A DNA stretch of 64,000 bases, from the IMG/VR virus record IMGVR_UViG_3300037423_000584. One strand, given 5' to 3'. Below, piece after piece: positions 1 to 64,000 of the stretch (position 1 is the first letter of the stretch; each line of letters starts with the position of its first letter). Below the pieces are notes generated by a model. It worked only from the letters and a program-made list of their open reading frames with translations, was not told where the DNA came from and did no database searches. This DNA comes from a virus. The position numbers and the translations under genes are program-made.

Positions 1-556
1 TGCCCTCGTGGATTAATTGGTGAATCTTCGTGTGTACTTCTTTACAAATAGGAAGACCGTTGTTTGGATCGAATGCAAGTTCTGGACTTATATTCTCAGC
101 TTTAGGAATAATATGATGTACTTCGATGTTATCTGTTCTTCCAGAAATGGCACATTTATTACCATACTTTTCCAATACTGCTTTTCTGAAATCATCATAA
201 GCAGATTGATTCTTTGCCCATGCTGAGAAGGTGCTGCTTGCTCTGCCATCTTTCCAAGCAGGATGGCTTGGTCCTTTTTGATAAGCATGTTTGCACAATT
301 CATCACAGAATTGGTTCTTGCTGTAAATTACTTTGCTATTTGGTCTACGGAAAAATGCTCCGCAGTTACCACACATACAAAGAGTGCCAACAATTTCCTT
401 CCCATTGCGTGGAAACTGGTGTCCGATTTGTTTGGCAAGTTTACGAATGAAAGGACGGCTTAGACCAGTCTTCTTTTCAATTTCTCTCTGGCCTTCGCCG
501 GACAAAATAAGATCTACTGCGTAAGCTTTTTCTGATTCAGGAACTATTCTAGGCAT
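1..556 (-). CDS. HNH endonuclease with N-terminal HTH-like and Cys-rich segments (truncated by window edge; absent from ORF track)
   Basis: Manual translation from ATG at 556: MPRIVPESEKAYAVDLILSGEGQREIEKKTGLSR...CGNC...FCDELC...KCAISGRTDNIEVHHIIP...NNGLPICKEVHTKIH; open to position 1; overlaps stop of upstream gene. Confidence 0.8.
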   Translation of the reverse strand, partial: MPRIVPESEKAYAVDLILSGEGQREIEKKTGLSRPFIRKLAKQIGHQFPRNGKEIVGTLCMCGNCGAFFRRPNSKVIYSKNQFCDELCKHAYQKGPSHPAWKDGRASSTFSAWAKNQSAYDDFRKAVLEKYGNKCAISGRTDNIEVHHIIPKAENISPELAFDPNNGLPICKEVHTKIHQLIHEG

Positions 557-1862
557 TGTTTTCTCCGGTAATTATTTTTACTATTTCTTCAAATGGTACT
601 GTTTCTATTTCTCTTTCGCCAGCCAACATTGTGCTCATCTTCTTAGATCCATCTTTGTTCATTGAGTGAATCAGGATCTTGGATTCTTTACATAAATTTT
701 TGTTAAGTATATGATCTACAAATTCGCTTCCCTTCTGATTCATTCCTAAATCATAATCTAGGCAAATTAGGTCATATTTAGTTTCTTTGATTTTTTCTAT
801 CGCTTTTGATGGATTTGATGCAAAATCTAGCTTATTTTGATTAAAAACTTCCAAAAAGAACTGATGTCTACGTAATTCATCATCAATAATCAGAATTTTT
901 TTATCCTTTTCATTCTTAAATTCATTAACGAATTTACACTGAAAATTATTCATTATCACGATTTCTTTTTCAGGTATATAAGAATGTTCGTCCATTAGTA
1001 TTGAGTCTTTTGTTCCATCAGGAAAAACATTGGGTTTTCGCCATTCTGATTTCTTCTTTTCTTTAGCAAGCCTTACAAGCTCCATATGCTTGCCGTATTC
1101 TTCTCTTGTTTGTCTATCTCTAAAAGCTTCTATCAAACCAACGAAGGTTGTATTACTTTTCTTGATTTGATCTATTCTGTCTTTTCTTCGGGCATTGAGT
1201 TGATCCAAAAGTCTGTTTCTTGAATCAACGTTTTTCTGATAATCGTTCGTCATAATCTGAGCCTGAGCGTGCATACTTCTAACAAGATTCATAAGTTGGG
1301 CATCACGCTCTTGTGCATCTTCATCGTTGTCAATATCTGTTGCTTTTCTAAGAACATCAACTTCTTCTATGGTCTTCTCAATTTCATCTTCGGCAACTCT
1401 AATGTTTCTAAGAATGCGGTTGCCCATGATTTCTGCTTTAATCAATTCATCAATCTGGCGTTTCTCTGTTGCAAGAATATCTTCGAATTGAATTGAAAGT
1501 GCTGCAAATTCTTCAAGATAGAATTTAATTTCACTTTCTGTAAACTGTTCTTTTAGATTGTCATAATATAGGCTGTTAACAAGCTGAGTCTTAAAGAACT
1601 CTTTTCTCTGTGCTTCTGTTAGATGCTGACCAATTCTTTTAGACGACACGGATGGTTCTGCTTTACTTGTCTTTTCTTTTCTGACTATATCTGTTTTAAT
1701 AGACCCCTTAGAACCTTTAGCTATACCAAGTTTTCGACGAGCATATTTAATTGTACGAATATCTCTCTTAAGTTCTTTAGCAATTTGCTCATCGGTCTTA
1801 TCGAGACAATTGCTTCTGATATATTCTAATTCTTGAGGTTTTAAATATGGATTCTTAGGCAT
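549..1862 (-). CDS. coiled-coil protein with N-terminal HTH-like segment and C-terminal receiver-fold domain
   Basis: 437 aa; C-terminus KKILIIDDE...YDLICLDYDLG...ILIHSMN is receiver-like. Confidence 0.7.
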   Translation of the reverse strand: MPKNPYLKPQELEYIRSNCLDKTDEQIAKELKRDIRTIKYARRKLGIAKGSKGSIKTDIVRKEKTSKAEPSVSSKRIGQHLTEAQRKEFFKTQLVNSLYYDNLKEQFTESEIKFYLEEFAALSIQFEDILATEKRQIDELIKAEIMGNRILRNIRVAEDEIEKTIEEVDVLRKATDIDNDEDAQERDAQLMNLVRSMHAQAQIMTNDYQKNVDSRNRLLDQLNARRKDRIDQIKKSNTTFVGLIEAFRDRQTREEYGKHMELVRLAKEKKKSEWRKPNVFPDGTKDSILMDEHSYIPEKEIVIMNNFQCKFVNEFKNEKDKKILIIDDELRRHQFFLEVFNQNKLDFASNPSKAIEKIKETKYDLICLDYDLGMNQKGSEFVDHILNKNLCKESKILIHSMNKDGSKKMSTMLAGEREIETVPFEEIVKIITGENNA

Positions 1863-1863
1863 A

Positions 1864-2448
1864 TTATATCAATTTAATTTTCTTAGTTATTTCTTTCTTG
1901 AGCTTCTTTAGCTTCTGCTTAGAAAGTTTGCCACCAGAAACAAGCAAGTTAAAATCATGCAGATATTGTCTATCAATAACTTTCTCTAATTTGATTTTCA
2001 TTTCGTCTGTAATCATCTTATTAATAGTATTATCTGAACTTACTCGCTCTATTTTTTCTTCTGTGGCATTTAATAGACTGTTACGACTTTCAAGAGACAG
2101 TTGATAATTTCGCCATTTATCACACTTGTCTTTCTCTGTTCCAAATCGGGCACAATCTACTTTTGAACCAGAATCAAAATATGGACATCTATGGCATGGA
2201 GACTTAACTGTCTTGGTAATATCTTTAAAACGATTAATAAGTCTATTTTTAACAGTGACACGCAAAAAATGTTCCAAATTTCCTCTGTCTTCATTAAAAT
2301 CTGGAAGTTTCTCCAAACAAATGATCCAAATTTCATTTTTTAGATCATTTTCGTCAAGATATCCAAACTTTTTTCCACAATGTTCATTGCTGATTTTATC
2401 GATTATATTAAATACATATTCATCCATCTTCTGATTCTTTCTTTTCAT
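1864..2448 (-). CDS. sigma70/ECF-like RNA polymerase sigma factor with Cys-rich insert
   Basis: DLKNEIWIICLEKLPDFNEDRGNLEHFLRVTVKNRLINRF resembles sigma region 2. Confidence 0.6.
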   Translation of the reverse strand: MKRKNQKMDEYVFNIIDKISNEHCGKKFGYLDENDLKNEIWIICLEKLPDFNEDRGNLEHFLRVTVKNRLINRFKDITKTVKSPCHRCPYFDSGSKVDCARFGTEKDKCDKWRNYQLSLESRNSLLNATEEKIERVSSDNTINKMITDEMKIKLEKVIDRQYLHDFNLLVSGGKLSKQKLKKLKKEITKKIKLI

Positions 2449-2925
2449 TAGCTTTAATAATCTCTTCGCTGTCTACTGGATCTTGTTCCAGTAATTCAGC
2501 AACAACCTTTTCTTCAAGTTCTTTTGTTTCTTTTGCAACACCTTTAATTTTTTCTAACATATATTCTCCATTATAGTTATCGTTTTATAATATATTTATT
2601 TAAATAAATATTATATATTATTATACAGAACGGATAACAAATATAGGTAAATAAAAATGGGAACCTATAAAAGTTCCCATATCTTAGTTCTTTCGAAATG
2701 TATTAAACGTTTTTACCTAACTAGCTTTTTTCTCCATTATGCTGAACTGGTTGGTCATTAAGCTATTTGTTATGGGCTAACTGGATTTGTAGGTTCACCA
2801 AGTCCTTTATACTCAATACTTATAGTAAAATCATCGCCAGATGCAGACCACTGTTGGTTTGTGGAATGCTCAATCCATACTACTGACCAATGAGTTGTCA
2901 GAGTGAAAAGTCTGGATATATAATT

Positions 2926-3153
2926 TCATCTGATGATTTTCCATTCGTCATACCAGCCTTCTGACAGATCTACATTTATCTTATTGAATTCGCAAATTTC
3001 CCGAACTTCTTCTCTTATCTCGTTCTTTTCTTCTTCTGTTGTACATTCGTCAAAAGTTGAACTTATCCAAACCTGTTTTCCATTTTTAGATAAAAGAACA
3101 TATCCATAGAACCCATAGTCGTCACCGAACATTTTACATTCTAGAGTATACAT
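2926..3153 (-). CDS. hypothetical protein
   Basis: 75 aa, operonic overlap with upstream gene. Confidence 0.6.
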   Translation of the reverse strand: MYTLECKMFGDDYGFYGYVLLSKNGKQVWISSTFDECTTEEEKNEIREEVREICEFNKINVDLSEGWYDEWKIIR

Positions 3154-3622
3154 CGTTTGGATTAATCCTTATAATTTCGCGGCCTATCGATTTTGCATAT
3201 TTAACAGCATTGCCAGTCCCGCCACTTGTTCCGTTCCACACAGCGGCCAACTTTTGACAATTATCTATCATCCATATATTTCTATCTTGCATGCAAGAGT
3301 TCGTATAGGTTTTGTCAGAAACAAAGTGCGGGGTTACTATTCTATTTTCTAATATACTTTGATATAACTTCTGGGATTCATAGGGCCAACGAGATTCTTG
3401 GCCGACACATGGGATTGCTGCAATTACTGGAATTTGCAATTCTATCCCAAGGAGGGCAAAGATCATATCAACACCCAAAGCCATTCCAGAAATTAGTTCA
3501 TCTGGTTTTTCCTGTTCAATAACTTTTCTAAGTTCCTGCCGAATAAAATTAGAAAACGGTCCTTTTAAAGAATATTCATTGCCGAGTTTATTGGGTCTGT
3601 GTCCTGTTACTGATAATATCAT
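3134..3622 (-). CDS. SLOG family protein (YspA/DUF1273-like)
   Basis: VTGHRP...ISGMALGVD...RNIWMID...WNGTSGGTGNAV motifs. Confidence 0.85.
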   Translation of the reverse strand: MILSVTGHRPNKLGNEYSLKGPFSNFIRQELRKVIEQEKPDELISGMALGVDMIFALLGIELQIPVIAAIPCVGQESRWPYESQKLYQSILENRIVTPHFVSDKTYTNSCMQDRNIWMIDNCQKLAAVWNGTSGGTGNAVKYAKSIGREIIRINPNDVYSRM

Positions 3623-3936
3623 AGTTTATCCGCCATTTCTGCTAAAATATCCCCATGGCACGCAAGTGGCTTGCAAAAACATCCCAGAGTCTTATCATGT
3701 AAAGTATGAATATTGTCCAGAATCCATTGCCGACGTTCTGGTTCTATTTCTTTATATGCGATTCCTTCTAGCCAATCTTTATATGCTTGAATCGCCAGTT
3801 TTCTGGTTGCGACCTTTATGGGAGCGAGGGTGCTATCCTTATGAGTTGCAATATTTCCAAAGTGATATTTTGAATCCTTTTTTCGTCCTATATAAACGTC
3901 GCATTTGTCTTTCTTTATATTAACTACTTTTGTCAT
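3619..3936 (-). CDS. DUF4326 family protein
   Basis: DVYIGR...FGN...LGCFCKPLACHGDIL. Confidence 0.85.
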   Translation of the reverse strand: MTKVVNIKKDKCDVYIGRKKDSKYHFGNIATHKDSTLAPIKVATRKLAIQAYKDWLEGIAYKEIEPERRQWILDNIHTLHDKTLGCFCKPLACHGDILAEMADKL

Positions 3937-4211
3937 TCTTCAACCTTCTCATAAGTCTTTTCAAAGATGTCAGGTTTGCATGGATACTTTTCTCCATTGA
4001 CTCCTGTTATAATCCAATCTCTTTCGGTGACAATCATTTGGCCCTCAAGAGTATTTATAAAAGCACATATGCTCTTCTGTCTCGGGGGTTCCCAAGATTT
4101 ATCACTGAATTCAAGTAATATAGTGTTATCTTCTATGACACCTTCTATCTTCTTGCCCGGAAACCATTGTTCTGCTTCTATAACTACTGGTTTCTTTCTA
4201 AATTTGGCCAT
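3933..4211 (-). CDS. conserved phage protein (PGDYG-like)
   Basis: KFRKKPVVIEAEQW...TLEG...DWIITGVNGEKYPCKPDIFEKTYE. Confidence 0.75.
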   Translation of the reverse strand: MAKFRKKPVVIEAEQWFPGKKIEGVIEDNTILLEFSDKSWEPPRQKSICAFINTLEGQMIVTERDWIITGVNGEKYPCKPDIFEKTYEKVEE

Positions 4212-4399
4212 TGTAATTCCTTTGCGAATTTTACTTTGTTTATATCAAACCGATATAAACTCTGAGTGTAATAAAGTTTATTATTCATAGACTCAACAGA
4301 CAGAGGGCCGGATAGCTGCCAGCCTTGGGCCAAAAGTTCGTTGATTTCTTTCTCGATCTTTTCTACTTGGGTTGAGTGAACAATTTTGATTTCATACAT
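4184..4399 (-). CDS. DUF1737-like small protein
   Basis: YEIKIV...INELLAQGWQLSGPL; SD-like GAAAGGA upstream. Confidence 0.6.
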   Translation of the reverse strand: MYEIKIVHSTQVEKIEKEINELLAQGWQLSGPLSVESMNNKLYYTQSLYRFDINKVKFAKELQWPNLERNQ

Positions 4400-4639
4400 A
4401 GATATTTTCCTTTCTCTATTAATTATCGTGTTTGTGTCTTTCTATGTTCTGAAAATATCGAGTTTGAATACATGGGTCCGAATGATGGGCAACTTTCATA
4501 CAGCAACGGTTGCCAGAAATAAAATCAGAGGGTGATAAAGAAAATAAGCATTGTTGTTTCTTTATAAAAATGGGGGGTTAGAAGAATAAAAGAATATGAA
4601 CGAAGGATGGGCATCTTCTTTTGGAAGATGCTGAGTGCT

Positions 4640-4880
4640 AGGGTTAGGGCCGCCCGCGGGGGGCCGCCGCAAATATCGACTAGTGTATATTTATAAAAAC
4701 CTGGGGGCGTTAGGGCTTTGTGCGGTACGACAACCGCCTGCTGGCACGGCTTTTGCCTACGACATCCTGGCCGGAAATTTGTCAAATGTCGTACACTACT
4801 ACGACAATGCGGCCGGTAGCAAAGACTGTGCCGGACACCTGCCTAACAACCCCTGAAACTGTAACCCTTGGCGTGACAAC
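4640..4880. repeat. cluster of TACGACA/TGTCGTA and CCTAAC/GTTAGG motifs in divergent intergenic region
   Basis: TACGACA at 4726, 4758, 4800; TGTCGTA at 4787; GTTAGG near 4643 and 4709; CCTAAC near 4842. Confidence 0.6.
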
Positions 4881-5007
4881 GAGTTACGAAAAAAATGGAC
4901 CGTTGAGGAATTTGGAACGGCATCGGCACGGCCGTTGCTCTATGTCTCCCGTCCCCACAAGGGACCGACCCCCGCAACGGGGGGCGTGACAAGTGACAAC
5001 TAGGCTC

Positions 5008-5036
5008 TTGACTTGCACGCGGGGAGTCTCTACAAT
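5008..5036 (+). promoter_or_regulatory. sigma70-type promoter
   Basis: TTGACT-17 nt-TACAAT; -10 box flanked by inverted repeat CGGGGAG/CTCCCCG. Confidence 0.7.
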
Positions 5037-5042
5037 CTCCCC

Positions 5043-5900
5043 GTTAGCCAGTACCGAAACCGAAGCGTCTGCCATTAGGTAGGTGTCAGGGAGTAGGGAA
5101 AGCGGATTATGGAAACTCAGTGTGAGTTTCCCCGCTAAGGGTCTAGACTGGTGACGAACGAAAGGATTGCCCGACACCTAGTAACAAAAACCTAACGGCC
5201 GGTATTAGGAATCTGAGATGGGGACAACCCCTGTTGACTGGTTCTAAGGTACGGGTTGGAGTGAAAATCTCCCGTTGGCTAACCCAACGCAAGTGAATAG
5301 TCGATACCTTAGCTAGATAGGCTTGCCCTATTTGCGTCCCGCAAGGGGTGTGGATTCGGACCCGATGCTAGCGAACGTAATCGGCCACGGGTTTTTGCGA
5401 TGGCCCGGAAAATCGCACTAGGTACGTCGTGACGACGTGTATGGGTTTACCCCAGCCTACGGTACATAGATGGATGGACCGCTGTACTCTGATATAGGGT
5501 AGCTGGGTTTAACGCTCCCATTAAGGTAGGTAGTGTTGCTTAACCAGTCTTATCATATATCGGAATATTGGCAGATGATGCCCGGCCTAGGCTATAAGCC
5601 TCAGAGAAAGCCGTTAAACTTGGGATTCGCGTTCCCCTCAGTCCCGCTTGTGTGAAGCGATACACTGATAAAACGCTATAGCGTCCGAAAAGATTCGCTT
5701 GTGTGACTAATGCCTTACCAGCGTTCACAAGGAATTGAAGTAGGACCACGATTGGAGTCAGCAACTAATCCGGAAGCTATTTGGATGGCCACTGGATAGC
5801 AGGATGTAAATTAAAGAGCGATTGAACGCTTCTATTCAGAGTATAGCCGTCCGTCCATCTGTGGTAAGTAAACTAGGTGAGTGGTCCGGCCTACCCTCAG
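5043..5900 (+). ncRNA. candidate large structured ncRNA / long leader
   Basis: About 860 nt with no convincing ORF directly behind a promoter; many stems, e.g. TAGGTGTCAGGG/CCCGACACCTA, GGAAACTCA/TGAGTTTCC. Confidence 0.5.
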
Positions 5901-5915
5901 AAAAGGTAGGTAGGT

Positions 5916-6182
5916 ATGCAACGGAACACTACGGTTCAAGAGGAACAGGAACGGCGAGAAGTGCAACGCTTTGGGAAAGCTTGCCACGAAGCGTTAGACG
6001 CTTGCCTTCGTAATGTCGAAAGTGCAAGGGTGACGTTTACTGGTCAAGGCGTGGAAGTGGGTGCAATCTCTCTCCGCATCGTTAAGACGTATGATGGCGA
6101 AAACCGGCCGGTTAGGTTGGTATCGGCATCTGCTACGCTCAAATTGCGTCTAAATGCATCGGCAGCTATCGAAAACAAGTAG
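5916..6182 (+). CDS. hypothetical early protein
   Basis: AAAAGGTAGGTAGGT immediately before ATG. Confidence 0.7.
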   Translation: MQRNTTVQEEQERREVQRFGKACHEALDACLRNVESARVTFTGQGVEVGAISLRIVKTYDGENRPVRLVSASATLKLRLNASAAIENK

Positions 6183-6277
6183 TCGGATCGGCTTCGTGCA
6201 GAGGGTACGCCGCACCATTCATCTAGGTTACTAGGATATTGCGAGTCTCCCATAGTCCCCTTACAAGGTAGGTGATT

Positions 6278-6508
6278 ATGGTTCAACATCTAATCAAAGT
6301 CGCCAAAGGTACGATTAATAATCCCGAAATCGTTCGGGTCTATACAATCACTAATGGGATTGTGTCGTATCACATGGATTTTGTGGATTGGTTATCGGCT
6401 ACAGAAATGTATCCCGATGGTTCATTTATCGATATGTTCGATGTTGGGATGCATCGTATCGGTGAAACGTTGGGGTTTTTCCCCGAAATATCAGCACTGG
6501 TCAATTAG
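6278..6508 (+). CDS. hypothetical early protein
   Basis: AAGGTAGGTGATT-ATG. Confidence 0.65.
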   Translation: MVQHLIKVAKGTINNPEIVRVYTITNGIVSYHMDFVDWLSATEMYPDGSFIDMFDVGMHRIGETLGFFPEISALVN

Positions 6509-6621
6509 CGAACCCATAAGGGTTCTATGGGGGATTCTCAATATCTGAAAACATATCTACGGTATCGGTCAAGGTTTCACTTTTGAGCAATCCGAAAGGA
6601 TTGCGGAAGGATGGTATTACC

Positions 6622-7089
6622 ATGACTCAGATCGATACTCCCGTCGAATCCTCTGCCGATGCCACTGAAGGCCAGCGGCAGGGTGCCGCTCCGGCCGCCC
6701 CGAACGCGGATGCGGAGCATTCGACCCGCGTCAAGAAGGTGATGGCCGACGTTCTCAAGCCCGGTTTCGGGAATGAGAACAAGGATGCCGCATTCACCCG
6801 CAAGATCGTGCAGTTGACGTTCCAGCGGGAACTCGGGAACGTGGACATCGCCGACAAGTCGGCCGATTCTGTGTACGCCGAAGCGTGCAAGCGGATCGCC
6901 GACAACGCCGAAGTCGAAGGCCAAGCGTTGAAGGAGCGATATATCGCGTCCGTCACCGCCGTCGCCTTGGGTGCTACGCGGGCCGTTACCCTTAAGGGTA
7001 ACGTCACCGCGATGGAAGCGAGCAAGGCATACGTCAATTTCAAGCCGTCGGCCAAGCTCAACAACCAGACGTTCTTCAACGCTCTGTAA
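6622..7089 (+). CDS. hypothetical protein with GC-rich codon usage
   Basis: AAGGATGG RBS then MTQIDTPVESS...; strong third-position C/G bias; followed by hairpin 7152-7193. Confidence 0.75.
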   Translation: MTQIDTPVESSADATEGQRQGAAPAAPNADAEHSTRVKKVMADVLKPGFGNENKDAAFTRKIVQLTFQRELGNVDIADKSADSVYAEACKRIADNAEVEGQALKERYIASVTAVALGATRAVTLKGNVTAMEASKAYVNFKPSAKLNNQTFFNAL

Positions 7090-7200
7090 CAAGATCCAAC
7101 ACTCTAACTGTCTCTAGTTTCCGGTATCGTAGATATGTAGTAGCTTAGATAGAACAAGAGGCGACCGGGCACCGTGCCCGGCCGCTCTTGTTTGGGAGAT

Positions 7201-7365
7201 AACTACGACATTATGTCGTACCTAACAAATGTTAGGAACGACGGGGAGTCGTACGACATTCTGACACCGAACAGGTGTTAGGGTGTCTTTGTGTCGCACC
7301 TAACGCTTGGCTAACCAGGCAAGGTGTCGTACCGAACAAAAGCCAGCCGAACAAAAACCTAACAG
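7201..7365. repeat. second TACGACA/CCTAAC/CCGAACA motif cluster
   Basis: Palindromes TACGACA-TTA-TGTCGTA (7204-7220) and CCTAACA-AA-TGTTAGG (7221-7236); further copies at 7252, 7325; CCGAACA x3. Confidence 0.65.
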
Positions 7366-7439
7366 CAGACTCGGATGCCGACAGGCGGAGAGTCTGCGAG
7401 CGGCTGCGGCGAAGTACGGGCAACGTGCTTATGATTACT

Positions 7440-8630
7440 GTATCGGCAATATAGCTCTCTATGCGTCATTCTGACGCGGTACTACCAAGTAAGATTGTCA
7501 CACTGTAAATTCAGGCGATGACAATAAGCTATGGTTAGTACATATATCTTATCCGTAATATAGTTCGCCCCAACCTTGTGATAGGTTGTCGATGATGCGA
7601 ACAAATGCGGAGTCAACAGTAGCCAAGTACGGAATTGGCTAGGGTTGTCTTGGTATACTTGTAGGTGTCCAATGATCCTGAAAGGGTGAATTGGGCGTCG
7701 AAACTATATCAGGCTTCTACAGTGACTCTGGTGCCTTGGGTTAGCTCTATCGCGTCCCCTATGCTGTTGGTCAATAGACTGGCGTATAGGTTCGGTGTGG
7801 TATCTAATCTGAGAGCATCCCCTCTTTAGACGTAGAGGGTCAAAGACCGAAGGCAAGGCAAAGCACTACGTGGACACGTAGATGGTTAGGGATTGATACC
7901 TAATGGGTTTCCCTATCCTACCTACCTAATACCACAGTGACTAAGCGGTGCATACCGCATATCCAAACAGGATAGCAACTGTTAGGGATATGGACTGGAA
8001 CACTGACGAAGGGGTACATATCTACCATTGAAGGCCAGACGGTTATCGAAGCCGAATGTAGATTCCCCGCTGATACGAAAGAAACTCTATCGAAGGTGCA
8101 AAGGCGAAGTCATCTTAGATGACGAAGTAGCCGATGAGGTCGATAGTGACGAGTAGTTGAATGTGAAATGAATGGCCTAATTAACATAACCCGAACCCAG
8201 GATATCCAAGTAAGAACGGTTGGACAGCTATCACATCGAAAGTCAAGCGATGATGCTGCATCACTTCCTAGTATGAAAACGGATAGCGTCTTTCCTATAA
8301 TGACGTAAATGGCTGGGATAACTAAACTTATAGACGATTGTAGGTTGTCGTATAACCTACAGTTTGTAGTGTAACCATTTCAAAACTTGTCTCATGTAAT
8401 AGTCCCAAACACAATGCAGTCAGAGCAAAGCTCATTCTGAATCCATTGATTATGCGTGGGTTTCGCTATGGAGTCCTTTGGACTCAGATTGCAACTCTGT
8501 CGTCAAACGACATGGACTAACACAGATTAGGTTTCGAAAGAAACTGATACCTCTCGGTATCGTTTTGGATGGAAGCACGAACAACACATGCGGGGATCGG
8601 TTCGTGAATAACTGACCGATTCCCTTTTTT
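7440..8630 (+). ncRNA. candidate large structured ncRNA
   Basis: About 1.2 kb with no ORF of 60 aa or more, dense hairpins, ends in intrinsic terminator just before a tRNA. Confidence 0.55.
8592..8630 (+). terminator. intrinsic terminator with U-GAAUA-A loop
   Basis: GGGGATCGGTTCG-TGAATAA-CTGACCGATTCCC-TTTTTT. Confidence 0.8.
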
Positions 8631-8663
8631 CGTTTCCAAATCCAGGTTCTAACTAAAAAGGTA

Positions 8664-8736
8664 GGGCATATAGCTCAACGGTTAGAGCAGAGCACTCATA
8701 ATGCTTTGGTTCTAGGTTCGAATCCTAGTATGCCCA
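8664..8736 (+). tRNA. tRNA CAT (Ile2-like or elongator Met)
   Basis: Canonical cloverleaf GGGCATA/TATGCCC, loop CTCATAA, TTCGAAT. Confidence 0.9.
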
Positions 8737-8909
8737 TTGGTCATCTAACAAAGGTAGGTTAGCTATGGTCAAGTTTGATCGAACGTTCTTGTTCTTGGTT
8801 TCGTTCCTCATGCTTGCATGGGGATTGGCAGCGGTCGCGTCCAGGCATTAATTGCGGCGGCTGCTCGGAAGGATGGTAAGGAAACCCATTTTTACTAAGG
8901 TAGGTAAAT

Positions 8910-9185
8910 ATGCGTCGTTCTCTTCGTTCACTCATGGATGGATCGGCCGTAGGTGGCGTTTGTCATTCGGTTGAAACTCCTAATCCGCGTAGGGTTGGAT
9001 TTTATCCCAACGTGGAAGGATTTGAATGGATTCATGATAATTTCGTGAATACCGATCAAATCGTTGAACAGCAAATCAAGCTGGGATATCATCCGGCCGG
9101 TTATGGCGGTCCTTATGATATCAAGCAGGAGCAGAGGGGTGATAAGGTTATTATCACTTGGAAATGCTCTGATAATTGTGATTAA
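8910..9185 (+). CDS. hypothetical protein
   Basis: AAGGTAGGT RBS. Confidence 0.7.
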   Translation: MRRSLRSLMDGSAVGGVCHSVETPNPRRVGFYPNVEGFEWIHDNFVNTDQIVEQQIKLGYHPAGYGGPYDIKQEQRGDKVIITWKCSDNCD

Positions 9186-9229
9186 AAATCACTCACAACC
9201 TCTGTATCGAAAGATACTTAGGTTGTTTC

Positions 9230-9348
9230 TACCTACCTTGAGAATCCATACATTGAATAGATGTGTGGGTTCTTTGCTCAGCCAGATGGCAGATAATATT
9301 AATAAGTCTGGCTAAAGTCCCATCGATGAATAACTGATGGGATTTTTT
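9230..9348 (+). terminator. TACCTACCTT element followed by two GAAUA-loop hairpins
   Basis: AGAATCCATACAT-TGAATAG-ATGTGTGGGTTCT and AAAGTCCCATC..TGAATAA..GATGGGATTTTTT. Confidence 0.7.
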
Positions 9349-9510
9349 ATTGATAAGTACAGGGTCGCCTCATAGTAAGCCAATTTCCCCTAGTCAGAGC
9401 ATATAGGGCTTGCAAGGCTTAAGAATGGGATAACCATCACCCTGTTACATTTAATAACAAATCGCGGTCGTTGCCGCGAAACATGGATACCATCAAAGGT
9501 AGGTATTATC

Positions 9511-10017
9511 ATGGAAAAGCTTCGTCGTCTAATTCTTGACGGTATGAAGAACGTTGACGGTTATATTACCGTTACTGCTTTAGCTGAGGGTATTAAAAAA
9601 ATATCATCATTTACTGTTGATGAAGTGAAAACCGAAATCAACCGTATGGTTCTTGATGGGATTTTGGATACCTTTTATGCCCGATCCGAAGCGGATTTGG
9701 CTATTAGACAGCTTAGTAAGAATAAGCAAAAGGTCTATATTCGAGATTATCTTGTGTCTCGAAATGGTGCGGTTTATATCTCTAATATTCCTCCCAATCA
9801 TACTTCTGAACAGTTCAAAAATAGGAAGTATCTTTGGAAGAATAACACTTGGCACGATACGTGCTGTACAAGGGATCTGATGGATTCGGATAGCAAAAAC
9901 TATACCGATTATCCGGGGATATGGACTTCCTTGGATGAGGCAATTAAGTTTGCTAAGTCTAAAGGTTACGATCCTGTCGATCTAACTGATTCTATAATTC
10001 AGTCTCAGGTTATCTAA
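9511..10017 (+). CDS. hypothetical protein; N-terminal winged-helix-like, C-terminus distantly like the NSxRYA family
   Basis: AAGGTAGGT RBS; KYLWKNNTW...WTSLDEAIKFAK. Confidence 0.65.
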   Translation: MEKLRRLILDGMKNVDGYITVTALAEGIKKISSFTVDEVKTEINRMVLDGILDTFYARSEADLAIRQLSKNKQKVYIRDYLVSRNGAVYISNIPPNHTSEQFKNRKYLWKNNTWHDTCCTRDLMDSDSKNYTDYPGIWTSLDEAIKFAKSKGYDPVDLTDSIIQSQVI

Positions 10018-10048
10018 GGCAATAATTCTTCTAAAGGTAGATACTATT

Positions 10049-10303
10049 ATGAATAACGTTGGCAACATTAGCGGCAAAACGATGATCACTCGTCATGCTG
10101 CTAATATCGTCAGTGAGACGAATCGTACTATGTCCGATAAGCCGGTGGCAGCTATGCAGAACCTTTGCAGGTTGCAGGGATATGTTACTGGCATGATCGA
10201 ATCCTTGAAAATCAATGACAAGGAATGGATCGATGCCATGATGCATGGCTTGGATTCGGAGATTTTGAAATATTCCAGGCAGATCACTATTCAGCATCCA
10301 TAG
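10049..10303 (+). CDS. hypothetical protein
   Basis: AAAGGTAG RBS. Confidence 0.65.
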   Translation: MNNVGNISGKTMITRHAANIVSETNRTMSDKPVAAMQNLCRLQGYVTGMIESLKINDKEWIDAMMHGLDSEILKYSRQITIQHP

Positions 10304-10446
10304 TTTTGTATCGGCCTATGGTCCAAAACATACCAAAACCTCATTATTAGCTCAAAAACGAGGATTGGTGTTGTGTCCGCCTATGGTCAAAAACTGACCT
10401 TTCGGGTGTTTATAGGTTTAAATTATTACCATAAACATCCTTCTCA

Positions 10447-10496
10447 TACCTACCTTGACACTCGTTATAGGGAAACCTGTAGCGGGTGTTTCTTTT
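10447..10496 (+). terminator. TACCTACCTT element plus GAAA-loop terminator
   Basis: GACACTCGTTATAGG-GAAA-CCTGTAGCGGGTGTT-TCTTTT. Confidence 0.7.
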
Positions 10497-11238
10497 GGAA
10501 ACCGCGTTTTTAGCGTGAAAATGCGAGTTTTGTATTATTTGTGAATCGGTCTAGCAAAATATCACATAAACAAACCCGAAAACTCGACAAAAAGCTCCGT
10601 TGCCTTATATCTATATGGTATAAGTATAAGAATAATAAAGATTATTGATATTGGATATAGGGATTTAATTAATAAACCCGATTATTTGTTCAAAAATAAG
10701 GGTTTTTTCATAAATTACAAGGAAATTCGCAGTATGCACCCCAATTCTATTCGCCTTAGCTATAAGTATTATGGTAATAAGGGTAATAGTTATAAGAAAG
10801 AGTATAAGTATAAGGGGTTGTTTAGTAATATTAAGATCAAACCTTGATTTTTAGATCAAAAACGAGGTTTTAGTATGAATCGTGACAATGTACCATCGTC
10901 CACGCTTGTAGTAATAGGTATAGTTTCTATGCTTATTATTATGAGTGTGGGATTAGGTATAATTATATGGTTTATATGGCCTTAAACGGCCGTATAGGCT
11001 TTGATCACATGTCTAGTGTAATAGTACATTAAAACCTAATTCTAGGTGAATTGGGAATGTATTGTTAGATAGGTATACCAAACAAAGGTAGGTATAGTAT
11101 GCCGTTTGAATACAATAGCGATTATAAGATCGATTGGAACAACGAAGAAGATATGGATTGGTTGATGAACCATATCGATTCGTATCTCAGTCGATAGTTA
11201 TTTGATCTTGGGACTCTGATTTAAAAGGTAGGTGATCA

Positions 11239-11460
11239 ATGAAAGTTAATGTGGTTTTAAAGAATGCAGACTTTACAGAATGTAGAGGTCCGATGCTTTT
11301 CCATAAAGTCTTTGTCGATCTAGACAAAGCTGTGGAATATGTAAAAGGACAAAGTGGGATATTTGGGGGTCAGCAGTACGATAAACCTTCTTCGTTTTCT
11401 TCCAAAAACAGATTAAGTTTTAATGGTTTTGATATCCTTACCGATATCGAACTTGAATAG
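11239..11460 (+). CDS. hypothetical protein
   Basis: AAAAGGTAGGT RBS. Confidence 0.7.
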   Translation: MKVNVVLKNADFTECRGPMLFHKVFVDLDKAVEYVKGQSGIFGGQQYDKPSSFSSKNRLSFNGFDILTDIELE

Positions 11461-11670
11461 GGCAGAATCGTATGAAACAGAACACTCTCTTTAAGACTCA
11501 TAAGTTGTTTCAAACAACAGAAAAAGATGGTTTGTGGGGAGGAAAGATCACAATCTATCGTTGCTCTTGTTGCGGAAAACGATGGAGTGGTATTGGTAAA
11601 AAGCCTTCTGCTGGTGAAAGATGCAGAGGGAAGAATTGATATATAGTCCAAATTGCTAAGTGTTTGGCTA

Positions 11671-11705
11671 GGACCCTGATACTGAATAAGTATTAGGGTC
11701 TTTTT
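11671..11705 (+). terminator. intrinsic terminator with boxB-like loop
   Basis: GACCCTGATAC-TGAATAA-GTATTAGGGTC-TTTTT. Confidence 0.8.
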
Positions 11706-11876
11706 GTAATAATAATCCTGAAACGGCAGGATGGGTTATCAAGTAAAAAAGAGATATAGCCGTCAACTTATCTCTTCTCTGATAAGACGGACCAGCGATG
11801 GTACACTGGTTATTATTACATTGAAATTCTAATATCGAAAGATGTTAGAGTTTCTTTATTTTAAAGGTAGGTTAAA

Positions 11877-12287
11877 ATGCGATTCTCTGAATGGTCAGAT
11901 GGATCGATGCCCGTGTTTCTTAATCCAACCCATGACGAAATTGTGGAATTGGTTAAGTCTCATCCTGATACGCTTCGTATCTGTGAAGATGACAATAATA
12001 TAGCTGTTGCTAGTGGCTATGGTAATACACATACAAGTGTTATTAAAGTCATCAGAAAGAATGCTATAAAGGATTTCTTTCCATTGGACTTGATTCTCTT
12101 TAGAGAAACTGGCCGATGGTTATGGAATCCGTTGGGTCATTGGGATAGGGTACTAACAGAACGAGTAGGATTTGAATCTGGGTTGCGGTTTTTGTCTGAT
12201 AAGACAAAGGAGTTTGTTTTAGAGTTTGTTAGGATTGCAGAGGATCAATATAGGACAACAGAGTCTAATATTATAGACTTTGAATAA
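11877..12287 (+). CDS. hypothetical protein
   Basis: AAAGGTAGGT RBS, 136 aa. Confidence 0.7.
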   Translation: MRFSEWSDGSMPVFLNPTHDEIVELVKSHPDTLRICEDDNNIAVASGYGNTHTSVIKVIRKNAIKDFFPLDLILFRETGRWLWNPLGHWDRVLTERVGFESGLRFLSDKTKEFVLEFVRIAEDQYRTTESNIIDFE

Positions 12288-12559
12288 AATTTAAGTGGGC
12301 TAGGGCATGAAGATTGCGAATTGTCAGTTTAATGAAGATAAACTGATTGTTGTTGTTAATGAAGAATCAGAATATCTATTCAAACATCCATCTATTAGAG
12401 ATTTTGGAAGACATTTCTCTAGTAATGGTAAAGAACTTAAACCCACGAATTATTGGGTTTATAAATATGATAGATATGATAGAGATTTAAAACTTGACGA
12501 AATCATTCTTCATCTGAACGAATTAGGATATACGGTTTTGTTTTAAAAGGTAGGCAAAT

Positions 12560-12754
12560 ATGCAACAAGAAAACTTGGAAGATTTGCCAAAACGTCAGCG
12601 TGTGAGTGCTGAGAATCACCACGCTTGTCGTCCATTGTGTCCATGTTGTGGAGGTGGCGATAATCGTAAAGGTTATAAACATACGAAGGCAACAAGCAGA
12701 TATCATAGTGCAAAGTCCCGTAGATCGAAACCAAAGAAGAAGGATCATCAGTAA
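12560..12754 (+). CDS. small basic Cys/His protein
   Basis: AAAAGGTAGG RBS; HHACRPLCPCC; Arg/Lys-rich tail. Confidence 0.6.
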   Translation: MQQENLEDLPKRQRVSAENHHACRPLCPCCGGGDNRKGYKHTKATSRYHSAKSRRSKPKKKDHQ

Positions 12755-12760
12755 TAAGCA

Positions 12761-12835
12761 GGGCACATAGCTCAACTATGGTAGAGCAGCCGTCTCCAAA
12801 GCGGCAGGTTTTTGGTTCGAATCCAAATGTGCTCG
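12761..12835 (+). tRNA. tRNA-Trp(CCA)
   Basis: GGGCACA/TGTGCTC; GCCGT-CTCCAAA-GCGGC; TTCGAAT. Confidence 0.9.
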
Positions 12836-12862
12836 TTATATTAATAGAAAGGTAGGAAGTGT

Positions 12863-13099
12863 ATGAATTTGATTCAGGGTTGTAATTATCAAGTTAAGAA
12901 AGATCATCGTTTTCATCCGGGTCGATTTGGTCAGTTTCAATTTCTTGGTGGGCCTAATCGAGAAGCAATTGTTATGTCTGATTTGCAAGATTCAAAAAGT
13001 ATCTTTGCAGTAGGATTGAATGACCTTGTTGATTTTGATCCTGCCAAAGATGATGTATTTGAAAATGCTGTACCGGGAAGAATGTTAGAATTAAGCTAA
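12863..13099 (+). CDS. hypothetical protein
   Basis: AAAGGTAGG RBS. Confidence 0.65.
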   Translation: MNLIQGCNYQVKKDHRFHPGRFGQFQFLGGPNREAIVMSDLQDSKSIFAVGLNDLVDFDPAKDDVFENAVPGRMLELS

Positions 13100-13127
13100 G
13101 ATCAGCATCTTTGATTGTCCCCTTCGT

Positions 13128-13162
13128 AGAACTTCAAGATTGAATAAGTCTTGGGTTCTTTT
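13128..13162 (+). terminator. intrinsic terminator with boxB-like loop
   Basis: AGAACTTCAAGAT-TGAATAA-GTCTTGGGTTCT-TTT. Confidence 0.75.
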
Positions 13163-13247
13163 GTAGATAGGTTAGGTGACATCAGAGTCTTATAAAATGC
13201 CGAAAGGTATAGCCTATCTACTTAATTTAAAAATAAAGGTAGACAAC

Positions 13248-13499
13248 ATGAAAGCTAAATATATTATTTTGGAACGATCTGGTATCGAAATGCCAATTTT
13301 GTTTCCAGAATTTATTGAACACATAGATGCTGTACTAATTGGTGGTAAAGTTATATCTGCTGGATTTTTTGAAGTTATTCTTCGCGAACATTCAAGAATG
13401 GAAGTGAGAGCCTACGGAGAAAGCATTAGCCTTAAAGTAAAGGCTAGATTCGAAGATGCTGATTTGATCGAGAAAATGATCTGTAATTATGAGAATTAA
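13248..13499 (+). CDS. conserved hypothetical phage protein
   Basis: AAAGGTAG RBS; MKAKYII...PILFP..I.H..ISAGF...YGESISL. Confidence 0.7.
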   Translation: MKAKYIILERSGIEMPILFPEFIEHIDAVLIGGKVISAGFFEVILREHSRMEVRAYGESISLKVKARFEDADLIEKMICNYEN

Positions 13500-13510
13500 G
13501 GTAGGTTTGT

Positions 13511-13960
13511 ATGCAAACCAAATCAATTGTTCGTGAAAACGCAGAAAAAGATCCGAATTATGCACCGTATTGTATGCCTTGTCCTCGTTTGGTTCGAATG
13601 AAGAAAATCGAACCATTCTTTTGGAAGTGCGATAAGTGCGGTGCCGAATGCGACGAACGAGAGATTAAGCAAGAAGATATTGATAAGCTTGATGAGCTTC
13701 AATCGAAAGAGAATGATGGTCGTGGTATTTCTTGTGTAAAAACCATCCTTTTCTTTCTTAGACATAATAAAATTGATGAAGCTAGGGCTTGCAGGCAAAA
13801 CGAAGGCGACAAGATTAATTCTTATCCATTGGTCGAATTACAAATCAACAAGATGTTTGGTTGCAGAACGCATTTAAGGAAGATGTGTAATCATTGGCTT
13901 TGCGTTAGTCTTCTAAATGGGACCAAGGCAAAAACAGTTGTTGCCCCGCATCATGGATAA
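13511..13960 (+). CDS. zinc-ribbon protein
   Basis: AAGGTAGGT RBS; CMPC...CDKC. Confidence 0.65.
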   Translation: MQTKSIVRENAEKDPNYAPYCMPCPRLVRMKKIEPFFWKCDKCGAECDEREIKQEDIDKLDELQSKENDGRGISCVKTILFFLRHNKIDEARACRQNEGDKINSYPLVELQINKMFGCRTHLRKMCNHWLCVSLLNGTKAKTVVAPHHG

Positions 13961-13962
13961 CC

Positions 13963-14271
13963 ATGATTACGCATGTTGCTATACTTGATATAAATAAGAA
14001 AATTTGGTCATTACCTAGACCCAACCGTCATCATAATGTAATTCATATGATTAATGAACAATCTGGTAGAGATATTGCCAGAGGTTTATTAAAAGATCAT
14101 GTGCAAGGATTTATGAATGACTCTGGTCAATTTTTAACACGAAAAGAAGCATTTTATGAAGCGTTAAGATGTGATCAATTGTTACCACCTTATAATCCAA
14201 TTAATCCATCTGAAAGACATGGTGAGATTAATAAAAATCCTAGAGAATTATTCTCAGAGGATTTGTGGTAG
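13963..14271 (+). CDS. conserved hypothetical phage protein
   Basis: RHH...QGF..DSGQFLTRKEA...LFSEDLW pattern. Confidence 0.7.
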   Translation: MITHVAILDINKKIWSLPRPNRHHNVIHMINEQSGRDIARGLLKDHVQGFMNDSGQFLTRKEAFYEALRCDQLLPPYNPINPSERHGEINKNPRELFSEDLW

Positions 14272-14344
14272 ATTTTGCCCCTTGAGTTCCAGGCAGGAAT
14301 CCAATAGTAAACAACTGTTGGATTCTTTTAAAGGTAGGTGAAAT

Positions 14345-14671
14345 ATGGAAGATCCGGTTTTAGAAGCTATATCGCTTCTAATGGAAAGTTTCTTGCCTCA
14401 AATGTCTGGTTCTGAGACAGTTAGACATAGAATTTGTGATGAATTTGTTCAGTTCCAAGTTGATAGAGATATCTTTATCGATTGGATGAAAGTTCATCCT
14501 GAATTTAAGATGCTTAAGGAGATCAAAGCACTAGTTCTTCTTAAGAACAATAAGAACAGAATGATTAAACAGTTTTCTGTTGATTCATTTATTACTTCTT
14601 ATCTTACTAAACCTAATCGTCATAAAGATTCATTGGTTCGTGAAGCTGGACGAAAGTTTGGTTTGACATAG
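14345..14671 (+). CDS. hypothetical protein
   Basis: AAAGGTAGGT RBS. Confidence 0.7.
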   Translation: MEDPVLEAISLLMESFLPQMSGSETVRHRICDEFVQFQVDRDIFIDWMKVHPEFKMLKEIKALVLLKNNKNRMIKQFSVDSFITSYLTKPNRHKDSLVREAGRKFGLT

Positions 14672-15064
14672 ACGATCAATAAGATCGTCATTGATCTTAT
14701 ATGATCTTTCTTTCTTAAAAGGAGAAAGGTCATGGACAAAGAGACTCAAAGAAAAATAGATCATCTGTTTCAAAAACAGATAATGAAAAATATTCCAGAA
14801 ATTGTGTTAATGGCACAACTGGTTATTTTTAGTCAAGAGAATAGAGATACAGAAGCAATAAAGAAAGAGATCCAGCACAGACGACGGTTAAATAAATGGC
14901 TTGATGAATATGGTACATGGCACAAGGGACAAGCTCCATATGGTGCCGATGCTATACTTGAACAAATAAATAAAATGAAATCGTAATCAATTACAAATTA
15001 TTTTATGTATTGATGAGTTCGCTTCCGTATACTGATGAGTTCGCTTGACAAAGGTAGGTAGATT

Positions 15065-15574
15065 ATGCGGAATTTGGCTAAACCGTTTCGTCCGGTTCGT
15101 TTGATTAATGATAAACCTTATGAATTGGATACCATGCGTATGGGTCCGAAGGGTCAATCGGTTAACACAACTGGTTGTTTCGGTGTTCAATCCACATACG
15201 GGGTTCGTGGATTAAGTATTGTTAATCGGAAAATAGCTCCGGGCAAACACAAAGGTGCGGTTAAGAAAAAAAATGGTTCTAGGCTTATTTCTGCAAGAAC
15301 TATTCTTAACTTTGATCGAACATCTTTGCCGAAATTGTTAAATATTCGGAACGATCTTGTTTTCCTTAAGGCTCTTAATGGTCTTTCGGAAGATATGGAT
15401 CAGGTTTTGAATGATTTAACTGATTATATGTTGGCAAGTTATGGTTCATCGATTAAGAAGTTCGACGAACAACGTATTCGTACTGCCAAGGGGATGATTG
15501 GCAAAATTCAAGTTAAACCCATGAATGATCTTAAAGAGAAGATCAATCGGGCTTTGGCTATCATGGGTGGATGA
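15065..15574 (+). CDS. basic hypothetical protein, paralog of 28044-28679
   Basis: NTTGxFGV...LSIVxRKxAPGK...KKKNGSxLIS shared; AAAGGTAGGT RBS. Confidence 0.75.
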   Translation: MRNLAKPFRPVRLINDKPYELDTMRMGPKGQSVNTTGCFGVQSTYGVRGLSIVNRKIAPGKHKGAVKKKNGSRLISARTILNFDRTSLPKLLNIRNDLVFLKALNGLSEDMDQVLNDLTDYMLASYGSSIKKFDEQRIRTAKGMIGKIQVKPMNDLKEKINRALAIMGG

Positions 15575-15796
15575 TGAACACTTTGGATAAAATAAAACTT
15601 ATTCCTAAAAATAAGTGGATGAAAGACAGAATACAACGACATGGAGATGTTGTTATATTCAAAAAAGAAGGTTTGTTTAAAGGTAAAAAAGCTTTACTTG
15701 TAGAATCACTTAATAATACTTCTATTGTCAATACCAAGTGGTTGGCTTGGATTGTTTTAGAAGAAGACGCATCTATTGTTGTAATAAAATAGATTT

Positions 15797-15841
15797 CCTA
15801 CCTTGAGAATCCTGTAACTGAATAAGTTGCAGGATTTCTTT
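15797..15841 (+). terminator. CCTACCTT element plus boxB-like terminator
   Basis: GAGAATCCTGTAAC-TGAATAA-GTTGCAGGATTTC-TTT. Confidence 0.75.
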
Positions 15842-15943
15842 GTATACATACGAGGCCGCGGTGGCTCGGGGAGACGTTCCCTAGTTCCGTTCGATTCGGG
15901 TACTTGGTAGAGATAGCATTCGACAGCTATCCCGTATGTATAC
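15842..15943 (+). ncRNA. structured small RNA with T-loop-like hairpins
   Basis: Closing stem GTATACATACG/CGTATGTATAC; CCG-TTCGATT-CGG; GATAGC-ATTCGACA-GCTATC. Confidence 0.55.
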
Positions 15944-15951
15944 TTAATATA

Positions 15952-16060
15952 TGGCGTTGGGTAGGCCGGCGTCGATAACCGGCTAAATCTTCGGATGACC
16001 TTGGCAGGACTACCCTCGGAAAAGGCTCATTACCATCCGGGTTCGAATCCCGAACGCCAT
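15952..16060 (+). ncRNA. tRNA-like RNA (acceptor plus T arm, non-canonical middle)
   Basis: TGGCGTT/AACGCCA with CGGG-TTCGAAT-CCCG; GCCGG/CCGGC and ATC-TTCG-GAT arms. Confidence 0.6.
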
Positions 16061-16472
16061 TTTCTCTCGGTAAGGTATAGCAAAGTAGTTATACCTTATT
16101 ATCCTGTTGTTTTATATAGGGGAAGTTAGCTTATGTTTGGGGATCATTTGTCTTTGGCCAATCTTTGGGTAAAGATGGCAAAGTTGCATGAGCTAATGGG
16201 ACAAGATGCAGCATCTAGATTAGCAATTAGAAATGCTTCTTATCACATTGAAGAAGCAGCAAAACTTCAACATCAAACTGTTCGATTTAATAGGGAAGGC
16301 GGTGATGTCATATGCTCTAGTACAAAAATAGCTTGTGCATAAGTCGGACCCCCATTCTTATGCACTAATAGCTGATTAGGGGTACAAATTTGGAGGATAT
16401 ATGCAAGCTTAGCTTGTACTACTTAATAAACAATAAAATAAATTAAATATCACACGCGGATTCCGATGCTTC

Positions 16473-16507
16473 AAATACCTCATTCTGAATAAGAGTGGGG
16501 TATTTTT
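16473..16507 (+). terminator. boxB-like hairpin abutting ATG of next gene
   Basis: AAATACCTCATTC-TGAATAA-GAGTGGGGTATTT-TT then ATG at 16508. Confidence 0.7.
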
Positions 16508-16765
16508 ATGGAACCTATCGAAGAAGCAAAAGAGCTTCTAAGAACAATATACTATTATGCCACTAGAGATTCTAATATTCTTTGGTGGCATTCATTGAAT
16601 AGCGAGACAGCACTAGAACTACTTAATAATGGATCTTTGATTGATATCTATGATTTTTTGACAGATATCAAAGATTGGGCCACTAGTGAAGGTGATGATG
16701 TTGGTCCCGATTGGTGGCAACAAAATAATTTAACGAAACGAATTTTATCTATTGACCTTTCATAA
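16508..16765 (+). CDS. hypothetical protein
   Basis: 85 aa with internal duplication (LL.IY..AT...WW). Confidence 0.6.
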   Translation: MEPIEEAKELLRTIYYYATRDSNILWWHSLNSETALELLNNGSLIDIYDFLTDIKDWATSEGDDVGPDWWQQNNLTKRILSIDLS

Positions 16766-16777
16766 AGGTAGGTAATC

Positions 16778-17032
16778 ATGAGCAAAGAACAACTGCTCGA
16801 AACAGTTGGAAGTTTTACTTGGAGCTTTCATGATAAGTTCCTTGTCGAGATTCCAAATGTTGGCAATTTTGTTTGGAGCGATCCAGATTATCGTGGGGAT
16901 AATTCCTTTAAACGATATGATGGAAATTACAAACAGTGGTGCAAAGAAGAAGGAATTCCTTTCGGTCGCGATAAAGGAAAACATAAGATTCGAAATTATT
17001 GCGGATCTGAAATCAAGATTGTCGGACTGTAA
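16778..17032 (+). CDS. hypothetical protein
   Basis: AAAGGTAGGT RBS. Confidence 0.7.
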   Translation: MSKEQLLETVGSFTWSFHDKFLVEIPNVGNFVWSDPDYRGDNSFKRYDGNYKQWCKEEGIPFGRDKGKHKIRNYCGSEIKIVGL

Positions 17033-17061
17033 ATCTATTGATTTATTAAAGGTAGGTTGAT

Positions 17062-17574
17062 ATGGCATGGGTCACGTTACATGATCTTTTATCTCCAAAT
17101 TTAAATCTTTATGGCATCGTTCCACTAGATGCTACTATAACTTTAATCAGTGGTTCTGATGATGAATCATCATTCTTTCGTTATGAATATAAAAAGAATG
17201 ATTATATAGAAGAAATGATTCGTCTCGATAAGACAAAAATGTCGATTCGCGATTTTATCGACAAATTTGCCATTCTTGCAAAATCAACTGAATGGGGTGT
17301 TTCTAAAAATGGATCTTTAATCCATCATTCTGATGGTTTATATCGTGTAAAGGATGGCAAACTAGTTTCATTTGAAGTAAATGGCGGTCAAATAGTTTTT
17401 CTTACATACTGTCAATTAGATTTGACAGAATGGTTGAAAGAACAACCGGACGATATTCTTGCTCAATTCATGAAGCATTCGTTTGGATGGCGAAGAGAAT
17501 ACAAAGAGTTGGCAAATAATCTGTGTAATAAACTTGCAAGGCAAATCAACCTTTTGCAAGGCAGATATGAATAA
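17062..17574 (+). CDS. hypothetical protein
   Basis: AAAGGTAGGT RBS, 170 aa. Confidence 0.7.
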   Translation: MAWVTLHDLLSPNLNLYGIVPLDATITLISGSDDESSFFRYEYKKNDYIEEMIRLDKTKMSIRDFIDKFAILAKSTEWGVSKNGSLIHHSDGLYRVKDGKLVSFEVNGGQIVFLTYCQLDLTEWLKEQPDDILAQFMKHSFGWRREYKELANNLCNKLARQINLLQGRYE

Positions 17575-17582
17575 GGTGCCTT

Positions 17583-17888
17583 ATGCAACCTAAAGTAAGG
17601 CGTCATCGTCGCATCTATGGTCGGATAAGTCTTAGCGATCCTTGGAATAAACTATGTTGGGATTTGCTTGACGAGGGTCGTAGTTATGCTTATATAAGTC
17701 AAAAGACTTATCTGACATACTATCAGATTACTTATCGAGTAAAGAAATGGAATAAGAAAGTTTCTTATTATAGAAATGGAACAGGGCAATCTAAAGCAGC
17801 TAGTAGAAGAATGAAACGATTAATTCTTCTCGAAGAACGTATCGAGAAGATGGTTATGGGAAGCAAACGGATTGTTGTTTCTCTTTAG
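17583..17888 (+). CDS. Arg-rich HTH-like protein
   Basis: GRSYAYISQKTYLTYYQITYRVK HTH-like. Confidence 0.5.
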   Translation: MQPKVRRHRRIYGRISLSDPWNKLCWDLLDEGRSYAYISQKTYLTYYQITYRVKKWNKKVSYYRNGTGQSKAASRRMKRLILLEERIEKMVMGSKRIVVSL

Positions 17889-18168
17889 TTATCGAAGATA
17901 ACAGGGATGGTGGCCATGGGGTTGTATGTTCAATTTGTAATCTTGGATATTCTCGATTGGTTCGACAATATCCTCAACAGCGATCATTGATCGCAAGAAG
18001 GCTATATGTCCAGCAATCTTCACGGTTCTCATGACGGTTATGCTATGCGTACTGCTAATAAAGCCGTTGCTGGTGGTGTGATTCTTGTTTGGGGATTTGT
18101 CATTCTTGTGGTTGTTATGATGATAATTGGTTGGGTTATCAATCTGTTTAATTAATCTGGGAGGATTA

Positions 18169-18336
18169 ATGTCACCGTTTTTGGGGTTGGCTATTGTTTT
18201 CTTTATTGTCGCCATTGCTTGTTATGTCGCAGGAGCTAACACTTCTGGAATGCTAGAAAGAATTGGACGAATTATGTTATTCGTCTTTCTGACATTGGCA
18301 ATCATTTTCCTAATTATTGGATTCATGCGTCAATAG
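18169..18336 (+). CDS. DUF1328/UPF0391-like small membrane protein
   Basis: GGAGGA RBS; two TM helices AIVFFIVAIA...IGRIMLFVFLTLAII. Confidence 0.6.
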   Translation: MSPFLGLAIVFFIVAIACYVAGANTSGMLERIGRIMLFVFLTLAIIFLIIGFMRQ

Positions 18337-19168
18337 CAACTCCGCAGGACGGTTAATATTGGACGTAACCAGTTAGTGGATTGTAATATCCTCTAAGGGA
18401 GTCACAATCGGCAAGTGACCGAAAGTGGTAACTCTAATAGCTAGATTTGTCCTATCGTAACAGATGGGCAAATCTTTGTGTCTAAATCGAATGCAACCAC
18501 GTGTGTTTAGGGCACCTTGGTTGAGACTGTGTGTTAGGCGTAATACAGCCACCACTTTCTTAGCCCTGATTTAGATACCTTTTGAATCATTCATCGACGG
18601 ATGAATGATTCTTTTGTTTTGTTGCTGACCAGAAATGGTGGATATATAATTGAATGTTGGCCAATTCCCTTGTGGTGGTAACTCCTAGGCCATGACATAG
18701 TTATATATTATACGAGCAGTAACAAAACTCGAAATTTACTTATAGAAATATAGGTAAATTTCTTATGAATAATAAGCCATTTGGACATACTAGTAGATAT
18801 GGAACCATTGTAACATCTGATAGATGTGATTTTGCTAATGGAATTACGATTATAAAAGATCATAATTTATCAGAAGATAGATATATTTCTGATATAGCCG
18901 AGGCATTTGGATTTCATGCTGCAAATATCCTTCCTAATCTAAATGGTTTTCAAGGATATGATTGTTTGAAGTTCAATTTCATCTAATGTTATTTATCAAT
19001 CAAACGACTAAAGGTATATTAATCGCAACGGTTATTATAACTATTGCAATTTTTTTATTCTCTGGGGCGGTATTTGAGCCGTTAGTCAATAAGAACTGGG
19101 CGATTATTTTGTCGTCTATTGGTACTTCGTTGATTTGGTATTTGATTTTAAAGTTGAAATATTGAATT

Positions 19169-19285
19169 ATGAAACAAAAAGCTTTTACTCTTACTGAATT
19201 ACTTATTGTTATTAGCACTATTGTTGTTCTTGGTATTGTATTTATTCTGCTTATTTTAAAAGCAATTTCTATAATTCATCATTGA
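19169..19285 (+). CDS. 38-aa prepilin-type N-terminal methylation motif peptide (not in ORF track)
   Basis: MKQKAFTLTELLIVISTIVVLGIVFILLILKAISIIHH. Confidence 0.6.
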   Translation: MKQKAFTLTELLIVISTIVVLGIVFILLILKAISIIHH

Positions 19286-19315
19286 TATAAGTTGTTGTAA
19301 TTAGTAGATTTAATA

Positions 19316-19394
19316 GCCCCGGTATCTCAACCGCCTTCTAAGCGGTCGTTAACCGAGTAATTGGAGTATGCAGGTTCGAGTCCTGTCCGGGGCG
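19316..19394 (+). tRNA. atypical tRNA, anticodon TCT (Arg), lacking a normal D arm
   Basis: GCCCCGG/CCGGGGC; ACCGC-CTTCTAA-GCGGT; GCAGG-TTCGAGT-CCTGT; about 7 nt between acceptor and anticodon stems. Confidence 0.65.
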
Positions 19395-20001
19395 TTAGTG
19401 ATCAATATTTGTATGTGAAAAATCTTTCTAACTAGATTTATATGAAACAACAAATTATTGTAGTCGAATGTACGGGTCCAGATTTTCACGACACAATGAT
19501 CAAACTTGTTCGTGACTATGGATTTAATGGCTATTTGGCTGTCAAACATGGTGAGTTTATTTATACCATGCTTGATGCTGGATGGCGTTTGATGGCACCA
19601 CCAGTTCTTATTGAAAAACCAATTACTGGTGATGTTTATCATTGGTGGTTTGAAAAGAAGGAATAAAATGATTAATATTGAAGAATTAGAATCTAAACTT
19701 AAGCAATTTAATAGTGATATTATATTTCGTCGCGGTGAGAATAATCTATCTTTAGATGTTATAGGCAGATACGATAGATCAAAAGATTGTGTAGATAATG
19801 AATGGAAGATGGGTGATCTTGCTGAGTATCTTGGCAAAAAAATAAACATTATTAATCAACTTACTTCTGTTCCTATCTCTTATTACAGTTTTGGTTGTAA
19901 TCAAAATGCTGCAACTTATTGTGTTACTTTTAATTTGAAACCAAAAGAAGAAAACAAACAAGTTTGCGAAACTTGTGGAAAATAAGCCATAAAGGTGTAT
20001 C

Positions 20002-21135
20002 ATGGCTAAGTACGAATTTTTAATGTTGGCTCACACTTTTGATGATACTAAACATTCTATATTAGATATGTTTGCATCAGAAAAAGTAGATGGAGTTCGT
20101 GCTTTTTGGGATGGTGGAATATCTAGGGGATTAGAATGTTCTGCTGTTCCTTATGCCAATATAGAAAAACATGCGAGATATCTAAGTCCGCCAAAGGCAA
20201 CTGGTTTGTGGACCAGATATGCTCAGCCGATCCAAGCACCTTCTTGGTTCCTAGATCAATTACCACGAATATTATTAGATGGTGAATTAACAGCAGGACG
20301 CAAAACATTTCAAATTGTTTCATCAGTAACAAGAAAAATAGTTCCAGATAATGGTTGGCAATCGATTAAGTATAAAATATTTGATTCACCATGTTTAGAA
20401 GCGGTTTTTCTTGATAGAACAGTTAAAAATCGTAATCTTGATAAAATATTTAAAAGTTGTACTGATTGGGCTAAACAAAGAATAAACCATCTTGGGTTAG
20501 ACGAGAGAGCATTTCCGGATCAAATGGACTTCGAAAGTGCTCTTTCTTTTTTGGTTCGCCATATTAGAGGTGATAATAAAGTAGTACAAATTCTTAATCA
20601 AATAAGGTTGTCTACTGATCATTCCGTGGCTAAGGAAATCTTGGACAGGGAACTTAAAGATATTGTCGAAGGTCGAGGAGAGGGTGTAATGCTTCGAAGA
20701 CCTGACAGTATTTGGTATCCGCAAAGATCTTATAATCTTTTAAAGGTTAAACCTACTTTAAAAGGACAAGCAATTATTATAGGTTATATTTGGGGCAAAG
20801 AAACAGACGTTGACAAAGCAATAGGTGTGGGAACTGCAAATAGAATGCTTGGTTACATGGGGGCAATTCGTTGTAGACTAGATTCAGGTAAAGAATTTAA
20901 AATATCTGGATTTGAAATGGCTGAACGAATTATGATTGCTAGTTATGTTAATTTTAATCTAACTCGTTCTGCTTATGATGAAGCATATGCGTATGGATAT
21001 CGTCATCCGGGTGAAGTTGTAGATTCTTCCAAGTTTTACAATCCTAGATTTCCTATAGGAAGTCGAATTAGATTTCAATATAGGGAATTAACAGATGATG
21101 GAATTCCTAAAGAAGCGAGATATTTAAGAGAATGA
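20002..21135 (+). CDS. lig: ATP-dependent DNA ligase
   Basis: SEKVDGVRA, LDGEL, IFD, EGVMLR, LLKVKP motifs plus OB-like C-terminus. Confidence 0.92.
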   Translation: MAKYEFLMLAHTFDDTKHSILDMFASEKVDGVRAFWDGGISRGLECSAVPYANIEKHARYLSPPKATGLWTRYAQPIQAPSWFLDQLPRILLDGELTAGRKTFQIVSSVTRKIVPDNGWQSIKYKIFDSPCLEAVFLDRTVKNRNLDKIFKSCTDWAKQRINHLGLDERAFPDQMDFESALSFLVRHIRGDNKVVQILNQIRLSTDHSVAKEILDRELKDIVEGRGEGVMLRRPDSIWYPQRSYNLLKVKPTLKGQAIIIGYIWGKETDVDKAIGVGTANRMLGYMGAIRCRLDSGKEFKISGFEMAERIMIASYVNFNLTRSAYDEAYAYGYRHPGEVVDSSKFYNPRFPIGSRIRFQYRELTDDGIPKEARYLRE

Positions 21136-22223
21136 ATACGCCAATTTTCGAAAATCACTGTAATCATTCTAAAGAATCATATGTTGGTTCTTTTTTCTTT
21201 GATGGTTGGCATGATGTGTATGTTTTTCCAAATCCAAGATATGACAAGATTGGAGAAGTTTGTATTCGTTATGGAAACGAAGGATCTGAATACATTTCTC
21301 CCGGCGGTATAACTGGATTTATGGAGAATCAAACTTTAATGCCAGAATATATCATTGCAAAAGCAATGATTGGAATATGGCTCAAGAAAGAAAAAGAAAT
21401 ATTTATACCAGAAGCTTGGGGTAATGGTTAAATGCGTTCACATATAATAGCTGTAATAAATCCAAATAACGCAGATAAAAATAGTGTGCAGGATATTATT
21501 GCAGCTATTAAAGATTGTGGAGGATTTGATATTGTTGATTTGGGTTCAGGAATGATTGAAGCAGTTGTGCCATCTATATCGTTGTGCGAGATTCACTTCA
21601 TGGATGGTGTTGGATGTGTCAGGACAGTGATGAACTACCAAGAGAAGTAAACTTCTTATATGATTAATAAGATTAAAAATCTTTGGTGGGCTTGGAAGAA
21701 TAGATGCAAAGATGTGAAATCAAGACATGGATACTATTTATCACCAACATCTTTTTACCATCATTCTGGTTGGATAGACCGAGCATTCATTCCTTGTAAA
21801 GTTTGTGGCGATAAGTATTGTAGATGGGCCGTGAATAGATATACAAAGAAAACTTGCGAAACTATTTGATATGAAAGAAATAATCGCATCAATATTGTTT
21901 TTGCCAATGATGTTTGTTTCATTTATCCCCGGTATTAAAAACGTAAAACGAATTCAGTTAATTAATAACTGGATTGGTAATCAAATCTGGAATGATAACA
22001 CGTAATGAAATATCTTAATCCTGTATACTTGCTTGGTTTTTTACTTGGCAAAATATGTAATTTTGTTGATTATATAGGTGATAAAATGTACGATGGATAT
22101 TTAAATTCAAGACGATAATTTATACAAGAAGATTAATTTATAATATTGACTATCTTGGTTTGATAGAACAATTAGATTAGTTTTCTTATATAAGATATGG
22201 GCATAGAAATGTGTCCTATAGAC

Positions 22224-22298
22224 GGGTCCGTAACTCAAGTTGGCTAGAGTGCTTCCCTTTTAAGGAAGAGGTTGTGGGATCATGCCCCACCGGACCCA
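22224..22298 (+). tRNA. tRNA-Lys(TTT) with atypical T loop
   Basis: GGGTCCG/CGGACCC; CTTCC-CTTTTAA-GGAAG; T loop ATCATGC. Confidence 0.8.
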
Positions 22299-22936
22299 TT
22301 TATCTGTTTTTTCTTTTTTAACCTTCTTATATGTCCTCTAATGGCATTATCAGTAACACCTAGTTCTTTTGCTAATTGAACATATGAAGTAGTTTCTAAT
22401 CTTTGTAACAGTTCTTGTTCTGTTGGCCATTGTATTTTTGTATCTCTTACTCTTTGTTGATTGGCACATGAAATACATCTGGTATAACCTCTACTGACTC
22501 TTTTTCCACAAAGACAAAAGTATTTTGGACTCGATTTTTGCTTTGGTGGTTTTTCTCTAATGGTAATAAATTTTGATTTATTGATTTCCCAATGTGTTTC
22601 CTTGTGACAATTAGAGCACAGAAGAATGCATTTATCTAATTCCGTAATTGTATCTGGATAAAGAATTTCTACATCAAATCTTCTGATTCTAGATATATTT
22701 ATATCCTTTTTGGATGGATCTAAATGATGAAATTCTAAAGCGGCTAAACATTTGTCATATCCACACTTACAACATTTTCCTCCTTTGTAATCTACACATA
22801 GTTTTTTAAACATTCTTTGTCGTTCTAAACTTTGTTCAGAACAACATTGTTTACAATAATGATAAGTGTTTGCTTTGCCGTTAATATAAAATTGTGATAT
22901 ATCTTTCTCTTGTTCACATCTTTTACACAATCTCAT
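22280..22936 (-). CDS. HNH (homing-type) endonuclease with C-terminal HTH
   Basis: GGKCCKCGY...LEFHHLDP...KCILLCSNCHKETH. Confidence 0.88.
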   Translation of the reverse strand: MRLCKRCEQEKDISQFYINGKANTYHYCKQCCSEQSLERQRMFKKLCVDYKGGKCCKCGYDKCLAALEFHHLDPSKKDINISRIRRFDVEILYPDTITELDKCILLCSNCHKETHWEINKSKFITIREKPPKQKSSPKYFCLCGKRVSRGYTRCISCANQQRVRDTKIQWPTEQELLQRLETTSYVQLAKELGVTDNAIRGHIRRLKKKKQINGSGGA

Positions 22937-23006
22937 TGAACTATCTCCTATATAAATAAAGTTTGTTATTTATTTATACAGGACAAGATTCAAATAATTT
23001 CAATTA

Positions 23007-23165
23007 ATGAAACCAAAAGTTAGAAAAGTTGGAATGAGCGATTATGAAATGAGAGATTATCATTTCAAATCTAAAGCTAGTAAAAAAGTTAGAAAGAGAA
23101 TGGCTAAACGATTGCGTTCTCGTGAGAAAAAAGAAATTAATAATTTGAATTCGGATGGAGATTAA
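23007..23165 (+). CDS. small Arg/Lys-rich protein (not in ORF track)
   Basis: 52 aa, KKVRKRMAKRLRSREKKEI. Confidence 0.5.
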   Translation: MKPKVRKVGMSDYEMRDYHFKSKASKKVRKRMAKRLRSREKKEINNLNSDGD

Positions 23166-24499
23166 ATCATGATTATAAAAGAAACTTTTCAAAAGCCGAT
23201 CGATAAATATACTCTTTGTGCAGACGAAGTTGCTGTGGCTATTAAAGAACATCTTCGTAAATATGGATACAAAATACGCGATAATCAAACAATTGAAGTA
23301 AATGGAGTTTTTATTGGAAAAGACGATAAAAGCTACCAAACTTTTTTAGTTAGATAGTTTACGCAATAAACCAAGGAAGGTAGGTAGAAAATGTTTCAGT
23401 ATTCATATTTAATTCATGAAGGAAAAGAAAAGGTAATTCCACAAGATAAAGTTCAAAAGCTTATCGATCTTAAAATTATTAAGAAATTTGAAGGTACTCT
23501 TAATAATTATCGTGGCAATAGAATAGTTTCTCCTATTTATACTTTTGATCAAGGGAAATCTTGGGCCGATGCTCAAGATATTTTACTAGTTAAACCCAAA
23601 TAGGTAGGGAGGTTTAAGAAAGGATTTGTATGGCAAATGTAACCGTTTCTCGTAAGGAAGGATATTCTAGATCCAAGATTTCTATCGATACAAATGGATT
23701 AGAACTTGGAGATATCATTCCACGGGTTGCAAATCCTTCTAGTTGGGGTTTTAACAAAATTGATTCTATTAAAGAAGAAGATGTTAAAAGAGCAATTGGA
23801 CACGCTCTGGAACCGGCAGAATTGATTGTCATTGGCATTTCTGGCGACATTATTACTGCGTATCATAGGGATTGGAATAACAAATATAGTCTTTATATGG
23901 CAAATAAAGATAGTATTACTCGTCCAATCTTTTAAAGAGGTGTCCTATGAGACACATTGTTGCACTTTGCGGACAGCTTGTGTTTTCTGAGATGATCGAA
24001 GATGACGAGGGGAAAATAGCTGGTAAAGTATATGTTGTAAATCCAGAGAAATCTTTTATAGTTGATACTATTGAATTTGGAGAAGATTCTCTAAAAGAAG
24101 CAGTTCAACAAATTAAAGAAAAGCTTCCTTCTGATGTTCGTCATTGTATTAAGTTTTATGAAATCCTATCTCCTTTGCAACCAGTAGAGATAGATGTACA
24201 ATAGAAATTGGTTGCACTACAATGGTCCTAGACAGAAATGTATGGGATCATTTTCTTTTACAAGAAGGTAGGTCATGCTTGTTATAGGAAAAGATCTTCT
24301 TAAAGATCTTAATCCAAAAACTATTATCGAAATAGTTAATCAACTAAATGATACTGCTAAAGTTTTTGGAACAGAATGTGTTATGATTAATGATTCTATC
24401 TGGACTAAAACAGAGATGGAGTCAAAAGACAAAGCAATGTTTAAGATATATGCATTAGGTATTATAACAGGATTAGTTATTGCAAAGAGAAGTTTATAG

Positions 24500-25045
24500 T
24501 CATTTCTAGTATCGGTTGGTACTACGATGTCCTCCTCTGTACCGTAAAAGTTCTTACTACTGATTCGAACCCATAGTAAGAATCCGATACTATGCCTAGG
24601 TACGTCGTAGTGACGAACTACGGCGTATCTTTATTGGTTATTATAGATACTTAAGTGTATCGTCCATACGAGCAATTAATGATAAGTTATGGATCACCTT
24701 GAGCAGAGCGATGCTCGGAGCTATAGGTTGTAATGACCAATTGTTGTCGCGAAATATGGTAAACAATTTTTAGAGTCTGTTATTACAGCAATGTAATAAC
24801 TCCAATGTTAAATCCTTTGTCGAACAGCATTTGGCACAGCACAAGGCCCAATTGGTAAGAGCATGTTTTTGATGCGGTCGCAATGACTGCGTTAGCGGCT
24901 CGATCGGCTAATGTGAGAATGAAACGCCGGGCAATTGCATATGCCTTCGCCATTTGTCCTAATAGATGTGAGTTATAGTTTCGGTCAATAACGCTATAAA
25001 TTGACTGATCGCTAGCAACTGTTTCGTTGGAAGCTCAGACTCTAT
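24500..25045 (+). ncRNA. candidate structured ncRNA
   Basis: ORF-free; TAGTATCGG/CCGATACTA, TTCTTACTA/TAGTAAGAA, TACGTCGTAGT/ACTACGGCGTA stems. Confidence 0.5.
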
Positions 25046-25049
25046 TTTC

Positions 25050-25195
25050 GCCCCAATAGTTTAACAGGACAGCGAGAAACACCTACCAAGCCCACGGCTT
25101 TCTGTGAAAGCAGAAGGTACGCCGCCGTTAGTGGATCTTGCTAAAAACCGTTGCCTCTCAGGCAAATGATCTACGTTCGAATCGTGGTTGGGGTA
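25050..25195 (+). ncRNA. tRNA-Glu(CTC)-like RNA with D-loop insertion, copy 1
   Basis: GCCCCAA/TTGGGGT; TTGC-CTCTCAG-GCAA; CTACG-TTCGAAT-CGTGG; insert class CCACGG/TACGCC. Confidence 0.85.
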
Positions 25196-25197
25196 TT

Positions 25198-25359
25198 ATG
25201 CAAGAATATGAATATATGTCGATTGAAGCTCTAGAAGACCAAAGAGCTATAACAGATGAGAGACTTAATAATCTAGCCAAGAACGGATGGGTTGTTTTAT
25301 CTGTTTCTTGGATTGGTGCGTATATGGTGGCGGCTTTGTTACAGAGAATTAAACAATGA
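25198..25359 (+). CDS. DUF4177-like small protein
   Basis: EYEY...LNNLAKNGWVVLS; ATG 2 nt after RNA copy 1. Confidence 0.55.
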   Translation: MQEYEYMSIEALEDQRAITDERLNNLAKNGWVVLSVSWIGAYMVAALLQRIKQ

Positions 25360-25557
25360 GTGACACTAATATTAGAATTCTTTCTGAAAACGACACAAAG
25401 GATGGATTGATTTTAGTCTCATTCAATTCAGCTTTGTTTGATTGGCCTAGAAACTATTATTACGATTATAATAGATATACCTTTTATACAAAGCGTTCTT
25501 GTCCGGATATATCTGGTGCAACAGAATGTGCCGAATATCTTCTAAATAACTAAAATT

Positions 25558-25702
25558 GCCCCAGTAGTTTAATAGGCGAAGCGATACTATCTAAGTCACT
25601 AGGCTTCTTGAGAAATCAGGAAGTTATAGCACATTTAGTGTTGTCTTCTTAAAACGTTTCGCTCTCAGCGAAAATATCTTGGTTCGACTCCAAGCTGGGG
25701 TA
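25558..25702 (+). ncRNA. tRNA-Glu(CTC)-like RNA with D-loop insertion, copy 2
   Basis: GCCCCAG/CTGGGGT; TTTCG-CTCTCAG-CGAAA; insert class CACTAG/ATAGCA. Confidence 0.85.
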
Positions 25703-25898
25703 CTATGACAGCAGCAGAACTAGCACGGAAGCTAATGGAACATCCACATGTACAAGTTCACATGGAAGGAGAACTTAATGCCAATGTAGACCATTTTATA
25801 GATGCAATTGGCAAAATAGTCGTTGCTGAAATGAATATGAAAGAATATGGGGTTAAAAAAGGCGATCTCATAATCTTAAATAAAACTAGATGAAATTT

Positions 25899-26041
25899 GC
25901 CCCGCTAGTTCAATAGGCGAGAGAAATATCCTCTAAGTCACTAGGTTTCATGGTGAGTGAAACCATAGCACATTGGATGTCGCTCTCATAGAACAGATTC
26001 CTCTCAGGAATAAAATGTACGTTCGAATCGTACGCGGGGTA
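25899..26041 (+). ncRNA. tRNA-Glu(CTC)-like RNA with D-loop insertion, copy 3
   Basis: GCCCCGC/GCGGGGT; ATTC-CTCTCAG-GAAT; GTACG/CGTAC. Confidence 0.85.
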
Positions 26042-26051
26042 CTTTAATATT

Positions 26052-26291
26052 ATGGCTACATATCATTTAAGAAAAAAGGAAGATGAAGATTTCAGGATAG
26101 TTAGATACGAAGATGGCAGAATGCATTTCAATCCATGCTATCTTAATAAAAATGGTCTTTTTCAAAGAATAATAGAGAGACCGTATGATACTTATAACTC
26201 TAGGAGATATGCGATAGCTTTCTTTAAGAAGTGTTTGCCAAACGAAGTTCTTCGAGATGAAACTGCCAGAAAGACAAAGTTAATTAAGTAA
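26052..26291 (+). CDS. NSxRYA-family small protein
   Basis: YLNKNG...YNSRRYAIAFFKK. Confidence 0.8.
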   Translation: MATYHLRKKEDEDFRIVRYEDGRMHFNPCYLNKNGLFQRIIERPYDTYNSRRYAIAFFKKCLPNEVLRDETARKTKLIK

Positions 26292-26296
26292 TACAC

Positions 26297-26441
26297 GCCC
26301 TCGTGGTCTAATAGGCGGATGTTAAATTTACAATCACTAGTTTCCTGCGGAAACGTTGGAAAGATAGCATTGTTTATTTAATTATCCATATGACAGCCTT
26401 CTCTCAGAAGGAAAATGCACGTTCGAATCGTGTCGAGGGTA
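26297..26441 (+). ncRNA. tRNA-Glu(CTC)-like RNA with D-loop insertion, copy 4
   Basis: GCCCTCG/CGAGGGT; CCTT-CTCTCAG-AAGG. Confidence 0.85.
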
Positions 26442-26629
26442 TTAGTATTTTTTATAGGATTTGTAGTCAAATCTATGAGATATAAACAACTATTCGAAAC
26501 AACGGATGAAATTAAAGCAAATGAAAAAGTTCTCAATGGATGGGTTCTTATAGAAACTAAGAATGACTCTGGACGATTTAATAATAATCGTCCTATATAT
26601 GTATTAGGGATTCCTAAATAGTTCGATAC

Positions 26630-26714
26630 GCCGGTGTGGCGGAACGGCAGACGCTACGGACTTAAAATCCGTTGGGAGATAACTCCCGTAAGGGTTCGAT
26701 TCCCTTCTCCGGCA
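26630..26714 (+). tRNA. tRNA-Leu(TAA)
   Basis: Type II cloverleaf, ACGGA-CTTAAAA-TCCGT, variable arm GGGAG/CTCCC. Confidence 0.92.
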
Positions 26715-27327
26715 CTAATTTACTTGGATTAATTAAATGACACCTTATCAAAAACGTCTTTGCTTATTGGAATAATTGGCTGGTTATTTTACGCTGGTTT
26801 TTCATATCTAATTATTAGTAAAGGATATATAGAAGATAATGAATGGACTGTTGGTAAAAGAAATAGATGGATCACTATTTGTTTATTAACTGGTCCGTTT
26901 ATGTTTGCTTTTTTATTTTGTATTTGGATTTTCTTTAGTGATAAACCTGCTAAGTGGTAAATTATGATCAAGCATCATCCCTATATCTTTTTTGAACTTG
27001 TTTGAATTCTTTGTTGGATTGTTTCTTGGTTTATATATCGTTATTATGAACGAACAGATCATCCAAACAGATGGACTATTAGACACAGAAATATGTCTCT
27101 TGTGATTTGTTTTTGTATGTCGCCGATTGCAGCATTTTTGCTAACTATATTAGCAATGTTTAATTGTGCTGATAAATCATTTGAATATTGCAGTAAAAAA
27201 ATAAATCAACTTAGATCTTGGATTAAATCAGATACTAGAATTTCTGACTGGTAGAATTATACTGAAAATGATGAATAGGACTATTTCACAAGCAAAAACT
27301 TGGTAGATCTTGGATTCATTTTCTGGA

Positions 27328-27452
27328 AACAGATGACGCCAAACTAGGAATGGCAGGCGGCGAGATCGTCATGGCAATGATCGATGGATCAACGAAGCTC
27401 ATAAACCGCTAGACTAGTCCACCTATGTAGGTTCGATCCCTACCATCTGTTC
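27328..27452 (+). ncRNA. tRNA-like RNA with structured insertion in place of the anticodon loop
   Basis: AACAGATG/CATCTGTT; D arm GCCA/TGGC; GCGG/CCGC; GTAGG-TTCGATC-CCTAC. Confidence 0.65.
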
Positions 27453-28043
27453 TTTTATGGGAGGTATATGAGCGAAGAGTATACTGTGTTTTCTAACATA
27501 GGTATGATCAAAGGTTACTTTAATTTAACCGATGATGAATATCATAGGTTCAAAGAACTTATGAAATCTATGCACTTTATAATTCGGAAAGGACGTATAG
27601 AAAAATCGATTCGTATTCCTATTAATCGTCGTGTTGCAATTAGGGGTGCAGTTAAGCCAAATTCAGAACAATTGACATGATTATATTCCGAAAAGGTCAA
27701 AATCATAGTGTTTTGATTAATCTTTTTGTTGTTTGGATTATTGTTCATTATTGGTTTCCTAAATCGTACTGGAAACATTTTAGACTAACAAAGAAAGATC
27801 CCTTTTGGAATAGTTCTCTATATTTAGGACCTTTTGAATTTTACTGGGATCGACGACGACAATTTGATCAAGAACGAATCAGACTATTGTATCGATTTGC
27901 CATTATTGATTGGCATTTCGTAGTATGGAAAGAATACTGGCAGTTTAACGAAATCATTAAAGCGGAGGTGATTTTCTCAACAGCTAAATTGTTAGATTCG
28001 ATTAAGATTTAATACCTACCCTGATGACAAAGGATGGTTTGTT

Positions 28044-28679
28044 ATGGCCCAAGGTAGATTGAATAGAGACGGTCGTGATAGTTATCGTAACTTAGATAGA
28101 CCATTTCGTGCTCCGCGTGAAATCCTTGATAAAAATGGCGATTTTGTCAAGTTTCACGATATGGACGTAATGCGTCTTGGCAATCATGATAGGTCAATGA
28201 ATACCACTGGCTCATTTGGTGTTAAAAGCACAATGGGCGTCGGACGACTAAGTATAGTTGTCCGAAAAGGGGCACCTGGAAAATCAAGAGCCGGACGTAA
28301 AAAGAAAAACGGCTCAAAACTGATATCTCGTAGATTTACGATTGACTATGATAAGCATAGTTTTCCTCAGTTAAGAAACTTGAGGAATGATCTTATTGTA
28401 GTTAAAACGATGTCAGAAGGTCTTCCTGAACACCAAGGAAGAAAGCTGTTTACTTTTGAAATGCAAGATGTCTTAAGAACGTTAGATAATTACATAGAAA
28501 CAACGTTCGATGCTGCTCTTATTGAACAAATACACATCTCTGATCAACATAGAATTGCATCTACTAAAGGCATGATGCGTAGCGGGAAGGTAAGAGCAAA
28601 AGGTATTGAGGATCTTGGAAATAGAATTTACCGTGCTTTGTCTATAATGAACATAAAACACGGAAAAATGAACACATAA
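28044..28679 (+). CDS. basic hypothetical protein, paralog of 15065-15574
   Basis: Shared NTTG/APGK/KKKNGS motifs; AAAGGATGG RBS. Confidence 0.75.
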   Translation: MAQGRLNRDGRDSYRNLDRPFRAPREILDKNGDFVKFHDMDVMRLGNHDRSMNTTGSFGVKSTMGVGRLSIVVRKGAPGKSRAGRKKKNGSKLISRRFTIDYDKHSFPQLRNLRNDLIVVKTMSEGLPEHQGRKLFTFEMQDVLRTLDNYIETTFDAALIEQIHISDQHRIASTKGMMRSGKVRAKGIEDLGNRIYRALSIMNIKHGKMNT

Positions 28680-29806
28680 CATAACAATCTGCGTTGTGTC
28701 ATGGAATCCCATATATCGAAAGATTATGGGATTTCTTTATGAAAAGAAATATAGAAAACATTATCATAATATTGATAATTGTGTTTCTTACTATTATAAT
28801 TCCATTGTTATGTCTTTATGTAATTTGGGCTTAATATTACGTTTGCTATATTAAAGATTATAGTTAACGTAATACTCAAACAATAAGAAAATACAGTTCT
28901 ATCAAGAAGACTTTCAAAATTAAATTAGTCTAAATAACCAAATCTTATGTTTATAAATCTTCTTGACTAGACTGTATTTATCTCTTTTATACTTAATACT
29001 TACAAAATACTTAAGTAATATCGTATAAATTCAGAGAACTTTTTACTAGAAAATAAATAAATCTATGTGGGAATTCTTTAAATTCATTAGTATACTTTGT
29101 TTGACAATGATTGTAGTGTTTACTACTATTTGGTTTATCTCTAATCTTGCTAACTTATTATGAATAAAAGAATTAGAAAAACTATTATTAGAATTGTAAA
29201 TGCTTTTGAAGAAGGCGATTACAATCTTGTAGATTCTTTGTCCAAAAAACTTGACTATTTAAAAGAAAGCCATTTTGGACGCATTATGGACAAAATGATC
29301 GATGGCCAAAATTAATTACAAAGTAAATGATTTCGTTACTATTTTGAAATACAAAAACGATCCTATCAACAAAGAAGGAAGAATAACTGTTGTATACGAA
29401 AGTGGTCATGTTCATGTCAGCAATTTAAATATGCCATTTTGTGGATCTGTTAATAGAATTTTTAGACCAGATGAAATTGCACCTGTTACAAATATTGACT
29501 AATTTATATTGTTTAGATGGAGACGATTCTAGTTTAACAGAAGACGAAAAAGAAAAGATTAAACAATCTCTAGGTCCAAACTGGAGAACTATTCTGTTGG
29601 AAAAGAAAGTTAAACAGACTCAAGTTCAAGATGAACAAATTCCAGCTATTTGCGAGTCGTCAGAATTATCGTAGGCTATGCGTGGGAGGTGGGATAACCT
29701 CCACCATAGGTTTCATATAGTTTAAACGCTATATGAAATCTTAAAGGATGGAAGGGGATTAGGGGTGAAACACCATTCGTTGTGGCTTAGCCACAGGAGT
29801 TACACC

Positions 29807-30298
29807 ATGGCTGAACAAGCAGCCAATATTCAGAGCTTCGCTGATGATGCAATGCATCGGCTGGCTACGTATCTCAAGGTTACTGATCGCTCGCAGGAAT
29901 GGATCGATCAGAATATCGAATGCGTTGCAGCTTTGCTTGACATTACCAAGCACGACGCACTGGAAGGCATGAAGAAATTCATGACCTTGGAAAATCGTGA
30001 GAATCAACAGGGTCAAGTCCGTCAGGAAGCTAGACAGACTGCCACTGTTGGTTCTGGTGGAGGCGGTGGAGAACAGGATGCTCGCGAAGAGCTTGATAAA
30101 GCAATTCGTGAGTCTCAGGGTGGCGGTGGTGGTGGACAAGGAGGCCAAGGCGGTGGCGGCGGAAGGCCGCAGAATAGTCCGTCCGCTAATCAGGCCAGAA
30201 GCCAAGCCTTACAAGGCAACCAGAACGCTGCTGGTCCACATTCCGGCGGCGGTGGGCGTGGCCAAGGAGGCGGTGGAGGCGGTGGAGGCCAAGCGTAA
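29807..30298 (+). CDS. protein with Gly/Gln-rich disordered C-terminus
   Basis: AGGAG RBS; GGGGGQGGQGGGGGR repeats. Confidence 0.7.
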   Translation: MAEQAANIQSFADDAMHRLATYLKVTDRSQEWIDQNIECVAALLDITKHDALEGMKKFMTLENRENQQGQVRQEARQTATVGSGGGGGEQDAREELDKAIRESQGGGGGGQGGQGGGGGRPQNSPSANQARSQALQGNQNAAGPHSGGGGRGQGGGGGGGGQA

Positions 30299-30354
30299 TT
30301 TTTAACAAATGAGGTAATCACAAGTGTCCCCGTAGGAAACTGCGGGGATATTTT

Positions 30355-41104: not shown

Positions 41105-41314
41105 ATGACTACGTACTATAAATTAAGAAATGAGAGATCTGGATATAGAATAATAAAATATCCGCAAGGTGAACCTCACTTATATCTTCTTAAGAACGGA
41201 ACTTGGTATCGTTGGTATAATAATAGAATTCTTTTTAATTCAAGAAGATATGCGATTCAAATTTTCAAAAAATATTATCCAAACGATAGGTTAATAGATG
41301 AATCCACTTCCTGA
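41105..41314 (+). CDS. NSxRYA-family small protein
   Basis: YLLKNGTW...FNSRRYAIQIFKKYYP. Confidence 0.8.
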   Translation: MTTYYKLRNERSGYRIIKYPQGEPHLYLLKNGTWYRWYNNRILFNSRRYAIQIFKKYYPNDRLIDESTS

Positions 41315-41513
41315 TACTGAATATGAAATAGCTTCTGGTTTTCGCGGATATAGAATAATAAAATGGTTCTGGGATAACAATAATATATATCGTTATAATT
41401 ATCTTGATAAAAATGGCAACTGGACCAGAGAACATTGCCATTATAATTCAAAGAGATATGCTATAAGTATATTTAAAAAATATCTTCCAAAAACAAAATT
41501 CTTTATAAAATAA
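41298..41513 (+). CDS. NSxRYA-family small protein
   Basis: YLDKNGNW...YNSKRYAISIFKKYLP. Confidence 0.8.
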   Translation: MNPLPDTEYEIASGFRGYRIIKWFWDNNNIYRYNYLDKNGNWTREHCHYNSKRYAISIFKKYLPKTKFFIK

Positions 41514-41517
41514 CAAC

Positions 41518-41661
41518 GCCCCAGTGGTCTAATAGGCGAGGAGTGAATTTGAGAAGTCCCCAGTTTGCTGTGCAAACAGTAGATATGGCACCTCATATTT
41601 ACGAATCATATGACAGTGCTCTCTCAGAGCAAAGATCCAAGTTCGAATCTTGGCTGGGGTA
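41518..41661 (+). ncRNA. tRNA-Glu(CTC)-like RNA with D-loop insertion, copy 8
   Basis: GCCCCAG/CTGGGGT; TGCT-CTCTCAG-AGCA; CCAAG/CTTGG. Confidence 0.85.
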
Positions 41662-41671
41662 TTTTTGATAT

Positions 41672-41929
41672 ATGAAATATTTTATAGATGCTACATGTCC
41701 AGAAGATATAGTTGTCATGAGACAACCAGAAAATCGTGAATTGTATCCAGACTCAGTTTGGCTTAATCACGATGGCAAATGGGAAGATAGTCCATACTAT
41801 GAACGCAACAGAACAGAATATAATAAATTTCTTAAAAGAACTACATTTAATTCTGTAAGATGGGCTCTTTCTGTTTTATATAAAGCAGAAGGTAAAAAGA
41901 TCAAAAAAGAAATAATTACAGATTTTTAA
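41672..41929 (+). CDS. NSxRYA-family small protein
   Basis: WLNHDGKW...FNSVRWALSVLYK. Confidence 0.8.
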   Translation: MKYFIDATCPEDIVVMRQPENRELYPDSVWLNHDGKWEDSPYYERNRTEYNKFLKRTTFNSVRWALSVLYKAEGKKIKKEIITDF

Positions 41930-41934
41930 TTATT

Positions 41935-42081
41935 GCCCCGATGGTCTAATAGGCGACAATGAATTAAGAATATCCCCAGTTTCCTAGCGAAAACGCTAAG
42001 AAATATGGCATATCTTGATTCTGAGTCAGATGACGACAATCTCTCAGATTGTAGATCTTCGTTCGAGTCGAAGTCGGGGTA
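41935..42081 (+). ncRNA. tRNA-Glu(CTC)-like RNA with D-loop insertion, copy 9
   Basis: GCCCCGA/TCGGGGT; ACAAT-CTCTCAG-ATTGT; CTTCG/CGAAG. Confidence 0.85.
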
Positions 42082-42085
42082 TTTT

Positions 42086-42328
42086 ATGACAAAAGAATTA
42101 GTGATATTTAATATTCCCGGAGAACCATCTTATAGAATACAAGCACTTGGATATGATGGTTTTCCCGGTGAAGACGCAAGAGTTGGCAAAAATAAAAAAC
42201 TTCATAATTTAACTGTTTATACTGTTGGTACTTATAATACAGAATTAGATTTTAATTCTCGTCGTTATGCGATACAAGTCGCAAAAGAATTTGATCCATC
42301 TGCTAAAATAACAACTACAAAATACTAA
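42086..42328 (+). CDS. NSxRYA-family small protein
   Basis: MTKELVIF...FNSRRYAIQVAK. Confidence 0.8.
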   Translation: MTKELVIFNIPGEPSYRIQALGYDGFPGEDARVGKNKKLHNLTVYTVGTYNTELDFNSRRYAIQVAKEFDPSAKITTTKY

Positions 42329-42549
42329 TGATAAAGGTTTCAAGATCACATTGGAATAATAAACTTTTCTATGTAATGAATGTAGAAAATAATAATTTCC
42401 TAAGAACAGATGGAACTTGGCGACATCTTGAGCGTGGCTATCTAAGGATAGAACAAAATCCGGAGTTCTATTTCAATTCAAGAAGATGGGCAATTTCTGT
42501 TCTAAAGAAACTAATTCCAGATGTTAAATTTAGAGATTTTGCAAAATGA
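42328..42549 (+). CDS. NSxRYA-family small protein
   Basis: FLRTDGTW...FNSRRWAISVLKKLIP. Confidence 0.8.
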   Translation: MIKVSRSHWNNKLFYVMNVENNNFLRTDGTWRHLERGYLRIEQNPEFYFNSRRWAISVLKKLIPDVKFRDFAK

Positions 42550-42779
42550 AAGAATGTTGGATATCAGACTGGCACAGTGGCATGGTATGGATAAACGAAG
42601 GAAGATTTCCTGATTCTCTAAGATCACTAACTATTTATGGAACATTAGAACCTTGGGTAGCAGGAAACAAAAAGTTTACATTTTCATCCAGAAGATATGC
42701 AATTCAAGTTCTAAGAAAATATTTTCCAAATTGTAAAATAACTAGAGATATGCAAAAAGAAAAAGAAAGACGTAGATAA
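42546..42779 (+). CDS. NSxRYA-family small protein
   Basis: FSSRRYAIQVLRKYFP. Confidence 0.75.
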   Translation: MKECWISDWHSGMVWINEGRFPDSLRSLTIYGTLEPWVAGNKKFTFSSRRYAIQVLRKYFPNCKITRDMQKEKERRR

Positions 42780-42798
42780 AAGTTTGTAATTATTTTAC

Positions 42799-42945
42799 GC
42801 CGCTTTGGTCTAATAGGAGGTGAGGATATGGGACTAATCCCCAGCTTTCTTGCGAAAGCGAGACAGTATGGCATTGCCTAATATTCAAACCAAATGATAT
42901 CTTTCTCTCAGAAAGAAGATAAAGGTTCGAATCCTTTAAGCGGTA
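42799..42945 (+). ncRNA. tRNA-Glu(CTC)-like RNA with D-loop insertion, copy 10
   Basis: GCCGCTT/AAGCGGT; TCTTT-CTCTCAG-AAAGA; AAAGG/CCTTT. Confidence 0.85.
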
Positions 42946-42953
42946 TTTAGATT

Positions 42954-43175
42954 ATGAGATATATTATATTTAATGGCACATTAGGATGGTTAGTTTGGAC
43001 AGACACTGCTCCAAATGAAAAATATTTACATAAAAGTGGAGATATTAGAGAATGGGATCGTACTAATTGGAAAGATCATTGTGTAAATTCACGAAGACAT
43101 GCAATACAATTAATAAAGAAAATTGATCCAAAAGCTAAAATAATATCATATAGATATAGATATCCTGAAAGATAA
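42954..43175 (+). CDS. NSxRYA-family small protein
   Basis: YLHKSG...VNSRRHAIQLIKKIDP. Confidence 0.8.
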   Translation: MRYIIFNGTLGWLVWTDTAPNEKYLHKSGDIREWDRTNWKDHCVNSRRHAIQLIKKIDPKAKIISYRYRYPER

Positions 43176-43180
43176 AACAC

Positions 43181-43299
43181 GCCCCAGTAGTTTAACAGGG
43201 TAACTAGAGTTATTATACGCCACGGGCCGAATTAACTTAAGTTACAAAGAACAATCAACTCTCAGTTGAAAAGTATTCGTTCGAATCGGATCTGGGGTA
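43181..43299 (+). ncRNA. tRNA-Glu(CTC)-like RNA with short D-loop insertion, copy 11
   Basis: GCCCCAG/CTGGGGT; TCAA-CTCTCAG-TTGA; insert stem GTAACT...AGTTAC. Confidence 0.8.
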
Positions 43300-43309
43300 C
43301 TTAAACTAT

Positions 43310-43528
43310 ATGACTGAATACATATTATGGAAATCAAATGACTACAGAGGTTACTTCTTTGTAACAAAATATGATGAATATGGATATTGTAAGGCATATT
43401 TATCAAAATCTGTTTCGTGGACTCATCAATTAGATAGAAATATAACTTATTTTAATTCAGAAAGATACGCTATTCAAATATTAAAATTATTGGTTCCTAA
43501 CGCAAAGTATACTAAGTATAAGTATTAA
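43310..43528 (+). CDS. NSxRYA-family small protein
   Basis: YLSKSVSW...FNSERYAIQILK. Confidence 0.8.
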   Translation: MTEYILWKSNDYRGYFFVTKYDEYGYCKAYLSKSVSWTHQLDRNITYFNSERYAIQILKLLVPNAKYTKYKY

Positions 43529-43564
43529 AATCCTCGCATGTGTAATAAGGGAAAACATAAAACC

Positions 43565-44371
43565 TTATTGCATAGATGCGAGATGTAAACATTTTATCCT
43601 TTTGTCTATTATTGACTTTATTTGATCATAAAATTCAAGTATTTTATATTGTTTACCACAATATCTATGAGATATATCTATTATATGTAATTCGATATTG
43701 TTTTCATTACATAATATTTGTTTTCTTTTATCAGATTCAGTTGTTCTATTAAAACTTTTTTCTCCGTAAATTGGTTTATAATGACAAATTCCATTAATTT
43801 CGAAAGCAATATCTAACTTTGGTATTAATATATCAAGTTCAAGTCCAGATAGAATATTTCTATTATTGAATAGAATATTTAAATCTGGATAATTTTTTCT
43901 TAATAGTTTTTCTATACAAATTTCTGCTTTTGATCTTCCTAAATCATTTTTTTGACAGTAGTTGTGATAACACGGTCCAGAACAAAAATTTCTTTCATTA
44001 TTATTGCTTGGTTTTCTGAAAATATCCTTATTGCAATAAGCACAATTTGATTTTATTTTTTCTGGTCCTCTAGGATCGTGTCCATGTCTTTCTTTTAAGG
44101 TATAAACAGAACAGCATTTCCTAGAACAAAAGTGTCTAGGATATTCTTTAACTTGTCCAGTAAGTTTATTAAATACTTTATCACATCTTAAGCATTTTAC
44201 TTCTGTATATGTTTTGTAATCTTTTAATTGTTGCCTTCTGAAATAAGTTGTTCTACAAGATCTTGTACAGAAATTAGATGTTGTTCTTTTAATTTCCGAA
44301 TTAAATTTTAGAAATTCATTATCACAATATAAACACTTAACTAAGGTACTATTATTTAAATTTTTATGCAT
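43565..44371 (-). CDS. putative homing endonuclease: three CxxC/FCSxxC zinc repeats plus Vsr/DUF559-like PD-(D/E)XK domain
   Basis: SKAE...ELDILIP..DIAFEINGICHY...D.RK. Confidence 0.8.
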   Translation of the reverse strand: MHKNLNNSTLVKCLYCDNEFLKFNSEIKRTTSNFCTRSCRTTYFRRQQLKDYKTYTEVKCLRCDKVFNKLTGQVKEYPRHFCSRKCCSVYTLKERHGHDPRGPEKIKSNCAYCNKDIFRKPSNNNERNFCSGPCYHNYCQKNDLGRSKAEICIEKLLRKNYPDLNILFNNRNILSGLELDILIPKLDIAFEINGICHYKPIYGEKSFNRTTESDKRKQILCNENNIELHIIDISHRYCGKQYKILEFYDQIKSIIDKRIKCLHLASMQ

Positions 44372-45004
44372 AAAACTATAAATGAAAGTTATGGAATAAT
44401 TAATAAAAATGTTGGATATCGATATTTATTATCGAGTCCAGACAATATTGATGTTAATAAAAAATATCCTCTTATTGTCTATCTATCATCAGCGGGATGT
44501 AGAGGAAGTATAGAAGCCGTAAAACAAGAATCTGTTTGTTCTTGGTTTAAAAACCATATTCCTTTTTATGTTCTTGCACCCGTTTGTCCTCATAACGAAA
44601 TTTATGATCCTGACTCTGTAAAATATTTGATTGATAAAACAGTTGCAGAAAATCCTATTGATATAAATCGTTTATATGTCAGTGGATACAGTATGGGGTC
44701 AAGAGGCTGTCATAATTGTCTTTCTGAGTATCCAGATCTATTTGCAGCTTCAGTTATAGTCTGTGGAGTGTCGTCATATCTAGTTGCTGCTAAATATGCT
44801 CATGTTCCAATACATCTATTTCACGGTGATAAAGACGAAGTTGTTAGTATAAACGAATCCTTAAAAATATTTCATGCTTTAAGAGAGCATGGTGGTAATC
44901 CTAAGTTCCAAGTTCTTAAAGGATTTGGACATGATATTTACGAAGAAGTTTATGGTTCCACCGATACGTATCGGTGGTTATTGTCTCATTCTAAGAAAGG
45001 GTAA
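44366..45004 (+). CDS. alpha/beta-hydrolase (esterase/peptidase)
   Basis: KYPLIVYL, RLYVSGYSMG, HGDKDEVV, GH triad pattern. Confidence 0.85.
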   Translation: MHKTINESYGIINKNVGYRYLLSSPDNIDVNKKYPLIVYLSSAGCRGSIEAVKQESVCSWFKNHIPFYVLAPVCPHNEIYDPDSVKYLIDKTVAENPIDINRLYVSGYSMGSRGCHNCLSEYPDLFAASVIVCGVSSYLVAAKYAHVPIHLFHGDKDEVVSINESLKIFHALREHGGNPKFQVLKGFGHDIYEEVYGSTDTYRWLLSHSKKG

Positions 45005-45006
45005 TT

Positions 45007-45153
45007 ATGCCTGGTCCGTCTGGTCAAGTTAATGCTCGTCATGCTCGTCATACCGCTGGCAAGAAGGGCTTTGGTGCCGAACGTCATCTTATGAATCTTT
45101 CTCCTTCTACGGAACGTGGGAAGCGTCGTAGGGCGAAGAAGGGTAAGAAGTAA
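45007..45153 (+). CDS. 48-aa very basic peptide (not in ORF track)
   Basis: MPGPSGQVNARHARH...ERGKRRRAKKGKK; CGT/AAG-rich codon usage. Confidence 0.55.
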   Translation: MPGPSGQVNARHARHTAGKKGFGAERHLMNLSPSTERGKRRRAKKGKK

Positions 45154-45351
45154 TAAATATATGGAAGCAATACTGTTTAAAACAGTTGTATCGTTTTTTG
45201 TTTGTGTTTTTATTGGATTCTTTGTAGCATTAGCTACTTCTGGTAATGACGAAGCTTTAGCTAAATGGTATACCCACAAATACTTTCCATGTATTTGTAT
45301 TATTTTTGGGTCTACTATTGTCGTAGAAATAATGCTATTTTAATATAGCTC

Positions 45352-45498
45352 GCCCGCATGGTCTAATAGGCGAATATAATATTACCCAATCCCCAGCTTT
45401 TGTGCAAAAAGCATAAGAGCATGGCATTGGGTTTTATTATATTCATATGACAGTCACCTCTCAGGTGACAGATGAAAGTTCGACTCTTTCTGCGGGTA
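45352..45498 (+). ncRNA. tRNA-Glu(CTC)-like RNA with D-loop insertion, copy 12
   Basis: GCCCGCA/TGCGGGT; GTCAC-CTCTCAG-GTGAC; GAAAG/CTTTC. Confidence 0.85.
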
Positions 45499-45505
45499 TT
45501 TTGTT

Positions 45506-45751
45506 ATGTTAATACGTTTGTATCAAAATCCAAATCCAAATAGTAATACATTTATATGCTATATCAAGAATAATTCAGAAAATTGGCCTTGGGGTAAAAC
45601 ATATTATCTGAAAAATAATGGTGTGTGGCATAAAAATAGATGGCCCGGATGGGACGATAAATGTCATAATATAATATATAATTCTAGAAGATACGCTATA
45701 CAAACAATCAAAAAATATTTTCCAGATGCAAGAATCAAAGAAATTAAATAA
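45506..45751 (+). CDS. NSxRYA-family small protein
   Basis: YLKNNGVW...YNSRRYAIQTIKKYFP. Confidence 0.8.
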   Translation: MLIRLYQNPNPNSNTFICYIKNNSENWPWGKTYYLKNNGVWHKNRWPGWDDKCHNIIYNSRRYAIQTIKKYFPDARIKEIK

Positions 45752-45932
45752 TTTATTCAAAATGCTATCTTATTCATCAGATGGTATCATGAATATTTAT
45801 ATCAGAGATAAAAAGTATAGTTATATAAATGTTCCAAGAAATCTTTATCAAAGAATAGATTTTCTTATATCTAAAAACAATAACTCTTTAGTATCTAAAT
45901 TATTAAAAAATGTTCAAATATATAATAATTAA
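45726..45932 (+). CDS. KTSC-like small protein
   Basis: YSYINVPRNLY motif. Confidence 0.4.
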   Translation: MQESKKLNNLFKMLSYSSDGIMNIYIRDKKYSYINVPRNLYQRIDFLISKNNNSLVSKLLKNVQIYNN

Positions 45933-46143
45933 ATCTTCGATGGTAAGAGGATCTTTTTATATAAAAAGAACTTCAGACAATGATAATAAAAGATGGTTTC
46001 TAAATCCTAAAAAAGATCTTTGGGAAGATCGTATTGATTATATAAACACTCGACATTTGTATTATAATTCATACAGATATGCAGTACAAAGACTTAAGAA
46101 ATTGATACCTGATATAAAGTTTATCTATCAGGATTTTTCATAA
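45910..46143 (+). CDS. NSxRYA-family small protein
   Basis: YNSYRYAVQRLKKLIP. Confidence 0.8.
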   Translation: MFKYIIIKSSMVRGSFYIKRTSDNDNKRWFLNPKKDLWEDRIDYINTRHLYYNSYRYAVQRLKKLIPDIKFIYQDFS

Positions 46144-46144
46144 T

Positions 46145-46390
46145 ATGTATAAATACGAAATAGTCAAATCTAAACATCATAAGAAAAATTGGTTCTTTAT
46201 AAGAAGAAGACCAACGAAAAGAAATACTTGGATATGGGGATATTTATCCGATTCTTTTGAACGTTGGCATTGGGTATATCGCGAATGGGATTCCGAATAT
46301 CATTATAATTCCTTTAGACGAGCAGTACAGCGTCTTAAAGAAATTGTTCCAAATGCTAAGTATAGATTTATAGATCAAACAAAGTTATAA
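46145..46390 (+). CDS. NSxRYA-family small protein
   Basis: YNSFRRAVQRLKEIVP. Confidence 0.8.
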   Translation: MYKYEIVKSKHHKKNWFFIRRRPTKRNTWIWGYLSDSFERWHWVYREWDSEYHYNSFRRAVQRLKEIVPNAKYRFIDQTKL

Positions 46391-46614
46391 TGATATATAA
46401 AGTAATGAAATTTGGTAGAATGGGATGGTACATTACATCTATTATTCCAATAAATAAAGAGTATCCAAATAGAGATTATTATCTTCACAAAGATGGCAGA
46501 TGGATATATGGAACTATGAATGAAAATAAAGAATATTCTGGATATTTTAATACCAGAAGATATGCCATTCAAGTATTAAAGAAATATTACCCAGATGCAA
46601 AAGTGGCAAAATGA
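46390..46614 (+). CDS. NSxRYA-family small protein
   Basis: YLHKDGRW...FNTRRYAIQVLKKYYP. Confidence 0.8.
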   Translation: MIYKVMKFGRMGWYITSIIPINKEYPNRDYYLHKDGRWIYGTMNENKEYSGYFNTRRYAIQVLKKYYPDAKVAK

Positions 46615-46844
46615 AATGGTTAGTAGCTAATCAATATGCAAATCATTGGTACGTTTGTAGAATAGAACGTCTCGACTTTAGACATAAAACAATATATCTT
46701 TCTAAAACAGGAAAAGAAATTATTGGTCCATATAATAATTTTGGCCAACTTTACTTTAATTCCCGAAGATTTGCAATACAAATAGTTAAACAAGTAGACA
46801 AAAATGCTAAATTGGTTAAAAACGCAATCGAGCTATTTAATTAG
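46611..46844 (+). CDS. NSxRYA-family small protein
   Basis: YLSKTG...FNSRRFAIQIVK. Confidence 0.8.
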   Translation: MKWLVANQYANHWYVCRIERLDFRHKTIYLSKTGKEIIGPYNNFGQLYFNSRRFAIQIVKQVDKNAKLVKNAIELFN

Positions 46845-47097
46845 TTGCTTTTTCATTAAAAAAAATAGATATAAGTATCAGATTGTTGTTAAGACAAACG
46901 GTTATCGTTATATCCAACGTTTTGATAGAGAATTTGAACTATTTTCTTATCTTACAAAGAAAGGTAAATGGGACATAAGAAGACCATATAGTGTATTCGA
47001 AGATAATGATAGACTATATAATAGTAGACGATTTGCGATTTCACAATTGAAATCAAAAATAGGCGATAAAGAATTTCAAGAAATAAAAGGTTTGTAA
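46804..47097 (+). CDS. NSxRYA-family small protein (start uncertain)
   Basis: YLTKKGKW...YNSRRFAISQLK. Confidence 0.75.
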   Translation: MLNWLKTQSSYLISCFFIKKNRYKYQIVVKTNGYRYIQRFDREFELFSYLTKKGKWDIRRPYSVFEDNDRLYNSRRFAISQLKSKIGDKEFQEIKGL

Positions 47098-47103
47098 TTA
47101 ATC

Positions 47104-47249
47104 GCCCCATTAGTTTAACAGGACAGTTTGTTGATTTTACCAAGTCCACGGCTTTTTGCGAAAGCAAAAAGTACGCCACCGTTTGATCGACTTACTAAAA
47201 ACCTCTTTCTCTCAGAAAGATGATTTACGTTCGAATCGTAAATGGGGTA
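47104..47249 (+). ncRNA. tRNA-Glu(CTC)-like RNA with D-loop insertion, copy 13
   Basis: GCCCCAT/ATGGGGT; TCTTT-CTCTCAG-AAAGA; insert class CCACGG/TACGCC like copy 1. Confidence 0.85.
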
Positions 47250-47253
47250 TTAT

Positions 47254-47481
47254 ATGTTTCACTATGCTTTGGCGATACAAAATCAGGCTTTAAACACGTT
47301 TAGAATAGTACGTTTTGGAGGTGGATTTGGAGCACATCGTCTTAATAAAGATGGAAAATTTGTTCCAATAGGAGAAAAATATGAAAAATATAATTCTAGA
47401 AGGCATGCTATACAAATGTTTAAAAAATTCGTTCCAAACGAAAAACTATTTGATAATAGTACCGGCAAAGTAATTAAATAG
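47254..47481 (+). CDS. NSxRYA-family small protein
   Basis: LNKDGKF...YNSRRHAIQMFKKFVP. Confidence 0.8.
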   Translation: MFHYALAIQNQALNTFRIVRFGGGFGAHRLNKDGKFVPIGEKYEKYNSRRHAIQMFKKFVPNEKLFDNSTGKVIK

Positions 47482-47486
47482 AATAT

Positions 47487-47691
47487 GCCCCACTAGTTTA
47501 ACAGGAAGTACATGTAACTTGTGGACCAAAGTTCCCAGTCTAGATATTACAATTCTCTTATGTATCGACAGTATACATTTGTGATCGCAAGATCTCAGAG
47601 GATTTGTTTTTGATGATATGGCACTCCATGTTCGGTACGAAAACAGTTGTCTCTCAGATAAAAGATCGTCGTTCGAATCGACGGTGGGGTA
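47487..47691 (+). ncRNA. tRNA-Glu(CTC)-like RNA with extra-long D-loop insertion, copy 14
   Basis: GCCCCAC/GTGGGGT; TTGT-CTCTCAG-ATAA; CGTCG/CGACG; TCCCAG...ATGGCA core enclosing about 75 nt. Confidence 0.8.
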
Positions 47692-47698
47692 CTTTATT

Positions 47699-48285
47699 AT
47701 GATTCAAAATAATATAGCCAAAATAACTCTCAATGCTTTAATTAGAATCCTTAGCAATTTATCTACTATAGACAAAAAACTAAATATAAAACCGGGAGAA
47801 TATTCTCCTAATATTCTTATAATGGAAATAGATGGGGGTCCAAATGATGGAAGACTTGTTTGGTCAGCAAAAGATCAACAAGCTTATTACGTAACAGACC
47901 AATGGTTTAATATAATTACCAAGAAGAAAGAAGAAACATTAGATACGCAAAATGCTAATTCTATTGTTTTAAATATATGAAAATAACATTAAAGGCTCTT
48001 CATAAAATGCTACTTGCAGTATTTCCATTGAAGCACTTTAGTTTTGATGGAAGTCCACAGGGAGAACTATATTTTTGGGCAGATGGAACAGTTGAATCTG
48101 GCCAAGGCTTTTTGTGTTATTCGATAGAAACAGATGAAATAACTCTTATATCTAATACATGGAAACCAAAAATAGAAGAATTTCTTAGATCTATTGGAAA
48201 TAAAACCAAAGAACAACAAGAATTATTTTCTGACGCCGATTTCGCAGAGTATCAAAAACACAATTGTTTAGGAACAGATATATGA
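47699..48285 (+). other. two paralogous ORFs (47699-47980, 47977-48285); third paralog 49743-50069
   Basis: Shared KITLxAxxxxL N-terminus and L.[WY]....Q/E.....W C-terminus. Confidence 0.55.
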
Positions 48286-49022
48286 AGAAAAAGCGGCACG
48301 ACAAGATTTGTTTACTTTGTAAAAAATCTAGAGCCATTTATGCTATTCAAAATCTATTCTTGCCAAATGGCAAAGTTCCTAAGAGGAAAAGAACACAAAT
48401 AAGAACTAGACCGATTATTTGTGATTGTTGTGCTAGTCCTGATAAGTTTGCCATTCCTGTTATTATAACTAAAAGTCCTGAACAGTGTAAGGATTTGATT
48501 TGTAAGTATGCCGAAAATTCCAAAGATAGAAAAGACTATTCACCGATTCTTCTTTATCAAAATCCCAAATCAATAGAGCTTGCTAATAAAGATCCTCTAC
48601 CTATTTGGGTAATGTCGAGACAAATGGTGGGTACTATGCAAATAGATGCTCCTCATATTGTTATTTCGATTACCAATCCGGGATCTAATCCTGCATTTAT
48701 CAATCAAAATGGATATCTTTTAGATATACATCGTGTTTCCTTTGATGATGCAGATAAATTCCATAAAGACGGTAAGACTTATAATATAATCACAGAGAAA
48801 CAGGCAAAGGATATCTGGCACTTTGTCAAGAAAAATAAGTGGCGAACAAGTGTAATTGTTTGTCATTGTGAAGCAGGACGAAGCAGAAGTGCGGGTGTTG
48901 CCGCCGCTTTGTCTAAGATAATTAATGGAACCGACGAAGAATATTTTAAGAAATATACTCCTAATAGTAAAGCTTATGCCGCTATATTAAAGGTGGTTTA
49001 TGGCGATCATGCCAAACAATAA
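48282..49022 (+). CDS. protein-tyrosine/dual-specificity phosphatase-like protein
   Basis: VISIT...FDD...VCHCEAGRSRSAGVA (CX5R). Confidence 0.8.
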   Translation: MKKKRHDKICLLCKKSRAIYAIQNLFLPNGKVPKRKRTQIRTRPIICDCCASPDKFAIPVIITKSPEQCKDLICKYAENSKDRKDYSPILLYQNPKSIELANKDPLPIWVMSRQMVGTMQIDAPHIVISITNPGSNPAFINQNGYLLDIHRVSFDDADKFHKDGKTYNIITEKQAKDIWHFVKKNKWRTSVIVCHCEAGRSRSAGVAAALSKIINGTDEEYFKKYTPNSKAYAAILKVVYGDHAKQ

Positions 49023-49180
49023 TAAAGTATTCTGGCTTATTCTACTGATCATTTCTTTTTGTATGTTTTGGTTCTCACTAAGATACGGAGTAGATAAAGC
49101 AAATCCTATTAATTTGACTATAGTTTTACTAATAACAATTTACTCATCTGTAATGTTGTCATTAGATAAATAAACTAAAA

Positions 49181-49314
49181 TCCCAGCGTAGTTTAAATAC
49201 GAGCATCTGATCTAAACACCAAGGAGTGAAATCTTTGGTGTATTTTTGTTTGTCTTGTGGGAAAACATCGCTCGCTTGGGCGACATTAAGAGTTCGAATC
49301 TCTTCGTCTGGGAC
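49181..49314 (+). ncRNA. degenerate tRNA-like RNA with D-loop insertion
   Basis: TCCCAG/CTGGGA; GTTT/AAAC D stem; TCGCT/GGCGA arm; AAGAG-TTCGAAT-CTCTT. Confidence 0.6.
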
Positions 49315-50074
49315 TTTTATGAAAGGCAATATGCATAGCACAAATGGAAATCTTGCTAGCCTAGTAAGGACCTCTGTTATAGAAGATCATGGTATGAAAT
49401 TATATATCTGGGATAGTATACCTGGATATGAATCTTTCATGGTATTTGCTTCTTCCACAGAAGAAGCCATACAAAAATGCGAAGAATCTATGATGCCATT
49501 TGAAATACTAAAGCATCTTAAAGATTTTCCACCGTGTAGAATTGTAGAAAATAAACCTACCATTATTGCTATTAGATCCAATATAATTATATGAGTACAA
49601 CAGAAATAAATGAAGAACGTCTTTATCCTTCCATAGTTAAATATCCTAAAGATCCTCCGTCTGCATCAGAACTAGAACGATTGGAAAAAGAAGAGAAAGA
49701 AAAATCGGAGATAAAGAAGTGACCCTTTTGATAGGCATTGAAATGATTAAAATTACCTTGTCTGCCGTTGTTAGAATCCTTGCGAAACAGGGATTTCAAT
49801 ATATTATAGAAACAGTAGATGACACGGAACATGACACTGTATGTTTTGTGACTTCTGATGGTTATCCAGAAACAGTCGGTCCTTTTGTTTACGATAATAC
49901 TCAAGAAGGTCTTCAACAAGCATTACACAAGCGTGCTCATAAAAAGACTCCTTTGTTGTATTATAACATGGAAACACAAATGATAACTTCTTGTTGTCAA
50001 GAATGGCTTGATCTTTTTAAGGACGAAGCTAGAGCTTGTAAAGATAATTCTATAGCTATTGTTCAATAACTAAC

Positions 50075-50237
50075 GCCCCAGTAGTTTAATAGGGAATTTT
50101 AGAAACCGGTCATACGTTGAAAACTAGTAGATTCCTAGAATCGAAAGTAAGTACATACGCTCATTCCGTGAAGTATAAAGTTCAAAGAACGTTATCCTCT
50201 CAGGATCATGGTCTTGGTTCGAATCCAAGTTGGGGTA
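50075..50237 (+). ncRNA. tRNA-Glu(CTC)-like RNA with divergent D-loop insertion, copy 15
   Basis: GCCCCAG/TTGGGGT; ATC-CTCTCAG-GAT; CTTGG-TTCGAAT-CCAAG. Confidence 0.75.
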
Positions 50238-50243
50238 TTTAAT

Positions 50244-50507
50244 ATGATACAAATTATAAAAGATACTTGGTTTGAGAACAAATGGTTTATCTTTAATTAT
50301 AAAAATCGAGATGGCAATTATTTCTTAACAAAAAAATTAAAATATCAACGTCTTGAGACAACGGATTATAATGCCAAGAAAGAAAAATCTATTATATATT
50401 TTAATTCCTTAAGAGAAGCCATAAGCATTCTTAAAAAAGTACATCCTAAAATAGAACAATCAGAATATTCTATAAATAAGCGAGATAATAATGGGCAAAA
50501 GTATTAA
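50244..50507 (+). CDS. NSxRYA-family small protein
   Basis: FLTKKL...FNSLREAISILKKVHP. Confidence 0.75.
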   Translation: MIQIIKDTWFENKWFIFNYKNRDGNYFLTKKLKYQRLETTDYNAKKEKSIIYFNSLREAISILKKVHPKIEQSEYSINKRDNNGQKY

Positions 50508-50962
50508 AAAACAATTTAGCCAAACTCATGCAGGATTGAGTCCGTATTGTGTTTGGATCTTAGTAGGTATTATTCTTGGAACTAAGATTCCAGAGATCAA
50601 AGATGAATATAAAAAGAAACAGGTTTCAATTTCTTTAAGAGGTGATACTCATGTTTTTCCAGTAATGACAAATGCTGTCAAATCATTGGAAAAATATGGT
50701 TTTATACAACTTAATACTAGACTAGAATGCTATAAATTAACCTCGAAAGGTTTTAATGTAGCACATGATAAACTTAAAGAAGCCGGATTTAAGTTAGGAC
50801 TTTCTTCCACTATTTAATGGGTTATTATTTGTTGTCAATTAGGCATGACGTTGCGATTGCCAAGTTATATTATTCATTTAGTATAGCGTTTTAGATACAA
50901 ATAATACTTTAAAAACTCAGTTCCGATACTATACAACCCTTATAGTTGCAAAGTCGGAACAT

Positions 50963-51034
50963 ACCCATGTAGCTCAATGGTAGAGCGTTCCGCTGTTAAC
51001 GGAATGGTTGGTGGTTCGAATCCATCCGTGGGTG
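50963..51034 (+). tRNA. tRNA-Asn(GTT)
   Basis: ACCCATG/CGTGGGT; TTCCG-CTGTTAA-CGGAA; TTCGAAT. Confidence 0.9.
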
Positions 51035-51041
51035 TTAAATT

Positions 51042-51296
51042 ATGAGATTTCATATAGTAAGATCAAAAATATTAGTCGATAAAGAATATTATTTAATAGC
51101 ATTATGCTATGATAAACCTCCGCATATATTCCGTGGAAAATGGTTATCAAAAAATGGTAAATTCACATTTGGAAATGGCTGTATGCATCCAAATCAAATG
51201 CATGAATTCCATTTTAATTCTATAAGATATGCGATTCAGACTGTTAAAAAATATTATCCAGAACTTAAAAAATCAAATGTATTTATTAAAAAATGA
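51042..51296 (+). CDS. NSxRYA-family small protein
   Basis: WLSKNGKF...FNSIRYAIQTVKKYYP. Confidence 0.8.
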   Translation: MRFHIVRSKILVDKEYYLIALCYDKPPHIFRGKWLSKNGKFTFGNGCMHPNQMHEFHFNSIRYAIQTVKKYYPELKKSNVFIKK

Positions 51297-51559
51297 TATT
51301 TAAAATAATAGAAGGATTTGGACCAAGAAGAGGAACATATTGTATCGCAGTATGTAAAGGTAAAAATCGTATTGCACACTGCTGGATAACAAAAAATTTA
51401 AAAACAGAAGTTCCAAAATATGACTTAATAGGAGAATCATATGAATATTATATGAAAATATTTTATTATAACTCTGTTAGATATGCAATACAAACGTTGA
51501 AAAAAGTTTTTCCAAATACAAAAAGATCCGAAATAGAATTTCCAACAAGGAGAAATTGA
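51293..51559 (+). CDS. NSxRYA-family small protein
   Basis: WITKNL...YNSVRYAIQTLKKVFP. Confidence 0.8.
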   Translation: MIFKIIEGFGPRRGTYCIAVCKGKNRIAHCWITKNLKTEVPKYDLIGESYEYYMKIFYYNSVRYAIQTLKKVFPNTKRSEIEFPTRRN

Positions 51560-51933
51560 TAATGAAGGTTCATTACAAGGGTGTTAATTACCATATTCGT
51601 TTTGGTTACAATGTTGATGGCAAGTGGGGCAAGAGCCAACTTGTTAATCTTAAGGATAAGAGGGTCAGAACCCAATGCGATATCGTTAAGAAGAATTTGA
51701 AAGGTCAGAATACGGATATTGTCACTATTAATTCTGGCGAATCTATTCGTCATCCCAAGGACCCGTTCACCAAGAATGAGGGTCGTAAGCGTGCTCTTTC
51801 TAGGGCTCTTTATTATAAGCATTTTGCAGCAGATACGCCTGCCGAAACTGTTCTGCTTATTTCAGACGAAGGTTTTAGAAAGGCTGTCTGGGAAGCCTAT
51901 TTCAAGAATCATAAGGAAAGGAGTCATTGCTAA
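51556..51933 (+). CDS. conserved hypothetical phage protein
   Basis: HPKDPFTKNEGRKRALSRAL motif. Confidence 0.7.
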   Translation: MIMKVHYKGVNYHIRFGYNVDGKWGKSQLVNLKDKRVRTQCDIVKKNLKGQNTDIVTINSGESIRHPKDPFTKNEGRKRALSRALYYKHFAADTPAETVLLISDEGFRKAVWEAYFKNHKERSHC

Positions 51934-52029
51934 TTAAGTAACTTATATTGGAATATAACTATTCTGTTTCTTGTGAAATTAATTAAAACAGTTAGATCTT
52001 TTCTTATCTCTAGAGGAATTTTAAAGCAT

Positions 52030-52818
52030 ATGCGTATTGAAAATGAAGCTATGGGGATTGCGATTGATGCTACGGTTCGTGGGAATAATCTTGTTTATCG
52101 TGTTGTTGAGCAATCACCCGAGGCATCGGCTGCGATCAAGCATCTTGATAAGATTATTGACGAAGACACGAATATGGGTCTTACTATCAATAATTTCCCG
52201 AATTTCAAGCATACCAATAAGACGTTCTTCCTTCGTGGCAAGGATGAGACTCGTAACAACGACGAGGTTACTGCTAAGTTTGCCAGCCCTGCCGAAGCTC
52301 AAGGTGCTCTCTTTGCCTTAGATCGTCTTGTTCAGAAGATTGTTACTCCTGCCGAAATGAAGCCTACGCCCGGTGCTACGACGCATGTTCGTATGGCTAT
52401 TATTACCAAGGATCAGGCTCGTAAGCTTTGTGTCTCGGCCAATAAGTTTTATCCCGAACGTCGTGAGTGGCCTAATGAACCTGTTGAGCCTGTTGTTACT
52501 GAGAATACTCATTATAATGAGCATATCGGTCAAGCTGTTGATATCCTGAATAAGACCAAGACTAATGATCCGATTGAGTATAATAATCGGGTTGTTAATC
52601 CTCATAAGGTCGCTTCCGAAGATGCTCGTTATGCTGTCGAAGCTGTTCGTCGTTTGTTTGATAACGCAGAAGCTCGCGGCGACGGTGCTCTTGTCGCTGT
52701 TTGGCGTCTTGTTACTGGTCTTCGTGCTCCCGATGTTAAGAATAGCGAGAATAAAAACGATGGAGGGCCTGAGAATCCTACCCCGGCTGGTCATCCTATT
52801 CGTAATGCTCGTCGGTAA
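52030..52818 (+). CDS. hypothetical protein
   Basis: Long ORF with CGT/AAG/GCT-rich codon bias; AGAGGA RBS. Confidence 0.7.
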   Translation: MRIENEAMGIAIDATVRGNNLVYRVVEQSPEASAAIKHLDKIIDEDTNMGLTINNFPNFKHTNKTFFLRGKDETRNNDEVTAKFASPAEAQGALFALDRLVQKIVTPAEMKPTPGATTHVRMAIITKDQARKLCVSANKFYPERREWPNEPVEPVVTENTHYNEHIGQAVDILNKTKTNDPIEYNNRVVNPHKVASEDARYAVEAVRRLFDNAEARGDGALVAVWRLVTGLRAPDVKNSENKNDGGPENPTPAGHPIRNARR

Positions 52819-52930
52819 TTGTATTTCTTTTATGTTTTGTGTTTTAGGTCAGATTTTAGAGATAGTGTTATCTCGGTCTGATAAGGTTAGTGGTATCTTG
52901 AAAAGATACCGGATTAGAAAGGAGCCCACT

Positions 52931-53260
52931 GTGGCTATCGGTACTGGTTCTGCAAAGGCTGTTCGGCCCGCCTCTAGCGTCAAGGCCGTTTCTTCCGCAA
53001 CCGCTAAGACGGTTGTGGCTTCTTCTGCCAAGACTGTTGCGGCTTCGGCCAAGACTGTCTCTGCTGCTTCCGTCAAGACGGTTGCTAGCTCGGCTAAGAC
53101 CGTTGCACCCGCTGCAACTGTCAAGACTGTCTCTGCGAAGACGGTCTCTCCCGCTTCTTCGGCTAAGACGGTTGCCGCTTCGGCCAAGACCGTTACTTCT
53201 GCCGCCAAGACGGTTAAGGCCGTGAACGCCAAGACGGTTGCTGCCAAGTCTGTGAAGTAA
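52931..53260 (+). CDS. histone H1-like Ala/Lys-rich repeat protein
   Basis: AAAGGAG RBS then GTG; tandem (S)AKTV repeats. Confidence 0.7.
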   Translation: MAIGTGSAKAVRPASSVKAVSSATAKTVVASSAKTVAASAKTVSAASVKTVASSAKTVAPAATVKTVSAKTVSPASSAKTVAASAKTVTSAAKTVKAVNAKTVAAKSVK

Positions 53261-53268
53261 TTCCAGAC

Positions 53269-53338
53269 AATCTGCTTTCTGCTAAGTAAGCGTTCATAGA
53301 AATATGGACAATGGAGGTTCAAATCCTCCAAGCAGATT
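53269..53338 (+). ncRNA. small tRNA-like RNA with GAAA tetraloop instead of anticodon loop
   Basis: AATCTGCTT/AAGCAGATT; GGAGG-TTCAAAT-CCTCC; GTTCATA-GAAA-TATGGAC. Confidence 0.55.
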
Positions 53339-53368
53339 TAGTTATAAATAATAAAAGAGGTAGCATAG

Positions 53369-54316
53369 ATGGATGATTTCAACAATTGGTTTAAAAATAT
53401 ATTTTTGAAAAGATATCCAAATGGCTTCGTTCCGAAAGATGTAGAATCTTGGTTGAAACTTATTGATTTTTCTCATCAACAAATAAGAGAAACCCTTGGT
53501 GGTTTTAGAAAAGAAATAGAAGTTTCAACAGAAATTAGTTCTGTTCCTAGTAACTACAATGACTGTAAAAACTTAATAGATCAAATAATCCGAATAATTC
53601 CGGATTATTATAGAGCATATGGTCTTAATCAATATGACTTATGCAAAGATAAGTTAGCAAAATGTAAGAATATCTCAACGGCAAAACATATCCTAGGATA
53701 TGCAGAGAGACAGAAGATATCAAAAGATAAGCTTTCTAAAGTTGTTTCTGAACTTGGTGCCATTTGGTCACAATCCAAAACAAAGAAAATATCTAGTTTG
53801 GTTACTGTAAGCACTATTCCAGAAGCATTTTTGAGAGTTGGAAGTTATTATTGCGACCCCGGATCTTGCTTTATTCAAGGAGGGATGAATTGTGATAAGA
53901 AATATACTTATAGCATTCATCCTAATTCTTTTGTTCTATTGGTATCCAATGGTCCGGCAAAAGAACAAGATTTGGATTTTAGGCCAATTGGCAGATGTCT
54001 AGGATTTATAGACTATTCTGACAATACATTTAATGTTTCCAATACTAAATATGATCACAATATTGATGTTGGAACTTTTAGATCTGTCATAGAAGAGGCT
54101 GCTAAGAAGGTTCTGTTCAAAGAAGGTAAAGTTTCCCATATAAGCAATGGTTTTAGACATGATGGTGGGATAAATTATATGGACCCTTATTGCTGGACCT
54201 TTTATCAAGGTCAAAAAGAACCAAAGCATAAGACTATAATTTTCCCTACTAAGTTTAGCAAAGAACGTTTTGAAGATACTGGTCGGACAGATTATTACGC
54301 AAATTGGAACTATTAA
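53369..54316 (+). CDS. SC[FL]-motif paralog 1
   Basis: TIPEAFLRVGSYYCDPGSCF...NSFV...GRCLGF. Confidence 0.75.
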   Translation: MDDFNNWFKNIFLKRYPNGFVPKDVESWLKLIDFSHQQIRETLGGFRKEIEVSTEISSVPSNYNDCKNLIDQIIRIIPDYYRAYGLNQYDLCKDKLAKCKNISTAKHILGYAERQKISKDKLSKVVSELGAIWSQSKTKKISSLVTVSTIPEAFLRVGSYYCDPGSCFIQGGMNCDKKYTYSIHPNSFVLLVSNGPAKEQDLDFRPIGRCLGFIDYSDNTFNVSNTKYDHNIDVGTFRSVIEEAAKKVLFKEGKVSHISNGFRHDGGINYMDPYCWTFYQGQKEPKHKTIIFPTKFSKERFEDTGRTDYYANWNY

Positions 54317-54318
54317 TT

Positions 54319-55647
54319 ATGACAAAACAGGAATTTTCTAATTGGTATTCTAGTTTTCTAGAAGATTATGGCGGTGTAGTTGTTGATGGTAATTGGTTTG
54401 CTAGATACGAAGCTAATCATAAGAATCTTCAAAAGTTCCTTGGTGGTATTTCGAAAACCGAAACTGTTGAAGTGCAACTTCAAGAAGTTCCCAAAATTCC
54501 AGAACAACTTCTTGTACCTTATGTAAATGATCTATATCGTTTAATCAGAGGATATTTCTCTGAGTACAATATAGATTATTTAAGTATGGCTTTCCCTAAT
54601 GTGTCTAATCCCAAGTTCAAGAATATGAAGTGGGGTAAGCATATCAGCACTTGGATGGAACGTTCAGATGTCCCGGAACAAACAAAAATATCTGTAAATA
54701 AGATATTGTCCAAGATGGGTGAACTTTGGGCAAATGCTAAGATAGAATATGGCAAGTTCGATGTAACTATTACGACAGATCCCAGAGCATTTATTCGTAT
54801 TGGAACTTATTACAATACCGATACTGGCAGTTGCTTTAGACCCGGATCTAGCAATCAGATACATAAGTATATTATTGGACAAAGTAAGAATACTTTCGTT
54901 GGCTTTGTTACTCATCCGGGGTATGTTTTAGAGTTTAATAAATCCATACAGCCAGTTTCTAGATTTTTTGGTTTTGCAAATGATGATTTTGATAGATTTA
55001 CTCTATTTAATATGTATCCAAATCATCATAATGTAGATCCAAGACACCTAAAGTGTACCGATATATTCTTTCATAAGCTGCTTGGGGAAAGCACTACAAA
55101 TTTCGTCGAAAGAAGAGCTTATGTTCGTAATATATATTTAAATCCAAAACCAATAAGAACTTATTTTAATAAGAATAATCCAATTACTAAGAAAGAGATA
55201 TTAGATTGCGATGTTGAAAATCTAAAAGAACATAAGCGTTGCGTTAGTTGTGTCCAAGCTCATCCAGACATAAGAACTTTTGATGGACAAGATTATTGTC
55301 CAAATTGTTCTAGAAATGCAGTTCAATGTGATTGGTCCGGAGAAATGACAATGAGAACTTTTCCGGCCAGAAATTATGACAATAAAAATATAAATGTTTC
55401 TAATAGGTTTGCAGAAGATTTCGAAGTCTGTCAAGCAACTGATTTGCATTATCCAAAAGACACATTCGTTGAAACGTGTGCTAAACATCGTGTGTCATCC
55501 TTGTCCATGACTTATCACGGTGCTCAAAAATGTGCATCTTGTAACAGATTTATGTTCGACTGCAATTCTAGAAGATCAATTTCTGAATGTCCTACTTGTG
55601 CAAAGAAAGTTAATAAAAAGAAGAAGCAAGAATTTGCTTCAATTTAA
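54319..55647 (+). CDS. SC[FL]-motif paralog 2 with C-terminal zinc ribbons
   Basis: TDPRAFIRIGTYYNTDTGSCF...NTFV...SRFFGF; multiple CxxC. Confidence 0.75.
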   Translation: MTKQEFSNWYSSFLEDYGGVVVDGNWFARYEANHKNLQKFLGGISKTETVEVQLQEVPKIPEQLLVPYVNDLYRLIRGYFSEYNIDYLSMAFPNVSNPKFKNMKWGKHISTWMERSDVPEQTKISVNKILSKMGELWANAKIEYGKFDVTITTDPRAFIRIGTYYNTDTGSCFRPGSSNQIHKYIIGQSKNTFVGFVTHPGYVLEFNKSIQPVSRFFGFANDDFDRFTLFNMYPNHHNVDPRHLKCTDIFFHKLLGESTTNFVERRAYVRNIYLNPKPIRTYFNKNNPITKKEILDCDVENLKEHKRCVSCVQAHPDIRTFDGQDYCPNCSRNAVQCDWSGEMTMRTFPARNYDNKNINVSNRFAEDFEVCQATDLHYPKDTFVETCAKHRVSSLSMTYHGAQKCASCNRFMFDCNSRRSISECPTCAKKVNKKKKQEFASI

Positions 55648-55650
55648 AAA

Positions 55651-56616
55651 ATGAAAAATAATAACAAAAAAAATCCGAAAACCAATGTGCTTGAGTGGTT
55701 TATGATGACCGAGGAGGATGTGCTTGGCAAGTTCATGTCTCTCCCCAATGCACAAATGGTTGGTCAAGGTGACGAGAGATTTGTTTATGTTCCTGGCACA
55801 AGAGAAAAGGATAAAGTTCTTCTTGTTGCACATTCGGATACCGTATTCAGCGATAATACTCGTCCAGATGTTGGATACACTTGTGGCACTTTCTATTCAA
55901 GAAATAAGCATATGGGCATCGGTGCAGATGACCGTGCTGGATGTGCCATGCTTTGGGAATTGAGAAATTTCGGCCATTCTTTGCTTATCCCATGTGGCGA
56001 AGAAAGTGGATGTGTTGGTAGCCGATTCCTTATGCGTCAAAAGGAATGGCCAAAGATCATAGCAGAACATAATTTCGCCATTGAAATGGATAGAATGAAT
56101 GCTAGAGATCTTGTGTTTTACGATGTTGGCAGAGCAGAATTCACCAAATGGTGCGAAGCAAACTTTATAAAATACAAGCTTGCATACGGTTCTTTTACTG
56201 ATATTCGTGTTCTGTGCGAAGAAATCTGTGGTCTAAATATTAGTGTTGGTTATTATCATCAACATTCTGCAAAAGAAATCTTGGTTGAAAAAGAATGGAT
56301 GACTACTCTTAATGCTCTTAAGAGAGTTTTGATGTTTAAAAATCTTCCAAGATTTGAAAGAATAAAGCAAACTTGGAATACAAGTAATTATCGTTCTTAT
56401 CATTATCCTACTACTTATCAAGATGATTATAGAGATCTTATCGGTTTAGATAATGATGAAGATACTTCTATTCCATTGATAAAAGAAACTAAGAAGACTG
56501 TCTCTGTTGCTCAGGATCTTGCTGTTTGTCCTTATTGCTCCGGTATTATGGATAAGACGGAGTATAAAATTAACGAAAATAAGTGTGTTTTCGATAACTG
56601 CAAAAAGGCATTCTAA
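55651..56616 (+). CDS. M28/M20-like zinc peptidase
   Basis: AHSDTV, GADDRAG, GEESG, EMDR, NISVGYYHQH. Confidence 0.85.
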   Translation: MKNNNKKNPKTNVLEWFMMTEEDVLGKFMSLPNAQMVGQGDERFVYVPGTREKDKVLLVAHSDTVFSDNTRPDVGYTCGTFYSRNKHMGIGADDRAGCAMLWELRNFGHSLLIPCGEESGCVGSRFLMRQKEWPKIIAEHNFAIEMDRMNARDLVFYDVGRAEFTKWCEANFIKYKLAYGSFTDIRVLCEEICGLNISVGYYHQHSAKEILVEKEWMTTLNALKRVLMFKNLPRFERIKQTWNTSNYRSYHYPTTYQDDYRDLIGLDNDEDTSIPLIKETKKTVSVAQDLAVCPYCSGIMDKTEYKINENKCVFDNCKKAF

Positions 56617-56619
56617 ATT

Positions 56620-57927
56620 ATGATTAAGTCTCTTCCCAATCCTACGGAACAAAAACATTCTGAATTCATCACTTGGTTTAGGGCATTCATCAGTCACAAG
56701 GGCGGTTGGTATCCGCATCATCTTATTCATTGGCTAAAGAGAATAGATCAAAATCACCGAGAGATAAGAGAAGTTATTGGTGGTGAAAAAATCATCAAGA
56801 CTTATGTTCTTGAAGCGACCCAAAATGCCGCTGATGAACAAGAAATCAAAACTATTGTTGATCAGATAGTTGGTTTGATTCCAAATTATCTGTATACTTA
56901 TAATTTTGACAAAAGTGTTTTTAGAATTCCTACTATTCCACAAGGAAGTCATCAAGCTATCAAATTGGGTAAGCATGTCCGGACATATGCATATAAGATT
57001 CTTCATCAGGAAAACATGACCAGATTGGATAAACTTTTATCCGAGCTTGGTGGAATTCATGCACGTTATAGAACTAACAAGACTGAACTTCAAATAACTT
57101 TGTCCACTTCTCCCGATGCTTTCGTTAATTTGGGTCACTATGGTCCAGATGCTGAAAGCTGCTTTAAGCAAGGTGGTGGTCATAATAACAACAAATATGC
57201 TATTGCTCAAACCAAGAATAGCTTTGTTATTGTTATTTCGAAACCGGGGATTGGTAATGTTGCTCGATGTTTTGGATTCTATAATCATCACTTAAGATCT
57301 TTTAATATCTTCAATTATTATTTCTCTCCTGGTACTCAAGAAGGAGATACTATTGAAGTATTCAAGAGATTATTTTCTGAGATTCTTGGTTGTCCTGTTG
57401 TTTTTTCAGAAGATAAAAATGGTCTAAATGGTGTTTATCAGAATCCATACGGCAGATGGTCATTCTCTGAAAAAGAGATAGCAGGAACCATTATTGCTGC
57501 AGAAGTTAAGAATATTATAGTTTATATGTGCTCTGCATGTGGCAGAGAAGATGGTAATGACAAAAACTGGGCAGATGTTGATGGACATTTGCTTTGTGCC
57601 TATTGTATTAAAAATGCTAATACCTGCGAACTTACTGGTTCTAAAACCATGAAAATTCTAGCAGAAGTTGTAATGAAGGATGGCGATCTTTTAAAGGTTC
57701 ATCCGGAAATTGCAATAACTGCTGATGTATGTAAGTGTGGCCATAGATGTGAAGAGTTACAAAAAGTTAACGAAGATAGTGTTTGTGCTTTATGTGCCAT
57801 TGAGTATGGTGAGTGTGACGAATGTGGCAAAATGCACAAGGATCATGAACTCTTCAACTTGAATGGCGAAGAGATATGTTCTGTTTGTTTGGAAGCAGAC
57901 AGACATTCTGTTCTTATCGAACAATAA
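56620..57927 (+). CDS. SC[FL]-motif paralog 3 with C-terminal zinc ribbons
   Basis: TSPDAFVNLGHYGPDAESCF...NSFV...ARCFGF. Confidence 0.75.
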   Translation: MIKSLPNPTEQKHSEFITWFRAFISHKGGWYPHHLIHWLKRIDQNHREIREVIGGEKIIKTYVLEATQNAADEQEIKTIVDQIVGLIPNYLYTYNFDKSVFRIPTIPQGSHQAIKLGKHVRTYAYKILHQENMTRLDKLLSELGGIHARYRTNKTELQITLSTSPDAFVNLGHYGPDAESCFKQGGGHNNNKYAIAQTKNSFVIVISKPGIGNVARCFGFYNHHLRSFNIFNYYFSPGTQEGDTIEVFKRLFSEILGCPVVFSEDKNGLNGVYQNPYGRWSFSEKEIAGTIIAAEVKNIIVYMCSACGREDGNDKNWADVDGHLLCAYCIKNANTCELTGSKTMKILAEVVMKDGDLLKVHPEIAITADVCKCGHRCEELQKVNEDSVCALCAIEYGECDECGKMHKDHELFNLNGEEICSVCLEADRHSVLIEQ

Positions 57928-57939
57928 ATAAGGATAAAG

Positions 57940-58980
57940 ATGCCCGTTAAATATCCAAATGTTAGCAAATGGCTTCAAATGAGCCAAGATGAAGTCTTAG
58001 ATAAGTTTCATAGTTTGGAAGGTGCTTATTCTGATGGAACTGGCGATAAACGTTTTGTATATATTGCCGGGACCAGAAAGAATAAAGCTCTATTGGTTGC
58101 CCATGCTGACACTGTTTGGACCGGGGCACCTATTAATCTTCATTGGTATAATGGTGTTCTTTATTCTAAGAACAGAGATGTTAGATTCGAACAAAAATCA
58201 AAGTGGTCCAATGGAACTATAACCAAATATGGAATCGGCATAGGTGCTGACGACAGAGCAGGTTGTGCAATCCTTTGGTGTCTTAGAGAACTTGGCCATT
58301 CTTTATTAATAACCAGCGGAGAAGAAGACGGATGTATATCTTCTAAATGGTTAATAAAAGAGAAGTGGTGGGAAGACGAAATCACTAATGAACATCAGTT
58401 TGCAATCGAATTCGACAGAAGAGGTCATAATGATCTAGTATTCTATGATGTTGGAACTAATGCATTCGCGAAGTATGCAAAAGCTCAAACAGGATTTGTG
58501 CCTAAACAAGGATTTGGAACAGACATAAAATACTTATGTAAAGGTATTTGTGGTGTTAATCTTAGTGTTGGTTATTATAGTGAACATACCACAGAAGAAA
58601 AATTGGTTTATGATCAATGGCTAAATACTCTTGGTATTGCTAAGAATTGGTTAAGTCAAGATAATTTGCCAAAATTTATTCTAGATAAAAAAGATTCTTT
58701 TTCTGTACCAACCACATCTTATTATAATAACCATAATAGTAATAGTTATCATCATAATTATCACTATTCTAATACTAATTCGAATAAATCGACTCAATCA
58801 ACTACTATTTCTACTTCTAATCTTCCAACATTGGCTAATACTAAGCCAACTAATACAGACAAAAGTAGTGTATTTGACAGTGTACATATTGTTGATTGTA
58901 GACATTGTAAGAAATCTGTTTCTAGAAGAGAGTGGTATCTAAATCTTCTTAGATGTACTCATTGCAAACGTATAATGTAG
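57940..58980 (+). CDS. M28/M20-like zinc peptidase (paralog)
   Basis: AHADTV, GADDRAG, GEEDG, EFDR, NLSVGYYSEH. Confidence 0.85.
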   Translation: MPVKYPNVSKWLQMSQDEVLDKFHSLEGAYSDGTGDKRFVYIAGTRKNKALLVAHADTVWTGAPINLHWYNGVLYSKNRDVRFEQKSKWSNGTITKYGIGIGADDRAGCAILWCLRELGHSLLITSGEEDGCISSKWLIKEKWWEDEITNEHQFAIEFDRRGHNDLVFYDVGTNAFAKYAKAQTGFVPKQGFGTDIKYLCKGICGVNLSVGYYSEHTTEEKLVYDQWLNTLGIAKNWLSQDNLPKFILDKKDSFSVPTTSYYNNHNSNSYHHNYHYSNTNSNKSTQSTTISTSNLPTLANTKPTNTDKSSVFDSVHIVDCRHCKKSVSRREWYLNLLRCTHCKRIM

Positions 58981-58995
58981 AAAGGTGTACCATAG

Positions 58996-59400
58996 GTGAA
59001 AGTTGGTTTTATTGCTTCTAAGATGATTGTTTCACCTGATCAAATGAAGAGTATCAAAGATAGACTTCTGAAATTAAAACCTTTGGAAGTCCATCTTAGA
59101 AATTCTTTTAATTCTGATTACATAATATATCAGATATTATCAGAAATAGGCAAATTTGAAACTACTAGTCATATAGATATCAATGGTGATCATGGTTTTG
59201 TCCCTAGGAATGGCAAAATTGCCGAACATGTCAAGTTTTCTGATGTTGATAAAGGTATAATTATTGGTTCCGATGTAATTTTCTTGGTTCCTGAAACTAA
59301 GAAAATAAAGAAAGAATCATTTATTAATATAGCAAAGACATTCTGTGTTAATAGCAAAAAGAAATTCTTTGTTATATATCCAGATGGAAAAATAGAATGA
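58996..59400 (+). CDS. degenerate SLOG-like protein
   Basis: MKVGF...Q...EVH...D...VIYPDG overall pattern; glycine motifs eroded. Confidence 0.4.
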   Translation: MKVGFIASKMIVSPDQMKSIKDRLLKLKPLEVHLRNSFNSDYIIYQILSEIGKFETTSHIDINGDHGFVPRNGKIAEHVKFSDVDKGIIIGSDVIFLVPETKKIKKESFINIAKTFCVNSKKKFFVIYPDGKIE

Positions 59401-59925
59401 GATGGTTTAAAAAACAAAGTGGCGATAGACGGATCGTACAAAAATTTCTTTGGTTTCCTTTAACAATTGATAATGAAACTAGATGGTTAGAATTTGCTAG
59501 ATTCGAACAAGAAATAAAATCTACATTTATCGTTTCGTCAGAACTATTGGCGTTTCCAACAAAAATAACTTCTTATATTAATATTAGATGGATTAATTAA
59601 TATGTTTCAAACTACATTAACTGTTGTGATAAATACTGATAAACCTATTGATACAGAAGACAAGAAATTAGAAATAGCACAGAATCTCGTATATGCGATA
59701 CAAAGAGGTTCTGAGGAATTGAAATTTAATAATTACTCTGTCAAAAGTGGCGAAGTAATAGTTCCCAAAGTTGGCAAAGCCGGTAGTTTCTAATTGTCCC
59801 CCGCATGTGATTAGGGAATCGATTTGACAATTATAACTTATTAAAAAATATAAAAAAATGGCTGCATAGAATAAAAGTATCCATAGGGCACGCAAAGTGC
59901 CCTTTAATTATTATAGGAATAATAT

Positions 59926-60879
59926 ATGGTTTCTACTGCTGTATCTAAATATGAAAAATTCAAAGAGTGGTATGATGAATTTTTAATAAAAAATCCCAGA
60001 GGCTATGGGATGCTTATAAAAGCTGATCAAAATTGGTATAATAAATGTTTAGAAAATCATAAAGTTATTAATGAGATTATTGATGGTAAATCTGTTGTTA
60101 TACAACATAAATTTGCCAATCTACAACTTCCTGCAAATACAGATAGAGCAGAGAGATCTATACAAGGAATCCTTAATTATATACCTAATTATTTAGGTAA
60201 ATATGGTTATGAAAAGAAGGTTCTTTATTTTCCTGTTTTGCCAGACGGAATGAAAACTGGTAAACATATAATTGGATATATAAATAGATTTGATAAAACT
60301 CAATATATATTCTCCGACGAAAAGAAGAAAGAAATAGAAAAATATATTTCTATTCTTGGCGAAGAGTGGGCAAAAACTAGGAAAGATGAATGTGAAGTAA
60401 CATCTATTCTTAGTACAAATCCAAAGGCTTTTATATCTATCGGACATTATGGTCCTGATTCTAAAAGCTGTCTAAAGAACGGTGGCTGTAACGAAAAACA
60501 TAAATATGTTATGGCTACTGATCTCGGAAACAGCTTTGTTCTTATCGTAAGAACTTCTTCTAAGACCGGTAAGATAGAACTTAATAGTAAGAATAATTAT
60601 GCAAGAATGTGGGGATTTTATCAAAAAGATACTGGAACTGTCAATTTTTGTAATTTTTATTCTAATGATCAATTGACCCTTGCGTCGATTTTTGATATTG
60701 CGAAAGCTCATGCTGTTAATCTTTTGCAGATAGATGAAGAAAATCTTGGGTTTGCAGAAAATATACTCAAGAGTGTCCCAAATGATGTAAATATATATCA
60801 TAATCATGACAAGAGAGGCAATTGGACGTTCTATAACAAACTTGTCATGGATAAACCGAAGGAAATAAGGATTAAATAA
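59926..60879 (+). CDS. SC[FL]-motif paralog 4
   Basis: TNPKAFISIGHYGPDSKSCL...NSFV...ARMWGF. Confidence 0.75.
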   Translation: MVSTAVSKYEKFKEWYDEFLIKNPRGYGMLIKADQNWYNKCLENHKVINEIIDGKSVVIQHKFANLQLPANTDRAERSIQGILNYIPNYLGKYGYEKKVLYFPVLPDGMKTGKHIIGYINRFDKTQYIFSDEKKKEIEKYISILGEEWAKTRKDECEVTSILSTNPKAFISIGHYGPDSKSCLKNGGCNEKHKYVMATDLGNSFVLIVRTSSKTGKIELNSKNNYARMWGFYQKDTGTVNFCNFYSNDQLTLASIFDIAKAHAVNLLQIDEENLGFAENILKSVPNDVNIYHNHDKRGNWTFYNKLVMDKPKEIRIK

Positions 60880-60880
60880 T

Positions 60881-61804
60881 ATGGGTATTGCTACAAAGAA
60901 GAAACCAAAGATCTCAAAAGAACATCAAAAGTTTATTGAATGGTTTAAAGATTCAGAAGCAAAATCAGAATCGTCTGATGGTTATCCTGCTGATCTTCCT
61001 GAATGGCTAGAAGATATTGATAATTCACATAAGCATATTAGAAAGCTACTTGGTGGTATCAGTAATAAATTCAGTATTTCTGTCAAAGGATCAGAAGAAC
61101 CCTCTGGCATACAAGAAGATCATCCAACCGCTATTAGTATAATTGATTTTATTCTTGGAGAACTTCCAGAATATCTCAATACATACAAGCTGAAAAAACA
61201 AGATTTACTAAAGCCAATGATTGGCAAGGTTAAGACTACCAAGCATATTTCTACATATGCTAGAAAAATCTTTGGTAAAGATATTAACCATCCAGAGTAT
61301 CTAAAGCAAGATATTTCAGACTTGGGTAATCTTCATAGTCTTTATAACACAAAGGATCAAGACTTAGAAATAACCATAGACACTTCTCCGGAAGCTTTTG
61401 TAAATCTATCATTTTATGGAGTAGATTCTAAAAGCTGTTTTAGAGATCATTATTACAAGTATTATTTGGCGGTTTCTAATGATAGCTTCGTTGTTCTATT
61501 TAGAGAAAAGGGTAATGACAAAATCTTAGCAAGATGCTGGGGTTTTGTTACTGATGAAAATGTACTTAATATTTGTAATCTGTATGGAGACAAAGTTCCA
61601 ATTGCAAATATTAAAAATTCCTTTAAGGTGATTTATAAAAACATGTTTGGAAAAACTTGTTTTATTAATGAAAAACCATATTTCAAATTAAAGGAAAATC
61701 GTGTTTATCTAAACGCAAATCCAAGACTTTCATTCTCTGATGTCAAAAATGACGATAGAGACCGAAAGATGGAAACTCCTGATGAAATGGACTTAGAGCT
61801 TTAA
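60881..61804 (+). CDS. SC[FL]-motif paralog 5
   Basis: TSPEAFVNLSFYGVDSKSCF...DSFV...ARCWGF. Confidence 0.75.
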   Translation: MGIATKKKPKISKEHQKFIEWFKDSEAKSESSDGYPADLPEWLEDIDNSHKHIRKLLGGISNKFSISVKGSEEPSGIQEDHPTAISIIDFILGELPEYLNTYKLKKQDLLKPMIGKVKTTKHISTYARKIFGKDINHPEYLKQDISDLGNLHSLYNTKDQDLEITIDTSPEAFVNLSFYGVDSKSCFRDHYYKYYLAVSNDSFVVLFREKGNDKILARCWGFVTDENVLNICNLYGDKVPIANIKNSFKVIYKNMFGKTCFINEKPYFKLKENRVYLNANPRLSFSDVKNDDRDRKMETPDEMDLEL

Positions 61805-62376
61805 TGCTTACAAAATTATTTTATACTAAATTTCTTAACCTATTTCAGATTAAATATTTACATAAAGGAAAAGAAAAGAGTTGGTTTTTTGCTTCTAGAC
61901 ATCCAGAAGGTAAGAAAGATTTTAACAAGCCCGATGCTGTTTGTATTGTTCCACTTTTGAAAGTTGCTTTTAATGCTTTCAAGATTGTCATGGTCAAACA
62001 ATATAGACCGGCACTAAATGGATACGAATATTCATTTCCTGCTGGCTTAGTTGATAATGAAGATATTCTAACTTCTGCCGCAAGAGAGTTGCGAGAAGAA
62101 ACGAATCTTAAAGTTACAAGAATAATGATGCAAAGTCCTACCGTGTTTAGTTCGTCAGGAATGACGGACGAAAGCACGGTTATTTTCTACGTGGAGGCAG
62201 AAGGCGAACCGAGTAATAAGAATCAAGAACCAGATGAAGATATTGAAGTTCTTGTTCTAAATGTAAAAGAAGCATTAGAAGTTATGCAAGGAAGTAAGGG
62301 TTTTATATCTTCTAAGGCTTATCTTATTCTTAATCATCTTTTAAGTTCAGAAGTTTATTGGTCTAAAATAGTTTAA
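61804..62376 (+). CDS. NUDIX hydrolase (ADP-ribose pyrophosphatase-like)
   Basis: KQYRPA...FPAGLVD...AARELREET...SSGMTDE. Confidence 0.9.
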   Translation: MLTKLFYTKFLNLFQIKYLHKGKEKSWFFASRHPEGKKDFNKPDAVCIVPLLKVAFNAFKIVMVKQYRPALNGYEYSFPAGLVDNEDILTSAARELREETNLKVTRIMMQSPTVFSSSGMTDESTVIFYVEAEGEPSNKNQEPDEDIEVLVLNVKEALEVMQGSKGFISSKAYLILNHLLSSEVYWSKIV

Positions 62377-62409
62377 TTTAACCTGTAACACAAGAGGAAG
62401 GATCATATA

Positions 62410-63924
62410 ATGCGTACATTTTTGACTCCCGAAGGTTTGAATGTTGATGCGTACCAAGCTGGTCACTATCTGATGATTCCTGATGGTATGCAGAATTTCC
62501 AATGTTCTCAGGCTACCTTTCGTCATTCCATTGAACCGGGTGAGATGAGAGTTATTAGTGCTGGCTTGGCTCCTTATATTAAGCTTGAGCTTGAAAATCC
62601 TATTACCAAAAAAGATATTGAGGAAGCTGATTGGTTCTATAATGACTTCAACGTTCCTGCAAAGCAATATCCTTGGCCTAAACATATCTTTGAAAAAGTT
62701 GTAAATGAGTATGAAGGCATTCTTCCTATTGTTGTTACTGGTTTGTTCGATGGTCAGGCTCACTATATTGGCGAGCCTCATGTTCAAGTTTGGACTGATG
62801 AACCGGGCATGGGAGAACTTGTTGGTTGGATTGAATCGACTATTCTTCCGTATCTTTGGACTATGAGCACTGTTGCTACTCGCGGTCGTATTCGTCGCGA
62901 GAAGATGATTGATGTTTTCCAACAGGCTTATCCTAATAAGTCGCGTCAAGAATGTGCAGATATGTGTGCTTATAGTTTCCATGACTTTGGTCGTCGTGGT
63001 GCTGCCAATGCACAACTTACTGGTATTGCCCACCTTTATAACTTCTTGGGCACTGATACCATGGATGCAGCTTATGCTGCTACTGTGTTCTTGAATAACC
63101 GTAAGAAGTTTGGTGCTTGCTCTATTCCTGCTGCTGCTCATAGAACGATTACGCCTTGGCCGACTGAGCAACAGGCATACAACAAGATGGTTCAAGAGTT
63201 TAAGAATGGATTCTTCTCTGTTGTTGCTGATAGCTATAACTACAACAATGGCATGGAGATGTTGTCTAAGTATGGTCCTGTTGTTCAAGCTGCCGGTGGT
63301 TATCTTGTTGGTCGTCCTGATTCTGGCGATCCTACTGCTTGCATCTTGTCTGGTCTTGAGATTCTAGACAAGGGCTTTGGACACACGATTACTGAAGGCG
63401 GTCGTAAGCGTCTGAAGAACGCAGGCATTATTCAGGGCGATGGTGTTAGCGATGAAATGATCTTTAATACTATCTATCCTGCGATTATGAAGTCTGGTTG
63501 GTGTCCGTCTAACGTTGCGTTTGGCATGGGCGAACATAATCACAAGGCTCTTCGTTCTACCCTTGAACATGCCTATAAGACTTGTCTTGTTGGCACCGCT
63601 GATGGTGGTTATAGGACTGTTATGAAGGGTAGTGAATCTCGTTTCAAGAGAAGTATTCCTGGACCTGTTGCTGTTTATACTAGCAAAAAGACTAACAGAG
63701 TTACTCCTGTCTCTGTTGAACAGCTTAAGTATGGTCTTACTGGTGATCTTGTTATCCAATTCGATGGACGCAAACATAACTTGGATGTTCGAAGCGAATC
63801 TTTCGAAATGACTCGTAATAGAACTTATAAGTCTTGGCTTGAACTAGACAAAGAAACTGCTGTCGATACGTTTGATCCTAAGATTCGCGAAATGCAAAAA
63901 GAATATATGAGCGTGTTCTTCTGA
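62410..63924 (+). CDS. nadV: nicotinamide phosphoribosyltransferase family protein
   Basis: DAYQAGH, HDFGRRG, NFLGTDT, SIPAAAH, SVVADSY, RPDSGDP, IIQGDGV, AFGMG. Confidence 0.88.
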   Translation: MRTFLTPEGLNVDAYQAGHYLMIPDGMQNFQCSQATFRHSIEPGEMRVISAGLAPYIKLELENPITKKDIEEADWFYNDFNVPAKQYPWPKHIFEKVVNEYEGILPIVVTGLFDGQAHYIGEPHVQVWTDEPGMGELVGWIESTILPYLWTMSTVATRGRIRREKMIDVFQQAYPNKSRQECADMCAYSFHDFGRRGAANAQLTGIAHLYNFLGTDTMDAAYAATVFLNNRKKFGACSIPAAAHRTITPWPTEQQAYNKMVQEFKNGFFSVVADSYNYNNGMEMLSKYGPVVQAAGGYLVGRPDSGDPTACILSGLEILDKGFGHTITEGGRKRLKNAGIIQGDGVSDEMIFNTIYPAIMKSGWCPSNVAFGMGEHNHKALRSTLEHAYKTCLVGTADGGYRTVMKGSESRFKRSIPGPVAVYTSKKTNRVTPVSVEQLKYGLTGDLVIQFDGRKHNLDVRSESFEMTRNRTYKSWLELDKETAVDTFDPKIREMQKEYMSVFF

Positions 63925-63936
63925 ACAACCAATAAT

Positions 63937-64000
63937 ATGAAAGATTTAATTGAAAAAATTCATAGTTCGCCTTGGATGGGAACTATTATAATTACTGGTG
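63937..64000 (+). CDS. start of possible nucleotidylyltransferase (NMNAT-like/CinA-fused family), truncated
   Basis: MKDLIEKIHSSPWMGTIIITG; only 21 aa visible. Confidence 0.35.
   Translation, partial: MKDLIEKIHSSPWMGTIIITG

Follow-up and report, generated by a model that had tools for sequence, protein, structure and literature searches.

The window, meaning the whole stretch of 64,000 nt that was analysed, is part of the 172,542-bp genome of a large uncultured phage whose host is probably a member of the Planctomycetota. Fifteen tRNA-Glu-like RNAs of 119-205 nt each lie on its + strand; the starts and lengths given for them in a first-pass annotation were all reproduced. RNAs 1 to 4 are found at 25050..25195 (146 nt, with a D-loop hairpin and a CACGG-type insert), 25558..25702 (145 nt), 25899..26041 (143 nt, followed 10 nt downstream by a small-protein gene of the family described below) and 26297..26441 (145 nt, with no ATG in the next 30 nt). 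RNAs 5 to 10 are found at 39883..40030 (148 nt), 40309..40443 (135 nt), 40964..41099 (136 nt), 41518..41661 (144 nt), 41935..42081 (147 nt) and 42799..42945 (147 nt). RNA 11 (43181..43299, 119 nt) has the shortest insert and RNA 14 (47487..47691, 205 nt) the longest; the others are RNA 12 (45352..45498, 147 nt), RNA 13 (47104..47249, 146 nt, CACGG-type insert) and RNA 15 (50075..50237, 163 nt). The copies are dispersed, and their pairwise identity is only 44-78%. A count over the + strand of the full 172,542-bp genome gave 15 CTCTCAG motifs, each of them an array anticodon loop. A degenerate 16th scaffold at 49182..49313 (+ strand; 36.6 bits to model R1) is added to the earlier count; its D stem and D-loop hairpin are those of the array, its acceptor stem is bulged and its loop is non-Glu.

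The cloverleaf and its tertiary core are kept, with U33 and a 7-nt anticodon loop in all 15 copies. Also invariant are G1.U72, C2-G71, C3-G70, U8, U11-A24, A14, A15/U48, A17, G18G19, A21, the loop CUCUCAG, G53-C61, TTCGA and A73, and the 4-nt variable region, previously reported for most copies, is present in every one. Pairing within copies reached 99, 88, 91 and 100% in the acceptor, D, anticodon and T stems, respectively, versus 73, 79, 45 and 56% across copies. In an alignment of 12 copies, 94.4% of cells were paired and 22 of the 31 pairs showed two-sided changes, a level of covariation matched by none of 500 shuffles, which bears out the earlier proposal that the structure is under selection. 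Comparable RNAs were found in a second array phage of 178 kb (at least 12) and in five further contigs, with 1-3 copies each, some of them lacking the insert. Across 28 copies from four contigs, U11-A24 and C3-G70 were each retained 28/28 and 95.3% of cells were paired. Inserts of 48-134 nt follow G19 and fold as long hairpins carrying a conserved internal-loop motif; folding z-scores against mononucleotide shuffles were -2.3 to -10.3 in 13 copies, and the two longest inserts did not fold above such shuffles. Nature has here grafted domains of 50-130 nt into tRNA D-loops, perhaps with charging still intact, and such cases bear on tRNA identity rules and on tRNA scaffold design.

The 15 elements, with their tRNA fold and its covariation, descend from a Planctomycetota-type tRNA-Glu, in agreement with the derivation first suggested for them. 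The ends G1.U72 and A73 are the commonest among host tRNA-Glu (16/29 and 23/29). With Planctomycetota tRNA-Glu(CUC) (RF00005) the array shares these ends, the GCCCC start, U11-A24, the 4-nt variable region, the CUC anticodon and the full tertiary core; it differs in the 48-134-nt hairpin, G38, A/U at 51-63 and the loss of G22 in most copies. Rfam yielded only weak tRNA matches, consistent with the earlier statement that no described family was recognised. ARAGORN and Rfam at its gathering cut-off missed the array RNAs across the whole window, and RF00005 under lax filters brought only two copies above the gathering score. Since standard tRNA finders miss such RNAs, arrays of this kind are probably under-counted.

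Interleaved with the RNAs is a family of small proteins, predicted to fold as three strands plus a helix, with pI values mostly of 9-10. As annotated before, 22 of its genes lie within the window, and five more outside it bring the family to 27 members genome-wide. All 22 are on the + strand. The first, encoding a small basic protein, is at 26052..26291, and one at 37893..38159 has no RNA element in front. Ten at 40039..43528 are interspersed with RNAs 5-11 (starts 40039, 40448, 41105, 41298, 41672, 42086, 42328, 42546, 42954 and 43310), seven occupy 45506..47481 (starts 45506, 45910, 46145, 46390, 46611, 46804 and 47254) and three occupy 50244..51559 (starts 50244, 51042 and 51293), the gene at 51042 sitting behind an ordinary tRNA-Asn. 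The 11 elements noted to have a family gene close behind were recovered, with gaps of 4-10 nt.

The first-pass annotation had proposed cognate RNA-protein pairs, either RNPs or type III toxin-antitoxin-like pairs. Each small basic protein would then bind the RNA next to it, and the internal-loop motif of the insert is one conceivable site. Adjacency is indeed enriched (10/11 vs 10/22, Fisher p 0.02) and is seen again in other contigs, the proteins are basic, and genomes with more RNAs have the larger protein family (27/15, 17/12, 9/2 and 4/0 family genes/RNA elements per genome or contig). Nevertheless, the RNAs and small proteins have expanded together without pairwise co-evolution, so the cognate pairing is unsupported: RNA similarity and adjacent-protein similarity were uncorrelated (Mantel rho -0.03, p 0.52 for the whole RNA; p 0.41 for the insert), 16 of the 27 genes lack an element in front, some members follow ordinary tRNA genes (Asn, Leu and Ile), and tandem duplication of RNA-plus-gene units explains the adjacency. 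We regard cognate pairing as improbable; the proteins may bind the RNAs in a family-wide, non-cognate manner. Type III toxin-antitoxin systems (ToxIN-like) have near-identical pseudoknot repeats before one endoribonuclease gene. The array resembles them in setting structured RNA repeats beside small protein genes, but its repeats are tRNA folds, dispersed and only 44-78% identical, and the small proteins match no toxin family, which argues against membership.

The spacing of the elements could also point to a cis-acting role, in which RNase P/Z cuts would free short-leader mRNAs or GluRS binding would gate a start codon 2-10 nt downstream. For most elements a stop codon lies only a few nt ahead of the start, and in 14/15 an ATG comes 2-10 nt behind the end; a pyrimidine is at -1 in 15/15, and promoter-like sites are no commoner than in shuffles (70 vs 76), as would be expected for one long transcript. 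Such a role is nonetheless unlikely. In a related phage, tRNA genes of the ordinary kind lie equally near ATGs (2-12 nt), so the spacing is a habit of the clade; processing requires no invariant anticodon loop, U11-A24 or conserved insert motif; and no gene immediately follows one of the array copies or the tandem copies of the second phage.

The T stem sets the array apart from host tRNA-Glu. Pair 51-63 is A-U, U-A or U.G in 15/15 array copies versus G-C or C-G in 29/29 host tRNA-Glu, and AT bias does not explain this, because the adjoining pair 52-62 stays of G-C type in 13/15. Using E. coli/Thermus rules with values from PMC3239215 on 35 copies in total, the predicted mean EF-Tu ddG was +0.82 kcal/mol for the array and +0.92 kcal/mol for 20 relatives' copies versus -0.62 kcal/mol for host tRNA-Glu; array T-stems are thus predicted to bind EF-Tu about tenfold more weakly than host tRNA-Glu. 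Relatives' copies without an insert have the weak T-stem as well. The array anticodon loop has G38, a base never found at this position in host tRNA-Glu (0/29), and in the second array phage the anticodon loops are mostly of 5-6 nt and of several sequences.

These features make it very doubtful that the RNAs are working GAG decoders whose hairpin is either accommodated, as a long variable arm would be, or excised as a D-loop intron. All 15 do form a full cloverleaf with U33 in a loop of 7 nt, their D-loop would be of normal size without the hairpin, relatives include versions without the insert, and an ordinary bacterial-type tRNA-Glu(CUC) carrying the loop CUCUCAG is known (L126). However, GAG is rare in the phage (403 codons vs 1809 GAA), as had been argued earlier from codon demand, and a CUC isoacceptor is encoded in many genomes of the host phylum; neither the weak T-stem of insert-less copies nor the 5-6-nt loops of the second phage suit decoding. 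Some archaeal tRNA-Glu genes carry D-loop introns, and the array insert likewise lies near position 20-21. The array differs in its bacterial host and its conserved internal insert motif; its insert junction sequences vary, no bulge-helix-bulge was evident by inspection, and the phage genome gave no match to the two ligase families searched (RtcB and PF09414).

The identity set for GluRS comprises U35, C36, A37, U11-A24, U13-G22:A46 and the absence of nucleotide 47 (PMC9976931). The earlier claim that the array keeps U35/C36/A37, U11-A24, the absence of nucleotide 47 (all 15/15) and U13 (14/15) was borne out; of the other members of the triple, A46 is present in 13/15 and G22 in only 3/15. Several relatives' copies lack U35/C36 (loops CUUACG and UGUGCC). 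A phage glutamyl-tRNA synthetase, P0098, is encoded at genome positions 153200-154669, 2 kb past the window end, and this likely partner was hence invisible to the first-pass annotation. It is a full-length GluRS with catalytic and anticodon-binding domains (PF00749 + PF19269), matching 8jpv over residues 41-479 (E 2.8e-84); its HIGH/KMSKS-type motifs are HLGS and KLSKR, and it retains the two arginines that bind Glu as well as the one that reads C36. As a GluRS it is divergent. The array RNAs look like predicted GluRS substrates held away from the ribosome.

The synthetase adjoins a block of five GNAT-fold paralogues and two M28 peptidases, which lies inside the window on the + strand. Paralogue 1 (53369..54316, 315 aa), a candidate aminoacyl transferase, and paralogue 2 (54304..55647, with a Cys-rich C-terminal region) are followed by an M28/M20-type metallopeptidase (55651..56616; PF04389 above cut-off, peptidase T E 2.4e-4), paralogue 3 (56620..57927, 435 aa), a second M28-like peptidase (57940..58980; phrog_4191 E 2.6e-21), paralogue 4 (59926..60879, 317 aa) and paralogue 5 (60881..61804, 307 aa), 4.4 kb upstream of P0098. 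The structure model of paralogue 3 (pLDDT 87) is a single GNAT domain, in contrast to the double-GNAT Fem ligases, and matched the tRNA-dependent L-PGS, A-PGS, MprF and FemX with Z 4.8-5.3 and rmsd 3.5-4.3 over 104-115 aligned residues. Structural matches were weak overall (best Z 5.9), and acetyl-CoA GNATs equal or outrank the tRNA-dependent ones, so tRNA use is a candidate function at most. A PcfJ-like lead for the paralogues came from the Atlas only (score 0.83, 44% of the cluster), and the PcfJ-like family (PF14284) was rejected, as that model gave no hit at E up to 1.

The same GluRS/GNAT/peptidase block was assigned to the second array phage by contig linkage, and a third RNA-bearing contig encodes the GNAT paralogue P0245. 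A related 185-kb phage has the GluRS and GNAT block and 13 ordinary tRNAs, with no array RNA in the 20 kb seen, and 19 capsid-related records, 16 of them under 90% complete, had no array RNA, GluRS or GNAT block. Co-occurrence may reflect shared ancestry, since the only two large arrays known are from related phages. Other large phages also have GluRS genes alongside ordinary tRNAs, and in phage tRNA clusters small ORFs likewise lie within a few nt of tRNA genes, but those tRNAs are of ordinary size, with varied anticodons and G51-C63 in tRNA-Glu, unlike the array.

Taken together, the array points to an undescribed phage system using tRNA-bound glutamate away from the ribosome. Our tentative preference, held at somewhat less than an even chance, is that the RNAs supply the GNAT proteins as non-proteogenic Glu-tRNA donors, in the manner of the staphylococcal non-proteogenic tRNA-Gly. 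The host would mature them by RNase P/Z-type processing and CCA addition, and GluRS, most likely the phage's own given the gene content and the identity elements kept, would charge them. The weak EF-Tu T-stem, G38 or a 5-6-nt anticodon loop, and the D-loop hairpin would keep them from translation, so that the charged RNAs would form a private store of activated glutamate on which the adjacent GNAT-fold proteins could draw. These may pass it to a protein, a cell-envelope polymer, a lipid or a small molecule, and the M28 peptidases might trim or reverse the product, the weakest step, suggested by fold and synteny only. The 15 diverged copies would provide dosage without recombination, and the small genes would be co-duplicated passengers. 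The intact GluRS, the identity elements, the weak T-stem and the block shared with the second phage count for this reading; the weak GNAT matches, the loss of G22 and the 185-kb phage with the block and no RNA seen count against it, as do 15 copies, which exceed the obvious need of a catalytic donor cycle. If it is true, such a phage set, encoded along with a synthetase of its own, would put aminoacyl-tRNA to a new use during infection, an unannotated GNAT-fold family would gain a function, and the presence of synthetase genes in some large phages would have a testable reason.

According to PMC7826273, non-proteogenic tRNAs for peptidoglycan synthesis had been detected in two staphylococci only. 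The Staphylococcus NP1-NP3 tRNA-Gly, used with Fem transferases, are extra isoacceptors that keep synthetase recognition and carry A51-U63 (PMC7826273). The array has a comparable weak EF-Tu T-stem, including A51-U63, and GNAT-fold aminoacyl transferases as would-be users. It differs in its amino acid (glutamate), its phage encoding, its 12-15 diverged copies, its own synthetase and its large D-loop hairpin; the T loop, altered in NP tRNA-Gly (TGC/TGT for TTC), is an invariant TTCGA in 15/15 array copies, with G18G19 intact. For the array, charging and transfer are predictions. A bolder version, to which we give less credence, is that a Planctomycetota phage clade encodes complete ribosome-independent glutamylation with GluRS, non-decoding D-loop-extended tRNAs, GNAT transferases and peptidases; the GNATs would be a new single-domain tRNA-dependent class docking on the hairpin, and the peptidases would act on the mark, editing or undoing it, with its target in the host or the virion.

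Of the roles raised in the first-pass annotation, the processing or translation switch discussed above and a decoy survive as rivals to the donor reading, and the decoy is the main one, though rather unlikely. Abundant tRNA-Glu mimics would titrate a host factor, either host GluRS, with the phage enzyme taking over, or a defence enzyme directed against tRNA-Glu, Glu-tRNA or tRNA-bound GluRS; the weak T-stem, which fits a decoy equally well, would just render the RNAs harmless, and the GNAT block would be unrelated. To deceive an anticodon nuclease, a decoy would be expected to mimic the host loop, yet the host never has G38 (0/29), the relatives' 5-6-nt loops are of several sequences, and no target defence system was identified. 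Even as a decoy, an array of 15 tRNA-Glu mimics would be the sign of a hitherto unknown conflict between phage and host over glutamyl-tRNA. Many copies with diverged stems fit a stoichiometric role, and the identity elements together with a phage GluRS fit a conflict over tRNA-Glu. Another D-loop-expanded tRNA scaffold, at 30355-30463, displays sequence complementary to the phage's own leader motif, so the use of scaffolds as carriers belongs to this phage's repertoire.

All 15 D-loop-expanded tRNA-Glu(CUC)-like RNAs reported in the first-pass annotation were present, and they accounted for every CTCTCAG on the plus strand of the whole genome, a 172,542-bp phage record (35% G+C, completeness rating 100%) of which the window forms bases 86,986-150,985. 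In each element the acceptor stem (7 bp, with G1.U72 and A73) leads into U8 and a D arm whose 4-bp stem contains U11-A24 and whose loop runs A14 A15 Y16 A17 G18 G19, then 48-134 nt, then A21. The fold is completed by an anticodon arm (5-bp stem, loop CUCUCAG), a variable region of 4 nt whose last base is U48, and a T arm with TTCGA. This fold is under selection, as had been proposed: pairing in the four stems was 99, 88, 91 and 100% within copies versus 73, 79, 45 and 56% between copies, two-sided changes occurred at 22 of 31 pairs, and the observed values were reached by no shuffle. Kinship among copies can inflate such a result, but the copies are just 44-78% identical and slid controls fell to 37-46% paired, which counters this concern. 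From about position 20 in the D-loop the insert extends as a long, irregular hairpin. An internal motif recurs in it: CYAG faces YAURGC, an A bulges out next to a G.U pair, and CCA/UGG and CUA/UAG covary. Compared by eye, the motif is to our knowledge unlike the 11-nt tetraloop receptor, the S8 site, the SRP loop, the Y-RNA Ro site, and the cores of the hairpin, twister and pistol ribozymes. ARAGORN and Rfam, run on the whole window, did not call the elements; with lax filters the tRNA family was the only Rfam responder. A literature search covering few subscription papers found no description of these RNAs or of the GluRS/GNAT block discussed below, in keeping with the earlier statement that no described family was recognized. 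Immediately before the first element, a stretch of some 550 nt (24500-25045) has no clear gene and is tiled by long hairpins, and a 268-aa Cys-rich ORF, homing endonuclease-like in appearance, lies inside the array on the opposite strand (43565-44371, minus strand).

A homologue of the small proteins interleaved with the elements led to a related 185-kb phage encoding a glutamyl-tRNA synthetase (GluRS), and the present phage has its own. This gene, P0098, lies at genome positions 153200-154669, 2.2 kb beyond the window end. The protein is full length, matches a solved GluRS with an E-value of 2.8e-84, carries the motifs HLGS and KLSKR, and retains the two arginines expected, from the Thermus enzyme, to bind glutamate and a further one expected to read C36. 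About 19 close homologues (41-58% identity) outscored named cellular enzymes, and their contigs were phage-like wherever a contig was inspected. In a quick tree P0098 joined the enzyme of L152, a second phage contig with a large array (support 0.90), and the enzyme of the 185-kb phage stood apart and was more host-like. The nearest named cellular relatives of P0098 are Planctomycetota, mostly Phycisphaerae, from which we infer a planctomycete host. The phage capsid protein is related to 446 IMG/VR proteins but to none from GenBank phages. Downstream of the GluRS gene lies an IMP dehydrogenase-like gene (L007:5937-7457) whose insertion resembles a mini-intein (C...HN/S ends); the same gene order recurs in L155, the 185-kb phage, and in L271.

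Among 29 Planctomycetota tRNA-Glu genes, G1.U72 was found in 16 and A73 in 23, and the genes share U11-A24 and the 4-nt variable region with the elements, the collecting pattern having itself demanded a short variable region. Judged by these shared ends, the U11-A24 pair and the variable region, the elements are descendants of host-type tRNA-Glu. GluRS determinants include U35, C36, A37, U11-A24, U13, G22, A46 and the absence of nucleotide 47 (PMC9976931). The earlier claim that the copies keep such identity elements held for U35, C36, A37, U11-A24 and the missing nucleotide 47 (15 of 15) and fell one copy short for U13 (14 of 15); A46, which is kept in 13, and G22, in just three, extend the comparison.

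Glutamate is a weak EF-Tu binder, for which the tight T-stem of tRNA-Glu compensates. In the elements the T-stem is shifted: with the pair values of PMC3239215, the predicted mean was -0.62 kcal/mol for host tRNA-Glu, +0.82 for the 15 copies and +0.92 for 20 copies from relatives, a predicted binding of the copies about tenfold weaker than that of host tRNA-Glu. Pair 51-63 was of G-C type in 0 of 15 copies versus 29 of 29 host tRNA-Glu genes. Two other T-stem pairs were of G-C type in many copies (52-62 in 13 of 15, 49-65 in nine of 15), and G51-C63 is kept in ordinary phage tRNA-Glu genes. The staphylococcal non-proteogenic tRNA-Gly that feeds Fem transferases also has A51-U63 (PMC7826273). 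True decoding or splicing of the elements fits more poorly and is very improbable: the phage seldom uses GAG (403 codons versus 1809 GAA), many Planctomycetota genomes have their own CUC tRNA, and a decoding tRNA-Glu has two defining features that the elements do not share. The suggestion that codon demand does not explain the array thus stands. The L152 copies, whose anticodon loops are mostly 5-6 nt (CUUCAA, CCUCAA, CAUCAA, UUUCCG), should not decode normally.

Five paralogues and two M28-type peptidases (53369-61804) lie upstream of the GluRS gene, and this block occurs with a GluRS on one contig in four other cases. One paralogue was modelled (pLDDT 87), and a structure search returned mostly GNAT-fold proteins with modest Z-scores (5.9 or less). 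A GNAT fold is therefore likely for this protein; in the same matches the tRNA-dependent transferases L-PGS, A-PGS, MprF and FemX (Z 4.8-5.3) were level with acetyltransferases, and the donor may be of either kind. We propose that the RNAs would be processed and receive CCA, and would then be bound and charged by GluRS, a step we consider likely. That the charged RNAs would be kept out of translation is a slightly firmer expectation. GNAT proteins might finally pass the RNA-bound glutamate to some acceptor; this donor role is put forward tentatively, at somewhat below even chances, and a complete phage-encoded pathway of tRNA-dependent glutamylation is rather doubtful. A decoy or sponge would share the first steps and differ in the last, and we regard it as unlikely. 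The donor system would work like the staphylococcal tRNA/Fem system, yet is no member of it, having another amino acid, an intact T loop, a large D-loop domain, a viral synthetase and a putative transferase.

The RNA family recurs in other phages. A covariance model matched no fewer than 12 copies within a 20-kb stretch of L152 (177,898 bp); in L150 it matched three, in L158 two, and in L141, L142 and L144 one each. In 28 copies aligned by fitting to that model, 95.3% of cells were paired and U11-A24, C3-G70 and G53-C61 were invariant. The L152 copies begin ATCC or GTCC, and their insert motif comes in variant forms. An insert is absent from some copies in L141, L144, L150 and L158, which makes the hairpin an accessory module. 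A GNAT paralogue is recorded for the 177,898-bp contig and for a candidate L158 contig, and a sister-assembly locus matching the former has the whole block followed by GluRS. Both large-array phages thus have GluRS and block, L152 by linkage rather than direct reading, within a comparison set that is small and mutually related. The 185-kb phage has both, with just ordinary tRNAs in the 20 kb covered. None of nineteen capsid-related records (three at least 90% complete) showed the RNA, GluRS or the block, and the small-protein family gave a single marginal match; in these records, and around 20 other viral GluRS genes, the model found ordinary tRNAs only. Across 151 Planctomycetota genomes, with 21 candidates scored per genome, it gave no match at E 1e-12. 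DNA-pattern scans gave a single match in viral_contigs, judged chance, and 51 in metagenomes, one an ordinary tRNA-Glu and the others without the fold; none of 149 viral matches to looser patterns was a D-loop-extended copy. Genes for a PF09414 RNA ligase and a protein of the Thg1 family lie amid the L152 RNAs (L152:3760-4785 and 10230-11036); a PF09414 search of the present genome gave no match.

The small proteins are encoded by 27 genes, 22 of them within the window and five in tandem, without a tRNA-like element, at genome positions 160693-161880 (L008); about 70 more are in databases. They are basic, with a predicted fold of three strands, a helix and a strand, and belong to no Pfam or PHROG family. 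Atlas leads (all below 0.9) and fold matches (all below Z 5; UPF0339/YegP-like, eL38) were rejected. Cognate ribonucleoprotein pairs, each RNA acting with its neighboring protein, had been suggested earlier. The genes do follow elements above chance (p 0.02), and the family expands alongside the RNAs across contigs. This reading nevertheless fits poorly and is highly improbable: 16 of 27 genes are not preceded by an element, some lie behind ordinary tRNAs, and similarity among RNAs does not predict similarity of partner proteins. On this comparison of sequences, the adjacency is explained by co-duplication, and cognate pairing is unsupported. In the 185-kb phage, 13 ordinary tRNAs (L155:5229-11852), many with a start codon 2-12 nt later, indicate that close spacing of tRNAs and genes is a general trait of the clade. 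Punctuation or translational control by the elements is likewise a poorer fit and quite improbable. The idea that the 3' GGGGU masks a Shine-Dalgarno sequence was dropped, since an SD-like leader is absent from most genes in this region.

Other deviant tRNA-like folds occur in the window. A D-loop-expanded scaffold with a 5-nt anticodon loop (30355-30463) has an insert loop complementary to the leader motif AAGGTAGGTAG at 5523, 5903, 15051 and 23377, the core of which, AGGTAGGT, occurs at 17 places; it is possibly an antisense RNA carried on a tRNA scaffold. Three folds with T arms (15951-16061, 19316-19394 and about 27330-27455) include one with enlarged arms, one apparently without a D arm (Rfam 35.7 bits) and a third that resembles Leu(UAG) and has a lengthened D region. 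At 32053-32224, a tandem pair of tRNAs called as Ile(UAU), of uncertain identity, has long variable arms and the loop CUUAUAA. The window also encodes a cREC receiver-domain protein (549-1862), an ATP-dependent DNA ligase (20002-21135) and a nicotinamide phosphoribosyltransferase (62410-63924), and G+C rises to 42-50% at 4001-8700 versus 35% genome-wide.

What the first reader, a model, noticed from the sequence alone, without database searches (positions are those of the whole stretch)
25558..47691. Conserved internal motif in the D-loop inserts, in three covarying subclasses
Seen: inside the variable insert stem is a conserved core flanking a variable, usually GNRA-capped hairpin. The forms are TCACTAG..NATAGCA (copies 2, 3, 4, 6), T(C/T)CCCAG..YATGGCA (5, 7, 8, 9, 10, 12, 14) and CCACGG..TACGCC (1, 13; remnant in 11). 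CTA/TAG versus CCA/TGG is a compensatory change, bordered by a G.A pair and a C-rich asymmetric loop. The distal hairpin ranges from about 12 nt (copies 6, 7) to about 75 nt (copy 14) and is absent in copy 11. Inference: this is a protein- or ligand-binding module (C-loop-like) carried on a tRNA elbow, not a spliced intron.
Basis: partly seen in the sequence, partly recalled or inferred. Interest (0 to 1): 0.75.

Follow-up and report, generated by a model that had tools for sequence, protein, structure and literature searches.

The report
C-loop arm on phage tRNA-Glu copies
An uncultured phage carries 15 diverged glutamate-tRNA genes, each with a long extra hairpin in the D-loop; 13 hairpins hold the same small C-loop-type structure at a nearly fixed distance from the tRNA elbow, which suggests a kept docking or hinge module on RNAs loaded by the phage's own glutamyl-tRNA synthetase rather than an intron.

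Summary
Observation confirmed, with corrections. The 172.5-kb phage has 15 tRNA-Glu(CUC) copies (window 25050-50237), each with a 49-135-nt arm after G18G19. Thirteen carry the core. A strict pattern finds 12, against 0.08 expected by shuffling, at 18-22 nt and 19-21 nt from the arm ends. The compensatory changes are real. The "G·A pair" is better read as G-Y plus a bulged A. The core fits a C-loop by sequence: form 1 is rRNA C50 plus one extruded C. The same module recurs at the same offsets in another phage contig (L161). There the anticodon loop is replaced by GNRA and the neighbouring GluRS lacks its anticodon domain. This genome encodes a full GluRS and no normal tRNA-Glu. It shows no BHB, EndA, RtcB or Rnl2-type ligase. 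RNA form does not track the downstream NSRRYA protein (p=0.53). Best reading: a retained arm on glutamylated, largely off-ribosome carrier RNAs. The possible acceptors are five weakly GNAT-like Cys paralogs beside two M28-like peptidases; this step is inferred. No RNA data were available. Earlier notes of this scan saw related sealed-anticodon tRNA-Glu mimics with GluRS in other phages. I found no paper or Rfam family.

The parts
25050..25195 (+). copy 1, tRNA-Glu(CUC) body with 76-nt D-loop arm; form 3 core at 25091-25097 / 25118-25124 (closing pair C-G)
25558..25702 (+). copy 2, 75-nt arm; form 1 core 25596-25602 / 25625-25631
25899..26041 (+). copy 3, 73-nt arm; form 1 core 25938-25944 / 25964-25970
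26297..26441 (+). copy 4, 75-nt arm; form 1 core 26334-26340 / 26363-26369
39883..40030 (+). copy 5, 78-nt arm; form 2 core 39921-39927 / 39954-39960
40309..40443 (+). copy 6, 65-nt arm; form 1 core 40347-40353 / 40366-40372; 12-nt distal hairpin
40964..41099 (+). copy 7, 66-nt arm; form 2 core 41002-41008 / 41021-41027; 12-nt distal hairpin
41518..41661 (+). copy 8, 74-nt arm; form 2 core 41557-41563 / 41584-41590
41935..42081 (+). copy 9, 77-nt arm; form 2 core 41973-41979 / 42004-42010
42799..42945 (+). copy 10, 77-nt arm; form 2 core 42838-42844 / 42867-42873
43181..43299 (+). copy 11, 49-nt arm; form 3 remnant at 43219-43229, distal hairpin deleted
45352..45498 (+). copy 12, 77-nt arm; form 2 core 45390-45396 / 45420-45426
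47104..47249 (+). copy 13, 76-nt arm; form 3 core 47145-47151 / 47172-47178
47487..47691 (+). copy 14, 135-nt arm; form 2 variant (U for the first C) 47532-47538 / 47617-47623; 78-nt distal part
CCGTGA (50166), shared with three related phage contigs
53369..61804 (+). candidate partner cluster (link inferred, not shown): five conserved-Cys paralogs (53369, 54319, 56620, 59926, 60881) with a weakly GNAT-like C-terminal half, and two M28-like peptidases (55651, 57940)

Best explanation
The insert is a retained fifth arm, not an intron. Its core is a C-loop-type module (Y-C-M-M-Y / R-S-C-R, then one more pair, a G-Y pair and a bulged A) held 10-17 pairs from the tRNA elbow. It gives a protein-docking surface or a fixed twist, while the distal hairpin is a free cap. 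The RNAs are cut out of the operon as tRNAs, receive CCA from the host and are loaded with glutamate by the phage's own GluRS. That explains the invariant CUC loop, U11-A24, G18G19, A15·U48 and T-loop. They then work mainly off the ribosome as glutamate carriers. The most likely users are the phage's conserved-Cys, GNAT-like paralogs, with the M28-like peptidases as erasers. Shown: anatomy, covariation, spacing, recurrence in another phage, GluRS gene with intact motifs. Inferred: C-loop geometry, no splicing (about 0.8), charging (about 0.65), non-decoding, and transfer by the Cys proteins (about 0.3).
For: Core in 13/15 copies, with near-fixed offsets in 12 although flanks diverge. Same module at offsets 18/20 in three RNAs of contig L161, where MFE folding alone gives the 3x2 loop and ACG/CGC changes to ACA/TGC. 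In L161 the anticodon loop is a GNRA tetraloop and the adjacent 297-aa GluRS has no anticodon domain, so module and tRNA body persist without decoding. This genome encodes a full GluRS above the TIGR00464 cut-off with catalytic motifs but no normal tRNA-Glu. Other phages with short GluRS carry tRNA-Glu-derived RNAs with D-loop hairpins and no anticodon loop. Cys paralogs and M28-like genes lie near GluRS in four related contigs. Their C-terminal half repeatedly aligns to GNAT folds, including FemX. Position 51:63 is A-U or U-A in 14/15 copies, never G-C.
Against: No RNA or biochemical data. The GNAT match is weak (Z about 5, rmsd 4-5 A, no Foldseek hit at E<=0.001). The Cys-paralog profile found nothing in 28 other phage records, including those with anticodon-less mimics (no positive control). 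A complete 224-kb phage has D-loop-armed tRNA-Glu genes but no GluRS. All 15 copies here keep a perfect anticodon loop, as decoding tRNAs would. Most sampled Pirellulaceae tRNA-Glu(CUC) also lack G51-C63 (3 of 11 have it), so the EF-Tu argument is weak. The anticodon/GluRS co-loss with this module rests on one 4-kb contig.
Confidence: 0.45

Rival explanations
1. Working GAG-decoding tRNAs that keep the arm. The arm makes them a phage-private pair with the phage GluRS or shields them from host tRNA-attacking defences.
For: The anticodon loop, G1·U72 and A73 match ordinary Pirellulaceae tRNA-Glu(CUC). All stems covary. The phage has GluRS and no other tRNA-Glu.
Against: GAG is only 18% of Glu codons in long ORFs, so 15 copies are hard to justify. 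L161 keeps the module without an anticodon. A narrow pattern over 185,579 genomes found almost no structured D-loop arms in cellular tRNA-Glu. A 75-nt arm at the elbow should clash in the ribosome (my own knowledge, not modelled).
Confidence: 0.15
2. Decoys or sponges for a host factor that recognises tRNA-Glu(CUC), such as an anticodon nuclease or host GluRS. They may act as RNPs with the basic NSRRYA proteins bound at the C-loop.
For: High copy number with diverged stems and invariant loops. 11/15 copies are followed within 4-10 nt by an NSRRYA gene, and L160 and L161 show the same layout. The proteins are basic (net +1 to +11) and fold weakly like eL38/UPF0339.
Against: RNA form tracks neither downstream protein (p=0.53) nor tRNA body (p=0.54). 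NSRRYA genes occur with no such RNA nearby (L162, L163; cluster at genome 160929-161880). A decoy role does not explain the joint loss of anticodon loop and GluRS anticodon domain in L161.
Confidence: 0.17
3. Non-canonical D-loop introns removed by an unknown endonuclease and ligase, with the core as the recognition site.
For: The exon halves form a clean 70-nt tRNA-Glu body. Related contig L160 has an insert-less version of the same scaffold. Phage tRNA introns of unknown mechanism are reported in Lak phages (PMC6784885).
Against: No shared BHB, and copies 3, 8, 9 and 10 have no candidate at all. The inserts are too short for group I or II. No EndA, RtcB or PF09414 ligase in the genome. The first inserted base varies. 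Excision in L161 would yield an anticodon-less RNA.
Confidence: 0.12
4. Dispersed processing or regulatory repeats. tRNA-shaped punctuation releases near-leaderless mRNAs for the small genes, and the core is a binding site for a regulator.
For: Most copies sit 4-8 nt after a stop and 2-10 nt before an ATG. Another D-loop-armed tRNA-like RNA (30355-30463) carries the antisense of the phage's strong leader motif.
Against: Ordinary tRNAs in related phages are packed the same way (L187). Punctuation would not need an invariant anticodon loop or the core.
Confidence: 0.11

Closest known systems
C-loop RNA motif (23S rRNA C50; T-box stem I hinge; PMC2441787, PMC2952876, PMC4919913)
   Same: Asymmetric loop with a C-N-M long strand between two closing pairs and extruded bases on the short strand; form 1 equals the C50 strands with one extra extruded C.
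   Different: It sits in a tRNA D-loop arm, with an invariant extruded C and a bulged A two pairs away. The base triples that define the motif were not observed.
Planctomycete (Pirellulaceae) tRNA-Glu(CUC), Rfam RF00005
   Same: GCCCC-type acceptor with G1·U72 and A73, CUCUCAG loop, U11-A24, 4-nt variable loop, standard T-arm.
   Different: 49-135-nt arm after G18G19, 15 diverged copies (mean body identity 68%), A15·U48 instead of G15·C48.
Non-proteinogenic tRNAs as aminoacyl donors (Staphylococcus tRNA-Gly for FemXAB; own knowledge; FemX recognition PMC2655667, title only)
   Same: Extra isoacceptors with a weak 51:63 pair, encoded in a genome with GNAT-like proteins.
   Different: Glutamate, phage-encoded synthetase and an added structured arm; transfer is not shown.
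Archaeal non-canonical D-loop tRNA introns (BHB type) and Lak phage tRNA introns (PMC6784885)
   Same: Insert interrupts an otherwise intact tRNA gene at about position 20/21.
   Different: No BHB, no endonuclease or ligase found, and a conserved internal module at a fixed distance.
Bacterial Y RNAs (YrlA) with Ro60/Rsr (own knowledge)
   Same: tRNA-shaped RNA with an appended stem that may bind protein.
   Different: No TROVE gene, no Rfam Y RNA match, intact acceptor end and anticodon arm.

Membership tests
C-loop motif | Asymmetric internal loop with a 3-nt C-N-(C/A) long strand and 1-2 extruded bases between closing pairs | tested here: met
   12 window copies and 3 L161 copies fit; copy 14 has U for the first C; compared with the C50 construct
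C-loop motif | Closing pairs are canonical and covary | tested here: met
   U-A 11 / C-G 1 and C-G 8 / U-A 4; U·G in L161
C-loop motif | Two crossing non-Watson-Crick pairs forming base triples | not testable with these tools
   needs a structure or JAR3D-type scoring; forms 2 and 3 would need C·G in place of C·A (plausible from own knowledge only)
tRNA-Glu (elongator) | Cloverleaf with 7-bp acceptor, D, anticodon and T stems and elbow bases | tested here: met
   Rfam tRNA scores 41.5 and 34.7 bits for copies 8 and 6
tRNA-Glu (elongator) | D-loop of normal size (about 7-11 nt) | tested here: not met
   55-141 nt
tRNA-Glu (elongator) | Aminoacylated with Glu and decodes GAG | not testable with these tools
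   GluRS gene present; no functional data
Archaeal-type BHB tRNA intron | Bulge-helix-bulge at the exon-intron junctions | tested here: not met
   no copy has a full motif giving a 7-11-nt ligated D-loop; four copies have no candidate
Archaeal-type BHB tRNA intron | EndA endonuclease and RtcB ligase available | tested here: inconclusive
   absent from the phage; host not identified or searched
Group I or II self-splicing intron | Catalytic core of about 200 nt or more; Rfam match | tested here: not met
   inserts 49-135 nt, mostly single hairpins; no Rfam intron hit
Y RNA (YrlA/YrlB) | Ro60/Rsr gene in the same genome and match to a Y RNA model | tested here: not met
Non-proteinogenic aminoacyl-donor tRNA | EF-Tu antideterminant at 51:63 | tested here: inconclusive
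   14/15 A-U or U-A, 0 G-C, but only 3/11 Pirellulaceae tRNA-Glu(CUC) have G-C
Non-proteinogenic aminoacyl-donor tRNA | A cognate aminoacyl-tRNA-dependent transferase | tested here: inconclusive
   Cys paralogs align weakly with GNAT folds, FemX Z 4.9, rmsd 5.2, 129 aligned

The most novel reading that the evidence does not exclude
A phage-encoded glutamylation system built on addressable carrier RNAs. One GluRS charges a library of tRNA-Glu scaffolds whose D-loop arms (three C-loop forms plus a fourth class) route each to a different transferase or target, with M28-like peptidases reversing the mark.
Probability: 0.2. Interest if true: 0.92.

Novelty: new variant of a known kind. Interest (0 to 1): 0.7.

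Why it matters
It shows natural tRNA scaffolds carrying a large, selected fifth arm with a recognisable 3D module, invisible to default tRNA scans (0 of 15 called by default ARAGORN or Rfam gathering). It offers a testable reason why some phages carry GluRS: to charge RNAs used off the ribosome. The three natural forms and the deletion copy are a ready mutational series for probing and binding assays. If the arm is tolerated by a synthetase, position 20/21 is a new place to graft modules onto tRNA.

Tried and rejected
RNA evidence: no RNA holder was listed; this is no evidence either way. Exact-pattern scans of IMG/VR found no close relatives. INPHARED had no match for the RNA or a Cys paralog. 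Rfam gives only tRNA. NSRRYA proteins have no Pfam family and no clear fold match. Guide-RNA idea rejected: the longest insert matches elsewhere in the genome are 11-15 nt, mixed in orientation and with no shared target. Cognate RNA-protein pairing by form rejected (p=0.53; the protein tree is unresolved). G·A pair rejected in favour of G-Y plus bulged A. An alternative short D-stem pairing with AGGC, favoured by MFE, was rejected because the distal D strand covaries. Tyr-to-Phe in the GluRS TY motif is not special; it also occurs in cellular enzymes. Promoter-like sites are at chance level. Literature searches found no description, and the original C-loop paper was not held. A C-loop-like stretch in L104 is ambiguous and was not counted. 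Complex prediction was not used because it cannot model RNA.
Full report
Setting. The window lies in a 172,542-base phage record. A search of the whole genome finds 15 RNAs with the loop CUCUCAG, all inside the window. Each parses as acceptor stem, U8, D-stem, AAYAGG, an insert of 49-135 nt, then the D-stem 3' strand, anticodon arm, 4-nt variable loop, T-arm and GGU-A. The D-stem strand after the insert covaries with the strand before it (G10-C25 / A10-U25, C12-G23 / U12-A23), so the insert is truly in the D-loop. The same body with G1·U72, A73 and C32/G38 is the ordinary tRNA-Glu(CUC) of Pirellulaceae. The phage GluRS also groups near Phycisphaerae enzymes. The host is therefore probably a planctomycete (inference). 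Default ARAGORN and Rfam gathering call none of the 15 copies.

Checking the observation. A pattern fitted to them finds 12 of 15 copies, against 0.08 expected from dinucleotide shuffles. Copy 14 differs by one base. Copy 11 keeps both half-sites at offsets 19/19 with the distal hairpin deleted. On alignment A3 the core pairs covary: C-G 8 / U-A 4, A-U 10 / G-C 2, closing U-A 11 / C-G 1. The distal part is 12-78 nt and ends in GAAA or GCAA in 9 of 13. Two corrections follow. The invariant G faces U or C in 11 of 12 copies, so the invariant A is a bulge. The first apparent pair (C-G) becomes A·C in form 3. These are paralogs, so few independent changes underlie the counts.

What the core is. 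Written as Y1 C2 M3 M4 Y5 / R6 S C R7, form 1 is U-CAC-U / A-GC-A. The rRNA C50 C-loop used in PMC2441787 reads G-CAC-U / A-G-C, the same strands with one fewer extruded base. In that reading position 4 is not Watson-Crick paired, which explains form 3. A T-box C-loop has CUC in the long strand and acts as a hinge that sets helical phase (PMC4919913), so CCC and CCA are plausible variants. C-loops are also described as protein-binding sites (PMC2952876). The defining triples could not be tested. The invariant extruded C hints at specific recognition (inference).

Other genomes. The NSRRYA family has about 60 relatives outside this genome. Contig L161 holds three RNAs with the same D-arm start and a form-3 core at offsets 18/20. 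MFE folding gives the 3x2 loop unaided, and ACG/CGC changes to ACA/TGC in two of them. In these RNAs the anticodon loop is replaced by a GNRA tetraloop, and the adjacent gene is a 297-aa GluRS with no anticodon-binding domain. This genome has a full GluRS at 153200-154669, above the TIGR00464 cut-off, with HIGH- and KMSKS-like motifs, and no normal tRNA-Glu. So the anticodon is invariant where GluRS can read it and lost where it cannot, while the module stays. That points to charging rather than decoding, but for this module it rests on one contig. More distant phages with short GluRS carry tRNA-Glu-derived RNAs with D-loop hairpins and no anticodon loop, without the C-loop core. One complete phage has D-loop-armed tRNA-Glu genes and no GluRS. 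Copy 15 belongs to a fourth class (AAACCGG ... CCGTRA) also found in L129, L160 and L309. In L129 and L309 it lies just upstream of the homologue of ORF 52030. This class looks like the conserved ortholog, and the C-loop forms like a lineage expansion.

Splicing. No bulge-helix-bulge is shared, and four copies have no candidate. The genome lacks EndA, RtcB, the PF09414 ligase family and TROVE. The inserts are too short for self-splicing introns. Lak phage tRNA introns (PMC6784885) show that unknown routes may exist, and no RNA run was listed, so splicing is unlikely but untested.

Partners. Eleven of 15 copies precede an NSRRYA gene. Insert form tracks neither that protein (p=0.53) nor the tRNA body (p=0.54), and the most similar proteins follow forms 1, 2 and 3. 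The proteins are small and basic, with a confident model but only weak likeness to eL38/UPF0339. It has five paralogs with invariant Asp, Ser-Cys and Arg, and two M28-like peptidases. The same set lies near GluRS in L163, L185/L309, L186 and L187/L310. The model (pLDDT 87) aligns through its C-terminal half to many GNAT-fold proteins including FemX, but only at Z about 5 and rmsd 4-5 A. Some GNAT-fold enzymes use aminoacyl-tRNA (own knowledge), which makes these candidates for the acceptor step. The profile found nothing in 28 other phage records.

Verdict. The motif is real, conserved across two phages and best read as a C-loop-type module on a retained D-loop arm. The most likely job of the RNAs is to carry glutamate off the ribosome (0.45). 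Rivals are decoy RNP (0.17), decoding tRNA (0.15), intron (0.12) and punctuation (0.11). I found no paper or Rfam family. Earlier notes of this scan describe related mimics in other phages; they are leads, not support.

Noticed in passing
window 30355-30463 (+): tRNA-like RNA with a 40-nt D-loop insert and a 5-nt anticodon loop; the insert is antisense to the AAGGTAGGT leader found about 20 times in window 5000-24300, mostly before small genes. A second use of the D-loop as a module carrier.
   Followed up: partly
window 49182-49313 (+): Degenerate D-loop-armed tRNA-like RNA without the CUC loop (37 bits with model R1).
   Followed up: partly
L006 6677-6738 (genome about 154677-154738), just after the GluRS gene: Mini tRNA-like RNA with acceptor, D and T arms but no anticodon arm.
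   Followed up: no
window 27328-27450 and 24508-24590 (+): Further odd tRNA-like folds: one with an insert in the anticodon arm, one with an extended stem around a T-loop-like sequence.
   Followed up: no
window 32053-32224 and 19316-19394 (+): Two tandem tRNAs with anticodon UAU and long variable arms, the first with an 8-bp acceptor, and a tRNA with a UCU loop missed by ARAGORN; allo-tRNA-like from memory, not tested.
   Followed up: no
L247 15709-16586, L264, L267, L235, L236, L218: Arrays of tRNA-Glu-derived RNAs with D-loop hairpins and replaced anticodon arms near a 280-300-aa GluRS lacking the anticodon domain; this short GluRS family has about 300 members.
   Followed up: partly
L095 1144-1370, L100 3238-3343, L104 4255-4383 and 5351-5576: Other phages with D-loop inserts of 28-156 nt in tRNA-Glu genes with intact anticodon, most with encoded CCA.
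   Followed up: partly
L129 792-952: D-loop-armed copy whose anticodon loop has only 6 nt, in tandem with a class 4 copy.
   Followed up: no
genome 160929-161880: Four more NSRRYA genes with no tRNA-like RNA of this kind nearby.
   Followed up: partly

Follow-up and report, generated by a model that had tools for sequence, protein, structure and literature searches.

The locus analysed here raises the question of why a large, uncultured phage should carry a long series of small, related protein genes in its tRNA island, mostly packed between tRNA-Glu-like RNA genes, and of what these proteins do. The window, i.e., the whole 64,000-nucleotide stretch of phage DNA that was analysed, had been described in a preliminary way as containing 22 paralogous ORFs. 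All of them were found on the + strand at the starts proposed (Table 1), with homology at the profile level, and an HMM built from them recovered exactly these 22 in the window, with E-values from 1.8e-24 to 3.7e-14. The later starts chosen at 40039, 42086, 47254 and 50244 were also right, since the longer ORFs enter structured RNAs upstream, which end 4–8 nt 5' of these ATGs. HMM search of the genome added five further members at genome positions 160693–161877, about 10 kb beyond the end of the window, giving a total of 27 diverged copies in a genome of 172.5 kb. The ORF at 9511–10017, the C-terminal half of which had been suggested to be a distant member, was rejected, with E = 1.7 against the family HMM and no place among the matches of the expanded HMM.

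Table 1. Family members, RNA genes and a hydrolase gene in window coordinates. All 22 member rows are based on an ORF check and a family HMM match.
Feature	Position	Strand	Remarks
Member 1	26052..26291	+	79 aa; after RNA 25899-26041; AF2 model pLDDT 86.6
Member 2	37893..38159	+	88 aa; overlaps end of destabilase-like lysozyme gene; no upstream RNA
Member 3	40039..40302	+	87 aa; after RNA 39883-40030
Member 4	40448..40690	+	80 aa; after RNA 40309-40443
Member 5	41105..41314	+	69 aa; after RNA 40964-41099
Member 6	41298..41513	+	71 aa; overlaps member 5
Member 7	41672..41929	+	85 aa; after RNA 41518-41661
Member 8	42086..42328	+	80 aa; after RNA 41935-42081
Member 9	42328..42549	+	73 aa; ATGA overlap with member 8
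Member 10	42546..42779	+	77 aa
Member 11	42954..43175	+	73 aa; after RNA 42799-42945
Member 12	43310..43528	+	72 aa; after RNA 43181-43299
Member 13	45506..45751	+	81 aa; after RNA 45352-45498
Member 14	45910..46143	+	77 aa
Member 15	46145..46390	+	81 aa
Member 16	46390..46614	+	74 aa
Member 17	46611..46844	+	77 aa
Member 18	46804..47097	+	97 aa; N-terminal extension of ~24 aa overlaps member 17
Member 19	47254..47481	+	75 aa; after RNA 47104-47249
Member 20	50244..50507	+	87 aa; after RNA 50075-50237
Member 21	51042..51296	+	84 aa; starts 6 nt past tRNA-Asn
Member 22	51293..51559	+	88 aa
tRNA-Glu-like RNA	25050..25195	+	CUCUCAG loop, D-loop insert; then non-family ORF
tRNA-Glu-like RNA	25558..25702	+	then non-family ORF 25705-25893
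tRNA-Glu-like RNA	25899..26041	+	precedes member 1
tRNA-Glu-like RNA	26297..26441	+	then non-family ORF, 33 nt on
tRNA-Glu-like RNA	39883..40030	+	precedes member 3
tRNA-Glu-like RNA	40309..40443	+	precedes member 4
tRNA-Glu-like RNA	40964..41099	+	precedes member 5
tRNA-Glu-like RNA	41518..41661	+	precedes member 7
tRNA-Glu-like RNA	41935..42081	+	precedes member 8
tRNA-Glu-like RNA	42799..42945	+	precedes member 11
tRNA-Glu-like RNA	43181..43299	+	short insert; precedes member 12
tRNA-Glu-like RNA	45352..45498	+	precedes member 13
tRNA-Glu-like RNA	47104..47249	+	precedes member 19
tRNA-Glu-like RNA	47487..47691	+	long insert; then non-family ORF from 47699
tRNA-Glu-like RNA	50075..50237	+	precedes member 20
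Ordinary tRNA-Asn(GUU)	50962..51035	+	in the slot 6 nt 5' of member 21
Alpha/beta-hydrolase (Peptidase_S9-like) gene	44366..45004	+	within the array

The family is thus one of real, previously unannotated proteins that are small (68–97 aa), basic and aromatic-rich. The basic character ascribed to them earlier agrees with a median pI of 9.8, and aromatic residues account for 12–24% of the sequence. The alignment of the 22 window members contains one invariant Arg, while L, N, S, A and K are near-invariant, and the consensus motif, [FY]NSxRxA[IL]xx[LIVF]KK, is carried on the C-terminal helix. Each conserved motif residue is encoded by 4–5 synonymous codons (TCT/TCA/TCC/AGT/AGC for Ser, AGA/CGT/CGC/CGA/AGG for Arg and GCA/GCG/GCT/GCC for Ala), indicating that the motif is under selection at the protein level and is not a DNA repeat.

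A small beta-sheet followed by a conserved C-terminal helix, with variable loops, had been anticipated from the sequence, and the two AF2 models obtained bear this out, with pLDDT 86.6 for member 1 and 93.7 for a protein of the family encoded by a different phage. Both have the same topology, predicted to consist of a long beta-hairpin, two short strands, the conserved C-terminal helix, which is basic, and a final strand. No match to a characterised family was found: Pfam, PHROG and PDB gave no family match by sequence, Pfam scans of 97 members gave zero matches, and no homologue of known function was retrieved.

The recurrent weak structural neighbours were DUF2188 (PF09954) and DUF1508/YegP/UPF0339 (PF07411), two small uncharacterised domains of bacteria and phages, with Atlas TM values of 0.60/0.73 and 0.61/0.44, respectively. 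VIA-align gave Z of 3.4–4.8 for 2k49, 3bid, 6q2z and 2k7i, and BFVD returned DUF1508 phage proteins at E of 0.1–0.3. These domains resemble the family in size (about 50–70 aa) and loosely in overall shape, in that an aromatic beta-hairpin sheet precedes a single helix, which likewise has an aromatic-x-Ser/Thr at its start and an Ala four residues on. However, their helix motif is acidic (E-A), whereas the phage family has the invariant Arg and Lys-Lys. The PF09954 and PF07411 models did not match the phage at E <= 10, and hhalign of the family against the YegP profile gave a probability of 0.3%. To our knowledge, neither domain occurs in 27-copy arrays or tRNA islands.

The RNAs among which the genes lie are derived from tRNA-Glu and combine a tRNA cloverleaf with a D-loop insert and a CUC anticodon loop, with strong covariation (double changes at 32 of 39 pairs). 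Pairing was found in 93.4% of cells, compared with 65.5% in shuffles and about 40% in slid controls. The start codons of eleven of the 27 members lie 4–10 nt past the discriminator base of such an RNA, and that of a twelfth lies 6 nt past the tRNA-Asn, which had been correctly noted to precede two members (tRNA 3' end at 51035, next ATG at 51042). Across five independent contigs, a family member lies within 12 nt 3' of 20 of the 33 RNAs and within 20 nt of one more, so that the distance from RNA 3' end to family start codon is 2–20 nt for 20–21 of them, and an ATG is present within 12 nt of 27. Genuine tRNAs occasionally occupy the RNA slot, namely tRNA-Asn in this phage, tRNA-Phe in contig L010 and tRNA-Ile(UAU) in L009 and L016. 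No Shine-Dalgarno sequence was found upstream of any member, and promoter-like sites were not enriched. Since the gaps from stop codon to RNA and from RNA to ATG are of a few nucleotides, there is no room for separate promoters.

The family is rare, with 102 matches among 1.84 billion representatives (25 self and 77 non-self), and 75 of the 77 non-self relatives are 65–116 aa long. The eight relatives whose contigs were examined are all on phage-like metagenomic contigs, five or six of them in arrays of 2–11 copies (L003, 11; L016, 10; L008, 8; L009, 6; L010 and L015, 2 each). The sole available sister genome has an identical layout. The array of L008 also contains a gene similar to the alpha/beta-hydrolase gene at 44366..45004.

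The charge of the proteins and the conserved basic face of the helix suggest nucleic-acid binding. The reading we prefer, at a probability of about 40%, is that the family consists of proteins that bind tRNA-shaped RNA and are made from tRNA-punctuated transcripts. The array would be transcribed as long precursors and, judging from the tRNA-like shape, host tRNA-processing enzymes would excise the RNAs, RNase P at the 5' end and RNase Z or a similar enzyme at the 3' end. Excision would leave near-leaderless mRNAs for the small proteins, and protein and RNA would therefore be co-produced in fixed proportion. The proteins would most likely bind the phage tRNA-Glu-like RNAs or host tRNA through the basic face of the helix and its positive N-terminus (N-S cap, invariant Arg and Lys-Lys). 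The conserved aromatic residues of the sheet would join in binding, and diversity on a second surface would come from the variable loops.

Several observations count against this reading. Neither RNA nor tRNA is directly upstream of 15 of the 27 members, and unrelated small genes also follow some of the tRNA-Glu-like RNAs. The second cluster of five members has no RNA nearby and is located between PTH2 and the thymidylate synthase gene; since PTH2 runs straight into ThyX in relatives, it looks like an insertion in a conserved backbone. RNA similarity was not correlated with that of the adjacent proteins (Mantel rho −0.07, p 0.71), and this null result, together with the 15 members, leaves the RNA-binding specificity set proposed earlier unsupported. 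The distant relative P0057 is membrane-anchored: behind a membrane helix, it carries the domain three times in tandem, with an acidic form of the helix motif, an architecture more in keeping with a general binding module than with an RNA binder.

The same points favour a serious, though somewhat unlikely, rival, in which the family is a fast-diversifying accessory set for host takeover or anti-defence, acting on host proteins and functionally independent of RNA. Such genes would have accumulated in a plastic tRNA island, where tRNA-shaped elements are generic processing or expression punctuation for any downstream gene. The strong divergence of the paralogues (mean column identity of 23%) and the copy number, ranging from 1 to 27 between contigs, also speak for it. 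However, members are enriched right after RNAs even inside the array, where 10 of the 12 genes that follow an RNA belong to the family, compared with 11 of the 35 other genes (p = 0.0024), and this upstream-RNA link, already implied in the preliminary description, recurs in four other contigs. In addition, the basic helix, the invariant Arg and a pI of about 9.8 are more in line with nucleic acid than with a protein as the target, and no similarity to catalogued anti-defence proteins was found in Pfam or PHROGs. The preliminary interpretation is thus partly supported, for fold, basicity, homology and RNA link, but not for the specificity set or the distant member at 9511–10017, and nucleic-acid binding and an anti-defence role are putative.

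The many copies, their differing number among relatives and the five members inserted amid conserved backbone genes would also suit a small selfish cassette, in which the RNA-plus-ORF unit copies itself into new phage-genome sites with the help of the protein, and tRNA-like sequences are classic integration targets. This is very improbable, as the protein of 70–90 aa has no nuclease, recombinase or transposase motif and no conserved acidic residues. Moreover, the copies are old and diverged (25–50% identity), recent identical duplicates are absent, the inserted cluster is RNA-free, and the RNA and protein trees lack a joint duplication signal.

For tRNA-shaped-RNA-binding proteins, the most likely setting would be one in which the phage manipulates or protects the glutamate-tRNA branch of translation, given that it has its own GluRS, complete and of bacterial type (PF00749, 239 bits; PF19269, 96 bits), yet encodes no canonical tRNA-Glu. 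In four of the five contigs, the RNAs retain an identity of the Glu type, with A37 and the anticodon CUC or UUC. In L003, a short 4-nt loop, two of the three copies of which read as GNRA (GUAA and GCAA), replaces the anticodon loop, and a GluRS-like gene with the catalytic domain but without the anticodon-binding domain lies inside the family array. These features also favour a narrower explanation, that the proteins cooperate with the GluRS of the phage and with putatively Glu-charged tRNA-like RNAs, either as trans-acting RNA-binding cofactors from which GluRS would receive the RNAs or by carrying, protecting or accepting the glutamyl-RNA end. We consider it improbable, since its support comes from two genomes, GluRS is about 15 kb away from the array in this phage, and no CCA-adding enzyme, glutamyl-tRNA reductase or Fem-type transferase that could use the charged RNA is encoded in the phage. 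Huge phages are known to carry GluRS genes, the role of which may simply be to serve the tRNA-Glu of the host.

Related phages show the same repeated layout of RNA plus protein, for which no counterpart has been described. The tRNA cluster of phage T4 is similar in being a tRNA island with the stable, uncharacterised RNAs C and D (139 and 119 nt), of tRNA size or somewhat larger, and with uncharacterised small ORFs (trna.2-4). T4 tRNAs are cut out of polycistronic precursors. However, rnaC and rnaD did not match the tRNA-Glu-like RNA model except for a T-arm fragment, trna.2 and trna.4 are non-homologous to the family (probability <= 0.3%), and the repeated RNA-then-ORF unit and the paralogue expansion seen here are both absent from T4. 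Lak megaphages, also large phages, have oversized tRNA-like genes with conserved insertions, reported as "enigmatic introns" in tRNA genes (Devoto et al., bioRxiv 10.1101/356790). Those inserts were located with eukaryote-mode tRNA prediction, in a small number of tRNAs that differ in isotype, and the report describes no associated protein family, 15-copy single-isotype array or D-loop location (bioRxiv 10.1101/356790). Type III toxin-antitoxin systems (ToxIN-like) also have structured RNA genes directly 5' of a protein gene. In these, the RNA is co-transcribed with the protein that binds and processes it. The protein, of the ToxN type, is an endoribonuclease with a length of about 170 aa, and the RNA consists of identical short repeats in tandem. 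In contrast, the proteins described here are of 70–90 aa without a nuclease-like motif, and the RNAs occur singly, are shaped like tRNAs and have diverged, in a system carried by a phage in many copies.

The window belongs to a virus record of 172,542 bp, a complete genome according to CheckV. All 22 ORFs that the preliminary description had listed as one paralogous family were found, on the + strand between 26.0 and 51.6 kb, and their homology at the profile level held, since a profile built from them returned exactly those 22 proteins in the window (E 1.8e-24 to 3.7e-14). The family profile also detected five extra members in a second tight cluster about 10 kb past the window, giving a family total of 27 in the genome. 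An ORF farther upstream in the window, thought to be a distant member, reached only E = 1.7 with this profile and does not belong to the family. In the alignment of the 22 proteins, Arg is invariant and Leu, Asn, Ser, Ala and Lys are near-invariant, with the family consensus ...YLxKxGxW...[FY]NSRRxAIQxLKKxxP. The conserved residues are encoded by four or five synonymous codons apiece, indicating that selection acts on the protein and that the motif is no repeated DNA element. The family is basic, with a median pI of 9.8, and aromatic residues make up 12-24% of the proteins. Between the phage and its sister genome there are 3 mismatches in 20 kb, which is not enough for measuring selection.

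A beta-sheet-plus-helix fold had been proposed from the sequence, and two concordant, confident AlphaFold2 models point to the same fold. A window member was modelled with a pLDDT of 86.6, and a member from another phage, using a 91-sequence alignment, with a pLDDT of 93.7 and a pTM of 0.79. The modelled topology is, in order, a long beta-hairpin, two short strands, the conserved helix and a final strand. From helical periodicity, the helix would present Ala/Ile/Leu on one face and the invariant Arg, Gln and Lys-Lys on the opposite one, with Asn-Ser at its N-terminus. A prediction of self-association scored 0.00, with the mark at 0.42.

Neither single members nor the 22- and 97-sequence profiles had a meaningful match in Pfam, PHROG or PDB sequences; no PHROG profile was common to several members, and the scattered single-member matches had E >= 0.006. 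With both models, Foldseek found no match in the PDB at E <= 0.001 and VIA-align wide gave nothing above noise (best Z 4.8-4.9). BFVD also gave nothing above noise, the best match (E 0.011) being an uncharacterised phage protein, and a language-model atlas returned unnamed clusters only (0.78-0.80). The only weak structural neighbours that recurred were DUF2188 and DUF1508/YegP, small domains of unknown function. In the Atlas comparison DUF2188 came closest, with an rmsd of 2.2 over 59 residues and a TM of 0.60 (query) and 0.73 (target); at the sequence level it was rejected, as none of the 97 members matched PF09954 and the genome was without a match at E <= 10. For DUF1508/YegP/UPF0339 (PF07411), no match was obtained among the 97 members at E <= 1, or in the phage genome at E <= 10. 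Comparison by hhalign of the 97-sequence family alignment with a profile of both repeats of six YegP proteins, narrow and enterobacterial only, gave a probability of 0.3%, and the YegP relationship was discarded. The structural scores, namely VIA-align Z of 3.4-4.8 to 2k49, 3bid, 6q2z and 2k7i and Atlas TM of 0.61/0.44 to DUF1508, are too low to tell homology from a common arrangement. Both small domains have a loose shape in common with the family, but the sequence tests of membership were negative for both. On the models, the family has a small fold that is confidently predicted and apparently new.

When 1.84 billion representative proteins were searched exhaustively with the profile, only 102 matches were obtained, 25 of them the phage's own; 75 of the remainder are proteins of 65-116 aa with the same motif. 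In an outlier (P0057), a membrane helix is followed by three tandem family-like domains with the acidic helix motif [FY]xSKEEAExxL. Another match (P0021, 587 aa) was rejected as a low-complexity repeat. A literature search for the protein family found nothing published.

T-arm-like strings in the ORF translations led to 15 copies of an RNA of 119-205 nt on the + strand, each with the exact loop CTCTCAG, a GTTCGA T-loop and a GGTA 3' end (mostly GGGGTA). The Rfam alignment matches them to tRNA with 64-74 nt inserted in the D-loop. Over all copies the inserts are mostly of 60-75 nt (range about 45-130), and their fold comprises a long helix, a conserved asymmetric junction and a GNRA-capped hairpin. 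The covariance model and pair counts were based on 19 copies. Pairing was observed in 93.4% of cells, whereas shuffles gave 65.5% and slid controls about 40%. Compensatory changes were found at 32 of the 39 pairs; these statistics strongly support the RNA structure. Pairing in the acceptor and T stems reaches 99-100%, and compensatory changes occur there too; the D-arm and loop (anticodon CUC, A37) are tRNA-Glu-like. Compared with canonical tRNAs, the RNAs have the seven-pair acceptor stem, the GTTCGA T-arm loop, G18G19 and a seven-base anticodon loop, but neither a normal D-loop nor an overall length of 70-90 nt, and ARAGORN in default mode called none of the 15.

The 3' strand of the insert junction, UAUGG, is also one strand of the GAAA-tetraloop receptor, whose classic 11-nt form is CCUAAG_UAUGG (bioRxiv 10.1101/2024.03.11.584472); the other strand is similar only (CCCCAG or CACUAG). 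The junction-bearing arm of the insert ends in GAAA or GCAA. The receptor-like strand and this end give hints of RNA-RNA docking.

The 5' ends of the RNAs lie 4-19 nt past the preceding stop codon, and in 27 of 33 cases from five contigs the 3' end is 2-12 nt ahead of an ATG. No Shine-Dalgarno was found upstream of the family genes. In this phage, a family member comes directly after 11 of the 15 RNAs, and two members follow the tRNA-Asn, in agreement with the preliminary description. Among array-region genes, the family accounts for 10 of the 12 that follow an RNA vs 11 of 35 others (Fisher p = 0.0024); since the test was limited to gene calls within this region, co-location alone cannot yield the enrichment signal. 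The association is not one-to-one, as 15 of the 27 members lack an RNA or tRNA immediately before them and some RNAs stand before unrelated small genes. The arrangement is found again in independent metagenomic contigs: L003 (4 kb) carries 11 members and 3 RNAs, with a member right after each RNA, L016 (11 kb) has 10 members and 9 RNAs, the loop being YYCUCAG in most of these, and in L018 one RNA precedes a member. Eight members in L008 are accompanied by two tRNA-Glu(UUC)-like elements, one insert-free and one with a 37-nt insert. Ordinary tRNAs (Ile-UAU, Phe) occupy the slot before members in L009, L010 and L016.

A selected, compact and basic protein family has been amplified in the tRNA island of this phage, preferentially directly after tRNA-Glu-derived RNAs. 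Since promoter-like sites were not enriched in the array and there is no intergenic room, the array would be transcribed straight through. The tRNA-shaped RNAs would be cut out by tRNA-processing enzymes, and the downstream small genes would then be translated from near-leaderless mRNAs, so that protein and RNA output would be coupled. Because of their uniformly basic charge, the conserved basic face predicted for the helix and the genomic context, the family proteins may bind tRNA-shaped RNA, the reading that we favour, with a probability of about 0.4. The main alternative, somewhat less probable, takes them for fast-evolving accessory proteins of an ordinary kind that target host proteins, the tRNA-like elements then being expression punctuation only. 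The RNA-free second cluster and the membrane-anchored P0057 argue for such accessory proteins, and so does the absence of RNA-protein co-variation, as a Mantel comparison of RNA similarity with adjacent-protein similarity gave no signal of cognate pairing (rho -0.07, p 0.71).

A complete GluRS of the bacterial type (catalytic domain 239 bits, GluRS anticodon-binding domain 96 bits) is encoded by the phage about 2 kb beyond the window, and the phage genome contains no canonical tRNA-Glu, only 7 ordinary tRNAs. A GluRS-like protein of 297 aa, with the catalytic domain only, is encoded within the family array of the unrelated contig L003, and in the three RNAs of this contig a short 4-nt loop replaces the anticodon loop; for two of the three the reading is GNRA (GUAA, GCAA). 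A GluRS without the anticodon-binding domain together with RNAs without the anticodon loop is a possible case of enzyme-RNA co-variation (n = 2 genomes). Related loci sought in viral contigs with GluRS were not found. The proteins and the tRNA-Glu-derived RNAs could form a two-part phage ribonucleoprotein tRNA-mimic system of a new kind, tied to the phage's own GluRS, which we consider unlikely. Its diverged protein-RNA particles, numbering in the tens and perhaps charged with glutamate, would arise from tRNA-punctuated transcripts and would redirect, protect or decoy the host glutamate-tRNA branch, e.g., against tRNA-cutting defences. A direct role of the proteins with GluRS and Glu-charged RNAs is improbable and a selfish cassette very improbable; both rank below RNA binding and action on host proteins. 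No CCA-adding enzyme, glutamyl-tRNA reductase or Fem-type transferase (FemAB) was recognisable in the phage.

The second family cluster begins at the stop codon of a PTH2-type peptidyl-tRNA hydrolase gene (113 bits). The two closest relatives with PTH2 have no family member after it, and in one of them it abuts ThyX; a conserved PTH2-family partnership was thus rejected. The five members therefore look like an insertion that separates PTH2 from the thymidylate synthase gene, and no functional link is drawn from the adjacency.

Coordinates of the family clusters, RNAs and other features of the phage and its relatives (L012, same phage's genome outside the window)
Feature	Sequence	Position	Remarks
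ORF proposed as distant member	window	9511-10017	
Second family cluster	genome	160693-161877	
GluRS	genome	153200-154669	L012:2215-3684
PTH2	L012	9322-9726	
GluRS-like gene	L003	2704-3597	
RNAs	L003	738-860, 1302-1425, 3603-3726	
Insert junction, example	window	41518-41661	AAGUCCCCAG ... UAUGGCA, apical GNRA loop
Aberrant tRNA-shaped elements	window	49182-49313, 30355-30463	36-39 bits with RNA model; an ATG stands 5 nt past the end of the first
Aberrant tRNA-shaped element	window	27329-27452	called by ARAGORN intron mode only
tRNA-Ile(UAU) genes	window	32053-32224	unusually long (82-88 nt), recurring in the phage group
tRNA-Ile(UAU)	L009	6690-6777	same long type; directly before a family member
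tRNA-Ile(UAU)	L016	3005-3086	same long type; directly before a family member
Adjacent 72-aa paralogues	window	31355-31573, 31578-31796	MIEIEDKRESK... / MVEIKDRRKRD...; just upstream of tandem tRNA-Ile genes
Second small paralogous family	window	47699-47980, 47977-48285, 49719-50069	N-termini ...KITLNALIRIL / KITLKALHKML / KITLSAVVRIL
RNA before first member of KITL... family	window	47487-47691	
Alpha/beta-hydrolase (Peptidase_S9-like)	window	44366-45004	about 205-212 aa; within family array of two phages
Alpha/beta-hydrolase (Peptidase_S9-like)	L008	8202-8813	second phage
G+C-rich region	window	4001-8000	G+C 0.47-0.50 vs about 0.34; may be non-coding or foreign
Overlapping ORFs on both strands	window	6577-7092	only long ORFs of the G+C-rich region
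IMP dehydrogenase/GMP reductase-like gene	L012	4952-6472	weak below-cutoff intein/Hint-domain matches mid-gene; may contain an intein

The usual reading of a phage tRNA island is a set of spare tRNAs with assorted small genes. In the present island, members of a single orphan protein family alternate with those of one family of expanded tRNA-Glu mimics. The layout, an RNA followed by a start codon, is fixed and occurs dozens of times across several phages, beside phage GluRS genes. Should the proteins bind the RNAs, the result would be a viral ribonucleoprotein of a new type, with a tRNA as its frame, and phages would have a new way of acting on translation or evading tRNA-directed immunity. 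Even without binding, the array provides a clear example from nature of phage genes expressed with tRNA punctuation and no Shine-Dalgarno, and the family offers a fold for structural study.

Regarding known systems, the tRNA cluster of T4, which also contains stable RNAs C/D and small ORFs, is an analogy only; T4 trna.2, trna.4, rnaC and rnaD are unrelated, and T4 Cef, considered as a precedent, is not in the T4 tRNA region examined. Type III toxin-antitoxin loci resemble the array in outline only: no Pfam match to a ToxN/AbiQ-type endoribonuclease was found in the family, and tandem identical RNA repeats define ToxIN-like loci, whereas the RNAs here are single diverged copies. Among the nearest known things are the Lak megaphage tRNAs with 'enigmatic introns' (bioRxiv 10.1101/356790). 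Overall, the system was rated as a kind of phage tRNA-island accessory array.
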